Shown: positions 1-64,000 of the stretch, piece by piece
Position numbering within the stretch: the stretch's first letter is position 1
Layout of the letters: every line of letters starts with the position of its first letter
Virus record (IMG/VR): IMGVR_UViG_3300030060_002972
Span: 1-64,000 of that record
Strand: one strand, 5' to 3'
From: a virus
Length of the DNA stretch: 64,000 bases
Position numbers and translations under genes: made by a program
The notes under the pieces: generated by a model
Seen by the model: the letters and a program-made list of their open reading frames with translations, nothing else
Told to the model about the DNA's origin: nothing
Database searches by the model: none

Positions 1-4
1 ATCT

Positions 5-211
5 ATGCAATATAGACAGCATTGTCTTAACAGACATTTTGTAGATTCACCCAATACTACTTCTGCAACAACATATAAGATACAAGGTAAAAATGCTTAT
101 ACAGCAGGTGGTGCAAATATAGTTTACGTTAATAGGTCTCATAATGATGGAGACAATTTGTATGCAGGATGCTGTCAAAGTGAATTAGTTTTAATGGAGG
201 TAGCTGGATAG
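5..211 (+). CDS. 5'-truncated tail-fibre/receptor-domain protein (LMEVAG-terminal module)
   Basis: Near-identical to C-terminal part of 42661..43179. Confidence 0.8.
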   Translation: MQYRQHCLNRHFVDSPNTTSATTYKIQGKNAYTAGGANIVYVNRSHNDGDNLYAGCCQSELVLMEVAG

Positions 212-660
212 TGAGTAAAGCAAGAGAATTAGGAACGTATACAGGAAAAATATTACAGACAGTGCAAATGGAAACTGACTCACTTACTTCATCTAATAGC
301 ACTACTTATGTAAATACTTCAGTAACACTTAATATAACACCATCAAGTACATCTAATAAAATTTTAGGTATAGCAACAACAGCTGTGGGTACTGACAGTG
401 ATATTGTAGCTTTAACAAGAGTTTATAATTCTACATCTACAACAGTTGTTTCAGACGTTAACCGTTATACACCACGAAGTAGTGCCCTTGTTGTAAATCA
501 CGGTTCACATACTTTTGTAGACTCACCATCATCTACAGATGCACAAACTTATGTTGTTCAAATTGCTTCTGATAGAAGTGCAGTAAGTTACTTTAACAGT
601 AGAGGTGGTGGAAGCATAGCATCACATTCATCAATAGTTCTAATGGAGGTAGCAGGGTAA
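211..660 (+). CDS. Stand-alone tail-fibre/receptor-type domain, present only in unit A
   Basis: GKILQTV...ITPSSTSNKI...DSPSST...LMEVAG, paralogous to 42661..43179 and to C-terminus of 41306..42364. Confidence 0.7.
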   Translation: MSKARELGTYTGKILQTVQMETDSLTSSNSTTYVNTSVTLNITPSSTSNKILGIATTAVGTDSDIVALTRVYNSTSTTVVSDVNRYTPRSSALVVNHGSHTFVDSPSSTDAQTYVVQIASDRSAVSYFNSRGGGSIASHSSIVLMEVAG

Positions 661-980
661 TGCCAGTAACAAGTATAGCGACAGGGACAGTAACCACAGA
701 TGGCACTGAACAGACCGTAGGTTCTGCACAAACAGGAGATTTCTTTTTCTCTGGTTACATAGATTTATCAAACAATGCAGCTGGAGATACAGTTGTAATA
801 AAAATAAAAGTAAGGGTAGATAGTAGTGATATTATATGTATACAAGATACATTTACTGGTGCACAAGCTGAACCATTATATTACTTTCCACCACTACCTA
901 GTACAGAAAATTTTGTAGTAACAATACAAAAAACAGGTGGAACAAATAGAGCATATAAATTTAGGATATTTACAGCGTAG
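660..980 (+). CDS. Small beta-rich virion protein
   Basis: Near-identical homologue at 43179..43499; tail module context. Confidence 0.65.
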   Translation: MPVTSIATGTVTTDGTEQTVGSAQTGDFFFSGYIDLSNNAAGDTVVIKIKVRVDSSDIICIQDTFTGAQAEPLYYFPPLPSTENFVVTIQKTGGTNRAYKFRIFTA

Positions 981-1607
981 ATGGCATTAGGTAGTTTTTC
1001 AGGATTTAGACTTTATCAAGCTTCAATAAGTGCAGCACCGCCTGTATTAGAAGTTGAGCCTGATTCTGTTACAACAACTAACGCTTTTGGTACACCAGTT
1101 GCTAAGTTACAAGTTAATGGTACAGGATTAGCAAGTGCAGTAGCATTTGGTACATCTGTTACTAAGTTAGAATTAACAGCTACTGGATTTGCTGATGCAG
1201 ATAACTTTGGTACAAGTGTTGCTAAGTTACAAGCTAGTAACACAGGTATATCTGATGCTGATGCATTTGGTACACCGACAAGTACATTACAAGTTAGTGC
1301 AACAGGATTAGCTAGTGGTCTAGCGTTTGGTACAAGCAGTCCTGAATTAGAGGCTAATGCTACAAGTGCTACAACAACAAATGCATTTGGAACACTAGGT
1401 GCTACATTAAATATAACACTTAGTGGGTTTGCAGAAACAGACGCTGTAGGTAATGCGTTAATAGTATTTAAGGATTGGGAAGTAGTAGTTGCACCTACAA
1501 GCACAGACATGTCATTAGTAGCAGCTGCAAGTAGTACAGACTTTAGTGAAGTAACTGCAGCAAGTAGTACAGATTTTACACAAGTGGAGAACGAAGGTAG
1601 TTTATGA
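981..1607 (+). CDS. Tail-associated protein with ~21-aa tandem repeats
   Basis: About six repeats of KL(Q/E)xxxTG(L/I/F)xxxxAFGT; homologue 43500..44129. Confidence 0.65.
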   Translation: MALGSFSGFRLYQASISAAPPVLEVEPDSVTTTNAFGTPVAKLQVNGTGLASAVAFGTSVTKLELTATGFADADNFGTSVAKLQASNTGISDADAFGTPTSTLQVSATGLASGLAFGTSSPELEANATSATTTNAFGTLGATLNITLSGFAETDAVGNALIVFKDWEVVVAPTSTDMSLVAAASSTDFSEVTAASSTDFTQVENEGSL

Positions 1608-3049
1608 GAAGGTTTATAAAAGATTTATCTGGTGGCTTAAATTTAGCTAGACCACCACACTTAATAGAAGATAACCAGTGTTCTGTTGCAACTGATTGTG
1701 TATACAGGTCAGGTAAATGGCAGAAACGTGATGGTTTTGCAAACTTAACTGCAACAACAGACACTGCAAAAGTATTAGAAATAACTGACCAGATAAGAAA
1801 TGATGGTACAGCTAGAAGATTTCATGCTACTACAAATAATATATATGAGTGGAATGGTAGTAGTTATACAGCTAGATTAGCTGCAAGTAGTAATAGATTA
1901 TCAACAGAAAAATTATTCTTTACAGAAATAAACAATGAGATATATGTAACAGATAGTAAGAACAATATAGCTAAATCTAGTACAGGAGCATTTAGTAATG
2001 TATCTTGGGACACAAGTAGTTCTGGTAGAAATGTAACAGCTGCTCATGTGATATTAGCATTTAATTCTAGATTATTATTATTTAATACAACAGATGGTAC
2101 AGATGGAGAAGTACCATTTAGAATGTTGTACACTGATGTTTTAGATTTTGACCGAGTGTCTAATTTAAATTTTCTAGATTTAGATTATTCTGGTAGCCCT
2201 ATTGTTACAGCAAAGAGACTAGGTCAAAACTTTATAGCAGTGTATAAATCAGACTCTATTGTAACATTACAAGACCAAGGTAGTCCATTATTTTTTGTAC
2301 CTAAAGCTAGACAGACTATAGGTATTATAGGACCTAAAGCTCTAACAGATATACCTAATGGGCAGGTGTTTGTAAGTAATGATGGTATTTACGTATTTAA
2401 CGGAGCTAATGTAGAACCTATAGCAGATAGAACTGTAGTAAGTGAACTATTTAATAATTTAAATTATACATACAAAGACAACATATATTGTTGGACAGAT
2501 TTAAAAAACAGAGAAGTAATAATCCATTACCCTACAGGTAGTAATGAAGAACCAGATAAATGTATTGTTTGGAACTATCAATCTAATGTTTGGAGTCAAT
2601 GGAATTTTAATGCATACGCAGGATTCTACAGATACAGAACTGTAGCCGTACCAGAAGTTTATTTTGGTTCTGCATCAGGAATAGTAAAACAGAGAGATAC
2701 ATCAGGAACAGATGGCAGCTCTGCTATAGCTAGTACACTGGCAACCAAAGCATTTCACAGTGTGTTTGGTGGCACAGTTTTAGGAGCATCAGCTGAGAAA
2801 GCTACAGATTACGTGCAGGTGTTAAGAGTACAAACTGATGCCACACCAGCAAGTACCTTGATATCTGTAGGAACTGCAGACTTAGGAACAGACAGTCCTA
2901 GTTATACAGACCAGACTATTACAGATACAGACGGTAAAGCACCAAGAGCAGACTTTAATAATTATGGTAGATACACAACAATCAAAGCTACAAACTTTAC
3001 AAGTTTGTCAGAGTTTGTAATAGACCTAGAATCTGGAGGAGATAGTTAG
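1604..3049 (+). CDS. Tail tubular/nozzle protein (P22 gp10 / T7 gp12-like position)
   Basis: GGLN N-terminus, beta-propeller-like composition, VWNYQSNVWS motif; homologue 44126..45571. Confidence 0.7.
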   Translation: MRRFIKDLSGGLNLARPPHLIEDNQCSVATDCVYRSGKWQKRDGFANLTATTDTAKVLEITDQIRNDGTARRFHATTNNIYEWNGSSYTARLAASSNRLSTEKLFFTEINNEIYVTDSKNNIAKSSTGAFSNVSWDTSSSGRNVTAAHVILAFNSRLLLFNTTDGTDGEVPFRMLYTDVLDFDRVSNLNFLDLDYSGSPIVTAKRLGQNFIAVYKSDSIVTLQDQGSPLFFVPKARQTIGIIGPKALTDIPNGQVFVSNDGIYVFNGANVEPIADRTVVSELFNNLNYTYKDNIYCWTDLKNREVIIHYPTGSNEEPDKCIVWNYQSNVWSQWNFNAYAGFYRYRTVAVPEVYFGSASGIVKQRDTSGTDGSSAIASTLATKAFHSVFGGTVLGASAEKATDYVQVLRVQTDATPASTLISVGTADLGTDSPSYTDQTITDTDGKAPRADFNNYGRYTTIKATNFTSLSEFVIDLESGGDS

Positions 3050-4305
3050 TGGCTATAAATCAGTACACGTTTGATGATATAGTTTTACCAGTGCCTCCTG
3101 TATTTGTACCTGGAGAAGTGTTTGACTATACTACTAACAAATTACCTAAGTATTTAAAATCACAATATACATCTATGCTAGATTTAATTTCTGCTATACA
3201 AAATGCATTTCTTGTAAGCAATGAACAAATATCTGGATTAGATGCAGATAAGATTACAAACAATACACAGTTTACGCAAAGTGTATTTGTAGGTGCAGAA
3301 AGTAAAATAAAACTAGATGGCACTAATAATCAAATAACTATTACAGACAATCAGGGCTCACCAGTTACAAGAGTTATACTTGGTAAATTAAGTTCTGCTT
3401 CAGATGATTATGGATTAAAAGTTATTGATGCTAGTGGTACTGTATCTTTTCAAACTGGGTCAACTACATTTATAGATGGAGGTATTATAACTGCAAACAC
3501 AGTTACAGCTACACAAATTGCAGCAGATACAATCACAGCAAGTCAAATAGCTGCAGATACTATAACAGCTAGTGAACTTGCAGCAAACTCTGTAACAGCT
3601 AGTGAAATAGATGTAGCTAATTTGTCAGCTATATCAGCTGACTTAGGAACTGTTACAGCAGGTACTATTACAGGTGGGACAATACAAACTGCATCTAGTG
3701 GTCAAAGATTAGTTGTAAGTAACACAGGATTACAAGCTATTAATAGTAGTGGCACTACAGTAGCTACTATTGGAAATGATGGACAATTTAGATTTGGTCC
3801 AAGTACTGGTGATAATGTTTCATGGAATAATACAACTTTATCTGTAACTGGAGATATAATAGCTACAGGCAATATACAAGATGGAGCTATTACAGTACCT
3901 ACTGTAACAACAGGTACATCTTCTGATGGTAGTAATATAAATTTAGTTGTATCTACTAAAGGTGGAAATGTTATAGGAACTATATCTGTTGTAGCTGTAG
4001 TAAGAGGTTTGACTTCAGTAGGCACAGGCATTGGTAATATGAGAGTGCAAATAGATGGAAACACATTTAAGAATAGTGTAGGTTCTAAGGCTACATCTGG
4101 TGGTGGTAGTGTAGTGGTAGGACAAAATACTGATGGACAAACATGCACTGGTACATTCTTAGACGGAGACCCAGCAGGTAGTATAAGTAGTGCAGCTGAT
4201 ACAACATACACTGTAGCAGTTGATATTACGGATGTGATAACTGATACCACGTTAAGTATAGTAAGTTATACAGCAACTTTAGTAACATTGGAGACATTTA
4301 AATGA
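3049..4305 (+). CDS. Tail fibre/needle-like protein
   Basis: Decapeptide repeats TITASQIAAD, LSAISADLGTVTAG motif; homologue 45571..46857. Confidence 0.7.
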   Translation: MAINQYTFDDIVLPVPPVFVPGEVFDYTTNKLPKYLKSQYTSMLDLISAIQNAFLVSNEQISGLDADKITNNTQFTQSVFVGAESKIKLDGTNNQITITDNQGSPVTRVILGKLSSASDDYGLKVIDASGTVSFQTGSTTFIDGGIITANTVTATQIAADTITASQIAADTITASELAANSVTASEIDVANLSAISADLGTVTAGTITGGTIQTASSGQRLVVSNTGLQAINSSGTTVATIGNDGQFRFGPSTGDNVSWNNTTLSVTGDIIATGNIQDGAITVPTVTTGTSSDGSNINLVVSTKGGNVIGTISVVAVVRGLTSVGTGIGNMRVQIDGNTFKNSVGSKATSGGGSVVVGQNTDGQTCTGTFLDGDPAGSISSAADTTYTVAVDITDVITDTTLSIVSYTATLVTLETFK

Positions 4306-4478
4306 GTAATTGTGAATGTAAAAGTAAAAAATTATTACAAGATAAATTAGAAGAAGCACAGAAAAACTTTGAACAGATGAAAGCTAGTATACAATTTATA
4401 TCTGGTCAAATAAAATTATTAGAAGAACTAATAGAATGTGCATGTAAGGAAGACGAATGCGAATGCAAAACTGGATAG
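4302..4478 (+). CDS. 58-aa Cys-capped coiled-coil protein (not in ORF track)
   Basis: ATGA overlap; MSNCECK...ECACKEDECECKTG; conserved homologue 46854..47024. Confidence 0.75.
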   Translation: MSNCECKSKKLLQDKLEEAQKNFEQMKASIQFISGQIKLLEELIECACKEDECECKTG

Positions 4479-4825
4479 ATGAATATACCAGAGAGGCGAA
4501 GCCCTGTGTTGATGTCAAAGAGTTTATTAGCACTAATGGGGTTACTCAAAATATATGGGTAGACAATATACCCATAGGTATTTTTGTATATACATTTTGT
4601 ATAGATACAATATCTATTCATATTATGTGGATAAAACCAAAGTATAGACACAAATTTAGACAAGCTGCTAAGTACATAGCAGAATGGTCTATAGAAGAAG
4701 GATACAGGGAAGTAGAACTAATAGTGGATACAAGAGCGTGTGCAATAGTAGAAAGATACTTAAAATTAAAACCTGTACAAAAAATTTATTTAAGCAAATT
4801 AGATAGAATATTGGAGGTTCTATAA
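4457..4825 (+). CDS. GNAT-fold protein preceding ejection genes
   Basis: IGIFVY...IHIMWIKPKYR...GYREVEL pattern; position as T7 gp13/P22 gp14. Confidence 0.55.
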   Translation: MRMQNWIDEYTREAKPCVDVKEFISTNGVTQNIWVDNIPIGIFVYTFCIDTISIHIMWIKPKYRHKFRQAAKYIAEWSIEEGYREVELIVDTRACAIVERYLKLKPVQKIYLSKLDRILEVL

Positions 4826-6066
4826 TGGGATTGAGTAAAAGTAAGTCTAAACAGAAAAGTGTTTCTGGACCATCTAGACAACAAACAACAGCAGCAAATA
4901 TTTTGCTAGAATCTATTGTTCCAGGAAGTGTAGGAACACGAGGATATAGTAGACAACAACCTGTTCAACAAATGCAAACACAAACAGGATTGCCTGTTGA
5001 AGGGTTTAGTACCCCAAGAGCAGGTGGTGGGGGAGGATATTTTTCTGGTGGTACATTTCAACCTGGTCAAACACCTGATGCTAATAAAGTAGGACAAGGT
5101 ACGCTTGAAGGATTTATGGCAACACAGAACTTAGCAGACCAAGGACCTTATACTTCTGTACTAGGAACTGGTAGAGAGTTTAGTGGGCAACCATTAGGTC
5201 CAGACCCAGTAACCAGAACATTGTTACCTAGTCTAGAAGAGATGAAATTTAAAGGTACATTTGACCAGCTTGATAAAGGTCAGCTGTCTCCAACAGCTGC
5301 AGGTGTAGTAGAAACTGGTGCTGCATTAGCTAGTGACCCACTTGGACAAGCTCAACAAGCAGCTGCTCAGATAGACCAAGCAGTAAACCAAGGTCAAGTA
5401 ACTACGTTACCTGAGTTACCAGAAATAACTGATTATATAAGTAAGGTGTACGAAGATATGCCTGGACCACTTAAAAATGTTATAGATGATTTCTTACAAG
5501 GTGGTACAACAGAAAAGATAGAAGAGAGTATACAGAAGAATGTAGCTGCAATTAAAACACAAGCAGAAGATATATTACAAAGTCAATTAGATATTACGTT
5601 TGGTAAGTTTGCATCTGCAGGAGCAACAGGTGGTGCAATGTTTGCAGCAGCAGGAGATGTGACTACACAAGTCATGGGTAATGTATCTGCAAGTATAGCA
5701 GGATTCTATGCACAAGCATTAACTCAAGCACAGCAACAACAACAGGTTGCATTACAAACACTAAGTACTGTAATAGGAACAGCAGGACAACAACAAGCTT
5801 TAGATGCACAAAGACAAGCTATAGAGTTAGACACAACTACAAAACTTATAACTGCAAAATACAATCTGTATGCAGGTATGACACAAGAATTTTTAAGACA
5901 AAATCAGTTTTACACTGATATAGTAAGACAAGAAACTAGTGCTGCTAATCAGCAAGAGTTTCAAGCATTAAGTATGTTTTACGAAATACTTACAAGTTTA
6001 GCAACAGGAGGACCAGGAGTAAGTGCAGGTGAGCAAAAAAGTTCATCATTTACTTTTGGAGCATAG
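4825..6066 (+). CDS. Internal virion/DNA-ejection protein 1
   Basis: Gln/Ala/Gly-rich helical protein, first of three large genes after the tail. Confidence 0.65.
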   Translation: MGLSKSKSKQKSVSGPSRQQTTAANILLESIVPGSVGTRGYSRQQPVQQMQTQTGLPVEGFSTPRAGGGGGYFSGGTFQPGQTPDANKVGQGTLEGFMATQNLADQGPYTSVLGTGREFSGQPLGPDPVTRTLLPSLEEMKFKGTFDQLDKGQLSPTAAGVVETGAALASDPLGQAQQAAAQIDQAVNQGQVTTLPELPEITDYISKVYEDMPGPLKNVIDDFLQGGTTEKIEESIQKNVAAIKTQAEDILQSQLDITFGKFASAGATGGAMFAAAGDVTTQVMGNVSASIAGFYAQALTQAQQQQQVALQTLSTVIGTAGQQQALDAQRQAIELDTTTKLITAKYNLYAGMTQEFLRQNQFYTDIVRQETSAANQQEFQALSMFYEILTSLATGGPGVSAGEQKSSSFTFGA

Positions 6067-6069
6067 AGC

Positions 6070-8418
6070 ATGGCACAACCAACAGATAGATTTAGATTAA
6101 GAAACTTTGGTAATAGAACCAATCAACAACAGACTACAGCACCGCAGTTTGAAGACACATCTGCAGACCAAGCAGAGCAAGGAGCTACTGTACTAGAAAA
6201 ATTTTTAGGTAAAGCTGGTGATATTGGTGGGGGTATTAAGCTAGAAAAACAAAGTCCTTTAAAAGCTTTTGGTAGCCAGTTAATGGGTAGAACTAAAATA
6301 GGTAGTGCTATAAATGCATACCAAGACCAAGTTAAAATAAACCAAGCAGCTGATATACAAGAAGGTCTAAGCACTGGAGGTCAATTTAAATATGAAAGAG
6401 CTAATAATCCTGTGTATACAGATGAAATGGGGAATGCTATTACAGACAAAGAAACTTTACAAAAATTAAATGCACAAACTGGTTTTTCAGATTCTGATAT
6501 GACTTTAACTGCAGCAGCAGCTAAAGGTAAAGGATTGGTTAAGCTAGTAGACAATGTAACAGGTGAAGTTTTAAATGAGAAAAAAGTTACTATTGACATG
6601 CCTACATCAGAGATAGGACCAGATGGTATGGCTGTAACAAAAAAGATAACACAAACTGTATATGTAAATCCAGATGCTTACTTGTCAGACCCTAGCGTAA
6701 GAAAAGAATTAATACTTAAAAAGACAGAAGAGAATATGAAAAACATAGGGCTTGACCAAGATGTAATAGACCGAACTATAAACAATTTACGTAACACAGT
6801 AAATAGTAAAGAGCTACAGATAGCTCAAGCAAACATGAAATTAAAAACACTTAAGTCTGATTTCTTTTTAGCAAATCTAGGCACATCACTAGGTGGAGGA
6901 ACAAAAGCTGGAACTAGCAGTAGTAGTCAAACAGACACTGTTATAGATACTTATAATAAATCTAAAAATGTAAAAGATGCTGCATTACCAGAAAAAATAT
7001 TTACTATAATTGGAAGCACTGGTGATAAGGTTAGTAATGATTCTGATTATGTTTTACCTTTAACAGCTGACAAAGCATTGCAAAATGCTGGTATAAAAGA
7101 TGCAGACACTGTTGCTAACCTTAAAGGATTTATAAATGTACAAACACAAGCAAAAGCAGGTGACCCTAAAGGTACATTAGGTATAGCTAGTTCAGCTAAC
7201 ATAGGTACAGCTATTGGAGTTTATCTAAAAAGTGACGGAGATAACATACAAGAAACTAATTTTGATGATGATAACTGGGCAGAGAGTAAAGATACTCATA
7301 AGAAAATGAAAATGGCAGTTGAGTTAGGAATAATAAATAACAACTATACAAACCTGCCTTATGCAGAAAGAATACAACTTATGAAAACTGCTGTAACTTT
7401 AATGGATGAAGCTGTGCTACCTCAACTTAGAGCATTTCAAGTAGGTTTTAGTGAAACAGACAGATTAAAATATATGAAAAGTTATGATGCTTTAAAAGGA
7501 CTAGCAGCAGAAAAAGTTAGATTAATGGGAGAAATAAAGAAGATATCTAAAATGAGTATGTTAACTGGTGAAGGAGCAAACATACAACAGAACGGAGAAA
7601 GACTAGAAGGTTCAGGTATATTTGTAAACAAAGAAGCTCCACAAACTCCTGTGTACTCAGTAGAAATGGATGAAGACGGATATGCTGAAACATTAACTTT
7701 TGATGTAATAGATGAAAGACTTATTAGTATGAGTAGAGAAGAGGCAGGTAGTTATTTAAGTAATTTAGTAGACAGAGAAATATTAAAACCAGAAGCTGCA
7801 CAATTCTTTGCTGACAAGTTAAATTACCAAAGAAGTAGAACAGCTGGTTTACAAAAAGATTTAGAAAAAATAAATTCTTTAGGTAGATTTGGGTCAGTGC
7901 AATCTGCAGCAAATGCAGAAGTACCAGGTCCAGGGCAAGATAGAACTGGCATACTTGGAATGGATTATGTGTCAGATGTAGCTGATTTAAAATTAAAAAA
8001 AGGTCAACTAGTATTTAATGAAGAGACAGGCAAATTTACTAGTACATCTTCAGGAAGCCAGACAGCAATTGGGTTTGGTTTAGGAGATGCTTCTGAAACT
8101 ATAGTAAGAGCAAATGCTGGGCAAAGATTAAATGTAGATTATGGAAAACTTAGAGACAAGGGATACAATGATGTTACTAAAGCAGAGTATATTGAAGTTA
8201 TTAAGAGAAAAGCAAACAGTGATGACCCAGAAGTCTTAAACAAAATGCAGACTAGACTAGGAGTAGATGACGGAGAGTTTGAAATTATTAAAACTTTCCT
8301 AAGACAAAACAACACAGAAGAATTAATGGAATTTTTAGATGAGGTACAATCCTCAGCTAAGGAAAGAAAAAGCGGAGAACCGGGTGCAGTAGAGGCATTA
8401 TCAGGATTCTTTGGATAA
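6070..8418 (+). CDS. Internal virion/DNA-ejection protein 2
   Basis: 782 aa helical protein; position. Confidence 0.55.
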   Translation: MAQPTDRFRLRNFGNRTNQQQTTAPQFEDTSADQAEQGATVLEKFLGKAGDIGGGIKLEKQSPLKAFGSQLMGRTKIGSAINAYQDQVKINQAADIQEGLSTGGQFKYERANNPVYTDEMGNAITDKETLQKLNAQTGFSDSDMTLTAAAAKGKGLVKLVDNVTGEVLNEKKVTIDMPTSEIGPDGMAVTKKITQTVYVNPDAYLSDPSVRKELILKKTEENMKNIGLDQDVIDRTINNLRNTVNSKELQIAQANMKLKTLKSDFFLANLGTSLGGGTKAGTSSSSQTDTVIDTYNKSKNVKDAALPEKIFTIIGSTGDKVSNDSDYVLPLTADKALQNAGIKDADTVANLKGFINVQTQAKAGDPKGTLGIASSANIGTAIGVYLKSDGDNIQETNFDDDNWAESKDTHKKMKMAVELGIINNNYTNLPYAERIQLMKTAVTLMDEAVLPQLRAFQVGFSETDRLKYMKSYDALKGLAAEKVRLMGEIKKISKMSMLTGEGANIQQNGERLEGSGIFVNKEAPQTPVYSVEMDEDGYAETLTFDVIDERLISMSREEAGSYLSNLVDREILKPEAAQFFADKLNYQRSRTAGLQKDLEKINSLGRFGSVQSAANAEVPGPGQDRTGILGMDYVSDVADLKLKKGQLVFNEETGKFTSTSSGSQTAIGFGLGDASETIVRANAGQRLNVDYGKLRDKGYNDVTKAEYIEVIKRKANSDDPEVLNKMQTRLGVDDGEFEIIKTFLRQNNTEELMEFLDEVQSSAKERKSGEPGAVEALSGFFG

Positions 8419-8427
8419 GGAGACACA

Positions 8428-11400
8428 ATGGCAGAAGAAAGAGACACGGGCATATTAGACCCAACGGACTTTACAGAACCAGATGAATTATTTGACTACA
8501 CTGATTATGTTAGTAGCAGACCAGATGTAGACCCTATAGACTATGTAATAACTTCACAGCATACTGCATATAGTAATGCACCAGAAACTGAGATAGATTC
8601 TAATTTAGCAGAATCTTTTTTACATGGATTAACTTTACACAACGTAGGCTCAGCACCAGAAAACTTATTTTCTACTGAAGGAGCAATGTATCTTTTAGGT
8701 AGTTTTGTACCTCTTGTTACAATTAACAGAATGGCAGTTGCACAAACACCTAAGCTTTTAGCAGGACTACGTAATATAGTAGGAGGTAAACCTACTGGAT
8801 TAACAAAAGCATTACAATCACAACAAGTAGAGTTTGGTAGCCGAGTTGCTTTAGAAGCAGGACTTTGGGCAGGAGTTGACCCTAACCTTGAAGGAGTAGA
8901 TGGGTACAAAGAAGCTCTAGCTTATACCTTCTTAGGAGAAGGTTTATTTTTAGGTATACAACAAGGAATAAAATCTAAATTAAAACTTAAGAATGGTGTA
9001 GGTTTAGAAGAGCCTGGACCTACAGAGGTAACAACTAGAGCAGTATTAGATGATGTTTTTGGTGGACCAATTAAAAACATAGATGAAAAAGGTGTAAAAG
9101 ATTTTTACAGTATGAAAGCTAGGTATGATGAAAACTTAACAGATGAACTAGAAGAGTTAATACTACAAAGTAAACAAATTCAAAATGCTAAATTAGCTCA
9201 AGCTAGAGGTATGTACTCAAATACAATAAGACATACTTCAGATGAATTACCTAATATAAGTTTAAATGTAGATGATTCAGTGAGTGTAATGACTCCTGAT
9301 GGTGTGTACAAAATTAGTAAAGATGATATCAAGAATTGGAAAGCTAACCCTGTTATAAAACAACCTGTAGCTAAGAAAGATTTAAAAGTTATGAGAGCTA
9401 CACAACCTAATAAAAAATTAAAAGATGTATTAACTGAAGAACAGGCAGACAGTATTATAGAACAAATGAGTAATAGGGCTAACTTCTTAAAACCTAAAGA
9501 CATAAAGAAATTTAATCCATTCTATTACTACTCAAAGTTTGGAGCTAAGGATACTGTTACTAAAAAGAAACAAGTTAGAAGAGTTAAACGAGCTACAAAA
9601 AAACAAGAAGCACAAAAAGAAAGAGGTACTATTACTAGTGATAAGTTAATAACTTATCATGCAACTATACGTGGACTAAGAGGTAGTCCTGATGAGAAAA
9701 ACTTTAATGACGTACTAGGAGATTTTATTGCTGGTAGAAGTGCTAAAACTCCAGCAGGAAAGTTACAAGATTTTAAACGACTAGAATCACTACGTTATCT
9801 AGACAAGAGTTCACAAGGTAGATTAAGAAAAGCTCCTACCCCTGACCCTATACTAACACAACTAGGTAAAGGTAGACGTAAGCAAGAAGTAATTACAGGG
9901 TTAGGTCCAGAACCTGTTAGAAAAGAAATAGCAGCTGCAGCAGCTGAGGGTAGACGAGCAGAAGCAGACCCACTTATTCAAGCCTGGAAAGCAAAAAACA
10001 AAGTAAAAGTTATAGACCCAGCAGTAGACCCACTAGGCAGTAAACAAACTGCTAGAGCTAGAAAATCTAAATTACCTACAGAAGAACAAGCTGTAAAAGC
10101 AGCTGAGATATTAGAAGAAGGTAGAATACAATCTAGACAAATAAGTTATAACAGATACAAGTCTACTTATGAAACGGATGCTAGAGCATTTATGGATACT
10201 TTTAATATTAATAACTTAGTAAAAGAAAAAGCACAAGCTGCAGGATTGTCAATGTCTAAAACAGTTCCAGATGTTATTAGAGGTAAAAACTTAGATGTAG
10301 AAATACCTGCTATAGATGATTTAATAGCTAAGAATCCAAAAAGATTAAGCACTGTTAAACGAGTAGTATTAGAAGCTGAAGAAGAATACAATAAAATACT
10401 AGCAGAACATGATACTATTGTACAACAATTTGACCCATACGTAACAGGTAGAGCTAGATTACCAGAACCAGAAGGTCCATTAACAAAAGAAAGTGTACAA
10501 ATAGAATTACCAGAAACTGTACTAAGGTCACCTCATGATACTTTTATGCAAAGAGAAATGTTTGCATTTAAAGATTATGTAGATAACGTGTTAAAAGACA
10601 CAAAAGCAGCAGGTCAAAAGAAACCTATAGTAGATGTAGACCCAGATACAGTAACACCTAAGTCTGACAAGTTAACATTTACAGAAAGAGTTACAGGCAT
10701 AAAGTTTGCTAGAACTGTAAAACCTAAACAAAGAACAGACATAGAAGATATGATGGAGCAATTCCAAGGTAAAGGTAATTCATATACTTTTATAATGGGT
10801 AAGAAAAAATATGCACCATACAAAGAAATAACATTAGGTAAAAGAAAATATCATACAGTTCCTGTGCCTAAAGATTTACAAGATACTGTAGAGTTTATGC
10901 CTACTGGTATATTTAAACCAGTAGATATGCCTATAGAAGCATATGTAAAACAACACAGAAAATATATAAGAACAGTAGTACTAGACAATACACTATCAGA
11001 CCCTGGACTTCGTAGATACATAGACAGTCCAGAAGATATAAACAAACAACAAGTAGAAGTAACAGGTAATACAACTTCTGTAAGTTTAAGTGAAGCTAAA
11101 CATGCAGATGGCTACAATAATTTTATGGGACAAGCTATGGATATAGTTAATAATGCTGTACCTCAAGCTACTTACAAAACCTTAAGTGCTGCTAGAAAAG
11201 CACAAAGTATACCTCTAAACAAAAATATGTTTGTAGCATTAGATAATGCTTTACAAGATGTGTTTGTTAGACTAGGGCACGGTGCATACAATAAAAATGT
11301 ATATATGGATATACTAAAGAAAGCACTTAAAACCAGAGGTATAGACTTAGAAAAACTACCTAAAGGTCCTATACCTCCTGCAGGTAAAAGAGCTATTCAA

Positions 11401-14400
11401 AACACAGTAAACACTATAGAAGAAAACAATATACTTAGTGGCTTAGGAGTATCTCCTGGTAAGAAGGGTAGCTGGGTAGAATACAATAAGAAACAAAAGA
11501 TACTAAAAGATAGACTAGAAGTTATTGATTCAGTAGATAATAGTTTAGCTGCACAAGAAGATGCATTAGCTAAACAAATACTAGCTAAGTTAGAATCTTT
11601 AGTAGAAAATAAAAAGAACTTTGAGTTTGCTAATGAAGACATGCTTGTACAGTTAAACAAACTAGCTAGTGGTCTACAAGCTGTAAATCAGAATGTATCT
11701 TATAACACAAGAAGAGTTTTAAATATGATAGCTGAGGATGCTAAAGCTTTAGCTGTAGATGATACTGCGTTTGGACAACTAACAAAACAAAAAAGAAGTA
11801 GAAAGAGTAAAGCAGGTATTAAAGGTGTAGACAAAGGAGTTGATTTTGAAACAGCAGCACACCAGAAAATAACTAAAGCTCTAGAAAGACTTATGAATCC
11901 TAAGATAGAAAGTAAGTTGTTAAATGAAATAGACTTAACAAACATAAAAAAATTAATTGATGACCCTAAGGCAGGTTCTAAGCACAGAGCAGCTATACAG
12001 AATACTTTGTATAGAAACATACTAAATGAAATAGATGCTTGGGTGTACAACTCACCAAGACGTGCATTTAAAAGTGAGTATGAAACTATAGTAAGAGATG
12101 TAACTAATAACAAAAAATCACAACAAGAATTACTACAGTTTCAAAAACTGTTTATAGCAGACATACTAGCTAACCCAGATGATTTTGTAAAACAAGCTGT
12201 AGCAATTAACAAATATGGTAGAAGTGACCATAAACTATATCTAGCTTTACGAAGTATGTTTGGAGATGACAACGCTAGAATAAAACTACACTCACTTATA
12301 GGTAGACAAGAACTAACTAACAACTTAACTTTACAAAAGTATCTTAGAAGATTAGACGGAGACCCAGAAACAGTTGTAGCTAATCAAACAGATGAGGCTG
12401 CTGAAGCCTCTGCTAAGAAAAAACATGATGGTGATGAAGACCCACCTGGTTCAGATGATGGTACGTCTTCAGGTGACGGTGGTGATGCAGTAGTAGAATC
12501 AGCTCTAGGTAAAATAGAAGAAAGAAATACTCTTGCTGATGCCTTAATAAATGACCCTGTAAATGAGCTAAGAAAGATAGCTACAAAAACAGGAGACTAT
12601 ATATTTTTAGAACTAGCAGATAAAACAAAACTAGCTGTACAAAAACTAAAAAGAAAATTATCTAATGACCCAGCTATTGCAGGAGCAGATGAAGACAGTT
12701 TGTACAGTGTACTAAGAAGAGATGGTAGATATAGTAAAGTAGTAGAAGAAATTGTAGAAGAGGTAGGTGGTGACAAAAGATTTAGAGAACTAGTTATTGG
12801 ACCTGCTAGAGCTAAAGCAGATGAGATACAAAAAGTAGTTAATGATATACAATTTGACAAAAGTCTTAGTGAAGCAGCTGGTATGCAGAAAGCTAGAGAT
12901 GCAGTAAAAACAATGCTTAATGCTAAACTAGTTCCTGTAAATGTACGTAAATTTTTACAGTCTATATATGACACTTTAGATGACCTTAGAAGAATTAGTA
13001 ATAATAAAATTAGAGAAGCTAACATAAAAAGAAAAGAGTTAGGGTTACCTCTGTTAAAAGAAACTAGATATCTACCAGGGTATCTACCTGTAGTACATGA
13101 TGGAGTGTTTGATGTGTACATAGGTGGAGTGTTGCATGGTAACTTTGCAAGTAAAACAGAAGTAAGAGAAGCTCTACTTAAATATTTTAAAGAGAATCCA
13201 CAATCACAAAAAGATATAAGAATACAACCTATTAATTCAGACCTAGATGCAGCAGCAGATATTAAGACTGCTGATGCTTTGATACGTGATGCAGAAATAG
13301 GAGCTCAAGATGCTAAGAAATTTTTAGAAGAATCTACTCCAGAGACTTATACTGACTTATTATTTAGACATGCAAGAAGCAGACAAGAAGGTTTGCTAGA
13401 AACAACTCAACGAACATTCGAGGATTTAGTACAAAGATATTCTTACCAAGCATACAAGTATGGAGAATATGCTGATGTAGCTACATCATTTAAACAGGCA
13501 CATGATTTCTTAGTAAAGAATGGTTATACTGCTGATTCTAATTATATAAAAGCATACCAAGATTATTTCTTAGGTAGACCAGATAAAGTAGAAAGACTCT
13601 TTGATGGTTTTCTTAAGAACTCAGTAGCTAACATATCCAAGATACCTGGAGTAGGGAGTGCATTAGCACACTTTAATATTACACCAGGGTCATCTTCATT
13701 CCGTAAACTATCTGGAATGATTACATCTTTTGGTTCATTTGCTGCTCTAGGATTTAACTTAGCTACAGCTGGATTACAGTTAAGTATTGTTGGTATGAAC
13801 GTAGTACCTGTGCTAGGATTTAGAGCTACAATAAAAGGAATACGTAATGCTAGACTTGCTATGAAACCAGGTACAGAAGCAAACAAAAAGTATGGAAAGA
13901 TTCTACAAGACTTAGGATTAGATATGAATACTAATGATGGTAGAGTACAAGAAATATATGAGAATGCTTTAAAAGTAGCTAATCAATCTGGCACTAGAGT
14001 AAATTTAAAAAGAGTAAAAGATGCATCTCTATTCTTATTTAATAAGATGGATAAAATGGGTAGAGTCATAACTGCTATTGCTGCTAAAGAACATGGAATT
14101 AATATAGCAAGACGTATTGCACAAAAACAATCAAGGTATAATTTTACTAGTATTACAGAAGCTCAAAAGTATTTGAAGAGAGAAGAGAGAATACTGTTTG
14201 AACAATACATGAGATTAGGTGGTCCAAATAAAATAAGTATGACAGATGATGCTGTACTAGATGCTTTCTCTAGAAATATGGTAGATGAAACTAACTTTGT
14301 ATACAACACATCTAATGTGCCTTTTGCATTTAACAATGCTGTAGCAGCACCGTTGTTACAATTTAAAACATGGGTACAAAAAGAAACTATGTTTGTTCTG

Positions 14401-15222
14401 CAAAGTATTTTTGATGCACCTAAGAACTTGCCTTTAGCTCAACGTTACGAAGAGTTTATAAAAATTACAGGAGCTTTTACAGCACTAGGTGGTATATTCT
14501 CTATGCCTGGTGGACAAGAAATGGACTTGTTTATGAGAACAGTATTTGGTGTATCTCCAAAAGCATACTTCTATGAAAAAGATTCACCATTCATGGACAT
14601 ACTAGCAGGTGGTATAGGTATGGGTATGGGTGTATCTTTAGAAGGTAGAATGGGTGCAGGTGATGTATTTACTATTGTTGATACAGAAAACATTTTTGGT
14701 ATATATCCAACAAGATTATTTAAAGCAGCAACTGCATTTAAAGAAGGTAGAGTAGACAAAGGTATAAATTATTTACTACCAAGAGCTATACAAAATTTAA
14801 AACAAGGACTAGAAATAGTAGACTCTGGTAGGTTAATGAGTAGTTATAGTGGAGATTTAGTATTTGATTATGATGAGATGGATAGTAACCCAATGTATGC
14901 TGCTGTTCTTAAGATGGCAGGGTTTGAATCTCCTGATGAAACTAGAAACAGAATTCTTAAATATGCTCTGTATGATAAATCAAGAAAGACAGGTAATGAA
15001 GTACGACTAGCTAAGTGGAGAGCTTTTAGAAACATGGATGATGGTGACTTTGAAGAAGCATACGCAATACTAGCAGCATACAACATCAGTAGAAACGAAG
15101 CTGTAGAGTTATGGAAGAAATCTAGATTTGAAACTGAAGCAGATAGAACGACTATAGGTAACACTACTAGAAGTGATGAACTTCTAGCAGATGTTCAGAA
15201 CTATAGAAATAAATTTAGATAG
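8428..15222 (+). CDS. Large internal virion/ejection protein 3 (T7 gp16-like role), 2264 aa
   Basis: Size and position; C-terminal motifs (LGRP, DETNFVY, LLQFKTW, LKMAGF) shared with 50943..57395. Confidence 0.65.
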   Translation: MAEERDTGILDPTDFTEPDELFDYTDYVSSRPDVDPIDYVITSQHTAYSNAPETEIDSNLAESFLHGLTLHNVGSAPENLFSTEGAMYLLGSFVPLVTINRMAVAQTPKLLAGLRNIVGGKPTGLTKALQSQQVEFGSRVALEAGLWAGVDPNLEGVDGYKEALAYTFLGEGLFLGIQQGIKSKLKLKNGVGLEEPGPTEVTTRAVLDDVFGGPIKNIDEKGVKDFYSMKARYDENLTDELEELILQSKQIQNAKLAQARGMYSNTIRHTSDELPNISLNVDDSVSVMTPDGVYKISKDDIKNWKANPVIKQPVAKKDLKVMRATQPNKKLKDVLTEEQADSIIEQMSNRANFLKPKDIKKFNPFYYYSKFGAKDTVTKKKQVRRVKRATKKQEAQKERGTITSDKLITYHATIRGLRGSPDEKNFNDVLGDFIAGRSAKTPAGKLQDFKRLESLRYLDKSSQGRLRKAPTPDPILTQLGKGRRKQEVITGLGPEPVRKEIAAAAAEGRRAEADPLIQAWKAKNKVKVIDPAVDPLGSKQTARARKSKLPTEEQAVKAAEILEEGRIQSRQISYNRYKSTYETDARAFMDTFNINNLVKEKAQAAGLSMSKTVPDVIRGKNLDVEIPAIDDLIAKNPKRLSTVKRVVLEAEEEYNKILAEHDTIVQQFDPYVTGRARLPEPEGPLTKESVQIELPETVLRSPHDTFMQREMFAFKDYVDNVLKDTKAAGQKKPIVDVDPDTVTPKSDKLTFTERVTGIKFARTVKPKQRTDIEDMMEQFQGKGNSYTFIMGKKKYAPYKEITLGKRKYHTVPVPKDLQDTVEFMPTGIFKPVDMPIEAYVKQHRKYIRTVVLDNTLSDPGLRRYIDSPEDINKQQVEVTGNTTSVSLSEAKHADGYNNFMGQAMDIVNNAVPQATYKTLSAARKAQSIPLNKNMFVALDNALQDVFVRLGHGAYNKNVYMDILKKALKTRGIDLEKLPKGPIPPAGKRAIQNTVNTIEENNILSGLGVSPGKKGSWVEYNKKQKILKDRLEVIDSVDNSLAAQEDALAKQILAKLESLVENKKNFEFANEDMLVQLNKLASGLQAVNQNVSYNTRRVLNMIAEDAKALAVDDTAFGQLTKQKRSRKSKAGIKGVDKGVDFETAAHQKITKALERLMNPKIESKLLNEIDLTNIKKLIDDPKAGSKHRAAIQNTLYRNILNEIDAWVYNSPRRAFKSEYETIVRDVTNNKKSQQELLQFQKLFIADILANPDDFVKQAVAINKYGRSDHKLYLALRSMFGDDNARIKLHSLIGRQELTNNLTLQKYLRRLDGDPETVVANQTDEAAEASAKKKHDGDEDPPGSDDGTSSGDGGDAVVESALGKIEERNTLADALINDPVNELRKIATKTGDYIFLELADKTKLAVQKLKRKLSNDPAIAGADEDSLYSVLRRDGRYSKVVEEIVEEVGGDKRFRELVIGPARAKADEIQKVVNDIQFDKSLSEAAGMQKARDAVKTMLNAKLVPVNVRKFLQSIYDTLDDLRRISNNKIREANIKRKELGLPLLKETRYLPGYLPVVHDGVFDVYIGGVLHGNFASKTEVREALLKYFKENPQSQKDIRIQPINSDLDAAADIKTADALIRDAEIGAQDAKKFLEESTPETYTDLLFRHARSRQEGLLETTQRTFEDLVQRYSYQAYKYGEYADVATSFKQAHDFLVKNGYTADSNYIKAYQDYFLGRPDKVERLFDGFLKNSVANISKIPGVGSALAHFNITPGSSSFRKLSGMITSFGSFAALGFNLATAGLQLSIVGMNVVPVLGFRATIKGIRNARLAMKPGTEANKKYGKILQDLGLDMNTNDGRVQEIYENALKVANQSGTRVNLKRVKDASLFLFNKMDKMGRVITAIAAKEHGINIARRIAQKQSRYNFTSITEAQKYLKREERILFEQYMRLGGPNKISMTDDAVLDAFSRNMVDETNFVYNTSNVPFAFNNAVAAPLLQFKTWVQKETMFVLQSIFDAPKNLPLAQRYEEFIKITGAFTALGGIFSMPGGQEMDLFMRTVFGVSPKAYFYEKDSPFMDILAGGIGMGMGVSLEGRMGAGDVFTIVDTENIFGIYPTRLFKAATAFKEGRVDKGINYLLPRAIQNLKQGLEIVDSGRLMSSYSGDLVFDYDEMDSNPMYAAVLKMAGFESPDETRNRILKYALYDKSRKTGNEVRLAKWRAFRNMDDGDFEEAYAILAAYNISRNEAVELWKKSRFETEADRTTIGNTTRSDELLADVQNYRNKFR

Positions 15223-15231
15223 GAGGTTAAC

Positions 15232-15426
15232 ATGGAAGCAATATCAGAATATATTCCTTGGTTACTATCAGGTGTACTTACAGTAGCAGGATATTTATTT
15301 AAAAATAAATACCAGCAACTAAAGAAAACTGTTGATGTCTTCACAAAAATGTGGGAAGACGACAAAGTAACACAAGAAGAATGGAAAGAATTTGTTGGTG
15401 AAGCAAAGAAATTATTAGGTAAGTAA
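15232..15426 (+). CDS. Small membrane protein (holin-like)
   Basis: Single N-terminal TM, DDKVTQEE motif; AGGAGG RBS; homologue 57395..57589. Confidence 0.6.
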   Translation: MEAISEYIPWLLSGVLTVAGYLFKNKYQQLKKTVDVFTKMWEDDKVTQEEWKEFVGEAKKLLGK

Positions 15427-15454
15427 CGGAAAATGCGTAACACGAGGAGGTTAT

Positions 15455-15832
15455 ATGTTTGGGTTATTAGCAGGTGTAGTATCAACAGCTGTAGATTGTT
15501 TTAAACAAAGACAAGAAACTAAACGACTTGAAGCCACTGCACAGAGAAATCATATGTACAGAATGGCTCAAGGTGAAATAGAATATCAAGCACAGGTACG
15601 AGCAGACAACCAAAATGGTTGGAAGGATGAGTTCGTTCTTGTAATAGTATCCTTACCTATACTAGTCCTAGCATATGCTGTATTCTTTGGGGATGCCATG
15701 ATGAAAGAAAAACTAGATATATTCTTTCAATACTTTAATGGCTTACCACAATGGTATCAATGGTTACTCATAGGTATCTTTGGTGCAATCTATGGTCTTA
15801 AACCAGCAGCAGGGATGTTTGGCAAAAAATGA
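15455..15832 (+). CDS. Putative 3TM-type holin, unit A only
   Basis: GWKDEFVL, TM segments, LPQWYQWLL..IFGAIYG. Confidence 0.65.
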   Translation: MFGLLAGVVSTAVDCFKQRQETKRLEATAQRNHMYRMAQGEIEYQAQVRADNQNGWKDEFVLVIVSLPILVLAYAVFFGDAMMKEKLDIFFQYFNGLPQWYQWLLIGIFGAIYGLKPAAGMFGKK

Positions 15833-16458
15833 GGATACTAACAATAATTATATTAACATTATATGGATGGATAGCTTATGCGACAGATAATAGTACGTCT
15901 AATCAGACCAATACTTCAGGCAGTAACACGTCTATATCGGGTGGTTACACGTCAACAACCACGAACACATACTCAGGAGGTCAGACTAACACCACGACCA
16001 ATAGCACGAGTAACACGACAGAAAGTCAAAGAATACCAGTAGGCTCAGCTATTGCTCCTAGTATGAGTAGTTACTCTCAAGACCTGTGTATAGTAGGAGT
16101 AGCAGGTAGTGTACAAGTCACTGGCTTTGGGGTAGCTGGAGGCACATACGTAGTAGATGAAAACTGTGAGAGAATGAAACTAAGTAAACTATTGTATGAC
16201 TTTAACATGCGTGTAGCTAGTATAGCTATACTGTGTCAGGATGATAGAGTTTTTTCTGCTATGGAGAACGCTGGTACACCTTGCCCATTTGAGGGCAAGA
16301 TAGGTGAAGAGGCTAAAGAACAGTGGAAGAAGTATGACATAGAAAGACCAGACTATGACAAGTATGTACAGAAGCTTAAACGAAGAGCAGCTATAGATAA
16401 CAAGTCAGAATTTAAACCTATACAAACGGAGTATCAACTATATGGAGACGATAATTAA
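15829..16458 (+). CDS. Exported Ser/Thr-rich, Cys-containing protein
   Basis: Signal-peptide-like N-terminus; DLC..DENCER..LCQD..GTPCP; homologue 57592..58239. Confidence 0.7.
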   Translation: MRILTIIILTLYGWIAYATDNSTSNQTNTSGSNTSISGGYTSTTTNTYSGGQTNTTTNSTSNTTESQRIPVGSAIAPSMSSYSQDLCIVGVAGSVQVTGFGVAGGTYVVDENCERMKLSKLLYDFNMRVASIAILCQDDRVFSAMENAGTPCPFEGKIGEEAKEQWKKYDIERPDYDKYVQKLKRRAAIDNKSEFKPIQTEYQLYGDDN

Positions 16459-17815
16459 ATGTGGTTACTTATTGTTAATTGCATTCTTGATAACGTGGGC
16501 AGCCACTGCAGGAAACGTAACCACAGAAAACCTGTTACCAAATGGTACAGGCAACTCAAGTTCTTACCAAAACGTAGACAACACAATACCTAGTGTATCT
16601 ACAAATGGATTTAATGTAGTAGGAACTGTAAGAGACTGGGGTGGTGAGTTAGAAACTACAGGTACAGGTAGTATTAATTATACTGGTAACCTAACTGACT
16701 ACGCTACCCAACAGCAACTAGACAATGGTATTACACTTGACTCTACTACCATAGTGCAGAACTGTGAGTGGCAAGGGTCTGCCTGGCAATGTGGTCAATC
16801 TAGAGCAGGGCAAGACAGTTACACAACAACAGTAAAGATATTAGATGATGAAGGCAATACTTTAGCCATAGTAAATCAAACTAGAAACAATGATGCTGGA
16901 TATGGTAACAATGCTTTTAAGTATGAGGATTCTGTTAGCTACACAGGTACAGGCAGTAACCAGTTCTACTGGGAATGGGAAGGTGTAGACGAAGGTAGCT
17001 ATGTAAACCTAGGTGGACCTAATCTTTTGGGTGCTAAACTTACTATGACCTATGATGATACTGTTATAGAAGAAGAAACTATAGAACAAATAGAAGAAGT
17101 TATAGAACAGTTTGAAGAATGGGAAGAATCATTTACAGAACCTGTACCTATAGAAGAGTTCATCCCTGTTCCTATTGCATTAGAGGAATTTGGTATGATA
17201 CCATTAGAAGAAGAAATAGTATTTGAAGAAATAAATACTACCTTAGAAGAAGAGTTTGAAGAGGTAGAGATATTACAAGTATTCGGAGGACCAGAGATTG
17301 TTGAAGAAGAGACAGAGGTTACAGAAGAGACACCTACTGAAACTGCTACAGTTACAGAAGAACTCGTGGAAGAACAACCTGAACAGACTGAAACCACCAC
17401 TGTGGCAACAGTTCAGGAAGAACCTGCGAGTGAACAACCTAAGACAGACAGTGTGGGAGTAATAGATGTACAAGATGTACAGGCACAGGTAGCAGTCAAA
17501 GTAAAAGGCATAGACAAACAACTAGCTGCAACTAATATAATTGTAGCAGAGGCTATGGAGAAACAGCAGGTAGATATATCTAGTTACTACAAACAGTACA
17601 CAGATACTAGACAGTTGTATGAAGGTAATGTATATGAAGACTTACGTGTACTAGAAGGATATGATGTGCAAATATATCAGAATAATAATAAGTTCTTTGC
17701 TATATCAGTAGATGACCCTGTACTTAAATACCAGATAAACTTTCAAAAAGCTAAACAGAATAGACTAATAAAAGAAAAAGAACTAGAAGTTCTGAGGAGA
17801 CAATATGCTAGATAA
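16442..17815 (+). CDS. Exported protein with beta domain and very acidic stalk
   Basis: Hydrophobic N-terminus, CEWxGSxWQC, Glu-rich region; homologue 58214..59605. Confidence 0.7.
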   Translation: METIIKCGYLLLIAFLITWAATAGNVTTENLLPNGTGNSSSYQNVDNTIPSVSTNGFNVVGTVRDWGGELETTGTGSINYTGNLTDYATQQQLDNGITLDSTTIVQNCEWQGSAWQCGQSRAGQDSYTTTVKILDDEGNTLAIVNQTRNNDAGYGNNAFKYEDSVSYTGTGSNQFYWEWEGVDEGSYVNLGGPNLLGAKLTMTYDDTVIEEETIEQIEEVIEQFEEWEESFTEPVPIEEFIPVPIALEEFGMIPLEEEIVFEEINTTLEEEFEEVEILQVFGGPEIVEEETEVTEETPTETATVTEELVEEQPEQTETTTVATVQEEPASEQPKTDSVGVIDVQDVQAQVAVKVKGIDKQLAATNIIVAEAMEKQQVDISSYYKQYTDTRQLYEGNVYEDLRVLEGYDVQIYQNNNKFFAISVDDPVLKYQINFQKAKQNRLIKEKELEVLRRQYAR

Positions 17816-18038
17816 ATTACAAAAGTATGCCATGATAGTGGGTGTTGTATCTGCCATTGGTGGTGGGTTCTATGCGTGGGGTGTGTTTAACAACAGACTA
17901 GATGCAGTGTCAGCAGCAGTAGGTTCTGATACAGTAGAAAAATTACAACAACAAGTAAATCTACTAGACAAAAGAGTAGAGGTATTGGATGCTAAGCTAG
18001 ATGAATTTAGGTCTGGGCTAGACAATCCACTAAGATAA
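17805..18038 (+). CDS. TM plus coiled-coil small protein
   Basis: Near-identical homologue 59595..59831. Confidence 0.7.
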   Translation: MLDKLQKYAMIVGVVSAIGGGFYAWGVFNNRLDAVSAAVGSDTVEKLQQQVNLLDKRVEVLDAKLDEFRSGLDNPLR

Positions 18039-18298
18039 TGGATTTTATACCTATAATAAAAGAACTAGGATTTCCTATAGTAGTAGCATTCTTTGTACTA
18101 CTTAGGTTAAATGGTAGTTTGGATAAACTAAAGGTATCTATTGATACCTTATCTGAGAAGATGTCTGACAAGGACAATACTCTAACTAAACTTACTAGTA
18201 AAGTAGACATGCTAGAAAGAACTATATATAGGATGGCTAGGAATAAAAGGAGACAGACTAAGTCTGCCTCCCCAGTCCAGCACATGGAGAAAGAATAA
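18038..18298 (+). CDS. YvrJ-like small membrane protein (possible holin)
   Basis: LGFPIVVAFFVL..L..SLDKL..SID; homologue 61132..61374. Confidence 0.6.
   Translation: MDFIPIIKELGFPIVVAFFVLLRLNGSLDKLKVSIDTLSEKMSDKDNTLTKLTSKVDMLERTIYRMARNKRRQTKSASPVQHMEKE
18242..18271 (-). terminator. Intrinsic terminator of the leftward operon
   Basis: Minus strand ggaggcagac-tta-gtctgtctcc then TTTTATT, at the convergence of the two operons. Confidence 0.6.
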
Positions 18299-18314
18299 GG
18301 GAGTATGTGCCAGA

Positions 18315-18803
18315 CTAATTTAATGTCGTATCTTCTTCTTTTTTCTCGAATAATTCTGGAAACTCATCATGTACATAATTAGTCCATGTGGTTTCCTGTA
18401 AGTTAATAATAGAATACCCCTCCTTACTATGTTTATCAACTTCTGCTATAAATCTATTTTCTTTACTTAGTAACTCATGCTCTTTAGCGTACATTAAGTT
18501 AGTCTTTAACAGGCTATTAGTTACATCATGAGGTAATATCATGTTAATCAAAGCAGCAAGAGCCATTCTACATTTAAAGAAAACGGGTTCTTCCCAGCCA
18601 TCAATGACTAATAATTTAGTCTTACCTAATGACATAAGGGCAGCAAGTGAGGGTATAGCTTTCTCTACAAAATCTGTCTGGCTAAAGTTCAGCATAAATT
18701 GTAACGAGATAAGTTCTCGTTCTTCTGGGTCTATAGTGTAATAGTCTGGCAGATTATATATCTGCTGTAATTCACAGAGTATTAATCTTTTTTTGTTGCT
18801 CAT
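18315..18803 (-). CDS. Hypothetical protein
   Basis: Diverged homologue 61419..61907 (same length, PSL.AL..L...KL..IDG, C-terminal TLN). Confidence 0.7.
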   Translation of the reverse strand: MSNKKRLILCELQQIYNLPDYYTIDPEERELISLQFMLNFSQTDFVEKAIPSLAALMSLGKTKLLVIDGWEEPVFFKCRMALAALINMILPHDVTNSLLKTNLMYAKEHELLSKENRFIAEVDKHSKEGYSIINLQETTWTNYVHDEFPELFEKKEEDTTLN

Positions 18804-19302
18804 TTTTTATTTCTCTCTTGTAGCTCTCCTCTACTAATTCATGCAAGTTAGCTTCTACATAGATAGAAAACTTACATGGAAACACAGGTACAATAGGCAT
18901 ACGCTGTGTAATGTATAATACTCTAGATGGGGAGAGATTGTAATATAAATACAGAGTATTATTAGACTGAGGGTCTAGTTGATAATAGTGTAGACCTGTT
19001 AGTTCTTTCATCTGACTAAGAAATGGGATAGATATATACATGTCTTTAGTTGTATACTCTATTAGTTGTTCTTCTATCCAGTGTACAAACTGTGACTCAT
19101 CTGTGTCACCTATGAATCTGTGTAGTCTTAGTGTATCCCACTTAGCATTTACTTGTTCTAACATTCTAGACCAGAGGGTAGTTCTAGTGTCATTAAATAA
19201 AGAGGCAGAGGCAATAGAACTCTCTGTAACAGCAGTGCTAAGCACAGACAGAACACTTAGTTTTTTTACTAGATTTATATATGCATCCATGCATCCACCC
19301 AT
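18772..19302 (-). CDS. Hypothetical protein
   Basis: Diverged homologue 61891..62460 (L.L.RFI, YYNL.P, FP.KF). Confidence 0.7.
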   Translation of the reverse strand: MGGCMDAYINLVKKLSVLSVLSTAVTESSIASASLFNDTRTTLWSRMLEQVNAKWDTLRLHRFIGDTDESQFVHWIEEQLIEYTTKDMYISIPFLSQMKELTGLHYYQLDPQSNNTLYLYYNLSPSRVLYITQRMPIVPVFPCKFSIYVEANLHELVEESYKREIKNEQQKKINTL

Positions 19303-19658
19303 TGTCCTAAACTAGGATAAAAATTACAAGGCACAGACCTATCATCACTAGAAGTAGCAAAGAACATAATCATACCATTATCTTTTAGTGCCGCTTGTAT
19401 TTCTCTTTTTTGTTGTGGCTTAGAGATGTAGCCCTTTTTACATTGTATTCCAAACCATATCCTTGACCCCGTTGCCAAGTTAAACAGACCAAAAACAATA
19501 TCTGCTTTACCTTTACTACCTCTAGATTCTATTGAGTAATGCAGTAAGTTATCATACTTAGATAGCATAGAAGTAATAACAGCTCTTGTTTTCTTTTCAA
19601 ACATGTAGCCTTTTCTGTACATTCTTTTAAATCTTGGTGTTTTATTTAGGCGTGACAT
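19275..19658 (-). CDS. Hjc-type (PD-(D/E)XK) Holliday junction resolvase
   Basis: GYxFE...ESRGSKGxADI...GIQCK; start set at MSRLNK to match the 126-aa homologue 62438..62818. Confidence 0.75.
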   Translation of the reverse strand: MSRLNKTPRFKRMYRKGYMFEKKTRAVITSMLSKYDNLLHYSIESRGSKGKADIVFGLFNLATGSRIWFGIQCKKGYISKPQQKREIQAALKDNGMIMFFATSSDDRSVPCNFYPSLGQWVDAWMHI

Positions 19659-20457
19659 TACTATCCCTATTACATAAATCAAGATAGGTACAACTTTTAC
19701 AAAGGTAGGAAGGTACATCAGTGGGTCGTGGAGGTAAGGTGTTATTCTGGATAGACTGCTTTATAGTCTGAACATGGTTGTCTAACCATGGTTTCCAGTA
19801 ATCGTACTTTTGTACCTCCCTACTCATCTTTTCAAATCTAGTATCACAAGATATAATTACATATTTATTTTCCATGCTACTACGTTTAGTATACATAAGT
19901 ACACCATAAGGTATATTAAGTTTTAGCTTTTCTTTCCCGTAATACATCCAGAGTAGGATTTGTTTAAGGTGGTATGGATGATACCTGAACTCATTCCATT
20001 TCCATAACTCTGTAGATTTTAACTCCATAGGGATGTAGAAAGTTCTATCTCTGTACTCATACTCATGTACAAAATCCGTAGTTGCAGTACACACTACGTC
20101 TTCTTCTACTCTTATGTGTACAGGAAACTGGTTTTGTTCTATAGACTCCACACCATGTAGTTTACTATTCATTCTAGCTAGAAATTTAGCTTGAGTTTCT
20201 TCATTAATAAAACCCATGTACATTCTCTTCTTTGCAAACAAATCATCTATTGGAGCAGACTCTCTGTCAGAGAAGAAACCATAATAAGATTGTCTTATAC
20301 ATGTACCCAAAGAAGAACTTCTAACTGCTTTACTCTTACCTCTAGCTTTCCATTCCTCAGTACGTGCAGACATGTAAGAGTTTATCTCATCTTCACAAGA
20401 TTTTTCTAAACTCTCTAGAAAAAACTCTGGGTCATATATCAAATCTTTTGCATTCAT
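19642..20457 (-). CDS. Cas4-like (PD-(D/E)XK, Fe-S) exonuclease
   Basis: SSLGTCIRQ..Y, TDFV, ELKS, HLKQ, C-terminal CxxCxxxxxC. Confidence 0.85.
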   Translation of the reverse strand: MNAKDLIYDPEFFLESLEKSCEDEINSYMSARTEEWKARGKSKAVRSSSLGTCIRQSYYGFFSDRESAPIDDLFAKKRMYMGFINEETQAKFLARMNSKLHGVESIEQNQFPVHIRVEEDVVCTATTDFVHEYEYRDRTFYIPMELKSTELWKWNEFRYHPYHLKQILLWMYYGKEKLKLNIPYGVLMYTKRSSMENKYVIISCDTRFEKMSREVQKYDYWKPWLDNHVQTIKQSIQNNTLPPRPTDVPSYLCKSCTYLDLCNRDSNVTPK

Positions 20458-20498
20458 AATTCTATAGGCAGTTTAAGGTCTATGCCTAGGACACATGT

Positions 20499-20798
20499 TT
20501 ATCCTTGTTCTTGTTCTTGTATTAAGATGTCATGTAGTTCCTCTGGAATCTCTTCTTTTGGAATAGTAAAAGTAACATCAGCAGGATTCTTAGACTGACT
20601 TTTTGATTTGTCTGTCCAGAAAGCTCTGACTTTTAGACCATGTCCTGCTATATTTATTATAGCATTCATAGCCAGTTTACTTCCACTAGGTCTGTTCCAT
20701 CCAACACCAAGGGTAACCCATTCTTGTTTGCCTTTGCTCTGTTGAGGAGCTGAGCTTTTGTTAAGACTAGGTCTTTTGTATTGTGCTTGATAAGCCAT
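20499..20798 (-). CDS. Putative small ssDNA-binding protein
   Basis: LGVGW...KVRAFW...PAD pattern, acidic tail, between Cas4 and PolA; homologue 63652..63924. Confidence 0.5.
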   Translation of the reverse strand: MAYQAQYKRPSLNKSSAPQQSKGKQEWVTLGVGWNRPSGSKLAMNAIINIAGHGLKVRAFWTDKSKSQSKNPADVTFTIPKEEIPEELHDILIQEQEQG

Positions 20799-20822
20799 GT
20801 GTATTACCTCCTTTATAGTTTT

Positions 20823-22997
20823 TTAATTCCAATTATTACCTGTGTTTTTAATATCTAATGGTAGGTCTAACTCAATACCATAGTTGTATACATCTGGTAT
20901 TTGAGTATCTATTCTACCTATCAGCTCATGTACCTTTTCTAACTCTGGAGTATATACATCTATCTCCATAGCATCATGAAACTCTAACCATATTCTAGAC
21001 ATTAGCTTTTCTTGACGGAGCATGTTGAACATTTGGATAATCCTTATCTTATTCAAGTCAGCACTGAATGATTGTATTGGAAAATTAACTATCTGTGTTG
21101 GATTCATCCTATCTCCGATTCTCCCATATGCACTATAAGTATAGCCTATTTTTTCTGCTGATGTCAATAACTGTTTCTGGTAAGTACCTATACCTATCTT
21201 GTCCATAGCTGTAATATATTTCTTAACAGTACTCTTAGCTACTCTGCTAGTAAGACCTGCTTTGATTAGCTCGTTAGTAAGCCTGAACTCCGTAGCTCCA
21301 TACACATATGCAAAGTTTAATATCTTTGCATTCTTCCTTGTTATGCCTGTCATTTCAGAAGTCAAAGTGTGCATATCACTGCCCTTGTTGTAAGCATCTA
21401 TTAGATATTTACTCTTAGCTAGATAAGCTAAGCATCTTAGTTCTGATTGACTGGCATCCACTGTGAGGAGTGTACCATCATCCTCAAAGGTAGAACGAAA
21501 GCATGGGCGAACACGAGGAGGTATGTTCTGCATGTTAGGTTTCGTACTAGTCATTCTACCTGTTGTAGTAGATGCCAGTTGTAGATTACAATGTAACCTA
21601 CCAGAAGGAGTTACTAGCTCTGGTATTTTTGTAGTGTATGTAGTATTTAATTTAGAATACTTCCTGTAGTCTAGTACTAACTTTGCTAATGGGTGATTAA
21701 TACCTTTGAGTATAGTTTCTCCAGTGCCTTCTAGGTCAAACCCAAGACCTTGAAATGTTTCTAGAACTTGAGCAGGGCTAGAAGGGTTGATGTCATACTC
21801 TCTGTTGATTTCTTTTATTATATTATCTAGTTGTTCTGTGTTTTCTTTTGTATAAGTTTTTAACATTTCTAAATCTACACCTATACCAGAGTTCATCATC
21901 ACTGATACAGGTAGTATCATATTCATATCAATTAGTCTTGCATTTTGCATCATGTCCCAATGGTTAGCATAATCATCCTTAAACATATAGTACAACTGCA
22001 CTCCTGCATAGGCATCACCTGCACAGTAGTCCCTTAGTTTCTGAGTTGATTTAGCAAAGTCTTCTATCTCTATTTCTTTTGCATAGTCTACAAGATGTAG
22101 GTAATTATGAGCAAAGAACTTAAGACCCCCTACGGGTAGGTGTGGGGCAAGTTGTCGCTTGAGTATCAGAGTGTCCATAAAGTTACACTTTAATTTATCC
22201 ACACCCACCAGTCTTATTAATCTAATTACATCTACTACTATGTTGTGTCCTACAATAGTTAGCTCTGAGTCTTGTACTATTTCTCTAAGTTTTTTTCTAA
22301 CATCCCAATCTATTTCAAGAGCAATGCAGGATTTGCTAGAACTAAATCCAACTGTATGAGTTACCTGTGTTTCAATGTTCCATTCAAAGTCTAGACCTAA
22401 CAAGCCTTCTTCCTTGCTTTCTTCCATGACTTGGTCAAGTGAGGTAGTTAAAGGAATAGAATGTAACTCTTGTCTTAGCTCTGCCCCTGTTCTACAAAAA
22501 CTTTCTATAATAGTTCTATCTAATGCTTTTTGTTTTAGTTGCTCTGGATGTATACTAGATTCATACTCTTGGTTTATCTCTTTACATACCATTCTAGCTA
22601 CATCACCCATAGCAATAACTTTATCTGGTTTTGTTTCTTCTATATCCTCTTTAAGATAGGGAGAACACCACCTTGCCTCATGAGTTTTAACTTGATAATC
22701 TTTTGGATGACATCTAATACCACAGGTTATCCAGACTTCACAACCACCTAGATATTCTTTCATGTACTTCTTAACTACACTACCTGTACTATCTCCCCCA
22801 ATCATCTTCTTAACATCCTCTGCTTGAGATGGTGTACCTAATACAATAAGTACCCTACCACGCTGTCCATCTTGCAGTTTCAATCTAGAAAGATTGGGGG
22901 ACTGACAGTGTTCAAATAATCCACACCTAAGACAATTATCCTTTAGATTCTGGCTCTTGTATTTCTTCTTTCTTTCTGTGTAAGTTCTCGTTAGCAT
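20823..22997 (-). CDS. polA: Family A DNA polymerase with N-terminal family-4 UDG-like Fe-S domain and 3'-5' exonuclease
   Basis: CLRC..RCHP..WCSPYL..HP; Exo DFE/GHN..D/YCAGD; TGRMTS..PNMQN, DASQSELR, RKNAKILNFAYVYG, NFPIQ, FHD. Confidence 0.92.
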   Translation of the reverse strand: MLTRTYTERKKKYKSQNLKDNCLRCGLFEHCQSPNLSRLKLQDGQRGRVLIVLGTPSQAEDVKKMIGGDSTGSVVKKYMKEYLGGCEVWITCGIRCHPKDYQVKTHEARWCSPYLKEDIEETKPDKVIAMGDVARMVCKEINQEYESSIHPEQLKQKALDRTIIESFCRTGAELRQELHSIPLTTSLDQVMEESKEEGLLGLDFEWNIETQVTHTVGFSSSKSCIALEIDWDVRKKLREIVQDSELTIVGHNIVVDVIRLIRLVGVDKLKCNFMDTLILKRQLAPHLPVGGLKFFAHNYLHLVDYAKEIEIEDFAKSTQKLRDYCAGDAYAGVQLYYMFKDDYANHWDMMQNARLIDMNMILPVSVMMNSGIGVDLEMLKTYTKENTEQLDNIIKEINREYDINPSSPAQVLETFQGLGFDLEGTGETILKGINHPLAKLVLDYRKYSKLNTTYTTKIPELVTPSGRLHCNLQLASTTTGRMTSTKPNMQNIPPRVRPCFRSTFEDDGTLLTVDASQSELRCLAYLAKSKYLIDAYNKGSDMHTLTSEMTGITRKNAKILNFAYVYGATEFRLTNELIKAGLTSRVAKSTVKKYITAMDKIGIGTYQKQLLTSAEKIGYTYSAYGRIGDRMNPTQIVNFPIQSFSADLNKIRIIQMFNMLRQEKLMSRIWLEFHDAMEIDVYTPELEKVHELIGRIDTQIPDVYNYGIELDLPLDIKNTGNNWN

Positions 22998-23214
22998 CTT
23001 TCTCCTCCAGCACTACTCTAAATAATTCATCTAAGTTTCTTTGTAGTACCCTCTGTATAATTAAATAAGCAGACACAGAATAGCTATCTGTTGTATTTGG
23101 TTTATCTAATTCTAAGCCAGTTATTATTTCTTTAGCTACCTTCTCAATATAAAATGTCATGATTTCTTTCTGGTCTTCCTCCTGTTCTATTGCTAAGTTT
23201 TTGTAGTATCCCAT
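22936..23214 (-). CDS. Hypothetical protein
   Basis: Coupled ORF between primase and PolA. Confidence 0.55.
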   Translation of the reverse strand: MGYYKNLAIEQEEDQKEIMTFYIEKVAKEIITGLELDKPNTTDSYSVSAYLIIQRVLQRNLDELFRVVLEEKDANENLHRKKEEIQEPESKG

Positions 23215-23978
23215 TATAGTACCTCGTTGATTAAAGATTCCAAGTCATCATCATCGTATTCATATGGTTTCAAGTCTGTGTATATTTCAACAACTCTGAC
23301 TCCATATCCAGAGAGCTTGGTTGCTAGTAATTTAGATATTACTTTGGCATCAGGGTCAAAGTATAATACCCAAGTAGTTGCAAACTGTCTACTTAAGACA
23401 GAGAGTTTCATAAATAAATCCATCCTCATACTTGTTCCAAGTATAGCAATGCTAGGTAAACTGGTAGCTTGATATAGTTTCATAGCATCATATACTGATT
23501 CAACTAGAAAACAGTAATACTTTAATGGCTCGTGTGGTAAACACCTAGAATAACTAGGGTACACATCCTCACCACTAACTCTCTTAGGTAACAGTTTATA
23601 TTTAGGTTTTCTATTTATGTATCTTATCTGTTGTCCAGATGGATTCCCATAAATATCATATGTGTCTACAAGCAGAGTGCCATTGTGATACTTACACTTA
23701 AAATCCTCTGCAATGTCTAGTCTAATATTTCTTTTCTCAAAGAAATCTTTGGCATCATCACCGTACATGTATGAGTAACTATCCAAATTTTTTTTAGCAC
23801 GTCCTTTGTGTAACGCACTGTCCGTAACAGGTTTCTCATGTGCTAGGTCTATCATCCATTGTTCTAGTTTGCCAGACTTATGACAACCAAAGCAGTAGTA
23901 TCCATTATCATATATAGCTAGAGATGGGTCTGTGTCCCCATGAAAAGGACACCTAGTCATAGCAACAACCTTACCCAT
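23214..23978 (-). CDS. dnaG: DnaG-type DNA primase
   Basis: CPFHxD..PS..YYCFGC zinc finger; TOPRIM LVES.YD, ILGT, FDPD. Confidence 0.88.
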   Translation of the reverse strand: MGKVVAMTRCPFHGDTDPSLAIYDNGYYCFGCHKSGKLEQWMIDLAHEKPVTDSALHKGRAKKNLDSYSYMYGDDAKDFFEKRNIRLDIAEDFKCKYHNGTLLVDTYDIYGNPSGQQIRYINRKPKYKLLPKRVSGEDVYPSYSRCLPHEPLKYYCFLVESVYDAMKLYQATSLPSIAILGTSMRMDLFMKLSVLSRQFATTWVLYFDPDAKVISKLLATKLSGYGVRVVEIYTDLKPYEYDDDDLESLINEVL

Positions 23979-24162
23979 TATCTTCCTCTACATACTCTGC
24001 ATGTCCAAACATAGATTCATCTCTATGTTCTTCATCTGGAAATGGCTCATCTTTATCAAACTTAGACTCTGCCATTTGTTGTGCAGTTTCTCTGTTGTAT
24101 CCTCTTTCCATGTATGCTTCTACTAGTGCCTCTAGTAAAGTATCATTATTTATATTACTCAT
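23971..24162 (-). CDS. Small acidic hypothetical protein
   Basis: Likely start MSNINND after GAGGAG; overlaps flanking genes. Confidence 0.55.
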   Translation of the reverse strand: MSNINNDTLLEALVEAYMERGYNRETAQQMAESKFDKDEPFPDEEHRDESMFGHAEYVEEDNG

Positions 24163-24631
24163 TGTCCACTCCTCTATACCATCTTGGTTTTTTAGCAGGG
24201 TATTTCCAAGTGGCAAACTTTGCTTTCTCATGCATATAAAAGTTCCTGTATGCAATAACAGGATTGTCGTGCTTGTACTTCTCTGGCATTGCCTGTGCAA
24301 AAGGTGTCATACCTATGTCTTCAATAGGTGGATTAGGTAGTTTCTCAACTACTTCCCATGATTTGTGATGACCTTTATCATATCTGTATATGTACTCATT
24401 GTCTAGAAACTTTGTAAGTTCTTTGAGCCACAACCAATTAGATAGTGATTCACCTGCCCAGATGGTACATGGGTGTTTAGGATGTACTGGTAAGTAGGGG
24501 GTATCTACTTCGTTCTGATGTAGAACGGTACATAACATTTGTGCAGACTCTAGTATCATCTTTATAACATGCTTATCACAATGATACATAGCTGCAATAG
24601 GTGCTTCTCTATGTAGTACAAAAATGTTCAT
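24155..24631 (-). CDS. Pyrimidine-dimer DNA glycosylase-like (DenV-related) protein
   Basis: MNIFVL..DKHVIKMILESAQML..HPCTIW..FAQAMP..AYRNFY. Confidence 0.8.
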   Translation of the reverse strand: MNIFVLHREAPIAAMYHCDKHVIKMILESAQMLCTVLHQNEVDTPYLPVHPKHPCTIWAGESLSNWLWLKELTKFLDNEYIYRYDKGHHKSWEVVEKLPNPPIEDIGMTPFAQAMPEKYKHDNPVIAYRNFYMHEKAKFATWKYPAKKPRWYRGVDNE

Positions 24632-24720
24632 GACTTTCTCCCTAATGTTTTTTAACATTTTTTACAATGTTTGTAAAGTATTGTTGTACTGCTTTATGTG
24701 TTCCTACATCCCAACGACAT

Positions 24721-25206
24721 CTAGTCGTTGTTAGATGTATCCACATTCTTCTCCATATTTTTGGTAGATTTATCAACATCTTCTTCTCCTCCTTTGTGGT
24801 CAATAAAATATTTGAAGCCTGTTTCTGGGTGTACTGCTAAGTAACTCACATTCATTTCTTTTTGTTTTTGTGTTCTACTTAGAGGCACATCCCAGTATAG
24901 AACAGTCTGACCTTTCTTGTTTGTTCTTTTGTAGTTCTTACACATAGTTTTTACATCAACCATTTCTATCTTACCATTTGGATACATAATAATCATATCA
25001 ACAGGTCCGACAGGGGACATGTTCTTGAATATAGTACAACCTTTTTTCATAAGAAAAGTTGCAACCTCATACTCATGTATACTTCCAAGATTACTATGAC
25101 TCTTGGTTTGTAGCTTGTCTGGTTTTAGATTCTCCTTAAACCTCTTTTGTTTATGGAGTGGTATTCTTCTTGAGCCTCTCATTAAACATTCTCCTTTGTT
25201 TCTCAA
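24721..25206 (-). CDS. PD-(D/E)XK endonuclease
   Basis: GSIHE..VATFL..KG..GPVDMI...VDVKT. Confidence 0.7.
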   Translation of the reverse strand: MRNKGECLMRGSRRIPLHKQKRFKENLKPDKLQTKSHSNLGSIHEYEVATFLMKKGCTIFKNMSPVGPVDMIIMYPNGKIEMVDVKTMCKNYKRTNKKGQTVLYWDVPLSRTQKQKEMNVSYLAVHPETGFKYFIDHKGGEEDVDKSTKNMEKNVDTSNND

Positions 25207-25447
25207 AGTAATTTTTTGTGCTTACCTTGTATTGTTCAAAGTCATAAGCGTGTTGTTTTACAACCACCTCTGCTTTTTGCATACAAGAACTTCTAAGTGC
25301 CTGTCCTGTTTCATCTAGTTTATCTGGAACTACATAGGTTATGTTGTTTTGCTTAACCTTCTTCCATTCCATACAAGACTGTGGTATGTCTACACTGCAC
25401 ACAAGTCCATCTTGTGAGTAGACAGAAAATTTGAATGTATCTTTCAT
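25151..25447 (-). CDS. Hypothetical protein
   Basis: ATGA-coupled to helicase. Confidence 0.55.
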   Translation of the reverse strand: MKDTFKFSVYSQDGLVCSVDIPQSCMEWKKVKQNNITYVVPDKLDETGQALRSSCMQKAEVVVKQHAYDFEQYKVSTKNYFEKQRRMFNERLKKNTTP

Positions 25448-26511
25448 TGATTCTCCTCATAATTTTCATAGTCAAATGTCAAACTATTGAAGTTGAAATT
25501 TATCAGAAACTCTGCAAGAGCAGGGTGTCTTCTAGCTTTAATAGTAGTAACATTTCTAAAGTCTGACTGGATATCTCCACCTACACCTAGCACTAGGTCA
25601 GCATGTGATATGATTCCAGCTTTTGCCTCAAGCAAGTCATCAGCTTTGGGAAACGCCTCATCCTTGTTAAGTTGGTGAGCTGTAACAATGATGATGTTCT
25701 TGTCTTGAGCTAATCGTTTCAACTCAGATGTAATATTTTCTAGGTCATATCTTCTTTGGTCTGACCTCTTGTGTGAAGTCATGACACCAAGATAATCTAG
25801 GAATACTATGTCTGGTTTGATAGTATCAATCTCCAACTCTAGCTGTGTTGTACTAAAATCTGAGTAACAACAAGCATAGAAATCTGGGAAGTCATCTACG
25901 GAAGACAACCTCTTTCTCAGCATGGTTTCACTAAAGTCCTTGATAGATATGTACAAGGTCTTTAGATTGTTGACACATGCATCTCTGATAAATGATAACA
26001 TGATACTAGTCTTACCACGCCCAGTAAATGCACAGATAACAGCTAGTTCTTCCTTAGTCAGTCCATAGTGAAACAGATAGAACAAGTCTGTGGTTTCTGT
26101 TATCTCCATATCAGAAAACTTTTTAGATTTACTTGTCCCATATTTTAGATTGGTGGTGGAGTAATTAGCAATCTGTTCTAGTTTCTTATCTGGGTTGTCA
26201 TCAGATTGAATGATTTGGTTTATCCTATGGATTCTGTTATTAGAATACAGAGTATTGATTGCTCTATATCCAACAGTATTAGATACAGACTCATCCATAT
26301 CTTTGAAGAAGATAAACTCATCACCACTGAGTGTGTCTTTTACAATAGACAGGAAGTCTGTCTTTGTAATATCTTCTGGCAACTTCTTGATTTCTTCCCA
26401 CAGAACATCATACGGATACTCTAGATAGAACGAATCAAGTAGCTTAGTTAGCTGTTGTCTTCTACTAGCAGACAACAAGAATGTAAATACATTTAAGTAG
26501 ATATTCTCCAC
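25444..26511 (-). CDS. dnaB: DnaB-like (SF4) replicative helicase
   Basis: AFTGRGKT Walker A, VFLDYL, LKRLA, TAHQLN, ADLVL, KAR. Confidence 0.85.
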   Translation of the reverse strand: MENIYLNVFTFLLSASRRQQLTKLLDSFYLEYPYDVLWEEIKKLPEDITKTDFLSIVKDTLSGDEFIFFKDMDESVSNTVGYRAINTLYSNNRIHRINQIIQSDDNPDKKLEQIANYSTTNLKYGTSKSKKFSDMEITETTDLFYLFHYGLTKEELAVICAFTGRGKTSIMLSFIRDACVNNLKTLYISIKDFSETMLRKRLSSVDDFPDFYACCYSDFSTTQLELEIDTIKPDIVFLDYLGVMTSHKRSDQRRYDLENITSELKRLAQDKNIIIVTAHQLNKDEAFPKADDLLEAKAGIISHADLVLGVGGDIQSDFRNVTTIKARRHPALAEFLINFNFNSLTFDYENYEENQ

Positions 26512-26560
26512 AAGTATACTCCCTAGTCTAAACTAGTATATAATAATTGACTATATAAAG

Positions 26561-27703
26561 TCAATTATTTACTAGAATAACCTTTCCTAGTTTAGACAGT
26601 TCTCGTTTATACCAGTCATCTGTAAGAACAAAGTGGATAAGGTTGTGTTTAGATACATCCAACTTGAATGATGACAAGCCACCATCTGTAAAGACAATAA
26701 GACTATCATGTGGTGATACATAGTCAAGAACAGGTTTAAGATTAGTACCACCCCAAAACTTTTTGATACTGCTTAGGATACCTGCTTTGTCCTTGAGTTT
26801 GTAAACATCAGTAATCTTGGTATCAAACAACAAGACTTCACTGTCTGGAACATGACATATAAGTTGTCCCAATGCTTTGTCCACAACTTCTCTGTCCATA
26901 GAGCCAGAACAATCTACTGCAAACAACAGCTTGGGTTTAGCAGGAGTATTGCCATAACCTTTGGACAAGATAGTATCACACACTGGATTCCTATGTTCTC
27001 TCCTGTATGTCCTTTCTCGCTCTTGATTGTCAAAGTTACGCACAACTCGTAACAGCTCATCTAGCCACTCAGCCATCTTCTCTGGTTGTATAAGGAAATC
27101 ATAGTCTATATCAATAGTACTATGTTGTGTCCCACCTGCACAGAAGGATGAACTAGGCACTGCCCCAGCTTTCTTAGCTTCTTCTAGCCCTTGCTCAATA
27201 TTGGCTTGAATAATCTGTGTTTCTATCTTAGGGGCTGAGTGTTGCCATAGTTTCTCATTGTTGGGTAGAGTGTTACTGATGTACTGCTCAAGCTTGGATA
27301 ACTCCTTGTTCAGCTTGTCGTACAGCAGCTCTGGTGGCAGCTGTGGTAGATTGGTATTCTCATAGGTCAAACCACCCAAGTACTTGCCATCTGCTAGATT
27401 GACATGGATACTGCAATCAGCAACAATATTGAATAGCTTTCTTTGTTGTTCACTCTTGCCTACATTGAAGGATAGATGTCCAAACATGCCATGCCCTAGC
27501 TCATGCTTGATAAGCTCTAGCTTGTACTTGTTATCCTTACACAAGAGGTCATCCGATATGTAGATACTGAATCTACCTTTATCACTCCAACAATATGCAG
27601 TGTCTTTCTCATCACCAGAGTAGAAGTTTATCTTGTCTACTTGGTATATCAACCATGGCTCATCATCAAATGATACATGGTCATGTATGTTGATAGTATT
27701 CAT
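26561..27703 (-). CDS. HExxH metallopeptidase plus VWA domain protein
   Basis: HELGH, NIVAD, DCSGS MIDAS, GGT, FTDG. Confidence 0.85.
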   Translation of the reverse strand: MNTINIHDHVSFDDEPWLIYQVDKINFYSGDEKDTAYCWSDKGRFSIYISDDLLCKDNKYKLELIKHELGHGMFGHLSFNVGKSEQQRKLFNIVADCSIHVNLADGKYLGGLTYENTNLPQLPPELLYDKLNKELSKLEQYISNTLPNNEKLWQHSAPKIETQIIQANIEQGLEEAKKAGAVPSSSFCAGGTQHSTIDIDYDFLIQPEKMAEWLDELLRVVRNFDNQERERTYRREHRNPVCDTILSKGYGNTPAKPKLLFAVDCSGSMDREVVDKALGQLICHVPDSEVLLFDTKITDVYKLKDKAGILSSIKKFWGGTNLKPVLDYVSPHDSLIVFTDGGLSSFKLDVSKHNLIHFVLTDDWYKRELSKLGKVILVNN

Positions 27704-28563
27704 TTGGCTCTCCTCTCTCTACGGCTTCTGTATGTAGAGATTTGTTTTGGTTTCTTGTAACTAGATTTGTGTGGTCTGTTAAACACCTTCAAGTTACGGT
27801 GGTCGCCCCACTTGTCAAATGGTAGATACCATGAAAACTTCTTGGCATTTCTACATCTGTCAAAGTCAGTGAAGTATGTGTTTCTAGTCTTGTCATTCTT
27901 AAGACTAGGTCGCATTGGTTTGTCAATGACACATATGTCATTCTCTAGAACAGTGTGCTTGAGTTGCTCTGGAAAGGGTAACTTGGTTTCAGCACACCAG
28001 TTGTAGTATGTATCATTACATAACCTACCATCCTTTCTTGATATGTAGATAACAGACATGACTTCCTTGGGTTTGAAGCTGTGGACAAAGTTGTTCCAAG
28101 CCCTCTCTGGTCTAGGATAGTCTGCATTGAATTGCCTTGAGCTTGTGAAATCCCGAGTGTTGATGATACGAATGCCTACAACACATTGGAAATCATCTGC
28201 ATTTGGTAGCTTCTCTTGGAACTTACCAATACATTTGTATCCTTTCTCCCATTGATATTCATGCTCATCTGTTATCTCTGGATTGAACTTGTGAAACCAT
28301 TTGTATTCTTTGGCGTTTTTACTTCTAGTAATCTTCTGAGGTTGCATAACCTTCTGTCTATCTGCAATAGCCGTAGAATACTCTTGAGTAACAGGCATGA
28401 AATGGCTAGATAAATAGAATCGCCACATACAATCGTCAACATCTTGTTGTAGATGATACGAGTATGGTTTTCTAGTATCATAGGTTTTCTTTGGATACTG
28501 TGTTCGTTTGGTTGTATCTCTGTGATAGTTTAGACTGAGGTAGTTTGGATTTGCTTTTCTCAT
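27700..28563 (-). CDS. Basic, aromatic-rich hypothetical protein between AAA and VWA genes
   Basis: ATGA-coupled at both ends when started at MRKANP. Confidence 0.65.
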   Translation of the reverse strand: MRKANPNYLSLNYHRDTTKRTQYPKKTYDTRKPYSYHLQQDVDDCMWRFYLSSHFMPVTQEYSTAIADRQKVMQPQKITRSKNAKEYKWFHKFNPEITDEHEYQWEKGYKCIGKFQEKLPNADDFQCVVGIRIINTRDFTSSRQFNADYPRPERAWNNFVHSFKPKEVMSVIYISRKDGRLCNDTYYNWCAETKLPFPEQLKHTVLENDICVIDKPMRPSLKNDKTRNTYFTDFDRCRNAKKFSWYLPFDKWGDHRNLKVFNRPHKSSYKKPKQISTYRSRRERRAK

Positions 28564-29612
28564 CTGTCCACATCCCATGAGTAGTAGAGTGTATCTACCT
28601 CATTAGTAAACCCAGACAAGACACCTGCTAGACTTTTACCTAGCTGACGGACAAACTCAGGACTGAACTCATGTCTGCTCAGGTTTGGATACTGGTCTAT
28701 TAGGATGTCATGTGTGTTCTTGTACAGTGCAATAAGGTCATCTGCATTGGTACTAGCAAACTTAGATAGCAGTGCAGTCAACCTCTGAGCATGTTTAGTA
28801 CTCTTGCCTACCTTGATAAACTCTACGTAGTGTCTAGCAATCTGTTCTACTGACTGCTGAGTTGCCATGAAGTTGGTGAAGTAGTCTTCATTGTCAAGCA
28901 CTTGTTGATAGTTAACTTCTTCTACACCGCATAACATGTCATAGATACTAGGCACTTGTTTCTTGGGGAAGATACCCATAAGCAACTGTCTTAGTACCTC
29001 TGGTTGTTGAGTCAGTACTGGATTGATTTGTTGATACAATTCTAGAAAGTGTACACTCTCCATGTTCTGTATCTGGTCTGGCATTTCTGGATACAGTGTC
29101 CATGACTCTTGTAGATACTGAGCTACATTGTTAAGAGTAGTATCTCTTGGCTCATACTGGAATGGTAAGAACACAGACCTAGCCTTTAGTGGCTCTGATA
29201 GGTTGTCATCCTCATTCATAGCACAGATGATAACACTTCCAGTAGGCAACGACTCGCCTCTGACTGTGCCTTCTCTGAGCAATGTAAGGATACTTGCATG
29301 AAGGTCATCCCTTGCCTTGTCTATCTCATCAAAGAAGAAGATAGAAGGTTGGTCTGTCCACCATGCAGGTTTAAGATAGCTCAAGCCATCACCCTCTTTG
29401 TATCTAGGATAACCCATGACCTCATCTGGTTGCTCGTTCTGTAATAGAACTTTGACAACAGGTAATCGTAGAGCATTGGATAGCTCGTTCTGAATCCAGT
29501 AGGTTTTACCAGAACTGGTCTTACCTACAAGGACAGGAACTTTAGCATTAACAAGCCCTACCTTTCTTTGTAGTTTGCAGATGTCCTCTGCTATTTGCTT
29601 TGAACTAAGCAT
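28560..29612 (-). CDS. MoxR/AAA_5-like AAA+ ATPase
   Basis: GKTSSGKT, GYP, FFDEIDKA, CAMN, PLKAR. Confidence 0.85.
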   Translation of the reverse strand: MLSSKQIAEDICKLQRKVGLVNAKVPVLVGKTSSGKTYWIQNELSNALRLPVVKVLLQNEQPDEVMGYPRYKEGDGLSYLKPAWWTDQPSIFFFDEIDKARDDLHASILTLLREGTVRGESLPTGSVIICAMNEDDNLSEPLKARSVFLPFQYEPRDTTLNNVAQYLQESWTLYPEMPDQIQNMESVHFLELYQQINPVLTQQPEVLRQLLMGIFPKKQVPSIYDMLCGVEEVNYQQVLDNEDYFTNFMATQQSVEQIARHYVEFIKVGKSTKHAQRLTALLSKFASTNADDLIALYKNTHDILIDQYPNLSRHEFSPEFVRQLGKSLAGVLSGFTNEVDTLYYSWDVDR

Positions 29613-29615
29613 ATG

Positions 29616-30488
29616 TTACTCCTCAATCAACTCGGCTTTACACCAAGTGATTTGTATTGCCTTGAAATTTCCCTGTGGCATATCAATGTCAAGGGATTGC
29701 AATACTTGTTCTAATGCCTCATCAGAGGCAAAGTCTTCTGGATAGAGGTCTAAGACCTGTTCATCAACATTCTGAGGTTTGGACTCAGTAGGTGTCAACG
29801 AGGGGGGAAGGACATTAGACAGTATCTCCACTGGACTAGATTGCTCAGTGGGTGTTACTTCTATTGTCTTGGTTGGTGTTGTACTACTAGATGTTGTGGT
29901 AGTGTTAGTAGTAGTAGAAGTCTTCTTTACTACTGCTTTCTTAGCAGGAACTGTAAACTTAGCGTACTCTGTTTCTAGTTTCTGCTTGGTATCTGGATGT
30001 AGGTTGCCATGTCTTCTCAGGAAGTCATTGCCCTGTCTGGCAAGGAATCCCTCAGTGTAACTATCAACCATGTGGTCAAGGATGTCATCTTCTAGGTCAT
30101 CATTGAGTAGGTCAGTCTTGGTATCAATATCCAAGAACTCATAGTTGTACCAACTCTGTGATTCTATCCACTTACCTTGTTTCTTGTACTTGGTAACCTT
30201 GTCCTTCTTGAAACCTGTCAGTTCTTCCATCTTATCTTGGTATGCTTTCCTTTTCTTCTCATCACCTGATGAGTTAGCATACTTCTTCTTATCCTTGAGT
30301 ACCTCATGGCTCATGTTTAGAACGAGCAATGACATCTTCAACTCATAGAAGATAGTGGATACTTCTGACCTTAGCCTCTTGGCTAGACAAGAATCCCATT
30401 GTTTCTTCCACCCATCCAGTGCCTTCTGGCTAAACTTGTTAGATATAACAAGAGTTGCAGGGTTTTTTGCTATTGCTTTCTTACTCAT
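29616..30488 (-). CDS. Early hypothetical protein with Thr/Ser-rich linker
   Basis: Start MSKKAI after AGGAGG; hairpin immediately upstream. Confidence 0.7.
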   Translation of the reverse strand: MSKKAIAKNPATLVISNKFSQKALDGWKKQWDSCLAKRLRSEVSTIFYELKMSLLVLNMSHEVLKDKKKYANSSGDEKKRKAYQDKMEELTGFKKDKVTKYKKQGKWIESQSWYNYEFLDIDTKTDLLNDDLEDDILDHMVDSYTEGFLARQGNDFLRRHGNLHPDTKQKLETEYAKFTVPAKKAVVKKTSTTTNTTTTSSSTTPTKTIEVTPTEQSSPVEILSNVLPPSLTPTESKPQNVDEQVLDLYPEDFASDEALEQVLQSLDIDMPQGNFKAIQITWCKAELIEE

Positions 30489-30507
30489 AATTTCCTCCTT
30501 GTCAGGG

Positions 30508-30544
30508 ATACACCCTAACCTCATTACATGAGGGTTAGGTGTAT
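30508..30544. promoter_or_regulatory. Bulged hairpin with TAC/GTA triloop
   Basis: atacaccctaacctcat-TAC-atgagggttaggtgtat. Confidence 0.7.
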
Positions 30545-30573
30545 AAACTCTGACTGTTACGGACAAACCGTAA

Positions 30574-31104
30574 CTATTGCATGATTCTGTTTAGAATCTG
30601 CTCTGGTGTTTTTGGTTTACCAACTGGTTGTTTTCTAGCTGGTTTCTCCACTGTGTCAACGGAGTTGAGTCTGAGGTACTGTTCTCTGTAATTGTTAAGT
30701 ACCATGACAAGACCTTCTACAAAGTCTATGACATTTGCCTCTGACTTGCCATACTTACTGGCAAATCTCCCAACATGTCGGTTGACAAACCTGTTAAGGT
30801 TTTTCTCCAACTCTGAGCTGACTGGTATATCCATTCCAGACTCAATTTGTTTGGCAAGATAATTCCATTTGCCTGGAGTTAGACAGTATCTAGTATCATC
30901 TTTGGAATACTGAAATACTCCTGATTTGTTAGAACAAGTAGCTAGGATATCTAGTACTAACTCCTTGGGGGGTAGAAAACACTGAACAAACTTTCTATTG
31001 AAAGTTTTGTGGTTGCCATCTTCCCTCATCTTACTTGCCACAGTTACTTTGTGGTCTTGTGTTGTACTCCATTTGTCTTGAAGTAATGTTGCTGATTTAC
31101 TCAT
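30574..31104 (-). CDS. Early hypothetical protein
   Basis: AAGGAG RBS, 176 aa. Confidence 0.7.
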   Translation of the reverse strand: MSKSATLLQDKWSTTQDHKVTVASKMREDGNHKTFNRKFVQCFLPPKELVLDILATCSNKSGVFQYSKDDTRYCLTPGKWNYLAKQIESGMDIPVSSELEKNLNRFVNRHVGRFASKYGKSEANVIDFVEGLVMVLNNYREQYLRLNSVDTVEKPARKQPVGKPKTPEQILNRIMQ

Positions 31105-31147
31105 AGTAAATTCTCCTTTGGCGAGTCGCCACCTTGTTTTTGGGTTA

Positions 31148-31181
31148 TAACCCTGTACTCACTACGTGAGGTACAGGGTTA
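31148..31181. promoter_or_regulatory. Bulged hairpin with TAC/GTA triloop
   Basis: taaccctgtactcac-TAC-gtga(g)gtacagggtta. Confidence 0.75.
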
Positions 31182-31193
31182 AATTTGGGATTG

Positions 31194-31409
31194 TTAGCCT
31201 TGTACCATTGGGATTATTTCCTTTAGATAAGTGTCATAACCCATGATATCTTGATAGTGTACTTCATAGTCTTCAATGTCTTCCTTGAAGTTACGATAGT
31301 ATATATCTTGATGTATCCAGAAGGTATCTGTACCTTCCTCTGGAATTTGTATGTTGTTTACTTCACACCAAACTCTAAAGTAATCTTGTTTTTCATAATG
31401 CTCTTGCAT
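31194..31409 (-). CDS. Small acidic early protein
   Basis: AAGGAG RBS, first leftward ORF. Confidence 0.65.
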   Translation of the reverse strand: MQEHYEKQDYFRVWCEVNNIQIPEEGTDTFWIHQDIYYRNFKEDIEDYEVHYQDIMGYDTYLKEIIPMVQG

Positions 31410-31436
31410 AATTCACTCTCCTTGAGGACTCGTTTA

Positions 31437-31470
31437 TAACTTGTACCTCACTACGTGAGGGTACAAGTTA
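31437..31470. promoter_or_regulatory. Bulged hairpin with TAC/GTA triloop
   Basis: taacttgtacctcac-TAC-gtga(g)ggtacaagtta. Confidence 0.75.
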
Positions 31471-31495
31471 AAAGGGGGACAGGTTTTTCCATTTC

Positions 31496-31520
31496 CAAGT
31501 ATTTACTACGTAAATACTTG
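31496..31520. promoter_or_regulatory. Perfect 11-bp hairpin with TAC/GTA triloop
   Basis: caagtatttac-TAC-gtaaatacttg. Confidence 0.7.
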
Positions 31521-31626
31521 TTTGTACCCTCTCTCCACCACTAGAAAAAACATCCCCCCCATGTGCCCACCCACACCCCGTGTATATATATATATTGCTA
31601 GGTTTTTTCCCTGTTATGTGTGTTTG

Positions 31627-31706
31627 TATACCCATGTTTACTAGTTATATACCCACAATCACTAGTTTTATCCCCACTATTACCCAGTTTTTACCCACAA
31701 TCTAGT
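31627..31706 (+). repeat. Four degenerate ~21-bp direct repeats (iteron-like)
   Basis: tatacccatgtttactagtt / atatacccacaatcactagtt / ttatccccactattacccagtt / tttacccacaatctagt, followed by AT-rich DNA. Confidence 0.6.
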
Positions 31707-31860
31707 ATAATATATAATGTAATAATATCAGTTAGTTACGTCACGGCACTTGACATGCCCACTGTGTACAGTGTATATACATGTATATAGTACAAGTGTA
31801 TACATAATATATACTTTGCAGTATATATTATAGTATAATCTACGTAGTATATACTAGTAC

Positions 31861-31889
31861 TTGACATTGCAAGTCCTGAGCTATATACA
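31861..31889 (+). promoter_or_regulatory. Sigma70-type promoter for rightward operon
   Basis: TTGACA-17 nt-TATACA just before 31902; a second TTGACA at 31750. Confidence 0.55.
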
Positions 31890-31901
31890 TATAAAGGGCA
31901 C

Positions 31902-32141
31902 ATGACTGACCACAACTATAACAAACTACGTATGTATACATATAAATGTGCTAGTACTTATGATTTTAAATTACAAGATGCAGAAGATATACTCCATGAT
32001 GCCCTGTTAGATTTTATAGAATCAGGGGTTGACATTACAAAGCTAATATGGAAGTATATAGGAAAGCACAGAGAACGTAGACATAGAGAAGGCAAACGTC
32101 AGATTAGCATGTCACACTTTGAAAACAAGGGGGAAGTATGA
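31902..32141 (+). CDS. Small protein resembling sigma-factor region 2
   Basis: YNKLRMY...QDAEDILHDALL. Confidence 0.5.
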   Translation: MTDHNYNKLRMYTYKCASTYDFKLQDAEDILHDALLDFIESGVDITKLIWKYIGKHRERRHREGKRQISMSHFENKGEV

Positions 32142-32623
32142 ATAAAACATTACAGACACTATTCCCAGATATTCCTGTATATGAAAACAAAATAACTAAA
32201 TTTTTAGAAGTATGTTACAACCTAGCCTGGTCATACAGAGCAGCTGGTAAAGAACTAAGCATAAACCACAAGACAGTAAAAAACATATTAGACAGTGTAA
32301 AAAACACGCCACAATATCATACATTTATGGGCAAACTAGAAGTACAGATTAAAAATTTTGCTGACCCAAAATTTTCTCACACAGTATTTGACAGATATGA
32401 ACAGCAACTAGCTGATATAGAAACAAGATTAAAACGTGCTGATAGACAGAATGATAAGGCACAATCCCTGCAATTATTAAAATTAAAACAAGTCATACTT
32501 AAAGACCAGCTTAGAGCTAGTATGGTAGCAAGTAAAGATAAAGAAGAAATAGCTACTGTGCATGATGCAATATCTAGTCTGTCAGAAACAGCTTGGGAGG
32601 AAATGAATGAAAAAGTCCAATGA
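32138..32623 (+). CDS. Putative terminase small subunit (N-terminal HTH plus coiled coil)
   Basis: SYRAAGKELSINHKTVKNIL helix-turn-helix; position upstream of TerL. Confidence 0.5.
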   Translation: MNKTLQTLFPDIPVYENKITKFLEVCYNLAWSYRAAGKELSINHKTVKNILDSVKNTPQYHTFMGKLEVQIKNFADPKFSHTVFDRYEQQLADIETRLKRADRQNDKAQSLQLLKLKQVILKDQLRASMVASKDKEEIATVHDAISSLSETAWEEMNEKVQ

Positions 32624-32828
32624 TGCACTTCCTGGCAGTGATAATGTGTTAAACCAAATAAACGGTCCTGCTAATAGATACTTACCTGCATGGATAGCCC
32701 GTGAAGGTACGGACATACCAAAATTAAATAAAGGAGAATTACAACGTGCTAGAAAAAATAATAATGGGACTCGCAACAAAAAAACTAAAAGGCAAGAACC
32801 GAGGAACAGGGTCAAGACCTCTGACTGA
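32607..32828 (+). CDS. Small basic protein
   Basis: GGGAGG RBS. Confidence 0.55.
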   Translation: MKKSNDALPGSDNVLNQINGPANRYLPAWIAREGTDIPKLNKGELQRARKNNNGTRNKKTKRQEPRNRVKTSD

Positions 32829-32907
32829 AATATATATGGAAGAAAGAGAAAAGATTGCTAAAAACATAGGTAAAAAATTAAAATCTAGGTTTATGAAGAA
32901 AAAATGA
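32746..32907 (+). CDS. 53-aa Lys-rich peptide (not in ORF track)
   Basis: AAGGAG then GTG; ATGA overlap with next gene. Confidence 0.45.
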   Translation: MLEKIIMGLATKKLKGKNRGTGSRPLTEIYMEEREKIAKNIGKKLKSRFMKKK

Positions 32908-33176
32908 GAAAGGTACACAAAAGTAAAACAGGTGGACTTACTGCTGCAGGTAGAGCCCACTTTAAAAGAACAGAAGGAGCTAACTTAAAAGCTCCTGTTA
33001 GCAAAGGCACAAATCCAAGACGTGTTAGCTTTGCTGCAAGATTTGCTGGTATGAAAGGTCCTATGAAAGATAGCAAGGGTCGTCCAACCAGAAAAGCACT
33101 AGCCCTAAAAAAATGGGGCTTTGGCAGTGTTGAGGCTGCACGTAAGTTTGCAGCTACACATAAAAAGAAAAAATAG
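32904..33176 (+). CDS. Basic phage protein (GGLTAAGR...RRVSFAARF type)
   Basis: Motifs recognisable from marine phage proteins near terminase genes. Confidence 0.75.
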   Translation: MRKVHKSKTGGLTAAGRAHFKRTEGANLKAPVSKGTNPRRVSFAARFAGMKGPMKDSKGRPTRKALALKKWGFGSVEAARKFAATHKKKK

Positions 33177-33186
33177 GAGATTTATT

Positions 33187-33351
33187 ATGCCAATGGGTAA
33201 AGGAACATACGGAAGTAAAAGAGGAAGACCAAAGAAAAAGAAGACTGGTACTTTAAAAGGTAGACAAAATAACTTACCAGCAGCACTAAAAAAAGCTATA
33301 GGTGCAAAAGGTCCTCGTGGTAAAAATATGAAAAAGAGTTACGGGAGATAA
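33187..33351 (+). CDS. Basic peptide with AT-hook-like KRGRPK
   Basis: AGGAG RBS, MPMGKGTYGSKRGRPKKK. Confidence 0.7.
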   Translation: MPMGKGTYGSKRGRPKKKKTGTLKGRQNNLPAALKKAIGAKGPRGKNMKKSYGR

Positions 33352-33358
33352 GAATATA

Positions 33359-33574
33359 ATGGCTATAGTAGGAATGGTAGGCAGACAATTAATAAAACTA
33401 GGTCTTTCTAAAGAAGCCCGTAAAAAAGTTAAAAAGGGTATACAGCAAGGTCATCTTAAAGTTTCTGGTAAAGAAATAAAAATGACTCCTAAAGGTAGTT
33501 ATAAACAACAACAGACTAATAACCGAGAACTAAAAAAACTTAATCAGAAAGATAAAAAACGAGGTAAAAAATAA
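33359..33574 (+). CDS. Lys-rich small protein
   Basis: RBS, coupled to next gene. Confidence 0.6.
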   Translation: MAIVGMVGRQLIKLGLSKEARKKVKKGIQQGHLKVSGKEIKMTPKGSYKQQQTNNRELKKLNQKDKKRGKK

Positions 33575-33957
33575 TGGCAAAATTAAAGTCTAAAGTTGTA
33601 GAAAGAGCTAAAAAATATGAAACTAAGAAAAAATTACAGAAAAAACGTACTCTCATGGGTAAGGGCAAAGGCAGAGGTATTAAAGCAGATAAACCTTTAA
33701 AAAAACTAGATAAGTCTTTGCGTAGAATACGTAAAAACCCAGGTGGTTTTGCAGCATCTGTTGTTGACGCTGGTTCAGTAGTAGCACCTGCAAGTATTGC
33801 TAGGAAAGGAATTAAAATTGTAGGTAAGACTGATGTGGGTAAAAGATTACTAAAAGACATAGAAAGATTAATGAAAAAAAATCCAAGAAAAACTGCTGAG
33901 GTAATAATGAAAAGAAATAAATTAGCAAATGTTCCTAGTAGTAAAAAAAGAAAATAA
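33574..33957 (+). CDS. Lys/Arg-rich protein
   Basis: TAATG coupling. Confidence 0.6.
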   Translation: MAKLKSKVVERAKKYETKKKLQKKRTLMGKGKGRGIKADKPLKKLDKSLRRIRKNPGGFAASVVDAGSVVAPASIARKGIKIVGKTDVGKRLLKDIERLMKKNPRKTAEVIMKRNKLANVPSSKKRK

Positions 33958-33984
33958 AACGGGTTGTGGCACAGGCAATGAGAA

Positions 33985-35529
33985 TTGCAGCCAGTACAAC
34001 CTGTTTGGAATAGTATGATAAGAGACTGGTGGTACAAAGATGAAAAGATGTTAGCGTTGTGGCGTAAAATCCACAGCATGACATCTGAGGAATTTGCTAA
34101 TCTTGATAAAAAAGTTAAAGCAGAGTTACAATACTGGTACGGGAATCTTTTCTTTTTTAAACCGTATCCTGCTCAGAAGCCTATCGTGGACGATAATCAC
34201 TTTAGTGTGTACGTACATGGTAATAATAGTTCTGGGAAGTCTTATTGTTGTGCTGCTAAAACGGCTTACAATGTTATAGGTTGGCATCCTAACTATACTA
34301 TAGATAAACCTAAGTATGGTAATAGAATTATCTGGGCATTTAGTCCTTCATTTGATATTCAAAGAACTTCAAGTCAGGTACATTTGTTCTCAACTGATAC
34401 GCCCAATGATATAGGACTACTGCCCTCTATAGAAAGTATAGAAAAACGTGGTGGTAAAGTAGCCTGGGGTAAAAACAGATGTATTGACTTTGTTAGATTC
34501 TGGGACGGTACAGTCTTAGAATTTAAATCTGCTGAGATGAAAACACAAAACCTACAAGCGTCTGGTATTGACTATTGTTGGTTTGATGAGTGTCCATCAC
34601 ACACTATGCATGATGAGATTCTTGCTAGGTTGTTAAGAAAATCTGGTAAGATGGTTATGAGTTTTATTGTAGAAGATACTACTAGTAATTACATAGTACA
34701 AGATATCTATGGTAGAAACGAAGAAGATGAAGATACTTCGTTTCACTTTATAGATGTATATGACAATCTATCTTTAGAAAAAGAAGAGATAGAAAGATAT
34801 AAGAAAAGATTTACAGAATCAGCTATGCACTGGAGATTCAGTGAAGGTGGTAAGTTTCAGTTACAACCAAGGGGTGCACTAGTTTATTCTGATTTTTGTG
34901 AAACTCATATGGTAGATGATTTAGCAGAACAATACGACCCACTAAGAACTTTGTGGAGAAGTTGGGACATGGGGTTTGTTAGACCTGCATGTGTAGGTTT
35001 TCAAATTGACAAACACGGTAGAAAGAATGTATTATTCAGCATGATGGGGCACAATATACAGCTTACAGATTTTATAGACGAAGTGGAGAGTTATTGCAAT
35101 GAAATATTACCTAAAGTTGTTGAAAAAATGGATATACTCCCACATGATGCTAATAGAAAATATGATGTATCTCCTCACAGTGCTCTTGATATATTTGATG
35201 GTAAAAAGTTAAAAGCAGATACTATATATGTAAAAAGAGACATGTCACATGCACAAGTTAATGAGGAGCTTAAAAAATTTACAAAGGGAGAACCAATGCT
35301 TAGGTTAGATTCTAAACACTGTGTATTACTAGCACAATGCTTAGCTGGTTATACTAGACATGAGCAAACAGGTCAACCTAGGAAAGATAATTATTATGAG
35401 CACATATCTGATGCATTTAAGTTAGGGTGTTTCTATGTGTCAAGAAAATTAACAGAAACAAATACCGAGCTAAAAGAACCACAGTATTTTGGTCTAGAGT
35501 TTGGTGGAGGAAGTAATAGGATATTATGA
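33985..35529 (+). CDS. terL: Terminase large subunit
   Basis: GNNSSGKS Walker A, WFDE Walker B, SWDMG nuclease motif, HISDAF; exact start uncertain. Confidence 0.88.
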   Translation: MQPVQPVWNSMIRDWWYKDEKMLALWRKIHSMTSEEFANLDKKVKAELQYWYGNLFFFKPYPAQKPIVDDNHFSVYVHGNNSSGKSYCCAAKTAYNVIGWHPNYTIDKPKYGNRIIWAFSPSFDIQRTSSQVHLFSTDTPNDIGLLPSIESIEKRGGKVAWGKNRCIDFVRFWDGTVLEFKSAEMKTQNLQASGIDYCWFDECPSHTMHDEILARLLRKSGKMVMSFIVEDTTSNYIVQDIYGRNEEDEDTSFHFIDVYDNLSLEKEEIERYKKRFTESAMHWRFSEGGKFQLQPRGALVYSDFCETHMVDDLAEQYDPLRTLWRSWDMGFVRPACVGFQIDKHGRKNVLFSMMGHNIQLTDFIDEVESYCNEILPKVVEKMDILPHDANRKYDVSPHSALDIFDGKKLKADTIYVKRDMSHAQVNEELKKFTKGEPMLRLDSKHCVLLAQCLAGYTRHEQTGQPRKDNYYEHISDAFKLGCFYVSRKLTETNTELKEPQYFGLEFGGGSNRIL

Positions 35530-37238
35530 GAGAATCAGATATATTAAGATATTTTAATTATATACAGAAAGAAGCTGAAGATGGCTTTACACCTGTAAGA
35601 AAAGACTGGCAAGAAAACATGAAGTTTTACATGGATGAATACCAGTTTGAAAACAAGTTATCTTGGCAAACTAAAATAAAAGACCCTATAGTAGATAACT
35701 TAATAGTTAGAATGACTAACTTTTTTGTAAGAATACTAATGTCTGCTGATAATAAATACTTTACAGTAGAACATCCTAATCCATCTATCAAAACTGGATT
35801 ATCAAAACTTGTAGAAGCTGTATTAAAAACTAATAAGTTTCCTATGATTTTTGGTGATTCATTAAAGATGGCTTTACTTACAAGCCCTTATATAACAAAA
35901 GTAAACTATAATTATAAATCTGAAAGTTACCCTACATATGACCAGGGAACTGGTGAGTATGGTACAGAGAATAGTATTGTAGGTAAAACAGAAATACACT
36001 CTGTAGACCCTATGCAAATACGTTTAGACCCAGTGGGTAATCAGTATATTATAGAGAAAAAAGAATGTGATGTAGGTGATTTCATAAACATGGCAGAAGT
36101 CAACGGTTGGAAAAACGGTGATAAAGTTATGAGAAGTCTCTACAAAGTCTCAGATTCTGAGGATACAAGCTATAGACCTACAGTCAGTTTAGACTATGTT
36201 TTTAGTAAGTGTTTAACAGATGAGCGAGGTAAAATCTTAGACGAGCATGTTCACTTTATTATTGCTAATAAACAGCATGTCGTTTATTACGGTAAGAATA
36301 TCTTACCAAAAGGTCAGTTTCCTTACATTGTAGGATTTCCTATGAAGGTACTAAAAGGAAGATATGGTAGAGGGTACATAACAAAGCTAAGGTCTTTGTT
36401 AAGTTCCTATGTTGAATCAATGAACCTGCTACTGGATGCTTTTACATTAAATACGCTAGGTGTATACGAAGTAGTAACTAGTAATATTGAAACAGGGAAA
36501 GCACATTTATTCGGGTCAGTAGTACCAGGTAGACTTTACCCAGTCTCCTCTACTGGAACTATAAACCAAGTTTATAATAACTCGGTTAATCCTAATGCCA
36601 CAAACCTTTTATTTGTACTTGATAGACTTATACAAAATAGGTCGTTCCAAAACGAGTTCTTTCAGGGACAACCAACAAGTAAAGGCAGACCAACAGCTTC
36701 TGAAATAAGTCAAAAATCCCAAGAAACATCTGGGTTTTTTGCAGATATAGCTAATGAGATTGAGAGGTCAATCATAGAACCTACTCTAGAATTAATTCTA
36801 CATACAGAATTAATCTACATGAATGATGAATCTCATTTTGATTACAGCAAGTCCCTTGAAGATTCAGAAGCACTCAATGCGTTAAAGACACTTAGCTTCA
36901 ATGAGCGTATCAACGCAATTAAAGACGCTACTTTAACAGTCAAGGGCATCTCTGGCAAAGTTCTGAAGATGACTAATTTTCAGAAGTTGATGCAGATTAT
37001 CAACGTAATTGGTAACATGCCTCAAGTTGCACAGGCAGTTGACCCTGCTAAGTTTGTTTCAAGGATATTTGAATCATTTGATGAGAACCCTGAAGACATT
37101 CTTAACATGGATAACTTGACTCAAGGTGGACCAGGTGCAACGCCAACGGGTGCAGAGGGAGCTTCACCTACTCAACCTCAATCACCAGAACAACTCATGG
37201 AGGTTTTAAACAATGTCAGAAGAAACGAAACAGGATAA
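35526..37238 (+). CDS. Portal protein
   Basis: 570 aa directly after TerL; RYGRGY, TASEI motifs, low-complexity C-terminal tail. Confidence 0.8.
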   Translation: MRESDILRYFNYIQKEAEDGFTPVRKDWQENMKFYMDEYQFENKLSWQTKIKDPIVDNLIVRMTNFFVRILMSADNKYFTVEHPNPSIKTGLSKLVEAVLKTNKFPMIFGDSLKMALLTSPYITKVNYNYKSESYPTYDQGTGEYGTENSIVGKTEIHSVDPMQIRLDPVGNQYIIEKKECDVGDFINMAEVNGWKNGDKVMRSLYKVSDSEDTSYRPTVSLDYVFSKCLTDERGKILDEHVHFIIANKQHVVYYGKNILPKGQFPYIVGFPMKVLKGRYGRGYITKLRSLLSSYVESMNLLLDAFTLNTLGVYEVVTSNIETGKAHLFGSVVPGRLYPVSSTGTINQVYNNSVNPNATNLLFVLDRLIQNRSFQNEFFQGQPTSKGRPTASEISQKSQETSGFFADIANEIERSIIEPTLELILHTELIYMNDESHFDYSKSLEDSEALNALKTLSFNERINAIKDATLTVKGISGKVLKMTNFQKLMQIINVIGNMPQVAQAVDPAKFVSRIFESFDENPEDILNMDNLTQGGPGATPTGAEGASPTQPQSPEQLMEVLNNVRRNETG

Positions 37239-37746
37239 TCCTGTCGAAGAACAAGCAGCTACTGAGGTGGATGATAGAATCCAAATCAAAGCAAAAGATG
37301 CAGCTGAACAGTTATTACCAGGTGGTAAATCTGTTAATGAAATGTCAAATGAAGAGATGGCTCAGTACACTGCTAACATGGCTAAGGCAGATAGACTATA
37401 TGCAAAACATACAGATGGTCTAGCTGATTTAGACAAAGAAGTATTTGATGCTTTACTTCTTGCTAGTGACCCATCTAATTCTGTAGAGGAACGATTCAAG
37501 TCTACTGTAAGTAAGTTTGAATCTATCAAGAAGGGTAAAGATGAGGACAAGAAGGACGAAGAAGCAGTTAAAGAAGTTCCCCCAAAAGGGAATATGGAGA
37601 CAACCAGCAGAGCTACTGGTAATCCAATAAACAAATTAGAGCCTGAGAATGATGCTCCTCTAGGGGATGACCAAGATTACTTTGATTTCATGCTCAAGAG
37701 ATATCGTCAACAGGCTACTGTTAAAAGAAAAGAAACAATAAATTAA
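37213..37746 (+). CDS. Scaffolding protein
   Basis: Acidic helical protein between portal and capsid. Confidence 0.6.
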   Translation: MSEETKQDNPVEEQAATEVDDRIQIKAKDAAEQLLPGGKSVNEMSNEEMAQYTANMAKADRLYAKHTDGLADLDKEVFDALLLASDPSNSVEERFKSTVSKFESIKKGKDEDKKDEEAVKEVPPKGNMETTSRATGNPINKLEPENDAPLGDDQDYFDFMLKRYRQQATVKRKETIN

Positions 37747-37765
37747 TAACTAGGAGGAATAAGTT

Positions 37766-38710
37766 ATGCCACAAGGAGCAGTAAGTTTTCTTAATGAATC
37801 CGATAGACTTGCCAAGTTAAAAATGGACAGTGATATTAGATTCGTTGCAGGAAACATGATGCAATTCAGAAACTTGGCAAAACCAATTCAAGCATTTGGT
37901 AGAAACAAAGGCTCAACGATTGAAATTGAAAAATATCAGAAGTTAACAAAAGCTACTGGTACTATCTCAGAACTACAATCATTGCCTATGAATAAACCTA
38001 ACGTAGGTTTTGTACAGGTAACTGTAGCAGAGTATGGTAATGGTGTATCATACACTAAAAAATCACAAACATTAGCAGAATATTCTGTGGATGAAACTCT
38101 TAAAAAGATATTAGCTATGAACGTAGCTGAATCTATGGACCAGGTTGCTGGTACAGAGTTCCAAAACTCAGACGTATTCTACACACCAACTTCAACAAGT
38201 GCAGGGACATTAGACAAAGATGGAACTGTAAGTACAGGTGCTGGAGCAGCTATTACAGCAGCCCACATCAGAGACATAATCAGAAATCTAAAAACTGATA
38301 ATGTACCAAAATGGGATGGAAATTCTTATTTAGGAATCTTCTCCCCATTTGCAATGGCTAAACTGTTTGAAGACACAGCAACAGGAGGCATTATAGACTT
38401 ACACAAATATGACCAACCAGAGAATTTAATCAATGGTGAAATTGGTCAATACTTTGGAATGAGAATGATAGAAGAGAACAACGTTCTTTCTAACACAATC
38501 GGTGGGTCATCACATAATGGTGAAGTAATAGTCTGTGGCTTTGAGCCAGTAGTTGAAGCTCTTGTAGAACCAGAATCTACTATGGTAGAAAACTGGGACT
38601 TCAACAGATTCACAGGTATTGCATGGAACGCATTGACAGGGTTCAAAAAAGTTTGGACTAATTCAACTGACAATGAGTATCACTTAGTTAGAATTCATTC
38701 TAACGACTAG
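37766..38710 (+). CDS. Major capsid protein
   Basis: Strong AGGAGG RBS; KGSTIEI, EYGN, GEIGQYFGMR motifs of HK97-fold podovirus capsids. Confidence 0.85.
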   Translation: MPQGAVSFLNESDRLAKLKMDSDIRFVAGNMMQFRNLAKPIQAFGRNKGSTIEIEKYQKLTKATGTISELQSLPMNKPNVGFVQVTVAEYGNGVSYTKKSQTLAEYSVDETLKKILAMNVAESMDQVAGTEFQNSDVFYTPTSTSAGTLDKDGTVSTGAGAAITAAHIRDIIRNLKTDNVPKWDGNSYLGIFSPFAMAKLFEDTATGGIIDLHKYDQPENLINGEIGQYFGMRMIEENNVLSNTIGGSSHNGEVIVCGFEPVVEALVEPESTMVENWDFNRFTGIAWNALTGFKKVWTNSTDNEYHLVRIHSND

Positions 38711-38723
38711 GAGGTAAAATAAC

Positions 38724-39131
38724 ATGGCGTTTAATAGTAAACTTCAATTTGCTATAATCCCAGTATCAGCAGACCTTGACGGCTCAGCTGGTGATGATTT
38801 TACTTTCAAAGTGAATCATCCTATGGTAGTCCATAGATTTGAGTTTATAGTACAGACTGCAGTTGTAGCTACGTCTACTGACCCAGTAGTATCATTAGAT
38901 TATACTGACACAGTAAACAGCGTATCTAGAGCTGAGAAAGTAACATTGACAGTTCCAAATACTACAGCAGCTGGTGTTACAATAGAAGCGAGTTTAACTC
39001 CTTTCTTTGTATCCGACACTGACATTCTACATTTTGAGCGTAAGACTCAAGGTGCTGGAGGTTCAACAGCTGGTGATGGGTTTTATATCATGTATTATGA
39101 GTTAATCCCAGATAGCAATGGAGTTGCCTAA
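38724..39131 (+). CDS. Putative capsid decoration/cement protein
   Basis: Beta-rich 135 aa after capsid; GGAGG RBS. Confidence 0.5.
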   Translation: MAFNSKLQFAIIPVSADLDGSAGDDFTFKVNHPMVVHRFEFIVQTAVVATSTDPVVSLDYTDTVNSVSRAEKVTLTVPNTTAAGVTIEASLTPFFVSDTDILHFERKTQGAGGSTAGDGFYIMYYELIPDSNGVA

Positions 39132-39608
39132 ATGTGGTATAGAGTGCACTTAAACAGAGTACACTTTAACCCTTTGGACAAAGAGGGCAAGATGGTTAGA
39201 GTCTTGTCCTCTGGTCCTACGTTTAACTGTCATACATCAACAGATTTAGAATTAGAACTGTTATATATGTTAGCAGAAACTAACTCTGAGTTGATGCAGT
39301 TTATTAAATCCTGGACTGAGCAAGATAACTCTTGGTATCAACTAGTATTTACTAAACTGTCTAGTGCTACAAGAGCTGGATTTACAGGTAAAGCAAAAGT
39401 GTTTAGCTACATGGGGTATGCCCTATGTCAACGTGTAGCAGACCATATAATATTTGAAACTAAGTATATGAACATAGGCAGTCTTAGTGACTATAATATA
39501 GGAGCAAGTAGAGACGTAAGAGAAGAAGTTAGAAATACAAATAATCATCTCGTACCTGGTGCAGAAAAAGTAGGTAAAGACTGGGTTGAGAAGAATGGTG
39601 GCAAATGA
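39132..39608 (+). CDS. Hypothetical protein
   Basis: ORF in head operon. Confidence 0.55.
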   Translation: MWYRVHLNRVHFNPLDKEGKMVRVLSSGPTFNCHTSTDLELELLYMLAETNSELMQFIKSWTEQDNSWYQLVFTKLSSATRAGFTGKAKVFSYMGYALCQRVADHIIFETKYMNIGSLSDYNIGASRDVREEVRNTNNHLVPGAEKVGKDWVEKNGGK

Positions 39609-40366
39609 GAAGTGAATTAAATTATGACAGAAGTAACATTCGTACTAAAGTAAAAAGTATAATAGGTAGAAACTTTAGTGGTATAGATGATGTTTTAAAT
39701 GACTTAATAAATATAGCAGTAGAGCTATTTGGTAATACTGTGCAGTCAGTATATGATGAGTTTGTATATACACATACAATTACAAGTGGAGAAGTAACTG
39801 CAAAAACAGATGAGTACAATTTACCTAACAGAACAAAAGTAATACTAGATGCATATTATATAGATGTATCAGGAAGTGATGATGTTTATTATCCTATACA
39901 TTTAAGAAGTCCTATAGATTTTAATGAAGCAGGTAATTATACTCCAAGTGTTAAGTATGGTAGACCTACATTTGATTACTCTACAGATACTATAAAGTTT
40001 GGTGTAAGTTATAACACATCAGGAGCTACTCGTGCAGATTATACAGGTATACCTCAGCAAGGGTATAGAGTAAACAATGCATTTCATGTATACCCTAGAC
40101 CTGGTAGTTCAGAACAAGATAATAAAATAAGACTTATGCTGGGATTATTTCCAGCAGATTTACAGTCTGATAGTGATAAGAATAGTATAACAAAGAGCTA
40201 CCCACAGGCATTGATTACTTATACAGCAGCAATGTTTTGGGGAATGCATATGAATGATGCTCAAAGAGCAGCACAGTATTTAACAACAGCACAGTTGTTG
40301 TTAGCAAGTTTTGCTAAGCAAGACGAAATAAACAAACTCGTGAATATAACCATGAAGTTACAATAG
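39605..40366 (+). CDS. Head-tail adaptor (tail tubular A-like)
   Basis: IRTKV..LNDLINIA..EYNLP..HVYPRP..YPQALI pattern. Confidence 0.7.
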   Translation: MRSELNYDRSNIRTKVKSIIGRNFSGIDDVLNDLINIAVELFGNTVQSVYDEFVYTHTITSGEVTAKTDEYNLPNRTKVILDAYYIDVSGSDDVYYPIHLRSPIDFNEAGNYTPSVKYGRPTFDYSTDTIKFGVSYNTSGATRADYTGIPQQGYRVNNAFHVYPRPGSSEQDNKIRLMLGLFPADLQSDSDKNSITKSYPQALITYTAAMFWGMHMNDAQRAAQYLTTAQLLLASFAKQDEINKLVNITMKLQ

Positions 40367-40374
40367 GAGGAAAC

Positions 40375-40776
40375 ATGGCAAACGCAATATACCCAAAGGC
40401 AAAAGAATCATTCTTAAAAGGTGAGATTGATTTAGTAGATGATACAATCAAGATTGCTTTGGTAGATACAGGTACATATACCTACAATGCAGCTCATGAC
40501 TTTTACAATGATTTATCTGGAGTGTTAGGTACACCCGTAGCATTAGGAAGTAAGACTGTAACTGATGGAGTATTTGATGCAGCAGATGCTACATTTACAA
40601 CACCATCAGCAGGTACAAGTATTGAAGCATTAGTTATCTACAAAGACACAGGTAATACAGCTACAAGTAATTTGATTGCATACATTGATACAGGTACAGG
40701 GTTACCTTTTACATCTAACGGAGCAGACATAGATATAGTCTTTGATTCAGGTAGTAATAAAATCTTTGCATTATGA
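40375..40776 (+). CDS. Virion structural protein
   Basis: DTIKIALV..FDAAD..LIAYID..IFAL; AGGAGG RBS. Confidence 0.65.
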   Translation: MANAIYPKAKESFLKGEIDLVDDTIKIALVDTGTYTYNAAHDFYNDLSGVLGTPVALGSKTVTDGVFDAADATFTTPSAGTSIEALVIYKDTGNTATSNLIAYIDTGTGLPFTSNGADIDIVFDSGSNKIFAL

Positions 40777-40970
40777 GAAAGTTTAAGAAAGTACCAAAGA
40801 CAAAAGGCGGAGTACCAAAGAAATATGTTGCAGGTACTAAGAGTCCATCAGCTAGAGAAAAAGAGATAAAAAATACTCGTAAGCTCTACAAAGCAGGTAA
40901 GTTAACTCCAGCTATGATGGATAAGATAAGTAAATCAAGAGCAAAGGATAGGAGGAAAAAACGTGCCTAG
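40773..40970 (+). CDS. Basic small protein
   Basis: GVPKKYVAG motif; ATGA coupling. Confidence 0.6.
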   Translation: MRKFKKVPKTKGGVPKKYVAGTKSPSAREKEIKNTRKLYKAGKLTPAMMDKISKSRAKDRRKKRA

Positions 40971-41181
40971 TTTTAGTGGAATACCTGGAGCATCTAAGTT
41001 CAGCAAAGAGACACTTCGTAAGGTGTACAAGCGTGGAATGGGAGCTTACTATAGTTCAGGTTCTAGAAATGTACCAGCTCATGCATGGGCTATGGGTAGA
41101 GTAAAAAGTTTTGTATCAGGTAAAGGTGGTGCAAGAAAAGCTGACAAAGATTTATTAAGTAAAGGAAAGAAAAAGAAATGA
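40963..41181 (+). CDS. Basic small protein (DUF5824-like)
   Basis: LRKVYKRGMGAY.SSGSR...WAMGRV.SF. Confidence 0.65.
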   Translation: MPSFSGIPGASKFSKETLRKVYKRGMGAYYSSGSRNVPAHAWAMGRVKSFVSGKGGARKADKDLLSKGKKKK

Positions 41182-41309
41182 AAAAAGGATTATATGCAAA
41201 CATACATGCCAAGCGTAAGCGTGGTGAAAAGATGAGAAAGAAAGGTGCAAAAGGTGCACCTACAGCAAAGCAATTTGCTAGAGCTAAACAAACAGCGAGG
41301 AAAAAATGA
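41178..41309 (+). CDS. 43-aa basic peptide (not in ORF track)
   Basis: MKKGLYANIHAKRKR...KGAPTAKQF; ATGA overlaps at both ends. Confidence 0.7.
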   Translation: MKKGLYANIHAKRKRGEKMRKKGAKGAPTAKQFARAKQTARKK

Positions 41310-42364
41310 GTATAGCAGGAAGTTTAACAGATGCTATAAATTTTAGATATGTGTTTACTATTAGTGGTACTCCTACAACTGTTAGTGGTGCAGATGATAA
41401 TAGTAAAACTTTAGCTTACAATGTAGGTTTCGTAGACGTATATCTTAATGGTGTAAAACAAGTAGTGGGTACAGACGTAACAGCTACATCAGGCAGTACC
41501 CTTGTATTTGCTAGTGCACTTGCAGCTAATGATATAGTAGAAGCTGTAACTTTTGATACGTTTACTTCTGCTACTGCAGCTATAGTTGGCACACGTTCAG
41601 AATTTAATTATGTAATAAGTGGTACACCTACTACAGTAAGTGGAGCTGATGCAGGTGGTAGTACATTATCTTATACAGCAGGATTAGTAGATGTATTCTT
41701 AAATGGAGTACGTATGAAAGTGGGCACTGATGTTACAGCAAGTAATGGTACTGAAGTAGTATTTGCTAGTGCGTTAGCAGCAGGAGATTTAGTAGATATT
41801 GTAGCACATCAAAATTTTAGTATAGCTAATCTACCTGCTAGTTCTATAGGCTCTGGCACATTGTCTAATGATAGATTACCTACTATAGATGATAGTAAGT
41901 TAGGAGCTGGTGCTATACTACAGGTTGTAAATTCAATTAAAACAGATACATTAGCAAGTTCAGGTGCAGGTTCATGGAATGATATTGGTTTATCTGTTGC
42001 AATTACACCTAGAAGCACATCATCTAAAATTTTAGTAAATGTTAATGTAAGTGGTGCATTAAACAATTCTAATACTTGGTTAAAAATTGTAAGAGGTTCA
42101 ACAGACATAGGTATTGGTGATGCTGGAAGTTCAAGACTACAATGTACCTTTGGAAATCTTTACACATTTGGAGATGCCAATATTATGAAAACACATAGTT
42201 TTCAACTGTTAGATTCACCATCAAGCACATCAGAACTTACTTACAAAGTGCAAGTTAGAAGTGCAGCAAACACATATTACATTAATAGAACTGTAAATGA
42301 TACAGATAGTGTAGACCATGGTAGAGCATCATCAACAATAACATTAATGGAGGTTCAAGGATAA
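41306..42364 (+). CDS. Tail fibre protein: two tandem N-terminal domains plus LMEVxG-terminal module
   Basis: Duplicated ISGTPTTVSGAD..VDVxLNGV..VFASALAA; C-terminal GAILQVV..ITPRSTSSKI..LMEVQG. Confidence 0.75.
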   Translation: MSIAGSLTDAINFRYVFTISGTPTTVSGADDNSKTLAYNVGFVDVYLNGVKQVVGTDVTATSGSTLVFASALAANDIVEAVTFDTFTSATAAIVGTRSEFNYVISGTPTTVSGADAGGSTLSYTAGLVDVFLNGVRMKVGTDVTASNGTEVVFASALAAGDLVDIVAHQNFSIANLPASSIGSGTLSNDRLPTIDDSKLGAGAILQVVNSIKTDTLASSGAGSWNDIGLSVAITPRSTSSKILVNVNVSGALNNSNTWLKIVRGSTDIGIGDAGSSRLQCTFGNLYTFGDANIMKTHSFQLLDSPSSTSELTYKVQVRSAANTYYINRTVNDTDSVDHGRASSTITLMEVQG

Positions 42365-42657
42365 TGGACATAATATCAGCAATTTTAGCTTTAGACCCAA
42401 ATGCACAAGTAAGTGTAAATGCAGAGAGTCTTGACCAGATTACATGGCATGATGGTAATCCTAATAACATTACCAATGACCAGATAACTGCAAAACAAGC
42501 AGAGTTAAAAACAGCTTACGACAATAAAAAATATCAAAGAGATAGAGCTGCAGAATATCCTAGTTGGCAAGACCAGTTAGACAAGATATACCATGACGGT
42601 ATTGATGCATGGAAAGCAGATATAAAAGCAGTAAAAGACAAATATCCAAAGGGGTAA
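42364..42657 (+). CDS. Tail-fibre assembly chaperone-like protein
   Basis: YQRDRAAEYPSWQDQLD...VKDKYPK. Confidence 0.7.
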   Translation: MDIISAILALDPNAQVSVNAESLDQITWHDGNPNNITNDQITAKQAELKTAYDNKKYQRDRAAEYPSWQDQLDKIYHDGIDAWKADIKAVKDKYPKG

Positions 42658-42660
42658 TAT

Positions 42661-43179
42661 ATGGGTAGACGAAGAGAATTAGGTAACTATACAGGTAAGA
42701 TATTACAAACAGTAAGAGGCGAGTTGACTACAAAATTTGCATCTTCTGCTACTGCTAGTTATGTAGACATAGGTCTAAGTGCTGCAATTACTCCAGCATC
42801 AACAAGTAATAAAATAATTATACATGCTACAATTTGGAGTGGTGGACAAAATGATGCTTATCCTTTCTTTAGATTACTTAGAGGTTCTACAGAAATAGGA
42901 AGTGGTACAGGTAATAGTGGTAGTAATAATGTTAACGCTTTTGCAGGTGGATTTTTTACAGCAATAGGTGCAATGCAATATAGACAGCATTGTCTTAACA
43001 GACATTTTGTAGATTCACCCAATACTACTTCTGCAACAACATATAAGATACAAGGTAAAAATCCTTATGTAGCTGGTGGTGCAGGAATAGTTTACATTAA
43101 TAGGGCTCATAATGATGGAGACAATTTATTTGCAGGATGCTTGCAAAGTGAATTAGTTTTAATGGAGGTAGCAGGGTAA
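42661..43179 (+). CDS. Stand-alone tail-fibre/receptor-type domain
   Basis: GKILQTV..ITPASTSNKI..DSP..LMEVAG. Confidence 0.7.
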   Translation: MGRRRELGNYTGKILQTVRGELTTKFASSATASYVDIGLSAAITPASTSNKIIIHATIWSGGQNDAYPFFRLLRGSTEIGSGTGNSGSNNVNAFAGGFFTAIGAMQYRQHCLNRHFVDSPNTTSATTYKIQGKNPYVAGGAGIVYINRAHNDGDNLFAGCLQSELVLMEVAG

Positions 43180-43499
43180 TGCCAGTAACAAGTATATTAA
43201 ATGGAACAGTAACCACAGATGGCACAGAGCAGACCGTAGGTTCTGCACAAACTAGTGATAACTTTTTTACAGGTTATATAGATTTATCAAACAATGCATC
43301 GGGTGATACCATTGTAATAAAAATAAAAGTAAGGGTAGATAGTAGTGATATTATATGTATACAAGATACATTTACTGGTGCACAAGCTGAACCACTATAT
43401 CACTTTCCACCACTGCCTAGTACAGAAAATTTTGTAGTAACAATACAAAAAACAGGTGGAACAAATAGAGCATACAAATATAGGATATTTACAGCGTAG
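43179..43499 (+). CDS. Small virion protein (unit B)
   Basis: Homologue of 660..980. Confidence 0.65.
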   Translation: MPVTSILNGTVTTDGTEQTVGSAQTSDNFFTGYIDLSNNASGDTIVIKIKVRVDSSDIICIQDTFTGAQAEPLYHFPPLPSTENFVVTIQKTGGTNRAYKYRIFTA

Positions 43500-44129
43500 A
43501 TGGCATTAGGACGTTTTTCAGGAAGATTAAATCAATTTAGTGCAGGTGCTGCAGGAGTACCTGTATTAGAAATTGAAGTAAGTGCAGTTACAACAACTAA
43601 TGCATTTGGTACACCTATTGCTAAATTACAAGCTAGCAATACAGGTTTAGCTGATGGGTTTGCATTTGGTACTACGGTAGTCAAGTTAGAAGTTAATACA
43701 CTAACTGGATTTGAAGATACATTTGTATTTGGTACAAGTGTTGCTAAGTTACAAGCTAGTAACACAGGTATATCAGATGGTTTTGCTTTTGGTACACCAA
43801 TAGGAAAGTTACAAGCAAGTAACACAGGATTGTCTGACCCGTTTGCTTTTGGTACGGCTATAGCAAAACTAGAAGCTGGTACTACTGGTATCTCAGACAG
43901 TTTTGTATTTGGAACATTAGCCTCTAAGATGAATGTAACACTTAGTGGCTTTGCAGAAACAGACGCTGTAGGTAATGCGTTAGTAGTATTTAAGGATTGG
44001 TCAGTAATAGTTGCACCTACAAGCACAGACTTTAGCGAAGTAACAGCTGCAAGTAGTACAGACTTTAGTGCCGTAGCTGCAGCAAGTAGTAGTGATTTTA
44101 CACAAGTAGATAACGAAGGTAGTTTATGA
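43500..44129 (+). CDS. 21-aa-repeat tail protein (unit B)
   Basis: Homologue of 981..1607. Confidence 0.65.
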   Translation: MALGRFSGRLNQFSAGAAGVPVLEIEVSAVTTTNAFGTPIAKLQASNTGLADGFAFGTTVVKLEVNTLTGFEDTFVFGTSVAKLQASNTGISDGFAFGTPIGKLQASNTGLSDPFAFGTAIAKLEAGTTGISDSFVFGTLASKMNVTLSGFAETDAVGNALVVFKDWSVIVAPTSTDFSEVTAASSTDFSAVAAASSSDFTQVDNEGSL

Positions 44130-45571
44130 AAAGATTTATAAAAGATTTATCAGGTGGGTTAAATTTATCTAGACCACCACATTTAATACAAGATAATCAA
44201 TTATCTGTTGCTACCGATTGCGTGTACAGGTCAGGCAAATGGCAAAAACGTGATGGCTTTGCAAACTTAACTGCAACTACAGATACTGCAAAAGTATTAG
44301 AAATAGCAGACCAAGTACGTAATGATGGCACAGCTAGAAGATTTCATGCTACAACCAATAACATATACGAATGGAATGGCAGTAGTTATACAGCAAGATT
44401 AGCTGCTAGTAGTAATAGACTATCAACAGAAAAATTATTCTTTACAGAAATAAATAATGAAATATATGTAACAGATGGTAAAAACAATATAGCTAAATCT
44501 AGCACAGGAGCATTTAGTAATATATCTTGGGATACTAGTAGCTCTGGTAGAAATGTAACTGCTGCACATATAATTTTAGCATTTAATTCTAGATTATTAT
44601 TATTTAATACAACAGATGGTACTGACGGAGAAGTGCCTTATAGATTGTTATTTACAGACGTATTAGATTTTGACCGTGTATCAACTAATAATTTTCTAGA
44701 CTTAAGTTATTCATCATCACCTATAGTAAGTGCAAAACGATTAGGACAAAATTTTATAGCAGTATATAAATCAGATTCTATTGTAACATTACAAGACCAA
44801 GGTAGCCCATTATTCTTTGTACCTAAAGCTAGACAGACTATAGGTATCATAGGACCAAAGGCTGTAACAGATATACCTAATGGACATTTATTTGTTAGTA
44901 ATGATGGCATCTATGTATTTAATGGTGGTGCAGTAGAACCTGTAGCAGATAGAACAGTTGTAAATAATTTCTTTAATAACCTAAATTATACATACAAAGA
45001 TAATATATATTGTTGGACAGATTTAAGAAATAGAGAAGTAATAATACATTACCCTACTGGTAGTAACGAAGAACCCGATAAATGTTTAGTTTGGAATTAT
45101 CAATCTAATGTATGGAGTCAATGGAATTTTGCAGCATACTCTGGGTTCTATAGATATAGAGCTATCAATACACCAGAAGTATATTTTGGTTCTGGGTCAG
45201 GCATAGTAAAACAAAGAGATACGTCAGGCACTGATGGTAGTTCTGCTATAGCTAGTACATTAGCAACCAAAGCATTTCACAGTGTATTTGATGGACAGAT
45301 ATTAGGCGGTAGTCCTGAGTCTGCCACAGACTATGTACAAATATTAAGAGTGCAAACAGATGCTACACCTACTAGCACAACTATATCTGTAGGTGCGGCA
45401 GATTTGGGTACAGATACCCCAACTTATTCTGACAGTACAATTACTGATGAAGACGGTAAAGCACCTAGAGCAGATTTTAATTCGTTTGGCAGATACATAA
45501 CAATTAAAGCTACCAACTTTACAAGTCTATCCGAGTTTGTAGTAGACTTAGAATCTGGAGGTGATAGTTAA
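44126..45571 (+). CDS. Tail tubular/nozzle protein (unit B)
   Basis: Same length as, and highly similar to, 1604..3049. Confidence 0.7.
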   Translation: MKRFIKDLSGGLNLSRPPHLIQDNQLSVATDCVYRSGKWQKRDGFANLTATTDTAKVLEIADQVRNDGTARRFHATTNNIYEWNGSSYTARLAASSNRLSTEKLFFTEINNEIYVTDGKNNIAKSSTGAFSNISWDTSSSGRNVTAAHIILAFNSRLLLFNTTDGTDGEVPYRLLFTDVLDFDRVSTNNFLDLSYSSSPIVSAKRLGQNFIAVYKSDSIVTLQDQGSPLFFVPKARQTIGIIGPKAVTDIPNGHLFVSNDGIYVFNGGAVEPVADRTVVNNFFNNLNYTYKDNIYCWTDLRNREVIIHYPTGSNEEPDKCLVWNYQSNVWSQWNFAAYSGFYRYRAINTPEVYFGSGSGIVKQRDTSGTDGSSAIASTLATKAFHSVFDGQILGGSPESATDYVQILRVQTDATPTSTTISVGAADLGTDTPTYSDSTITDEDGKAPRADFNSFGRYITIKATNFTSLSEFVVDLESGGDS

Positions 45572-46857
45572 TGTCTATAAATAATTATTCTTTTGATGAC
45601 ATAACCATACCTCAACCACCTGTATATATAGAAGGTCAAGTATTAGATTATGTTACAGAAAAAATACCACAGTTTTTTAATTCACAATATATAGCGTTAC
45701 TTGATTTTGTAGGTGCAGTACAAAATGCATTTCTAATAGATAGCGACCAAGTTAATTCATTAGACGCAGATAAAATAACTAGCAATACACAATTTACACA
45801 AAGTGTGTTTGTTGGTGCAGAAAGTAAAATAAAATTAGATGGAGCCAATAATTTAATTACTGTTGATGATAGCCAAGGCACACCAGTAACTAGAGTGAAA
45901 ATTGGTAAAGTAGGTACCGGCACTAACGAGTATGGTATACAAATAATAGATGCAGGCGGTACTATAAGATTTCAGACAGGTAGTAGCACTTTTATTGACG
46001 GAGGCATAATATCTGCTGATAGTGTTACAGCTACACAAATAGCAGCTAGCACAATAACAACTACACAGTTAGCAGCTAATACGATTACAGCTGATGATAT
46101 TGCATCTAGTACAATCACTGCTACAGAATTAGCAGCAGGTGCCGTTACAGCTGGTAAAATAAATGTAAGTGAATTATCTGCTATAGTAGCAGACTTAGGA
46201 ACAATTACTGCTGGTACAATTACCGGTGGTACAATACAAACTGCGGCATCGGGTGCTAGAGTTGAATTAGCATCATCTGGTTTAAATGCATACAAATCAG
46301 ATGGTACACAAACTGTAGATGTAAATGTAGATGGTACGTTTAGATTTGGTCCTAGCAGTGGTGATAACGTTGCGTGGGATAATAGTAACTTAACTGTTAG
46401 TGGTGATATTATTGCTACAGGTAATATACAAGATGGAGCTGTGACAGTACCGACTGTGACAACAGGTACATCTTCTGATGGTAGCAATGTAAATTTAGTT
46501 GTGTCTACAAAGGGTGGAAACATTGTAGCCACTATTTCTGTTGTAGCTGTTGTACGAGGTCTTACTGCTGTAGGTACAGGATTAGGAAATATGAGAGTGC
46601 AAATAGATGGCAACACGTTTAAAAATGTTGTAGGTTCTAAGGCTACATCTGGTGGTGGTAGTGTAGTAGTACCACAAAATACTGATGGGCAAACATGCAC
46701 TGGCACATTCTTAGATGGAGACCCAGCAGGAAGTATAGGTAGTGCAGCTAATACAACATATACAGTAGCAGTTGATATTACAGATGTAATAACTGATACT
46801 ACATTAAGTGTACAAAGTTATAGTGTAAAATTAGTAACATTGGAGACATTTAAATGA
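45571..46857 (+). CDS. Tail fibre/needle-like protein (unit B)
   Basis: Homologue of 3049..4305 with one extra decapeptide. Confidence 0.7.
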   Translation: MSINNYSFDDITIPQPPVYIEGQVLDYVTEKIPQFFNSQYIALLDFVGAVQNAFLIDSDQVNSLDADKITSNTQFTQSVFVGAESKIKLDGANNLITVDDSQGTPVTRVKIGKVGTGTNEYGIQIIDAGGTIRFQTGSSTFIDGGIISADSVTATQIAASTITTTQLAANTITADDIASSTITATELAAGAVTAGKINVSELSAIVADLGTITAGTITGGTIQTAASGARVELASSGLNAYKSDGTQTVDVNVDGTFRFGPSSGDNVAWDNSNLTVSGDIIATGNIQDGAVTVPTVTTGTSSDGSNVNLVVSTKGGNIVATISVVAVVRGLTAVGTGLGNMRVQIDGNTFKNVVGSKATSGGGSVVVPQNTDGQTCTGTFLDGDPAGSIGSAANTTYTVAVDITDVITDTTLSVQSYSVKLVTLETFK

Positions 46858-47024
46858 ACAAGTGTGAATGTAAAAATAAAGAAATATTAGAAAAAAAATT
46901 AGAAGACTTAGAGATTCGTTATGAACAATCTAAGGCTGCAAGTGCATACTTACAAGGGCAAGTTATGTTAATAAAAGAATTGTTAGAATGTGTTTGTGAG
47001 GAGGATTGTAATTGCAAAAAGTAA
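46854..47024 (+). CDS. 56-aa Cys-capped coiled-coil protein (unit B, not in ORF track)
   Basis: MNKCECK...ECVCEEDCNCKK. Confidence 0.75.
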   Translation: MNKCECKNKEILEKKLEDLEIRYEQSKAASAYLQGQVMLIKELLECVCEEDCNCKK

Positions 47025-47422
47025 TATATGATTACCAAGAGTATTATGTTGATAAATACATAGAAGAAGTAAAACCTAAAGAAACCAGAGACATACTAAC
47101 TCACGGATTAACATGGCATATATTAACTGAAGGCAGTTGGGATTCTGAACCTATGGGGATGATAGGTTATCAAATAGTAACAGATGGTCATGAGAATAAA
47201 TTGTACATAGAATTTATATACATTGACCCTAAATATAGAAGGAGACCTAACTTATGGTTTAGCAAAATTGTACAGTTTTGTAGAAAATGGAAATTTAAGA
47301 CTGTAGAAATATCAGCAAGCCAAAAAACAAAAAGATGGGTAGAAAAATTAGCAAATAAAAAACCTTATGTTTTAATTTATGACGTAGATGTATCACGTTT
47401 AGAAAAAAAATATGGGTGGTAG
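47012..47422 (+). CDS. GNAT-fold protein (unit B)
   Basis: LYIEFIYIDPKYRRR; positional equivalent of 4457..4825. Confidence 0.6.
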   Translation: MQKVIYDYQEYYVDKYIEEVKPKETRDILTHGLTWHILTEGSWDSEPMGMIGYQIVTDGHENKLYIEFIYIDPKYRRRPNLWFSKIVQFCRKWKFKTVEISASQKTKRWVEKLANKKPYVLIYDVDVSRLEKKYGW

Positions 47423-47431
47423 GAGAACACA

Positions 47432-48709
47432 ATGGCTAGTAGAAGTAAATCAAGAAGTAAACAAGAATCTGTACAAGGACCAAGTACAACGCAAACTATA
47501 GCAGCTAATGCAATATTAGAATCATTAATGCCAGGTAGTACACAAGCAGGCACAGGATATGTGCAACAACCTGTTCAACAAATGCAAACACAAACAGGTT
47601 TACCTTACGAAGGTCCTGGAGGAACACCACAGGGACAAGCAGTGGGTTCTAGAGCAACAGATGCTAGTAAAGAAGGTTATGGAGTAAAACAAGGACGAGA
47701 TATCATGTCACAATTTTTAAGTACAGTTCCCGCATATTCATCATCATTACCTGGAGACAGTAATCGTATGGTAACACAAAGTCCTACAGGTTTAGAAGCT
47801 GGGCAAGAAGCGTTAAAATTATTACCTGATTTTGATGACGCTGCTTATGTAGATTTTTTTGAAAAATACGATTCAGGTACATTGTCAGAGTCTTCTAATC
47901 AAGTTGTAACAAATATTCTGGATATTGTAAATAATCCAGTGGCTGCAAGCCAAGAACAAATGGCAGAGATATACAGAGTATCTAATATGGAAGAAGCACT
48001 AAGTGTGCCAGAACCCCCAGTGTTAACAGAAGTTGTTGGACAGATTGTAGAAAATTTACCAACACCAATGACTAATTTTATGAATAACATTTTTATTGCA
48101 GGAACCCAAGAGGCAATGGAAGCAGAGATAGAAAACTTAAGTCAAAAATTACTTGATTTTGGTAATGAAACCGCAAGTGATTTTATGGATGCTACATTAG
48201 GTAGAGTTGCTGCACAAACTGGTGGTGCAATGTCTGGAGCAGCTTTAGCGGCTATACAAGAGGGCGTAGTAGATATTGCCAAAGGTGTTAATACACAAAT
48301 AGCCCAAGCAAGATTAAGTGCTATGGGTACTTTACTGCAAGCTAGAGAACAAGGTATAAGTTTAATTACACAGCTATTAGATGACGGTCAACAACAACAA
48401 GCTATGGAGTTAAGTAGAGGTATTAAAGATGTAGAGTTAGCTTTGGCTACACAACAAAGTAAATTAAATGCCCATACACAAATGCAGATGCAAATGAATC
48501 AATCACTACAAAATATACTACCAATTATTGTAGATGAAGAAAGACAAGTAGAAGCAAACAAAGAAAGAACACAACAATTTATTTATAACTTAATGGCACA
48601 ACTAGCTACAGCTGGTCCATCGTCTAGTTACAGTTATGGTAAATCAAGGTCATCATCATTTAGTCTAGGTGGTCAAGTAGGAATTACTTACGCTATGGGT
48701 CCAAAATAA
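47432..48709 (+). CDS. Ejection protein 1 (unit B)
   Basis: Shares SKQ.SV.GPS..T.AAN, QQPVQQMQTQTGLP and LAT.GP with 4825..6066. Confidence 0.65.
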   Translation: MASRSKSRSKQESVQGPSTTQTIAANAILESLMPGSTQAGTGYVQQPVQQMQTQTGLPYEGPGGTPQGQAVGSRATDASKEGYGVKQGRDIMSQFLSTVPAYSSSLPGDSNRMVTQSPTGLEAGQEALKLLPDFDDAAYVDFFEKYDSGTLSESSNQVVTNILDIVNNPVAASQEQMAEIYRVSNMEEALSVPEPPVLTEVVGQIVENLPTPMTNFMNNIFIAGTQEAMEAEIENLSQKLLDFGNETASDFMDATLGRVAAQTGGAMSGAALAAIQEGVVDIAKGVNTQIAQARLSAMGTLLQAREQGISLITQLLDDGQQQQAMELSRGIKDVELALATQQSKLNAHTQMQMQMNQSLQNILPIIVDEERQVEANKERTQQFIYNLMAQLATAGPSSSYSYGKSRSSSFSLGGQVGITYAMGPK

Positions 48710-48724
48710 AATTAGGAGAATAAT

Positions 48725-50935
48725 ATGGGAAGATTAACAGGTATAAATTTAGGTCCACTTTCAATTAAATTTGATAGAGACAAAACAGCACAGCGTAAAA
48801 GTGATAGATTCAAAGCGCAAGATATTGTATCCAAACTTACTAGGGATGCATTAAAAGGTGTTAATACTGATAGTACCAATAATATAATACGTAAAGGTAT
48901 TGCAGATTTAGAATCAGGTAGTGATAAAATTATTAATAGTAAAAGAGATTTGGGTACAAGTACCCTAACTACTAGTGGATTAGAAGGTGCTAATATTAAA
49001 GGTAGCACTACTTTAAGTGATGATGTTTTAACTCAAGCCAAAGAAGACTCTGGAGGTTTTGTAGACGAAGCATCTAAGTTAGCCGTAGAAACTCACATAA
49101 AAAAATTAACTGATTTTAATAAAAATATTACTGAAAAAGAAAGAGTAGTAGCAGAAAATATAGACAATGTTATAAATCACCCGTCTGTAGGCGGCAGTGT
49201 TAAAACAATATTAGGCAATGAAAATATTACTGATACACAAAAAGTAGATTACATATATGGATTAATAAATGATTTAGCATCTATTAAACCACAGAGTGAG
49301 AGAAGTAAAACTAGATTACAAGAAGCAGATAAAGCCTTAAATACCACGTTAAAAAATAAAACTGTTCAAGATACATTTTTAGCGTTTAAACCAGCTGCAG
49401 GTGGTGGTTTCCAATTTGAAGCAAGTGATGGTTCTGCTATTACTTTCGGTAGTGATGAAAGGACGCCTTTACCTGGCATAGGTATGGGTGCCTATACTCC
49501 AGATGTAGCAGCTAGTCATACTTATATTGATAACAAAAGTTTGAAGTTAGATGAAGATTATCATTTTTTGGATAACACTGTTAGAGTTGCAGTGCCTGGC
49601 GACCCTACTGTAATAGAAACTAAAGATGACGGTACTCAAATAACATCATCAGTAGAAGATTATATAGATTTTGATGGTCTAACATATAGTGCGTTATATC
49701 CTAAATATTTACGTACTAAATATGATGACAATTATACTGTAGAAGATTTTAATAATGATGTTAGTCAATATATGAAAAGTCAAATTTTTGGCGGGTCTAG
49801 TGCAGATTATGATGACGAGTTAGCTAATACTATTGATGAGGCTATCGGTAACAGTATGGGTCAACAGCTGTATGACCAATTAGCATCTTTTGATGCAAAT
49901 GCTAAAATAGGAGCATATAATAAATACAAAGAAGACGCTGGTGTAGGAGGTGGACTTGAAGCCTTAAACCAAATTAGGACAAAAGACGCTGAACGTATTA
50001 CAGAAGATGCATTTTTCAGAATGTATGAAAAAGAACAAGAAGAAATGTACCGTGCAGGTTCAACCTATAGCTCGTATATGAAAGAACACAGAGTAGCATC
50101 ACAAGATAAATTTTTACGTGCAGCATCTAGTCAATTTAGTGGATATAGACAAAGATTTAATGACATACTTAATAGATACGGAGATGATGACGGTAGTTTA
50201 CACGACCAGCTTAGCAAAAAACTAGGTTATGACACAGAAGAATATTTTGAACATTTATTATTAAACGGAGATTTATCACAAATTCAAAACACCTTAATAC
50301 AAATAGGTAGATTCTTAGAATTAGGTGATAATGAAAATGCTGATATGATAAAATATATTATTGGTGATACAACTACATTTGGTAATTTTGTAAAACTTAG
50401 AGATAAAATCTACACAGATGATGCAAATACAATAAACCCAAACATATCTGGTATGAAAGCCATGTTTGGCAACTTTGCTTCACTAAATAGAAGTCTTAAT
50501 TTTTCTGGTGACGAAGTAATATTTGAAGATGTTAGACAAGAAATTAAAGGTGATAAGAAAACTTTGTTAGATGCTTTGTATAAAGAAGTAACTACAAATA
50601 GTAAACTAGGTAATTTAATTAGTGCTGTAGAAGAATCTTACACTCAATCTGAGGGTAACGCATTTACTATAGGTGGTGCTGATGAGGTAGATGCACAAGA
50701 TGCAGATGTATTAGCGGGACAAATTGCAGAGATAGATACAGAAACTAGTGAACTTAACGCTTCTAGTACAGAAGTAGCGTCTGTTGTTAACGCACTGTTA
50801 CCAGATTTAGCTAGTGCTGGTATAGATGTAGATACATACTTAGAAGCTTTATTGGAAGATATGAAATATGTTGCAAGAGACAGAGCAAAATTTAAACGAG
50901 ATATAATTAATCAATTAAACTTTGATTTAGGATAG
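48725..50935 (+). CDS. Ejection protein 2 (unit B)
   Basis: Positional equivalent of 6070..8418; not alignable by eye. Confidence 0.55.
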   Translation: MGRLTGINLGPLSIKFDRDKTAQRKSDRFKAQDIVSKLTRDALKGVNTDSTNNIIRKGIADLESGSDKIINSKRDLGTSTLTTSGLEGANIKGSTTLSDDVLTQAKEDSGGFVDEASKLAVETHIKKLTDFNKNITEKERVVAENIDNVINHPSVGGSVKTILGNENITDTQKVDYIYGLINDLASIKPQSERSKTRLQEADKALNTTLKNKTVQDTFLAFKPAAGGGFQFEASDGSAITFGSDERTPLPGIGMGAYTPDVAASHTYIDNKSLKLDEDYHFLDNTVRVAVPGDPTVIETKDDGTQITSSVEDYIDFDGLTYSALYPKYLRTKYDDNYTVEDFNNDVSQYMKSQIFGGSSADYDDELANTIDEAIGNSMGQQLYDQLASFDANAKIGAYNKYKEDAGVGGGLEALNQIRTKDAERITEDAFFRMYEKEQEEMYRAGSTYSSYMKEHRVASQDKFLRAASSQFSGYRQRFNDILNRYGDDDGSLHDQLSKKLGYDTEEYFEHLLLNGDLSQIQNTLIQIGRFLELGDNENADMIKYIIGDTTTFGNFVKLRDKIYTDDANTINPNISGMKAMFGNFASLNRSLNFSGDEVIFEDVRQEIKGDKKTLLDALYKEVTTNSKLGNLISAVEESYTQSEGNAFTIGGADEVDAQDADVLAGQIAEIDTETSELNASSTEVASVVNALLPDLASAGIDVDTYLEALLEDMKYVARDRAKFKRDIINQLNFDLG

Positions 50936-50942
50936 GTGTTAC

Positions 50943-53900
50943 TTGGGTATTAAAAAACAGTTAACTATAGACAAACTAAAAAATTACAAGAAGGTTCCTA
51001 TAGGAGGACAGGATACTATTACTGCTCCTCAAGTAGATTTACAATCTATAACACAAAATACTTTTAACAAATTAAATACTCAGAAACAAGAAGAAGAACT
51101 TAATACTGATTTAAACTTAGAGATTAACGCTCCTACTATAGTTAAACCTGATACATATATTAGTGACAATGAATTAAATGCATCTAGTTTATTTAGTCTA
51201 GAAAATTTAGTTGGTAGAGAAAATAGTGATTATATAAATAACGCTATAGACGAGTTTTTACCTAACTTTCATATTGACCCTGGAGAAATTATTTATGGGC
51301 GTAAAAATTCTTATGAAAATCCTACAGCAGCACAAGCATTTTATAATGGTCTTATGCCTGGGCGTGACCGTGACATAGCAGATTTTGCAGAACGTGTAGA
51401 GTTTGCCAGAGCAAATGGTATTAATCCACTAGATACTTACATAGATAGTTTTATGTGGGGTTTAGGTGAAGCATTACAATTTTATGGATACTGGAGAATG
51501 TCAGGTGCGTTTGCAAAAAATCTATTAATACCAGCATTAACTCGTATAGGTATATTAAGTAAAAGTAAACGTATTGCAGAATTAGGTGAAGGTACAGAAA
51601 AAGTTGTAAATAGATTACCTAAAGTATTACAACAAGATGCTAAGAAATTTTTAACAGACAATAAATACAGACAACAATTAATAGGAACAATTGGCGTTGA
51701 ATCAAGTATTGTAACGGCAGTAGAAGACGATATTGTAGACGGCATATTGTACACTGTGGGTTATCCAGCTGCATTTAAGTACGGTTTTATTCCTGGATTC
51801 AAAGGGTTTATAGATGTTGCCGGTAAAGGGCTAACTAAGGTTGTAGATAAAGGTAAAAATTTAGTTATTAAATCTCAAACAGAAGATGATATTCCTAAAC
51901 CATTAAATAAAATTACATCACTAATACAAAAAGTATTAGATGGCACTCAAAAAGATGGTATAGAAAACTTGGGTACAAATACCCAAAAAGTTATTAAAGA
52001 GCTAGAAAATATTAGTGTTGAAGGACAAAAAAATTTAGGTGATTTAATAAAAACATCTGCAGCATTACAAAATGATGTGCAAAAATTATTAAAAGTATTT
52101 AACACAAAAGTAGTAGGTATTATCAACAACATTGGTAACACTACAGCTACAAAAAATATTAAAGCATTACTAGATTCTCCTGACTTAAAAAATGGAGATT
52201 TTGAAACACTAATTAAATTTACAAAATTAATTGCTAATGAAAGCAAACACGGGCATAAACAAAATAGAAAAAAATTCTTTGTTAGTGTGTTAGATGAAGC
52301 AGATGATATGCTAAGTAAGTTTGGTAATAGTGATGTAGCAACTATTGTAGCACCCGGCAAAATACCTTTAACTAAAGATAATTCAAGAATACTTTATAGT
52401 AAAATTAAAACTAAGTTACAAGATTTAGTTGGTCACACAAAAGGACAAGCTGCGGATGTAGATAGCACATTACGTCAAGCATTAGGTTTTAACACAAGTC
52501 AAAGCCCAGACGCTATATTCAAAAACTTATTGCATAAATTACAGGGAAAATTTGCAAACAAAGTAAATAAAAATTCTCAAACAGATTTAGGGACGTTGTT
52601 AAATTTAGCTAAAGAAAACCCTAAAGGCATAACAAAATTAATAGACAATATATCAGCTCTTAATGACTACAAAAAATTTATATCAAATGAAACTTTTGAT
52701 AACCAAAGTAGAAATTGGAAAAAATTAGTATACCACATAAAAAATGTACAAGCTGTAACCGGCATGACCGGAGTTAAAAGAAAAATTAATAAAATCTTAG
52801 ACACCAAAAGAGATTATAACAAGTTGTTTGATGTAGCCGGACGTAAAACTAGTGAAGTTAAAATTCAAAAAGGTAAAAAAGGAAAAACAGAAACTGTTAC
52901 TATTATAGAACAAGAAGATAGATTTGGTTATAAGCAAGACATTGCTAGAAAACAACGTCTTAGACAAGAGCTAGGCATACCTATTACTCGTTCAGTTAGT
53001 CTACGTCAGTTATTAAATCGTTCTCAGAAAGGGTTTACAAGAGAAGAATATGATACAGCATTAACTTTATTGAGAAAAGAAATAGAAGAAGCAGGTCTAT
53101 TGCCACAAGACTTAAGTAAAGAATTAGGTAGACAATTAACTAGACGTAATAGAATTAAACGTAGTGCATTTAATACAAGAGTAAGAAATGATTTAGCTAG
53201 TGATGAAGCATTAGATGAAATAGCACAGCGTTTTGTAGATGATATACAAATAAAAGCAGAGATGGCTAAATATGGTATAGACCCTAGTATTGTTAACAGA
53301 AGTAGTTTAGACAAATTAACTAAACGTAAAAAACGATTAAGAGAATTACATACAGATTTAAACAATCAGTTATTTAAGTCTAATACTAAAATACAAACTC
53401 ACATCAACAAAATTGGCAGCATTGTAAATAAAATAAGTAACGGTAAAGAAACTCTGGCTATGTTAAACCCATTCAAAAACATACAAGAAATTAATCAGGG
53501 TATTAAATTTGTTAGTAGATACCAACAAGGGCAGTCTCTAGAAGTAGGTGACGGGTTAGCAAATGCAACTAAAATGTTTGCTGCCATGGAAAAAAATATT
53601 TCTAACACTATTAAAAGTGGTGCTCAAAATTCTAACAATTTGAACAAAGAATTCTTTAGGTTTATGAATGATTACCTAAATGAGAAAAACTTAAATACCC
53701 CTGAGTTACGTGACGTACAAGAAGTTATTGCCAGCGTATTAACTAGCGGGCGAACTACAGCAGAGATTAAAACTAAAGCAAGAACTGGTTTATACAAAAC
53801 ATTAGTAGCTCATGTGTATGATGATTTGCCTGGTATAGGACACATACTGCAAGTTAGGGGTAAAAAAGAAGATGCTCAGTTTATTAAAAAACTAATTAGT

Positions 53901-56900
53901 GGTACAAAACAAGATAAAATAAAAGGTGCATATGAATTAACTAGACGAATTTTAACTGATGAACAATTAATGATGGATGTTATAAATAAAAATACACAAA
54001 CACAAACATTATTTTTGTTAATGAAATCTATAGATAATCCTAAATTAAAACCTGTAGTAAAACAAATTTTGCAAGCAAACAAAACACAAACATCTGTAGT
54101 AGATTTATTACATAACATGGCTAAACAAGAAAACGCTACTAACAAACCAAGCGTATCACTTACTAGCACTGGAGATACACGATTAGTTAATGAAGAATTA
54201 CAAGACGCTACCGGTGGTGAAAGCGGTGTTATAAAACGTGTTTACAATTATTTCTTTAAGGAATATCAACAAATAATGAGAGACAGTGGTTTTGAACCAG
54301 GTGTAGCTATACAAAAATTAGCATCTAATGCAGAACAATCATACACAAGAGAAGCTAGTAAAGGCGGATTAATAGAAACTACAGTATTAGAAGTAAAACA
54401 AAAATTAAAAAATACACTAGATGAAGTAAATAGTGGGTTAGCACCAGGCGCTGATAAATATACCAAAGATGATATTGATAATATTTTGGTTCAATTAGAT
54501 AGATTAGCTAGTGGAGATAATGGTAAAGCAGCTGCAACTAAAATATTTAATGCGTTGCCAGGACCTGTACAAAGATATGTAGGTGAATATCATTCTACAT
54601 TACGTAAAGCCTTGGAACGTTTTAATAGCAAAGTAGATGACATAAATCTTATGGTAGAAAAAGGTGAAGTGTTTCCTGATACAGGTATAAATGTACCTTG
54701 GAAAGACCTTAGTCTAGAACGAGTTGACCCGTTAGATTTTTATTTTCCTAGATTTAGTAACGTAGAAAAAATGAACATAGAAAGATTTGATGTTTTTGCT
54801 ACAATTAAATATGCAGACGGACACACTCAACGTGTACGTGTAGTTAATGAAGCTGTAGATACCTTAGAAGATGTGCATAGAAAAATTATTGACCATGCAG
54901 ATGTAGGTTTACCACCAGGAGCCGTATCATTAAATTACAATGTATCACCTACACAACCATTGTTACGAAGTATTGACCAATACAATCCTACATCACAAGC
55001 ACAGCAAGTTGTAGACGACATTGAAAATTTATTTCAAGTTGATTACAAAACCGTTAAGTCTGCATTAGACAAAGGCGGTTATAATTATCAAACTTTTTAT
55101 AACGATGCGTTTATTGCTGGTCCAACATTTGCAAAACAAAGAACAGGTTTTGCTGCTAATTATGACACTGACCATTTAACAGTATTAAATACATATTTAA
55201 TGAAAGAATCTAGATATAGAAATTTTATTGAACCTGTAATAAAACATGACGCATTAAAAAGATACATGAAAGATACTCCGTTAGTAGATAAAAATGGCAA
55301 CACTATGACAGGCACTATGGATTACGTTAGTCACATAGTAGATAACATGTTAGGTAGACCACAACCAGCTACAGTTATGTTTAACAAATTACTACAAGGC
55401 ATTATTAAAGGTGGCAAGTTATACAAAATACCTGGCATATCTAAGGATGCTGATGTTAGAAGTTTCATAGATGCTAACTCTACATTTAACTATTATCTAC
55501 AGTTTGCAGTAGACATACCAGCATCGTTAATACAAAGCACCATGGCAGTTACTTCTGTGTTACCGGCAGCGGGTAGGTATGCTTTTAGTATGCAACCTAT
55601 GAAAGATGCTACAAATTTATTGTTAAGGTCATTAGTAAAAAATGACAGAGTTGCAAAAAATCCTATATTAAAACGTGTGCATAAAAGTTTCAAAAATAAA
55701 TTAGATAAATTAGACACACAAACTAAACAAAAATATGATGACTTAGAACAAGTATTTGTAGACATGAATCTTGAAATAGATAGTGCTCATGCTGTGCATA
55801 TGGCAGACCAATATACAGCACAATTTGGTGTTGAAGCTAGTAATTTCTTAAAACGTAGCTATCACACAATAGGTAATGCTGTGACATATGCATTTAGAAA
55901 AGGTGATATTATCCCTAGACGTTTAGCTGCTACTTTAGCCTATGAAAATGCCGATGCAGCTTTCAATAATGTTGCTAAAAAATTAAATAAAGCTGAAGTA
56001 GATTGGTTAGCTGGACCATTAAACACAGAAAAAGTTAGAAGTTTATTAAGACAAAAAGGTTTAACATTGAATCCATTGGAAGAAGAAACTATGAAACTTA
56101 TGGTTAATTCTTCTAACCGTCAATACACTAATACTGGGCGTACTTATGCAACTAAGACACAAGGTGCGTTTTACACTAAAGAAAAAGTAGGGATGCAATG
56201 GAAATACAAAGCTAACAGAAACTTTAAGAAAGATTTAGCTAAAAATTTTAGTGAAGAAACTAACCACAAATACAACTCAGCTAACAACACTGGATTTATG
56301 AATGAAGGATTGTTAAAAAACTTTAACTTGTACAAAAAATTTGCAGTAAAAGAATTTAGTAGGTTAGTGGGTTATGGTAAAAAAGGACAATACCCGGCAC
56401 TAGCTGCTAGTCTGTTAGCGTATCAACAGATTGCAGGAAGTGTAGGATTACCTTTTGCAAGAGACTTAAAACAATTATTAGAATGGGCATACTACGGGTC
56501 AGAAGTAATAGCTAAACCAAAAACAGAAGCTAATCCAGCTTTATTAGATATGGAATCTAACTTAAGAGCCTATGCAGCAGACAGCCCACTAAGAAAATAT
56601 GCGTTGTTTGGTCTTGCATCTACAGCGGGTATTGATTTAACACAAAGTGCATCTGTTAATATGGAAGGTTACTTTAGTCCAAGAACACCTATAAATGGAT
56701 TTGGTGATGTTGTAGGTAATTTAGTGTTAGGAGATACTTATAGACGTATGAAATCTATGTTTAATCGTATAGCTAACTTAAAATCACAAGGCAACTTATA
56801 CGAACTAGGCGGAGAAACTGGATTACAAAAATACATTAGAGGTTTTGAGGCTGCGGCACCTTTTATTCCAATGGGTGAACAAGCAGTAGACGCCTTACAA

Positions 56901-57395
56901 GTAATCAACGGTATGCAACCTAGAGATTATAGTGGACGACTTATGGATGTGTATGGTAGACAGGATGAGTTAAGCCAAGGTAACGAAGCTATACTAAAAT
57001 TATTAGGATTTAATACTATGGATGAGGTATTATATAAACAAACATCTTCATTAATTAGTGGAAAAACTGGTAAAGAGTTAAGAGAAATAGACAAAATAAA
57101 ACGAAGACATTTTGTTAATGATGCTTTTGGATTAATTACAGATTACATAAATGCAACTAACGAAGGTGAAGTTGATGCAGAAGAAGTTGATGACATTATA
57201 GAAGAATTGTCTGAGATTGTCACTTATTTTGGTGGGGATAAACAACTGTTAAATGCTATGAATTATGCATTTGTGACAAACAATGTGCCTAGAGATATAT
57301 TAAAATTAAAACGAGGCACAGCTAAACAGAAACAATTAATTATAAACAACTTAGATATTTTATTACGCCAAACTAACAAAGGAGGACAAGACTAA
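50943..57395 (+). CDS. Large ejection protein 3 (unit B), 2150 aa
   Basis: C-terminal motifs shared with 8428..15222. Confidence 0.65.
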   Translation: MGIKKQLTIDKLKNYKKVPIGGQDTITAPQVDLQSITQNTFNKLNTQKQEEELNTDLNLEINAPTIVKPDTYISDNELNASSLFSLENLVGRENSDYINNAIDEFLPNFHIDPGEIIYGRKNSYENPTAAQAFYNGLMPGRDRDIADFAERVEFARANGINPLDTYIDSFMWGLGEALQFYGYWRMSGAFAKNLLIPALTRIGILSKSKRIAELGEGTEKVVNRLPKVLQQDAKKFLTDNKYRQQLIGTIGVESSIVTAVEDDIVDGILYTVGYPAAFKYGFIPGFKGFIDVAGKGLTKVVDKGKNLVIKSQTEDDIPKPLNKITSLIQKVLDGTQKDGIENLGTNTQKVIKELENISVEGQKNLGDLIKTSAALQNDVQKLLKVFNTKVVGIINNIGNTTATKNIKALLDSPDLKNGDFETLIKFTKLIANESKHGHKQNRKKFFVSVLDEADDMLSKFGNSDVATIVAPGKIPLTKDNSRILYSKIKTKLQDLVGHTKGQAADVDSTLRQALGFNTSQSPDAIFKNLLHKLQGKFANKVNKNSQTDLGTLLNLAKENPKGITKLIDNISALNDYKKFISNETFDNQSRNWKKLVYHIKNVQAVTGMTGVKRKINKILDTKRDYNKLFDVAGRKTSEVKIQKGKKGKTETVTIIEQEDRFGYKQDIARKQRLRQELGIPITRSVSLRQLLNRSQKGFTREEYDTALTLLRKEIEEAGLLPQDLSKELGRQLTRRNRIKRSAFNTRVRNDLASDEALDEIAQRFVDDIQIKAEMAKYGIDPSIVNRSSLDKLTKRKKRLRELHTDLNNQLFKSNTKIQTHINKIGSIVNKISNGKETLAMLNPFKNIQEINQGIKFVSRYQQGQSLEVGDGLANATKMFAAMEKNISNTIKSGAQNSNNLNKEFFRFMNDYLNEKNLNTPELRDVQEVIASVLTSGRTTAEIKTKARTGLYKTLVAHVYDDLPGIGHILQVRGKKEDAQFIKKLISGTKQDKIKGAYELTRRILTDEQLMMDVINKNTQTQTLFLLMKSIDNPKLKPVVKQILQANKTQTSVVDLLHNMAKQENATNKPSVSLTSTGDTRLVNEELQDATGGESGVIKRVYNYFFKEYQQIMRDSGFEPGVAIQKLASNAEQSYTREASKGGLIETTVLEVKQKLKNTLDEVNSGLAPGADKYTKDDIDNILVQLDRLASGDNGKAAATKIFNALPGPVQRYVGEYHSTLRKALERFNSKVDDINLMVEKGEVFPDTGINVPWKDLSLERVDPLDFYFPRFSNVEKMNIERFDVFATIKYADGHTQRVRVVNEAVDTLEDVHRKIIDHADVGLPPGAVSLNYNVSPTQPLLRSIDQYNPTSQAQQVVDDIENLFQVDYKTVKSALDKGGYNYQTFYNDAFIAGPTFAKQRTGFAANYDTDHLTVLNTYLMKESRYRNFIEPVIKHDALKRYMKDTPLVDKNGNTMTGTMDYVSHIVDNMLGRPQPATVMFNKLLQGIIKGGKLYKIPGISKDADVRSFIDANSTFNYYLQFAVDIPASLIQSTMAVTSVLPAAGRYAFSMQPMKDATNLLLRSLVKNDRVAKNPILKRVHKSFKNKLDKLDTQTKQKYDDLEQVFVDMNLEIDSAHAVHMADQYTAQFGVEASNFLKRSYHTIGNAVTYAFRKGDIIPRRLAATLAYENADAAFNNVAKKLNKAEVDWLAGPLNTEKVRSLLRQKGLTLNPLEEETMKLMVNSSNRQYTNTGRTYATKTQGAFYTKEKVGMQWKYKANRNFKKDLAKNFSEETNHKYNSANNTGFMNEGLLKNFNLYKKFAVKEFSRLVGYGKKGQYPALAASLLAYQQIAGSVGLPFARDLKQLLEWAYYGSEVIAKPKTEANPALLDMESNLRAYAADSPLRKYALFGLASTAGIDLTQSASVNMEGYFSPRTPINGFGDVVGNLVLGDTYRRMKSMFNRIANLKSQGNLYELGGETGLQKYIRGFEAAAPFIPMGEQAVDALQVINGMQPRDYSGRLMDVYGRQDELSQGNEAILKLLGFNTMDEVLYKQTSSLISGKTGKELREIDKIKRRHFVNDAFGLITDYINATNEGEVDAEEVDDIIEELSEIVTYFGGDKQLLNAMNYAFVTNNVPRDILKLKRGTAKQKQLIINNLDILLRQTNKGGQD

Positions 57396-57589
57396 TGGAA
57401 TTAATTTCACAATATGCACCGTGGTTATTAACAGGTGTATTGTCTATAGCTGGATATTTGTTCAAAGGTAAATATGCACAACTTAAAGTGTGTGTTAAAA
57501 CTTTTATTGATATGATAGAAGATGATAAAATTACACCTGAAGAAATGAAACAGTTTATGACTGAAGCAAAAAAACTTATAGGTAAATAA
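57395..57589 (+). CDS. Small membrane protein (unit B)
   Basis: Homologue of 15232..15426. Confidence 0.65.
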   Translation: MELISQYAPWLLTGVLSIAGYLFKGKYAQLKVCVKTFIDMIEDDKITPEEMKQFMTEAKKLIGK

Positions 57590-57591
57590 TT

Positions 57592-58239
57592 ATGCGTGTA
57601 CATATTTTAATATTATTAACATTATTGTTATTTGGATTAGTAGGTTGGGTCAAAGTATTTGCTACCGACAACAGCACATCTAACCAAACTAATACGTCTG
57701 GTTCAAACACCAGTATTAGTGGTGGGTACACATCTACTACTAACAATACGTACAGTGGTGGGCAAACCAACACGACCACTAACAGTACAACTAATAGTAC
57801 AAAAAATAGTAAAATACCTGTAGGCACCGCTACTGCACCTAGTATGTCATCGTACAGTCAAGATTTATGTATTGTAGGCGTATCTGGTGGAGTGCAAGTC
57901 ACCGGATTTGGGGTATCAGGTGGCACATATGTTACTGACGAGAATTGTGAACGAATGAAACTATCAAAACTTCTATATGATTTTAATATGCGAGTTGCAT
58001 CAATCGCAATTCTCTGTCAGGACGATAGAGTATTTTCTGCTATGGAACACGCAGGCACACCTTGCCCGTTTGAAGGTAAGATAGGAAAAGATGCAGAAGA
58101 CCAATGGAAAAAATATGACGTAGAAAGACCTGACTACGACAAATATGTACAAAAATTAAAACGAAGAGCGGCTATAGACAAAGAAACAGAATTTGTACCT
58201 ATAGACACGGAGTATGATTTATATGGAGACGATGATTAA
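57592..58239 (+). CDS. Exported Ser/Thr-rich Cys protein (unit B)
   Basis: Homologue of 15829..16458. Confidence 0.7.
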   Translation: MRVHILILLTLLLFGLVGWVKVFATDNSTSNQTNTSGSNTSISGGYTSTTNNTYSGGQTNTTTNSTTNSTKNSKIPVGTATAPSMSSYSQDLCIVGVSGGVQVTGFGVSGGTYVTDENCERMKLSKLLYDFNMRVASIAILCQDDRVFSAMEHAGTPCPFEGKIGKDAEDQWKKYDVERPDYDKYVQKLKRRAAIDKETEFVPIDTEYDLYGDDD

Positions 58240-59605
58240 ATGTGGTTACTTATTGTTAATTGCATTCTTGATAGCGTGGGCAGCAACCGCAGAAGAGATA
58301 ACGACTGGAAACCTTTTGCCAAATGGTTCTGGAAACGCAAGTAACTACCAATCTGTAGATAATACTATACCTAACGTAACAACTAATGGTTTTAATGTGG
58401 TTGGTAATGTTAGAGATTGGGGACAAGAATTAGAAACAACAGGTACAGGTAGTATTAATTACACTGGTAATTTAACTGACCATGCTACACAGCAACAATT
58501 AGACAATGGTATTAGATTAGATTCTACTACTATAGTACAAAACTGTGAGTGGGTAGGGTCTAATTGGCAGTGCGGACAAGCTAGAGCAGGTCAAGACACA
58601 TATACTACTACCGTAAAAATATTAGATGATGAAGGTAATACATTAGCCATAGTAAATCAAACTAGAAATAATGACTCTGGGTATGGTGCAAACGCATACA
58701 AGTATGAAGATTCTGTTACATATACAGGTGCGGGCAGTAATCAATTTTACTGGGAATGGGAAGGTGTAGACGAAGGCAGTTATGTAAACTTAGGTGGACC
58801 TAATTTGCTTGGTGCAAAACTTACAATGACCTATGATGACACTGTAATACCGGAAGAAACTATAGAAGAAATATATGAAGTTATAGAAGAATTTGAGGAA
58901 TGGCAAGAGACATTTGTACCAGTAGAATTTATAGAAGAGTTTATTCCGTTACCTGTTTTAATAGAAAAATTTCCTATGTCAGTGTTAGAAGAAGAAATAG
59001 TTTTTGAAGAACTTAATGCTATTGAAGAAGAGTTTGAAGAAGTAGAAATACTACAAGTATTTGGTGGACCTGAAATAGTAGAGGAACCAGAAGAAGAAGT
59101 TGTAGAAGAACCAACACCTACACAAGCTGCAATAGAACCTACACAAGAAGAAACTGAAACGGAAAGTGAACCACAAGAAGTAAATAATGAACCAGCGTTA
59201 GTAGTAGCTGAAGAACCAGAACAGGGTACAGTACCCGAAAAAACACCTAGTGTAAGTGTAGATAATATACAAGCAGAAGTAAGTGTGACAGTTAAAGAAG
59301 TAGATAAACAATTAGCTGTAGTTAACGTAGTAGCGGCTAAGATGATAGAAGATAAACAAGTAGATATTTCTAGTTATTACAAACAATACACAGATAACCG
59401 TGAGATTTATGATAGTCGTATCTATGAAGATTTGCGTATATTAGATAATTATGATATACAAATATATAACAATAATAATAAATTTGTAGCTATATCTGTT
59501 AATGACCCTGTATTAAAATATCAAGTACAATTTCAGAAAGCTAGAAGTATACGTATACAAAAAGAAAAAGAATTAGAATATTTAAGGAGACAATATGCTA
59601 GATAA
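58214..59605 (+). CDS. Exported acidic protein (unit B)
   Basis: Homologue of 16442..17815. Confidence 0.7.
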   Translation: MIYMETMIKCGYLLLIAFLIAWAATAEEITTGNLLPNGSGNASNYQSVDNTIPNVTTNGFNVVGNVRDWGQELETTGTGSINYTGNLTDHATQQQLDNGIRLDSTTIVQNCEWVGSNWQCGQARAGQDTYTTTVKILDDEGNTLAIVNQTRNNDSGYGANAYKYEDSVTYTGAGSNQFYWEWEGVDEGSYVNLGGPNLLGAKLTMTYDDTVIPEETIEEIYEVIEEFEEWQETFVPVEFIEEFIPLPVLIEKFPMSVLEEEIVFEELNAIEEEFEEVEILQVFGGPEIVEEPEEEVVEEPTPTQAAIEPTQEETETESEPQEVNNEPALVVAEEPEQGTVPEKTPSVSVDNIQAEVSVTVKEVDKQLAVVNVVAAKMIEDKQVDISSYYKQYTDNREIYDSRIYEDLRILDNYDIQIYNNNNKFVAISVNDPVLKYQVQFQKARSIRIQKEKELEYLRRQYAR

Positions 59606-59831
59606 ATTACAAAAATATGCAATGATAGTTGGTGTGGTATCTGCTATTGGTGGCGGTTTCTACGCATGGGGTGAGTTTAATACTAGATTAGATGCAGTAT
59701 CTCAAGCAATAGGCAGTGACAATGTAGAAAAACTACAACAACAAGTTAATTTGTTAGATAAAAAATTGGAAGTCTTAGAAGCTAAACTAGATGAGTTTAG
59801 GTCTGGACTAAATAATCCATTGGGGAAATAG
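59595..59831 (+). CDS. TM plus coiled-coil protein (unit B)
   Basis: Homologue of 17805..18038. Confidence 0.7.
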   Translation: MLDKLQKYAMIVGVVSAIGGGFYAWGEFNTRLDAVSQAIGSDNVEKLQQQVNLLDKKLEVLEAKLDEFRSGLNNPLGK

Positions 59832-59833
59832 AT

Positions 59834-61132
59834 ATGGTAACACCTAAAATACGTATGATAAAAACAAAAGACGGTTATTACGCAGTTAGCCCTGTACGTT
59901 GGGATAGTGAACTACAAAAAAATCGTTTTATTACAGACGATGAGTGTGCTGCAGAGGCATTAGAATCTGCTAGTGCACATGTAATAGAATATTTTACTAA
60001 TGAAAAAGATGCAACAGCGTACACAAAAGCACAAATTGTTCCATATAATAAAAATATAGCAGGAACAGCCTATAAACAAATTGCAGGTTTTGATAAAAAA
60101 GACCAGCAAAGTATAGAGGACCATTTGTCTGGACGTTTAGCTCCAATCAGAATTACAAACAAATCAGATTTTAACAGATACAAAAAATTTATACCTGCAA
60201 CAGTACAAAACGCATTAATTAAAAGTAATTTTACTATGCCATTTTCTATTGCTAACCCGTATGACACCGGTAGTTTGGATGCAAACCACGGTAAATTAAA
60301 TAGAGAACAGGAATTACACAACGCTAATTCACGTTATTTTCCAGGTTATATTCCAGACTATAATTTTAGGGGTGCAGGTAATTTAGATATGGACACTATG
60401 GAATACACCGAAAGAGCAAATGTAGGTAGGACTTTTAGTTATGGTGATGATATGTTACAACTGTTTAGACATTCACATGGGTTAACTTATAAAGGTAAAT
60501 ACGATGCAACAAAACCTGGGTTTACCTGGAGAAATGCTTTTGCAGTATCAACTGATACAGATACGTACTTAAAAAAAGCTAATGGATTTATTAAACAAAT
60601 GCCTAAATTTTTGAACATGACCGGCAGTACGTTTACAGAAAATTGGAAACCTTACGGCAATGACAAAAGAACACCAGAAACTATGCAAGAATTATTGTAT
60701 ACACTTTTAGGAATAGGTCTTATGGAATCTGGATATAATGAAATGAATGAAGAAGAACAGCAACTAGCTTTGGCTGACTTAAAAACTCGTTACTCAATAC
60801 TACATCCAATGATGCAAAACTTTGATATGGTTCTTAGAAACCACGGATACCAACATGGGTACGTAGATTACTTAGCTGCGGATGACGACAAAAAAGATGC
60901 ATTTCGTAAAAGACTAACGGAGAAGTTGCGTACACCAGAGTATGAAATATCTCGTAACAATGGTGAGGCAATGAGAAAATTTATGATAAAACTTACAGAG
61001 ATACCTACAGAACAAAATGACAGAATACAAAAACAAATACAAAAAGACGGTACTATTAACACAGATAATTTATTAAGAACTAAACCAACAGAGGCTGATA
61101 TTACACTAACTAACCCGCCTCTAGGAGACTAA
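59834..61132 (+). CDS. 432-aa hypothetical protein, unit B only
   Basis: Long ORF inserted between two genes that are adjacent in unit A. Confidence 0.75.
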   Translation: MVTPKIRMIKTKDGYYAVSPVRWDSELQKNRFITDDECAAEALESASAHVIEYFTNEKDATAYTKAQIVPYNKNIAGTAYKQIAGFDKKDQQSIEDHLSGRLAPIRITNKSDFNRYKKFIPATVQNALIKSNFTMPFSIANPYDTGSLDANHGKLNREQELHNANSRYFPGYIPDYNFRGAGNLDMDTMEYTERANVGRTFSYGDDMLQLFRHSHGLTYKGKYDATKPGFTWRNAFAVSTDTDTYLKKANGFIKQMPKFLNMTGSTFTENWKPYGNDKRTPETMQELLYTLLGIGLMESGYNEMNEEEQQLALADLKTRYSILHPMMQNFDMVLRNHGYQHGYVDYLAADDDKKDAFRKRLTEKLRTPEYEISRNNGEAMRKFMIKLTEIPTEQNDRIQKQIQKDGTINTDNLLRTKPTEADITLTNPPLGD

Positions 61133-61374
61133 TGGACGAATACGGAATGATAGAAAGTATGATTACAAATGTAGGTTTTCCTATAGCTGTAGCTTTCTTT
61201 GTTTTGTACAAACTAAATCAAAGTCTAGATAAACTACGTGGTAGTGTAGATAGATTATATGATTTAATGTCTGAAAAAGATGTAACTATGAAAGAACTAA
61301 CTTTGAAAGTAGATTACTTAGAACGTGCTGTACATAGATACAATAGAAATAATAGGAAAAAACCCCACCAGTAA
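61132..61374 (+). CDS. YvrJ-like membrane protein (unit B)
   Basis: ITNVGFPIAVAFFVL. Confidence 0.65.
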   Translation: MDEYGMIESMITNVGFPIAVAFFVLYKLNQSLDKLRGSVDRLYDLMSEKDVTMKELTLKVDYLERAVHRYNRNNRKKPHQ

Positions 61375-61384
61375 TTAGTGGGGT
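61357..61384 (-). terminator. Intrinsic terminator of leftward operon (unit B)
   Basis: Minus strand accccacta-attac-tggtggggt followed by a T run. Confidence 0.65.
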
Positions 61385-61418
61385 ACCGCATGCAACTGAA
61401 CGCCATAGTTACAAGGGG

Positions 61419-61907
61419 TTAATTAAGTGTTGACGTATCATCATCTGGATATGGGTCGTATAAACTTGGTAGTATTTCCTTAGAATATACTTCCCATGGC
61501 ACTATACTTAAATCACAAGTATCATACCCTGCGTCTATAGACTCTTGTATAATTTTAATTTTAGTATTTGTTGCATCATTGTGTGTATCTACACGATTAT
61601 ATGTAATTCTGTTACGTATTAAACTTGTAGTTAAATCCTTAGGTAACATGTACGACATCATACTATTTATCATTTGAGAACAACGATTAAATATGTTATG
61701 ATGGTACCCGTCAATAAAAATTAACTTAGCTTCTTCTAGTGCTATCAAAGCAATTAAACTAGGAAAATGTTTATCTTGCAATGAGGCATACCCTGGATTA
61801 ACCATAAATTTTACGGTCTCACTTCTAATTAATTGAGGGTTAGAAACAATAGACCAGTAGTTGTGTATGCTAAACACATCAGATAAATTACTAACTACTA
61901 CTAACAT
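61419..61907 (-). CDS. Hypothetical protein (unit B)
   Basis: Homologue of 18315..18803. Confidence 0.7.
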   Translation of the reverse strand: MLVVVSNLSDVFSIHNYWSIVSNPQLIRSETVKFMVNPGYASLQDKHFPSLIALIALEEAKLIFIDGYHHNIFNRCSQMINSMMSYMLPKDLTTSLIRNRITYNRVDTHNDATNTKIKIIQESIDAGYDTCDLSIVPWEVYSKEILPSLYDPYPDDDTSTLN

Positions 61908-62460
61908 TCTCTTCTCCGGTATATAAGAATTTTTTGTACGCTTCTAATACACTATTATGTATATCATCCCATTCACATGAGATACAAAAGAAATGAAATT
62001 TAGTTGGAAACATTGAACCTGGATGTTTAATTATATTATGCTGTAATATGTGCATAACAATATCAGGTATTAAATTATAATAAATACGTACTTTCATATT
62101 ACACAAACGTTCTATCTTACCTATTGTAGGCAACTCTATCATACGAGTAGAGTCATGTAATAAATTTTTATAAGTCATTGTTAAATAACTTTCTTTTCTT
62201 AAATAAGCTATTTTTGTTTCGTTCAACCATTCATGAAATAGCACCGGAGATATTTCTTCAGGTATAAATCTAGACAACTGCAAAGGCAACCAGTTATTGT
62301 TAACTAAAGTCAATAGTTTACTTATCATTGTAATTCTACTGTCTTGAAACATGCTAGGCATTAACATGCCTGCACCAAACTTATCTTTGTACATTAAACA
62401 AATAACACCTAAACGTTGTAGTACAAGTAAATATTCTTTATTCACTAGTGCCCTCCGCAT
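61891..62460 (-). CDS. Hypothetical protein (unit B)
   Basis: Homologue of 18772..19302. Confidence 0.7.
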   Translation of the reverse strand: MRRALVNKEYLLVLQRLGVICLMYKDKFGAGMLMPSMFQDSRITMISKLLTLVNNNWLPLQLSRFIPEEISPVLFHEWLNETKIAYLRKESYLTMTYKNLLHDSTRMIELPTIGKIERLCNMKVRIYYNLIPDIVMHILQHNIIKHPGSMFPTKFHFFCISCEWDDIHNSVLEAYKKFLYTGEENVSSS

Positions 62461-62818
62461 AAGTTGGAATTGTTAAATGCAACTCAATCCAGTCATCAAA
62501 AGCAGGTGTCATAATAAAGTTTTTTTGTGCATCTAGAGTAGCATGATATAACATCATTCCTTTTTCTTTCATGGCTCTGTAAGCATCACGTTTCATTTGT
62601 GGTTTACTAATGTAACCTTTTTTACATTGCACACCAAACCAAAAACGTTCGCCTGTATCCATGTTATATACACCACACATAATATCTGCCATACCTTTAC
62701 TACCTCTAGATTCCATAATGTGATACTTAATGCGTTTTAAGGGAGCAAGCTGATTATTCAAATACTCAACAGTACGTTTTTCAAATCTATAACCAGCTTG
62801 ATATCTTTTGTTAACCAT
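62438..62818 (-). CDS. Hjc-type Holliday junction resolvase (unit B)
   Basis: GYRFE..ESRGSKGMADI..GVQCK. Confidence 0.75.
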   Translation of the reverse strand: MVNKRYQAGYRFEKRTVEYLNNQLAPLKRIKYHIMESRGSKGMADIMCGVYNMDTGERFWFGVQCKKGYISKPQMKRDAYRAMKEKGMMLYHATLDAQKNFIMTPAFDDWIELHLTIPTYAEGTSE

Positions 62819-63642
62819 TAATAGTTACCATCCCTATCACACACAGGTTTGTGAGGGCAAGATGCACAGATGTATTTAGGAACATCGGTTGGTAAAGCGG
62901 GTACTTGTTTACTCTGTGAGGAGTTTCGCAAGGTGTCCACCAGATGGTGAATGTATGGCTGCCAATGTTCGTAATTTTCTATTACCCTGCCCATTTTGCT
63001 GTATTTTGTATCTACAGGAATGATACAATGTTTCATATCCATAGAGCTACGTCTTGTATATAACAAGATAGCATAGGGTACGTTGTACCCAAGTTGCTTA
63101 GCTATGTATACCCACAACAATAATTGTTTTAGGTGATACTTCCAATATGTAAAATCTTTCCACTTGTAAATTTCTGTAGATTTTAATTCTAACGGTATTA
63201 AATATTTGTTACCGTCCTTGTCTTCAAATTCTTTAACAAAGTCTGTAGTAGCTGCAAATCCTATAGGTTTATCAGCATCCATTTCCACATGAATAGGAAA
63301 TTGATTCTGTTCCGCACTATCTAACCCATGGATTTTTCCAGGCATTTTGTCTATGATTCTTCCCATGGTTTGTTCGTTAACAAATCCCATAAACATTCTA
63401 CGTCTAGCCAATGGGTCAGATACCGGTGTTCTTTCCACATCAGATAGATAAGAATAATATGCTTGGCGTATGCATGTACCAAGACTTGAAGAACGTACTA
63501 AATGTTTCCTACCTTCGCCTCGTGCTTTCCATTCTTCAAATCTTAATGCAAACTCTTCGTCTAGTACAGACTCTGTTGAGTCGTGTAAAGCCTCCAGAAA
63601 CAACTCTGGGTCTGTCATTAGTTGTTTAACTGTGTAGCTCAT
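62818..63642 (-). CDS. Cas4-like exonuclease (unit B)
   Basis: SSLGTCIRQ, ELKS, CASCPHKPVC. Confidence 0.85.
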   Translation of the reverse strand: MSYTVKQLMTDPELFLEALHDSTESVLDEEFALRFEEWKARGEGRKHLVRSSSLGTCIRQAYYSYLSDVERTPVSDPLARRRMFMGFVNEQTMGRIIDKMPGKIHGLDSAEQNQFPIHVEMDADKPIGFAATTDFVKEFEDKDGNKYLIPLELKSTEIYKWKDFTYWKYHLKQLLLWVYIAKQLGYNVPYAILLYTRRSSMDMKHCIIPVDTKYSKMGRVIENYEHWQPYIHHLVDTLRNSSQSKQVPALPTDVPKYICASCPHKPVCDRDGNY

Positions 63643-63651
63643 ACAAATCTC

Positions 63652-63924
63652 CTATCCTCTTGGCTCAGCTGGTTCTCCGTCTGTTTCTTCAGCACGTAAA
63701 CTAAATGCTAAATCAGGCGGATTGTTACCATCTCTGTATTTATTCCAAAATGCTAGAACTTTGTATTTTCTACCACCAACTGTAAGAACACATGAGTATC
63801 CCCAGTCTTTTTTCCAACCACCACCAATGTTAACTAGACTTTTCTTTTCACCATTGGTATTAGCTGGAGCACTGGATTCACTACGTCCTCCTACTCTTCC
63901 GGCTCTTGGTTCACCGTATGCCAT
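63652..63924 (-). CDS. Putative small SSB (unit B)
   Basis: Start MAYGEP after AGGAGG; IGGGW..KVLAFW..PPD. Confidence 0.5.
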   Translation of the reverse strand: MAYGEPRAGRVGGRSESSAPANTNGEKKSLVNIGGGWKKDWGYSCVLTVGGRKYKVLAFWNKYRDGNNPPDLAFSLRAEETDGEPAEPRG

Positions 63925-63934
63925 AAATGACCTC

Positions 63935-64000
63935 CTATTCCCAGTTGACGCCATGTTCTTTGACATCCAAAGGGAGCTGTAAATTTATGCCTTTACCCAA
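63935..64000 (-). CDS. polA: C-terminal fragment of unit B PolA
   Basis: LGKGINLQLPLDVKEHGVNWE* aligns with unit A YNYGIELDLPLDIKNTGNNWN*. Confidence 0.8.
   Translation of the reverse strand: MGKGINLQLPLDVKEHGVNWE

Follow-up and report, generated by a model that had tools for sequence, protein, structure and literature searches.

The window analysed here makes up the initial 64 kb of one IMG/VR contig with a length of 83,747 bp and contains one full set of phage genes, followed by the beginning of a second, similar one in the same order and orientation. This arrangement raises the question if the record represents one DNA molecule carrying two genomes, or two separate phages that were connected only during assembly.

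Two collinear units in one record

The contig is built from two collinear units, each with one full gene set. Unit A covers 1-42,759 on the plus strand, its period to the start of unit B being 42,968 bp, and unit B, on the same strand, runs from 42,760 through the end of the window at 64,000 to contig position 83,747 (40,988 bp). Self-BLAST, run on the window and on the complete contig (83,747 bp), aligned 5-218 with 42,973-43,188 (91.7% identity), 635-4,354 with 43,154-46,906 (80.2%), 15,879-18,029 with 57,660-59,819 (75.4%) and 19,413-19,532 with 62,597-62,716. Past the window the collinear match runs via PolA, primase, TerL, portal, capsid and tail fibres, the last collinear block of the whole contig being 42,284-42,759 versus 83,272-83,747 (83.8%). 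In the alignment, base 83,747, where the contig ends, corresponds to 42,759 and base 5 to 42,973; the contig amounts to two laps minus ~209 nt, and a second copy of 42,760-42,972 is the piece that it lacks for two full laps. The preliminary description had proposed two different genomes of ~43 kb in head-to-tail arrangement and had called for a self-comparison; the collinear similarity between the units bears this out, with lengths of ~42,968 bp for A and ~40,988 bp for B.

In unit A the tail proteins (660-4,305) are followed by internal/ejection proteins (4,825-15,222) and, on the minus strand, by a Cas4-like nuclease (19,642-20,457), PolA (20,823-22,997), a primase (23,214-23,978) and a helicase (25,444-26,511). 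TerL (33,985-35,529), portal (35,526-37,238) and capsid (37,766-38,710) were assigned with PHROGs, as were the four minus-strand genes, and a tail fibre gene occupies 41,306-42,364. Unit B carries the second PolA (63,935-65,998) and, beyond the window, where the preliminary description had suggested looking for them, a second TerL (75,081-76,601) and a second capsid gene (78,861-79,805). Among the repeated genes named earlier, PHROGs supported the Cas4-like nuclease and PolA, but the ORFs taken for SSB, resolvase and membrane proteins gave no match.

Protein-level synteny confirmed the patchy divergence that had been noticed between the units. Identity is 68-92% for the tail proteins, 86% for the capsid, 79% for TerL, 49% for the Cas4-like nuclease and 45% for PolA, and comparison of A with B revealed no significant match for the internal proteins of 782/736 and 2,264/2,150 amino acids, so that per-gene identity ranges from 92% down to unalignable. 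Each unit also has private genes, as described before, e.g. at 26.5-31.1 kb in A and at 59,834-61,132 in B. A tail-fibre-module paralogue at 211-660 (plus strand) is an extra of unit A, absent from the matching place in B; an insert at this place is also present in the relatives G002 and G003 and in a Tara scaffold. At the DNA level the units are 65-92% identical down to unalignable, with a longest exact tract of 90 nt. The repeated parts are non-identical, in agreement with the earlier statement that they are no terminal redundancy, and both a terminal redundancy and a concatemer of one and the same genome were rejected on these grounds.

Composition and relatives of the two units

The units differ in composition, GC content being 36.0% in A and 34.4% in B. 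CCGG occurs once in A versus 29 times in B, GCGC 0 versus 17 times and GGTACC 0 versus 8 times (1 site in A and 54 in B for the three motifs together), whereas AGTACT (12 versus 0) and TTTAAA (39 versus 12) are more frequent in A. The two units have different restriction-site histories, and the differing avoidance suggests different host strains.

According to CheckV, three single-unit relatives have lengths of 42,459 bp (100% complete), 40,868 bp (96%) and 40,583 bp (99%), and from the completeness of two fragments, 54% at 22.7 kb and 13% at 5.5 kb, a full length of ~42 kb is to be expected. The 83,747 bp of the contig are approximately a whole multiple of the single-unit relatives (40.6-42.5 kb, 96-100% complete). 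In the relatives G001 and G002 the two contig ends overlap each other over 136 and 298 nt, respectively, with 2 mismatches in each case. G003 (45,582 bp) comprises 1.13 laps: the initial 5.3 kb repeat its own terminal part at 82% identity, there are two genes for the capsid (98% and 84% identical to that of A), and its start coincides exactly with a 79-nt shared tract. G003 is a mixed contig and shows the same fault at smaller scale. Fragments from three IMG samples match unit A with 96-98% identity, and the 22.7-kb contig matches unit B with ~90%. In gene order and size both units match uncultured marine phages of ~41-43 kb with an N4-gp56-family capsid and PolA (IMG/VR, Tara Oceans). No close cultured relative was found: a nucleotide search with the TerL-capsid block against GenBank phages gave one trivial match, and the best capsid match among GenBank phages, to Vibrio phages of ~50 kb, reached 30% identity. 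A 130,933-bp contig appears in a protein cluster listing.

Every core gene has two copies, and their order agrees between the units, as expected for a truly double-sized phage genome produced by duplication of the whole genome and later divergence. However, both copies of each essential gene are intact, the divergence extends from 92% identity to unalignable with modules replaced outright, separate restriction-site avoidance cannot evolve on one replicon, and the relatives are all single units. An ancient duplication is contradicted by these single-unit relatives and by the split composition; we rejected it and consider it extremely improbable.

Exact tracts and a hybrid gene at the junction

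Maximal exact matches revealed only five tracts of at least 55 nt common to the two units. Tract S1 (90 nt) has its first copy at 5-94 and its second at 42,973-43,062, and an 83-nt tract is found at 793-875 and 43,312-43,394; both had been reported in the preliminary description and are real. Tract S5 (56 nt) lies at 42,704-42,759 and recurs without a mismatch at the very end of the contig (83,692-83,747). The 213-nt stretch between S5 and S1 (42,760-42,972) is present in the contig as a single copy, and S1 is preceded at positions 1-4 by a stub, ATCT, which differs from TGCA at 42,969-42,972; all these elements are on the plus strand.

The contig ends with the last base of S5, a mismatch directly preceding the tract, and it starts 4 nt ahead of S1, the very tract that recurs at the junction. 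Exact shared tracts with a length of about k mark both ends as well as the internal join. A graph path halting at a branching vertex produces an end exactly k+1 long, and the 56 nt of S5 correspond to a k of 55 plus 1; of ~41,000 positions, ~97 (0.24%) would allow a contig to end with at least 56 matched bases. We infer both an assembler k of 55 and the exact switch point, which, judged from the sequence, can lie anywhere in 42,704-43,062, i.e. in S5, the 213-nt stretch or S1. The earlier conclusion, which placed the join necessarily upstream of about 42,970 and was drawn from the difference between bases 1-4 and 42,969-42,972, does not follow. At the codon that specifies Ala in the junction copy, the stub ATCT would give Ser, and a "..SMQYR" form of this tail-fibre protein occurs in many related strains; bases 1-4 look like the Ser-codon variant of other strains, that is, a stub from a third variant and not a marker of the end of A.

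The junction is spanned by a tail-fibre gene (phrog_6942; 42,661-43,179, plus strand), belonging to a module that occurs four times; the paralogue at 211-660 is 34% identical to its product. The encoded 172-amino-acid protein is a hybrid with an A-type N-terminus (MGRRRE) and a B-type C-terminus, and its exact sequence is found on one contig only, the one studied here. The parental forms, on the other hand, exist elsewhere. The protein predicted for closure of B on itself is identical to P0009 (172/172), which is present on three ENA contigs, the longest of which has 41,115 bp (40,988 + 127), and the protein predicted for closure of A on itself is identical to P0011 (172/172), with a longest contig of 6,466 bp. 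P0039, a copy of the gene downstream in A (105/106 identical), likewise has a longest contig of 6,466 bp. At the protein level each unit is thus found self-closed in independent assemblies, and one exact protein together with the matching length suggests that the 41,115-bp contig is identical to unit B over its full length. The contig stops before the reciprocal junction, and the predicted reciprocal hybrid (B-type N-terminus, A-type C-terminus) had a best match of 165/172 with no exact match among the 15 of 22 cluster members listed.

Both closure proteins include the exact translation of the 213-nt stretch, so A and B may share ~359 identical nucleotides (56 + 213 + 90) at the tail-fibre gene. 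The S5-213 nt-S1 spacing is also found inside single-unit relatives in normal gene order. Exact-pattern scans of IMG/VR with the first 40 nt of the contig, with a B-specific 42-mer preceding S5 and with an A-specific 43-mer following S1 returned nothing, and a metagenome scan with the S1 core returned only the G003-like Tara scaffold, which has the normal gene order and is neither A nor B.

Two related units in direct orientation are also the layout of a tandem lysogen, in which two related prophages are integrated at one attachment site. No integrase had been noticed earlier, and this holds, as PF00589 and PF00239 both remained without match and neither a tyrosine nor a serine recombinase was found. 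Further, host DNA is absent from either end of the contig, whose length does not go beyond two units. The junction falls in frame within a tail-fibre gene, where the contig itself opens, and not at an att site. A tail-protein scan of 185,579 reference prokaryote genomes found no relative and did not recover the 130,933-bp contig of the cluster listing. Tandem prophages were rejected as integrase, host flanks and att sites at the junction are missing, and we give them next to no chance.

Origin of the head-to-tail join

The join is very probably an artefact of metagenome assembly and not biology. Among the three readings offered in the preliminary description, a chimera made by the assembler at identical tracts of the tail module is favoured by the position of the ends and the junction on exact tracts, by the single-unit relatives, by the unique hybrid with its parental forms in other assemblies and by the differing composition of the units, whereas the results speak against tandem prophages and a stable double genome. 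Such a chimera would require that the related phages A (~42,968 bp) and B (~40,988 bp) were present in one sample and that each assembled as a circle, either because the genomes are circularly permuted or because terminal repeats collapse. The two have exact sequence in common in the tail-fibre gene, namely 56 nt, 90 nt and probably the 213 nt between them, and because of this sharing their circles would touch at a common node in the de Bruijn graph of short reads, resulting in a figure of eight. The assembler would then have followed one lap of A, passed the shared node, followed one lap of B and halted on regaining the shared node.

Contigs with concatenated genomes are documented as artefacts in IMG/VR and other assemblies (PMC8116208, PMC10747093). 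The present record resembles the IMG/VR cases (PMC8116208) in its approximately twofold expected length, in holding whole copies that agree in order and orientation, and in its origin from a metagenome assembly. In those cases, however, the same genome is repeated and was caught by a k-mer frequency above 1, whereas here different phages of ~80% identity or less are joined. The k-mer frequency of the record is 1.011 at k = 20, while the CheckV test for repeated genomes looks for values clearly above 1; with two differing copies a value of ~1 is expected, as this test detects repeats of the same genome and not mixed ones. CheckV rated the record as 74% complete and did not flag it as over-long. 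The concatemers of two or more small genomes found during curation of "huge phages" (PMC10747093) are similar in that the assembler joined different phages at shared sequence, but those joins were attributed to terminal repeats, whereas here the shared sequence is inside a tail-fibre gene and the genomes are collinear relatives.

The same graph and the same contig would be expected if co-infection and one crossover in the shared tail-fibre tract had generated a real A-B hetero-dimer that was sequenced as a cointegrate or mixed replication concatemer. The topology is that of a single crossover between two circles, the junction lies within exact shared sequence with the reading frame kept, and tail-fibre modules with conserved boundaries, of which this one has four occurrences, are natural recombination sites. 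Yet the ends of the contig also lie on shared tracts, which is not required of a real molecule, and the hybrid protein is on no other contig although both parental forms are. Moreover, by general phage biology, 84 kb would not fit into a capsid built for genomes of 41-43 kb, so that an 84-kb molecule would be a rare intracellular intermediate rather than the dominant assembled form, and the different host strains suggested by restriction-site avoidance also argue against a hetero-dimer. We consider a real hetero-dimer very unlikely.

As the join is most likely not an existing molecule, it carries little biological weight. If a cointegrate were true, it would be a snapshot of an intermediate for module exchange between marine phage lineages whose parents are only ~80% identical. 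As listed in a public virus catalogue, one 84-kb "genome" would inflate the statistics of genome size and gene content, and keeping it as one genome would create a false hybrid tail-fibre protein; since its two copies are different phages, the record evades the k-mer test commonly applied to concatenated genomes. Split into its units, the record is still useful, since it yields two complete collinear sister phages, A and B, between which ejection modules and tail-fibre cassettes are swapped and the avoidance of restriction sites clearly differs.

Two collinear phage genomes on one contig

The IMG/VR virus record consists of one contig, which is listed as linear and measures 83,747 bp; the window is made up of its first 64 kb. 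Comparison of the whole contig with itself revealed two collinear units, position 5 pairing with 42,973 and the final base, 83,747, with 42,759, so that the contig corresponds to two laps of a gene order of ~41-43 kb, minus ~209-213 nt. In unit A the period is 42,968 bp; unit B, taken as 42,760 to 83,747, comprises 40,988 bp. The preliminary description had proposed two genomes arranged head to tail, and this comparison bears it out, the similarity extending past the window to the end of the contig. Each unit contains one intact set of TerL, portal and N4-gp56-type capsid protein, the second TerL and capsid sought beyond the window being those of unit B. Tail proteins, tail fibres, three large internal proteins, a Cas4-like nuclease, PolA, primase and a DnaB-like helicase are likewise intact in both.

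A protein comparison showed that the identity between A and B is uneven along the gene order, decreasing from 92% (106-aa tail-region protein), 89% (481-aa virion protein) and 86% (capsid) to 79% (TerL) and 45% (PolA), with no significant match for the 782/736-aa and 2,264/2,150-aa pairs. Each unit also has private genes, and the patchy divergence noticed initially is thus found at protein level, too. As the copies differ, a terminal redundancy, already dismissed in the preliminary description, and a concatemer of the same genome are ruled out. The trio of large internal proteins, of ejection type, is swapped between the units (window 4825-15222 versus 47432-57395), its first member having 29% A-B identity, and the genes flanking the trio are 70-90% identical.

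Position of the join and closure of each unit

Only five exact tracts of at least 55 nt are common to the units: 90 nt (5-94, matching 42,973-43,062), 83 nt (793, matching 43,312), 59 nt (897, matching 43,416), 84 nt (38,426, matching 79,521) and 56 nt (42,704-42,759, matching 83,692-83,747); the 90- and 83-nt tracts had been recognized before. The 56-nt tract, preceded by a mismatch immediately 5', extends as far as the last contig base, and 4 nt separate the contig start from the 90-nt tract, on which the second lap opens as well. Hence, contig start, internal join and end share one 359-nt interval in a tail-fibre gene, composed of the 56-nt tract, 213 nt of single-copy sequence and the 90-nt tract. 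According to the tract list a contig end on at least 56 matched bases is possible at ~97 of ~41,000 positions, making a chance coincidence unlikely. A de Bruijn-graph path that halts at a branching vertex has a terminal match of exactly k+1, and we infer that the 56 nt reflect k = 55. The junction ORF (42,661-43,179), within which, rather than at a genome end, both laps were opened, is read through in frame, giving a 172-aa tail-fibre protein. One single-unit IMG/VR contig and one Tara Oceans scaffold also have the 56-nt tract, the 213-nt stretch and the 90-nt tract together, in both cases followed by A-start-like sequence, indicating that the 'junction' is no more than the usual gene arrangement on a map closed into a circle.

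In an exact-sequence look-up in a collection of 15 billion proteins the hybrid 172-aa protein was found on the present contig only, and the proteins on either side of it on 2-13 contigs each. We then built the self-closure proteins by coordinates from the contig. The B-on-B protein is identical (172/172) to the public protein P0009, present on three ENA contigs, the longest of which has 41,115 bp (40,988 + 127). The A-on-A protein is identical (172/172) to P0011, for which the longest contig is given as 6,466 bp, as it is for P0039, a copy of the next conserved gene of unit A (105/106 identical), suggesting a common contig for P0011 and P0039. Of the 22 cluster members 15 were listed, and in these the A-type N-terminus is confined to the hybrid and P0011, and the B-type C-terminus to the hybrid and P0009. 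Separate closures of A and B, as read from exact proteins and the contig sizes recorded for them, would be the kind of contig-level evidence named in the preliminary description against a real join.

Both genomes are real, and the join itself most likely is not. Of the readings offered initially, the assembly chimera has gained weight, and tandem prophages are rejected: a search of the contig found no integrase or serine recombinase, no host sequence flanks the phage DNA, and the junction falls within a gene.

The tail-fibre module of ~150 aa is present in four copies (window 5-211, 211-660, 41306-42364 (C-terminus) and 42661-43179) with conserved ends and variable middles, and unit A has an extra tandem copy absent from unit B. 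Public variants of the 172-aa protein combine differing N- and C-terminal types, suggesting an exchange of cassettes.

Relatives and over-long contigs

TerL and capsid searches identified many marine relatives in IMG/VR. The CheckV estimates of five of them (42,459 bp, 100% complete; 40,868 bp, 96%; 40,583 bp, 99%; fragments of 22.7 kb, 54%, and 5.5 kb, 13%) imply an expected genome length of ~42 kb, and among 48 loci no other relative exceeds 45.6 kb. The 45,582-bp relative IMGVR_UViG_3300030099_001444 (L022-L024) is a mixed contig of 1.13 laps, yet rated 100% complete. Its first 5.3 kb are an 82% copy of the sequence at its own end, the capsid gene is present in two diverged versions, the record opens precisely on a 79-nt tract common to the two copies, and its true unit is ~40.25 kb. 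In two other relatives the ends overlap each other, by 136 nt in one and 298 nt in the other, each overlap containing two mismatches. Continuation beyond a single lap into a variant present alongside is thus habitual in these assemblies, with the 83,747-bp contig as the extreme case. Contigs of concatenated genomes are documented in IMG/VR and taken as assembly artefacts (PMC8116208), and manual curation has turned up concatemers of different small phage genomes (PMC10747093). With a k-mer frequency of 1.01 the present contig was missed by the standard test; CheckV rates it 74% complete. In the cluster to which the 481-aa virion protein belongs (window 1604-3049; P0096), a homologue with at least 90% identity is recorded on an NCBI/ENA contig of 130,933 bp. 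This is approximately three unit lengths, and the contig could represent either an integrated copy or one more multi-lap case.

Restriction words in the two units

Short palindromes were counted per unit in the window and in contig 64,001-83,747. GATC occurs 0 and 1 times in the two units versus ~100 expected, and both units also lack GGCC and CGCG. CCGG (1 in A, 29 in B), GCGC (0 and 17), GGTACC (0 and 8), AGTACT (12 and 0) and TTTAAA (39 and 12, depleted in B) differ, as does the GC content (36.0% and 34.4%). The B-type words span 45,913 to 81,700, with only one in A, so that each unit is internally coherent. The inverted repeat GGGTAC-N1-3-GTACCC is found 12 times in unit B (window 48952, 59224 and 63076, the others in contig 65568-82211) and 0 times in unit A.

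From these counts A and B appear to have evolved under different restriction pressure, different host strains being the simplest case, and such differing histories would hardly be expected in one replicon that persisted over time. A real cointegrate arising by a single crossover would yield the same assembly graph as an artefact; we regard such a cointegrate as very improbable. The value of the record lies in flagging a contig to be split and in providing a clean pair of sister phages, which the word counts suggest are tuned to hosts with differing restriction systems.

Follow-up and report, generated by a model that had tools for sequence, protein, structure and literature searches.

The window is a stretch of 64,000 nucleotides from an 83.7-kb IMG/VR record, and a self-comparison of that record revealed two related phage genomes of ~41-43 kb each lying in tandem, called unit 1 and unit 2 in the following. 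Each unit is organized as one rightward and one leftward operon. The rightward operon carries the structural genes, namely TerL (33985), portal, major capsid, tail genes and the gene for a 2264-aa virion protein. The leftward operon starts with three orphan genes coding for proteins of 71, 176 and 290 aa, and continues with genes for an AAA ATPase, an HNH protein, a DnaB-like helicase, a primase, a family A DNA polymerase and a Cas4-like nuclease. The two operons diverge from the region 31410-31900, and strong ribosome sites of the AAGGAGG type are present ahead of the genes.

The three orphan genes are all read from the minus strand. The first (31194-31409) codes for an acidic protein of 71 aa (pI 4.3) and the second (30574-31104) for a basic protein of 176 aa (pI 9.5), both without a family match. 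The third (29616-30488) codes for 290 aa and has its ATG at 30488 behind a strong Shine-Dalgarno sequence; downstream from it the genes overlap and spacers are absent. Searches of Pfam and PHROGs with the three proteins gave zero matches, and for the 176-aa protein the AF2 model was weak (pLDDT 62) and Foldseek returned no fold match. This protein has a few homologues, among them P0001 (94%) and P0002 (83%) from Tara/ENA contigs, and a profile search with the family added four further members only, which was uninformative.

No leftward promoter of the TTGACA type scoring at least 10/12 is found within 31410-31950, in agreement with the first-pass annotation of this DNA, which was made from the sequence alone and had seen no leftward TTGACA here. 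Unit 2 does have a canonical leftward promoter (TTGACT-16-TATAAT), unlike unit 1, which is without a canonical leftward sigma70 promoter. A candidate host promoter of the extended -10 type (TG-n-TATTAT), recognized by consensus match, lies on the minus strand at 31722-31730 and is conserved in the related contig L027 described below. The divergent region also contains a block (31540-31720) in which five direct repeats of TGGGTA (minus strand) are found together with a (TA)8 run and a G-rich stretch of four G-tracts. This block, which is likewise conserved in L027, in a second related contig (L028), in unit 2 and in the locus L017, may represent an origin, a site for packaging or a region of terminal repeats. 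Two rightward promoter-like sites (31751-31790 and 31862-31895) are seen at the start of the rightward operon, with TTGACA, a spacer of 17-18 nt and TATATA or TATACA, both without the usual final T of the -10 hexamer.

Four inverted repeats are located in and just upstream of the early gene block, exactly where the first-pass annotation had placed them, and all four have the loop TAC on the plus strand. Read in the sense of the leftward mRNA they are hairpins on the minus strand, numbered here from the most distal one: H1 (30508-30544) between the 176-aa and the 290-aa genes, 19 nt ahead of the ATG at 30488; H2 (31148-31181) between the 71-aa and the 176-aa genes, beginning 12 nt past the upstream stop codon and ending 43 nt ahead of the next ATG; H3 (31437-31470) in the leader of the first leftward gene, 27 nt ahead of its ATG; and H4 (31496-31520), 25 nt upstream of H3. 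The 19-43 nt noted earlier for the gaps to the start codons thus holds, and so does the occurrence of GTTATAA on the minus strand after two of the hairpins, which are H2 and H3.

H1, H2 and H3 are built on one plan: a variable lower stem of 11-12 bp, a bulged C on the 5' side, a 4-bp top UCAY/RUGA and a G-U-A triloop, the stems totalling 15-16 bp. H3, for example, has an 11-bp lower stem, the bulged C, UCAC, the GUA loop and GUGA, and H1 departs from the others by its UCAU/AUGA top and by a further bulge (G) within the lower stem. Seen on the plus strand the three read TCA(C/T)-TAC-(G/A)TGA with a bulged G directly 3' of the 4-bp top, so that the shared core and single bulged base described by the first-pass annotation are accurate. 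H4 has a perfect 11-bp stem without a bulge and the apex AC-GUA-GU. Every bulged copy has the orientation of the genes, with a stop codon on one side and the next Shine-Dalgarno sequence on the other, and the three of them occupy the only three spacers of the early block.

The folds are far more stable than expected by chance. Compared to dinucleotide shuffles the folding z-scores are -3.1 to -6.3 when calculated for RNA and -3.7 to -7.3 for DNA, on either strand, and the RNA fold energies are -17 to -21 kcal/mol. Among the 44-nt folds of the 83.7-kb record H2 ranks 3rd in stability, H3 7th and H1 16th. The core TCAYTACRTGA occurs 3 times in the record, on one strand and within 940 nt, while the reversed control pattern does not occur (0). 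Two smaller hairpins accompany the family on the minus strand. One with a 5-bp stem (31119-31131) stands immediately 5' of the Shine-Dalgarno sequence that serves the 176-aa gene, as part of the conserved intergenic block of H2; it shows a compensatory change from G-C to U-A in L027 and is identical in L028. The other, with 7 bp (30556-30574), adjoins the stop codon that ends the 176-aa gene and on the mRNA comes shortly before H1; in L027 its stem is kept and one loop base is changed.

Relatives carrying the hairpins came from one metagenome scan with the 176-aa protein, which led to two contigs: L027 of 18 kb, in which this protein is 76% identical, and L028 of 1.2 kb, in which it is 45% identical. 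In both contigs the three bulged hairpins are found at the identical three gene junctions. The orthologues of H3 (L027:5530-5563 and L028:128-161) include two compensatory double changes in the lower stem of L028. H2 of L028 (448-481) is identical to the copy in the window despite the flanking 176-aa protein being only 45% identical, and in H1 of L028 (1064-1097) UCAC/GUGA replaces UCAU/AUGA, a compensatory change, and the second bulge is absent. H4 is present in L027 (5479-5503) and missing from L028.

An alignment of the nine bulged copies from the three genomes gives 15 pairs and 135 cells to count. The cells are paired in 97%, against 27-53% in slid controls, and all pairs are Watson-Crick, with 0 G.U pairs in the 135 cells. 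Double-sided changes are seen in 9/15 pairs and one-sided changes in none. The covariation score of 0.52 (0.18 in shuffles) was reached by 0/500 shuffles. The compensatory changes in the outer stem that had been noticed within one genome are hereby extended to three. What does not vary is the apex: the bulged C, the UCAY/RUGA top and the G and A of the loop are invariant in 9/9 bulged copies, whereas the lower stems vary between copies. Including H4 the loop is GUA or GAA in 11/11 copies, and the closing pair is C-G in 9 of these and U-A in H1 of the window and of L027. The loop and bulge are consequently kept in the relatives, the loss of which the first-pass annotation had named as evidence against its proposal.

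The conservation stands out from the surroundings. Between the window and L027 the stems are 100% identical in 4/4 hairpins, and the spacer between H4 and H3 is ~65%, the 71-aa gene ~50% and the 176-aa gene 62-87% identical; the sole change inside the L027 hairpins is that of the middle loop base from T to A in H4, H3 and H2. Between the window and L028 the intergenic block of H2 is ~99% identical and the adjacent coding sequence 44-73%. The pairing is under selection, and the hairpins are islands of conservation.

The distribution of the family is narrow. A covariance model built on the nine copies and run against 330 kb of related DNA and the whole record recovered exactly these nine training copies at 57-69 bits, three per genome (in the window 56.8 bits for H1, 67.6 for H2 and 66.7 for H3). 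The first-pass annotation had proposed such a scan and suggested looking into the early region of the second unit as well; the model finds no copy in unit 2, early region included. The motif is also absent from 22 TerL-related IMG/VR loci with TerL 74-98% identical. An Rfam scan of 29500-32500 gave chance-level matches only (E of 2 or more), none of which overlapped a hairpin. The exact core of H2 and H3 has no occurrence in IMG/VR, and a search with a 16-base core pattern gave two chance matches only, inside unrelated sequence. No IMG/VR loci were reached via the DnaB-like protein or the 176-aa protein family, and blastn in distant mode against a phage GenBank collection gave two short irrelevant matches only. 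This is a real, conserved and uncatalogued hairpin family, confined to a small clade. The undescribed structure-based signal that the first-pass annotation had suspected is borne out, with compensated pairing in three genomes, an invariant apex, no Rfam match and no U-tracts.

The TerL-related lineages have hairpins or dyads of their own just upstream of early ribosome sites. In unit 2 and L019 the spelling is GGGTAC-N-GTACCC, in L022/L023 GCGGGA-N3-TCCCGC and in L025 CGGGT-N5-ACCCG, and L017/L024 have long complex hairpins. Unit 2 (G000 48952-82222; window 48952-63088 and L004) contains 12-17 copies of the short GC-rich dyad GGGTAC-N1-3-GTACCC, of which many fall within genes and several lie immediately 5' of early Shine-Dalgarno sites. 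The latter position is shared with the bulged hairpins, but the two are separate kinds by mutual absence: unit 1 has zero such dyads and unit 2 zero matches to the hairpin model. In L017 (2805-2848 and 3549-3592), and also in L024, two complex hairpins of 44 nt stand ahead of leftward early genes, with outer stems that covary. On the plus strand they contain a G.T pair and are followed by a T-tract (TTTTGTTT), and these two features rule them out as members of the same family; they look like terminators against antisense (rightward) transcription.

How might such a hairpin work? We propose, as a tentative preference at somewhat below even odds, that it is an RNA hairpin on the early polycistronic mRNA and docks a protein for processing, stability or control of the message. 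The leftward early transcript would carry one such hairpin ahead of each of the first three cistrons and the unbulged H4 in its leader; if the extended -10 promoter is used, H4 and H3 would sit in a leader of ~300 nt. The protein would read the invariant apex, i.e., the 5' bulged C, the 4-bp UCAY/RUGA stem and the G-N-A triloop, and the lower stem of 11-12 bp would be needed only as a helix of fixed length. By binding or cutting, the factor would then separate, stabilize or regulate the messages of the three early genes, in the way of the T7 RNase III hairpins. As the reader one may think of a nuclease of the host or of the basic 176-aa protein of the phage, whose gene adjoins the hairpins in 3/3 genomes carrying them and is a candidate by inference.

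RNA is favoured because every copy is placed, within a co-directional operon, after a stop codon and ahead of the next ribosome site, because the early block has no more than three spacers and a copy fills each, because the neighbouring small leader hairpin at 31119-31131 covaries too, and because a plausible extended -10 host promoter (31730-31722) is found upstream. That no phage RNA polymerase was found to read DNA hairpins is further support. The placement, the co-orientation, the fixed helix length and the invariant asymmetric apex, all of them observed, fit a single-stranded hairpin read by a protein; its action as RNA, the reading of the apex by a protein and the outcome we infer.

Two known systems offer analogies. 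The early genes of T7 are separated by RNase III sites (R0.3 to R1.3), which are irregular helices of roughly 20 bp, about two turns, with an internal loop and an apical loop that is not conserved. The likeness would lie in having related non-terminator hairpins in the spacers of an early operon, one ahead of each early cistron; the present helices differ in being 15-16 bp long, in having one bulged base and in keeping their apex invariant. It counts against the proposal that 15-16 bp is short for a classical RNase III substrate and that RNase III would leave the conserved loop and bulge unexplained. In the coat-protein operators of PP7, MS2 and Qbeta a protein reads a bulged base together with loop bases, and the architecture of helix, single 5' bulged base, short upper stem and small loop appears similar. 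Those are, however, single translational operators which overlap the start site and have short lower stems, whereas the phage element has three copies, a lower stem of 11-12 bp and a variable distance to the ribosome site.

Some observations speak against the RNA proposal. The distance to the start codon ranges from 19 to about 55 nt among the copies, so there is no fixed geometry with respect to the ribosome site. Zero G.U pairs in 135 cells is unusual for an RNA element and means that the complementary strand folds equally well. Moreover, the stability of C-(GNA)-G is known in DNA (PMC13037366). The element is also carried by only three genomes, which limits the evidence to three independent lineages. 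A reading at the DNA level is kept alive by the lack of G.U, by the C-(GNA)-G signature and by the lack of a canonical leftward promoter in a phage whose sister, unit 2, has one.

According to that reading, which we regard as unlikely but the first rival to be weighed, the palindromes are a strand-specific signal in DNA; they would extrude or fold in ssDNA and be read by a phage enzyme, as transcription starts or priming signals beside the block at 31540-31720. In addition to the consistent Watson-Crick pairing, it draws on the C-G-closed G-N-A loop found on one strand in 3/4 hairpins, a motif of extra-stable DNA mini-hairpins, on the TGGGTA iterons and the AT-rich/G-rich block adjoining the hairpins, and on the primase and DnaB-like helicase which the phage itself encodes. 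The strict placement between stop codon and Shine-Dalgarno sequence and the co-orientation with the genes count against it. With respect to priming, a need for hairpin priming signals is not known from dsDNA phages with DnaB-primase replisomes.

The C-(GNA)-G motif is an exceptionally stable DNA mini-hairpin, which is present in the N4 early promoters, the G4 priming site and RSF1010 ssiA (PMC13037366, PMC4496689). The G4 complementary-strand origin and ssiA resemble the present case in having the mini-hairpin within a longer hairpin beside an origin-like region (PMC13037366), but they serve single-stranded replicons or plasmid replication by strand displacement. The N4 early promoters P1-P3 consist of a hairpin of 5-7 bp with a 3-nt loop on the template strand, and the enzyme that recognizes them is an injected, T7-like virion RNA polymerase (PMC4496689). 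Here too three nearby copies head the early genes, the 3-nt G-N-A loop is closed by C-G, and conserved apical bases are combined with variable stem bases which are still paired. The phage hairpins differ in being 15-16 bp long and bulged and in having G-N-A on the coding-sense strand, i.e., the non-template strand of the adjacent genes, where the N4 geometry would give antisense transcripts.

A polymerase was not found either. A PF00940 search for a T7/N4-type RNA polymerase gave zero matches, as it did in the control genomes, and the metal-binding motif of two-barrel RNA polymerases is absent in all frames. The first-pass annotation had itself cautioned that GNA is on the non-template strand and that no RNA polymerase is recognizable, and both cautions hold. 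Judged by these properties the family shares the G-N-A loop with the N4-type promoters but has neither the short template-strand hairpin nor a virion polymerase that these searches would recognize. By membership it is not an N4-type promoter, and this option, one of those first considered for it, is not supported. A very divergent enzyme may nevertheless exist.

The 2264-aa virion protein (8428-15222) has no sequence match in PDB. Its ESM neighbours are clusters of polyvalent proteins (LPD39/LPD22) and of P22 gp16-like proteins, which are leads only, and BLASTP shows no similarity (E 1e-3 or better) between it and the counterpart of 2150 aa in unit 2. As a lead, it looks like a polyvalent/ejection protein rather than a polymerase.

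A more specific form, to which we assign a poor chance, is that the hairpins are strand-specific start signals for transcription or priming at DNA level, on what is possibly the first-entering end of the genome, and that the enzyme is missed by current profiles. If so, a 42-kb marine podovirus-like phage without a recognizable RNA polymerase would have an N4-like, structure-based early programme, and hairpin-dependent initiation would reach beyond the N4-like phages.

Another explanation turns to evolution and is compatible with a regulatory role: the hairpin spacers may be conserved linkers, patches of homology for the exchange of early-gene cassettes. The model here is the PeSL of T4-type phages, which combines a strong sigma70 promoter with a stem-loop that terminates transcription and in which crossovers have been mapped within a stem-loop (PMC2839356). 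Repeated stem-loop spacers flank orphan early genes here too, and mosaicism of the sequence may break at them as it does in PeSL. The 97-99% identity of the window with L027 gives way to divergence exactly at the loop of H4, and the cassette is missing from phages with TerL 90-98% identical and different early genes. Set against the PeSL type of recombination joint, this amounts to one clear identity break, at the H4 loop, and to the absence of the cassette from close TerL relatives, within three genomes only. The break looks like a recombination joint inside the hairpin. The loops changed from T to A (H4, H3 and H2) follow one another without interruption and enclose the 71-aa gene, itself strongly diverged, a pattern that fits one recombination tract; because the three loops share this one contiguous diverged tract, their concerted change is mostly explained by a single recombination event. 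Taken by itself the three-loop change would look like a strong sign of co-evolution with a reader, and the contiguous tract undercuts this. Mere homology, however, does not need a palindrome, a fixed bulge and compensatory changes, and the lower stems differ within one genome, which reduces the homology between copies. Neither the promoter nor the terminating stem-loop which belong to PeSL is found here. That the spacers persist mainly for such exchange is in our view rather improbable.

We likewise hold it improbable that the hairpins are generic barriers or insulators for RNA stability, where a stable intercistronic hairpin blocks exonucleases or the scanning by RNase E and no dedicated reader is involved. 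The very stable RNA folds would suit this role, and so would the location of each hairpin just past a stop codon and ahead of the next ribosome site; relatives with other early genes have unrelated hairpins at equivalent places. Such a barrier does not explain the bulge, the top stem and the G-N-A loop, which are invariant across paralogues and across genomes with flanking proteins 45-76% identical. That the hairpins are intrinsic terminators or attenuators between the early genes, as stable stem-loops at intergenic positions could be, is very improbable indeed, since no copy is followed by a U-tract or T-run on either strand (which settles the matter of ordinary terminators left open at first) and ordinary hairpin-plus-U terminators occur in the clade (L009; L017 on the plus strand), so that the host uses the ordinary kind.

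Some further identities were tried and rejected. A sigma70 promoter in or beside a hairpin is discarded since no -35 or -10 fits, and no sigma70 match of at least 9/12 overlaps or adjoins any of them. An integron attC-like site would be longer, and no integrase was found; for a mimic of a CRISPR repeat the 15-bp stem is atypical.

How uncultured marine phages control their early genes is, to our knowledge, not known. The present family provides a compact signal of ~34 nt, proven by covariation and with an invariant apex. Its placement leads one to predict that the bulged G-N-A hairpin ahead of every early cistron is read by some factor, encoded by the phage or by the host. At equivalent genomic places close relatives (TerL 74-98% identical) spell their hairpins or dyads quite differently, which points to signals and readers that evolve fast as pairs and to an exchange of cassettes in the early spacers.

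Two other structures in the record should be mentioned. The spacer ahead of the DnaB-like gene (26512-26564) holds a 10-bp palindrome which contains a good match to a leftward promoter (TTGACT-18-TATACT), likely to serve the replication genes as an internal promoter. No local fold of the record is more stable than the one (-24.9 kcal/mol) inside an ORF of the head-tail region, at 39175-39218 and at G000 80271-80314, which is conserved in both units.
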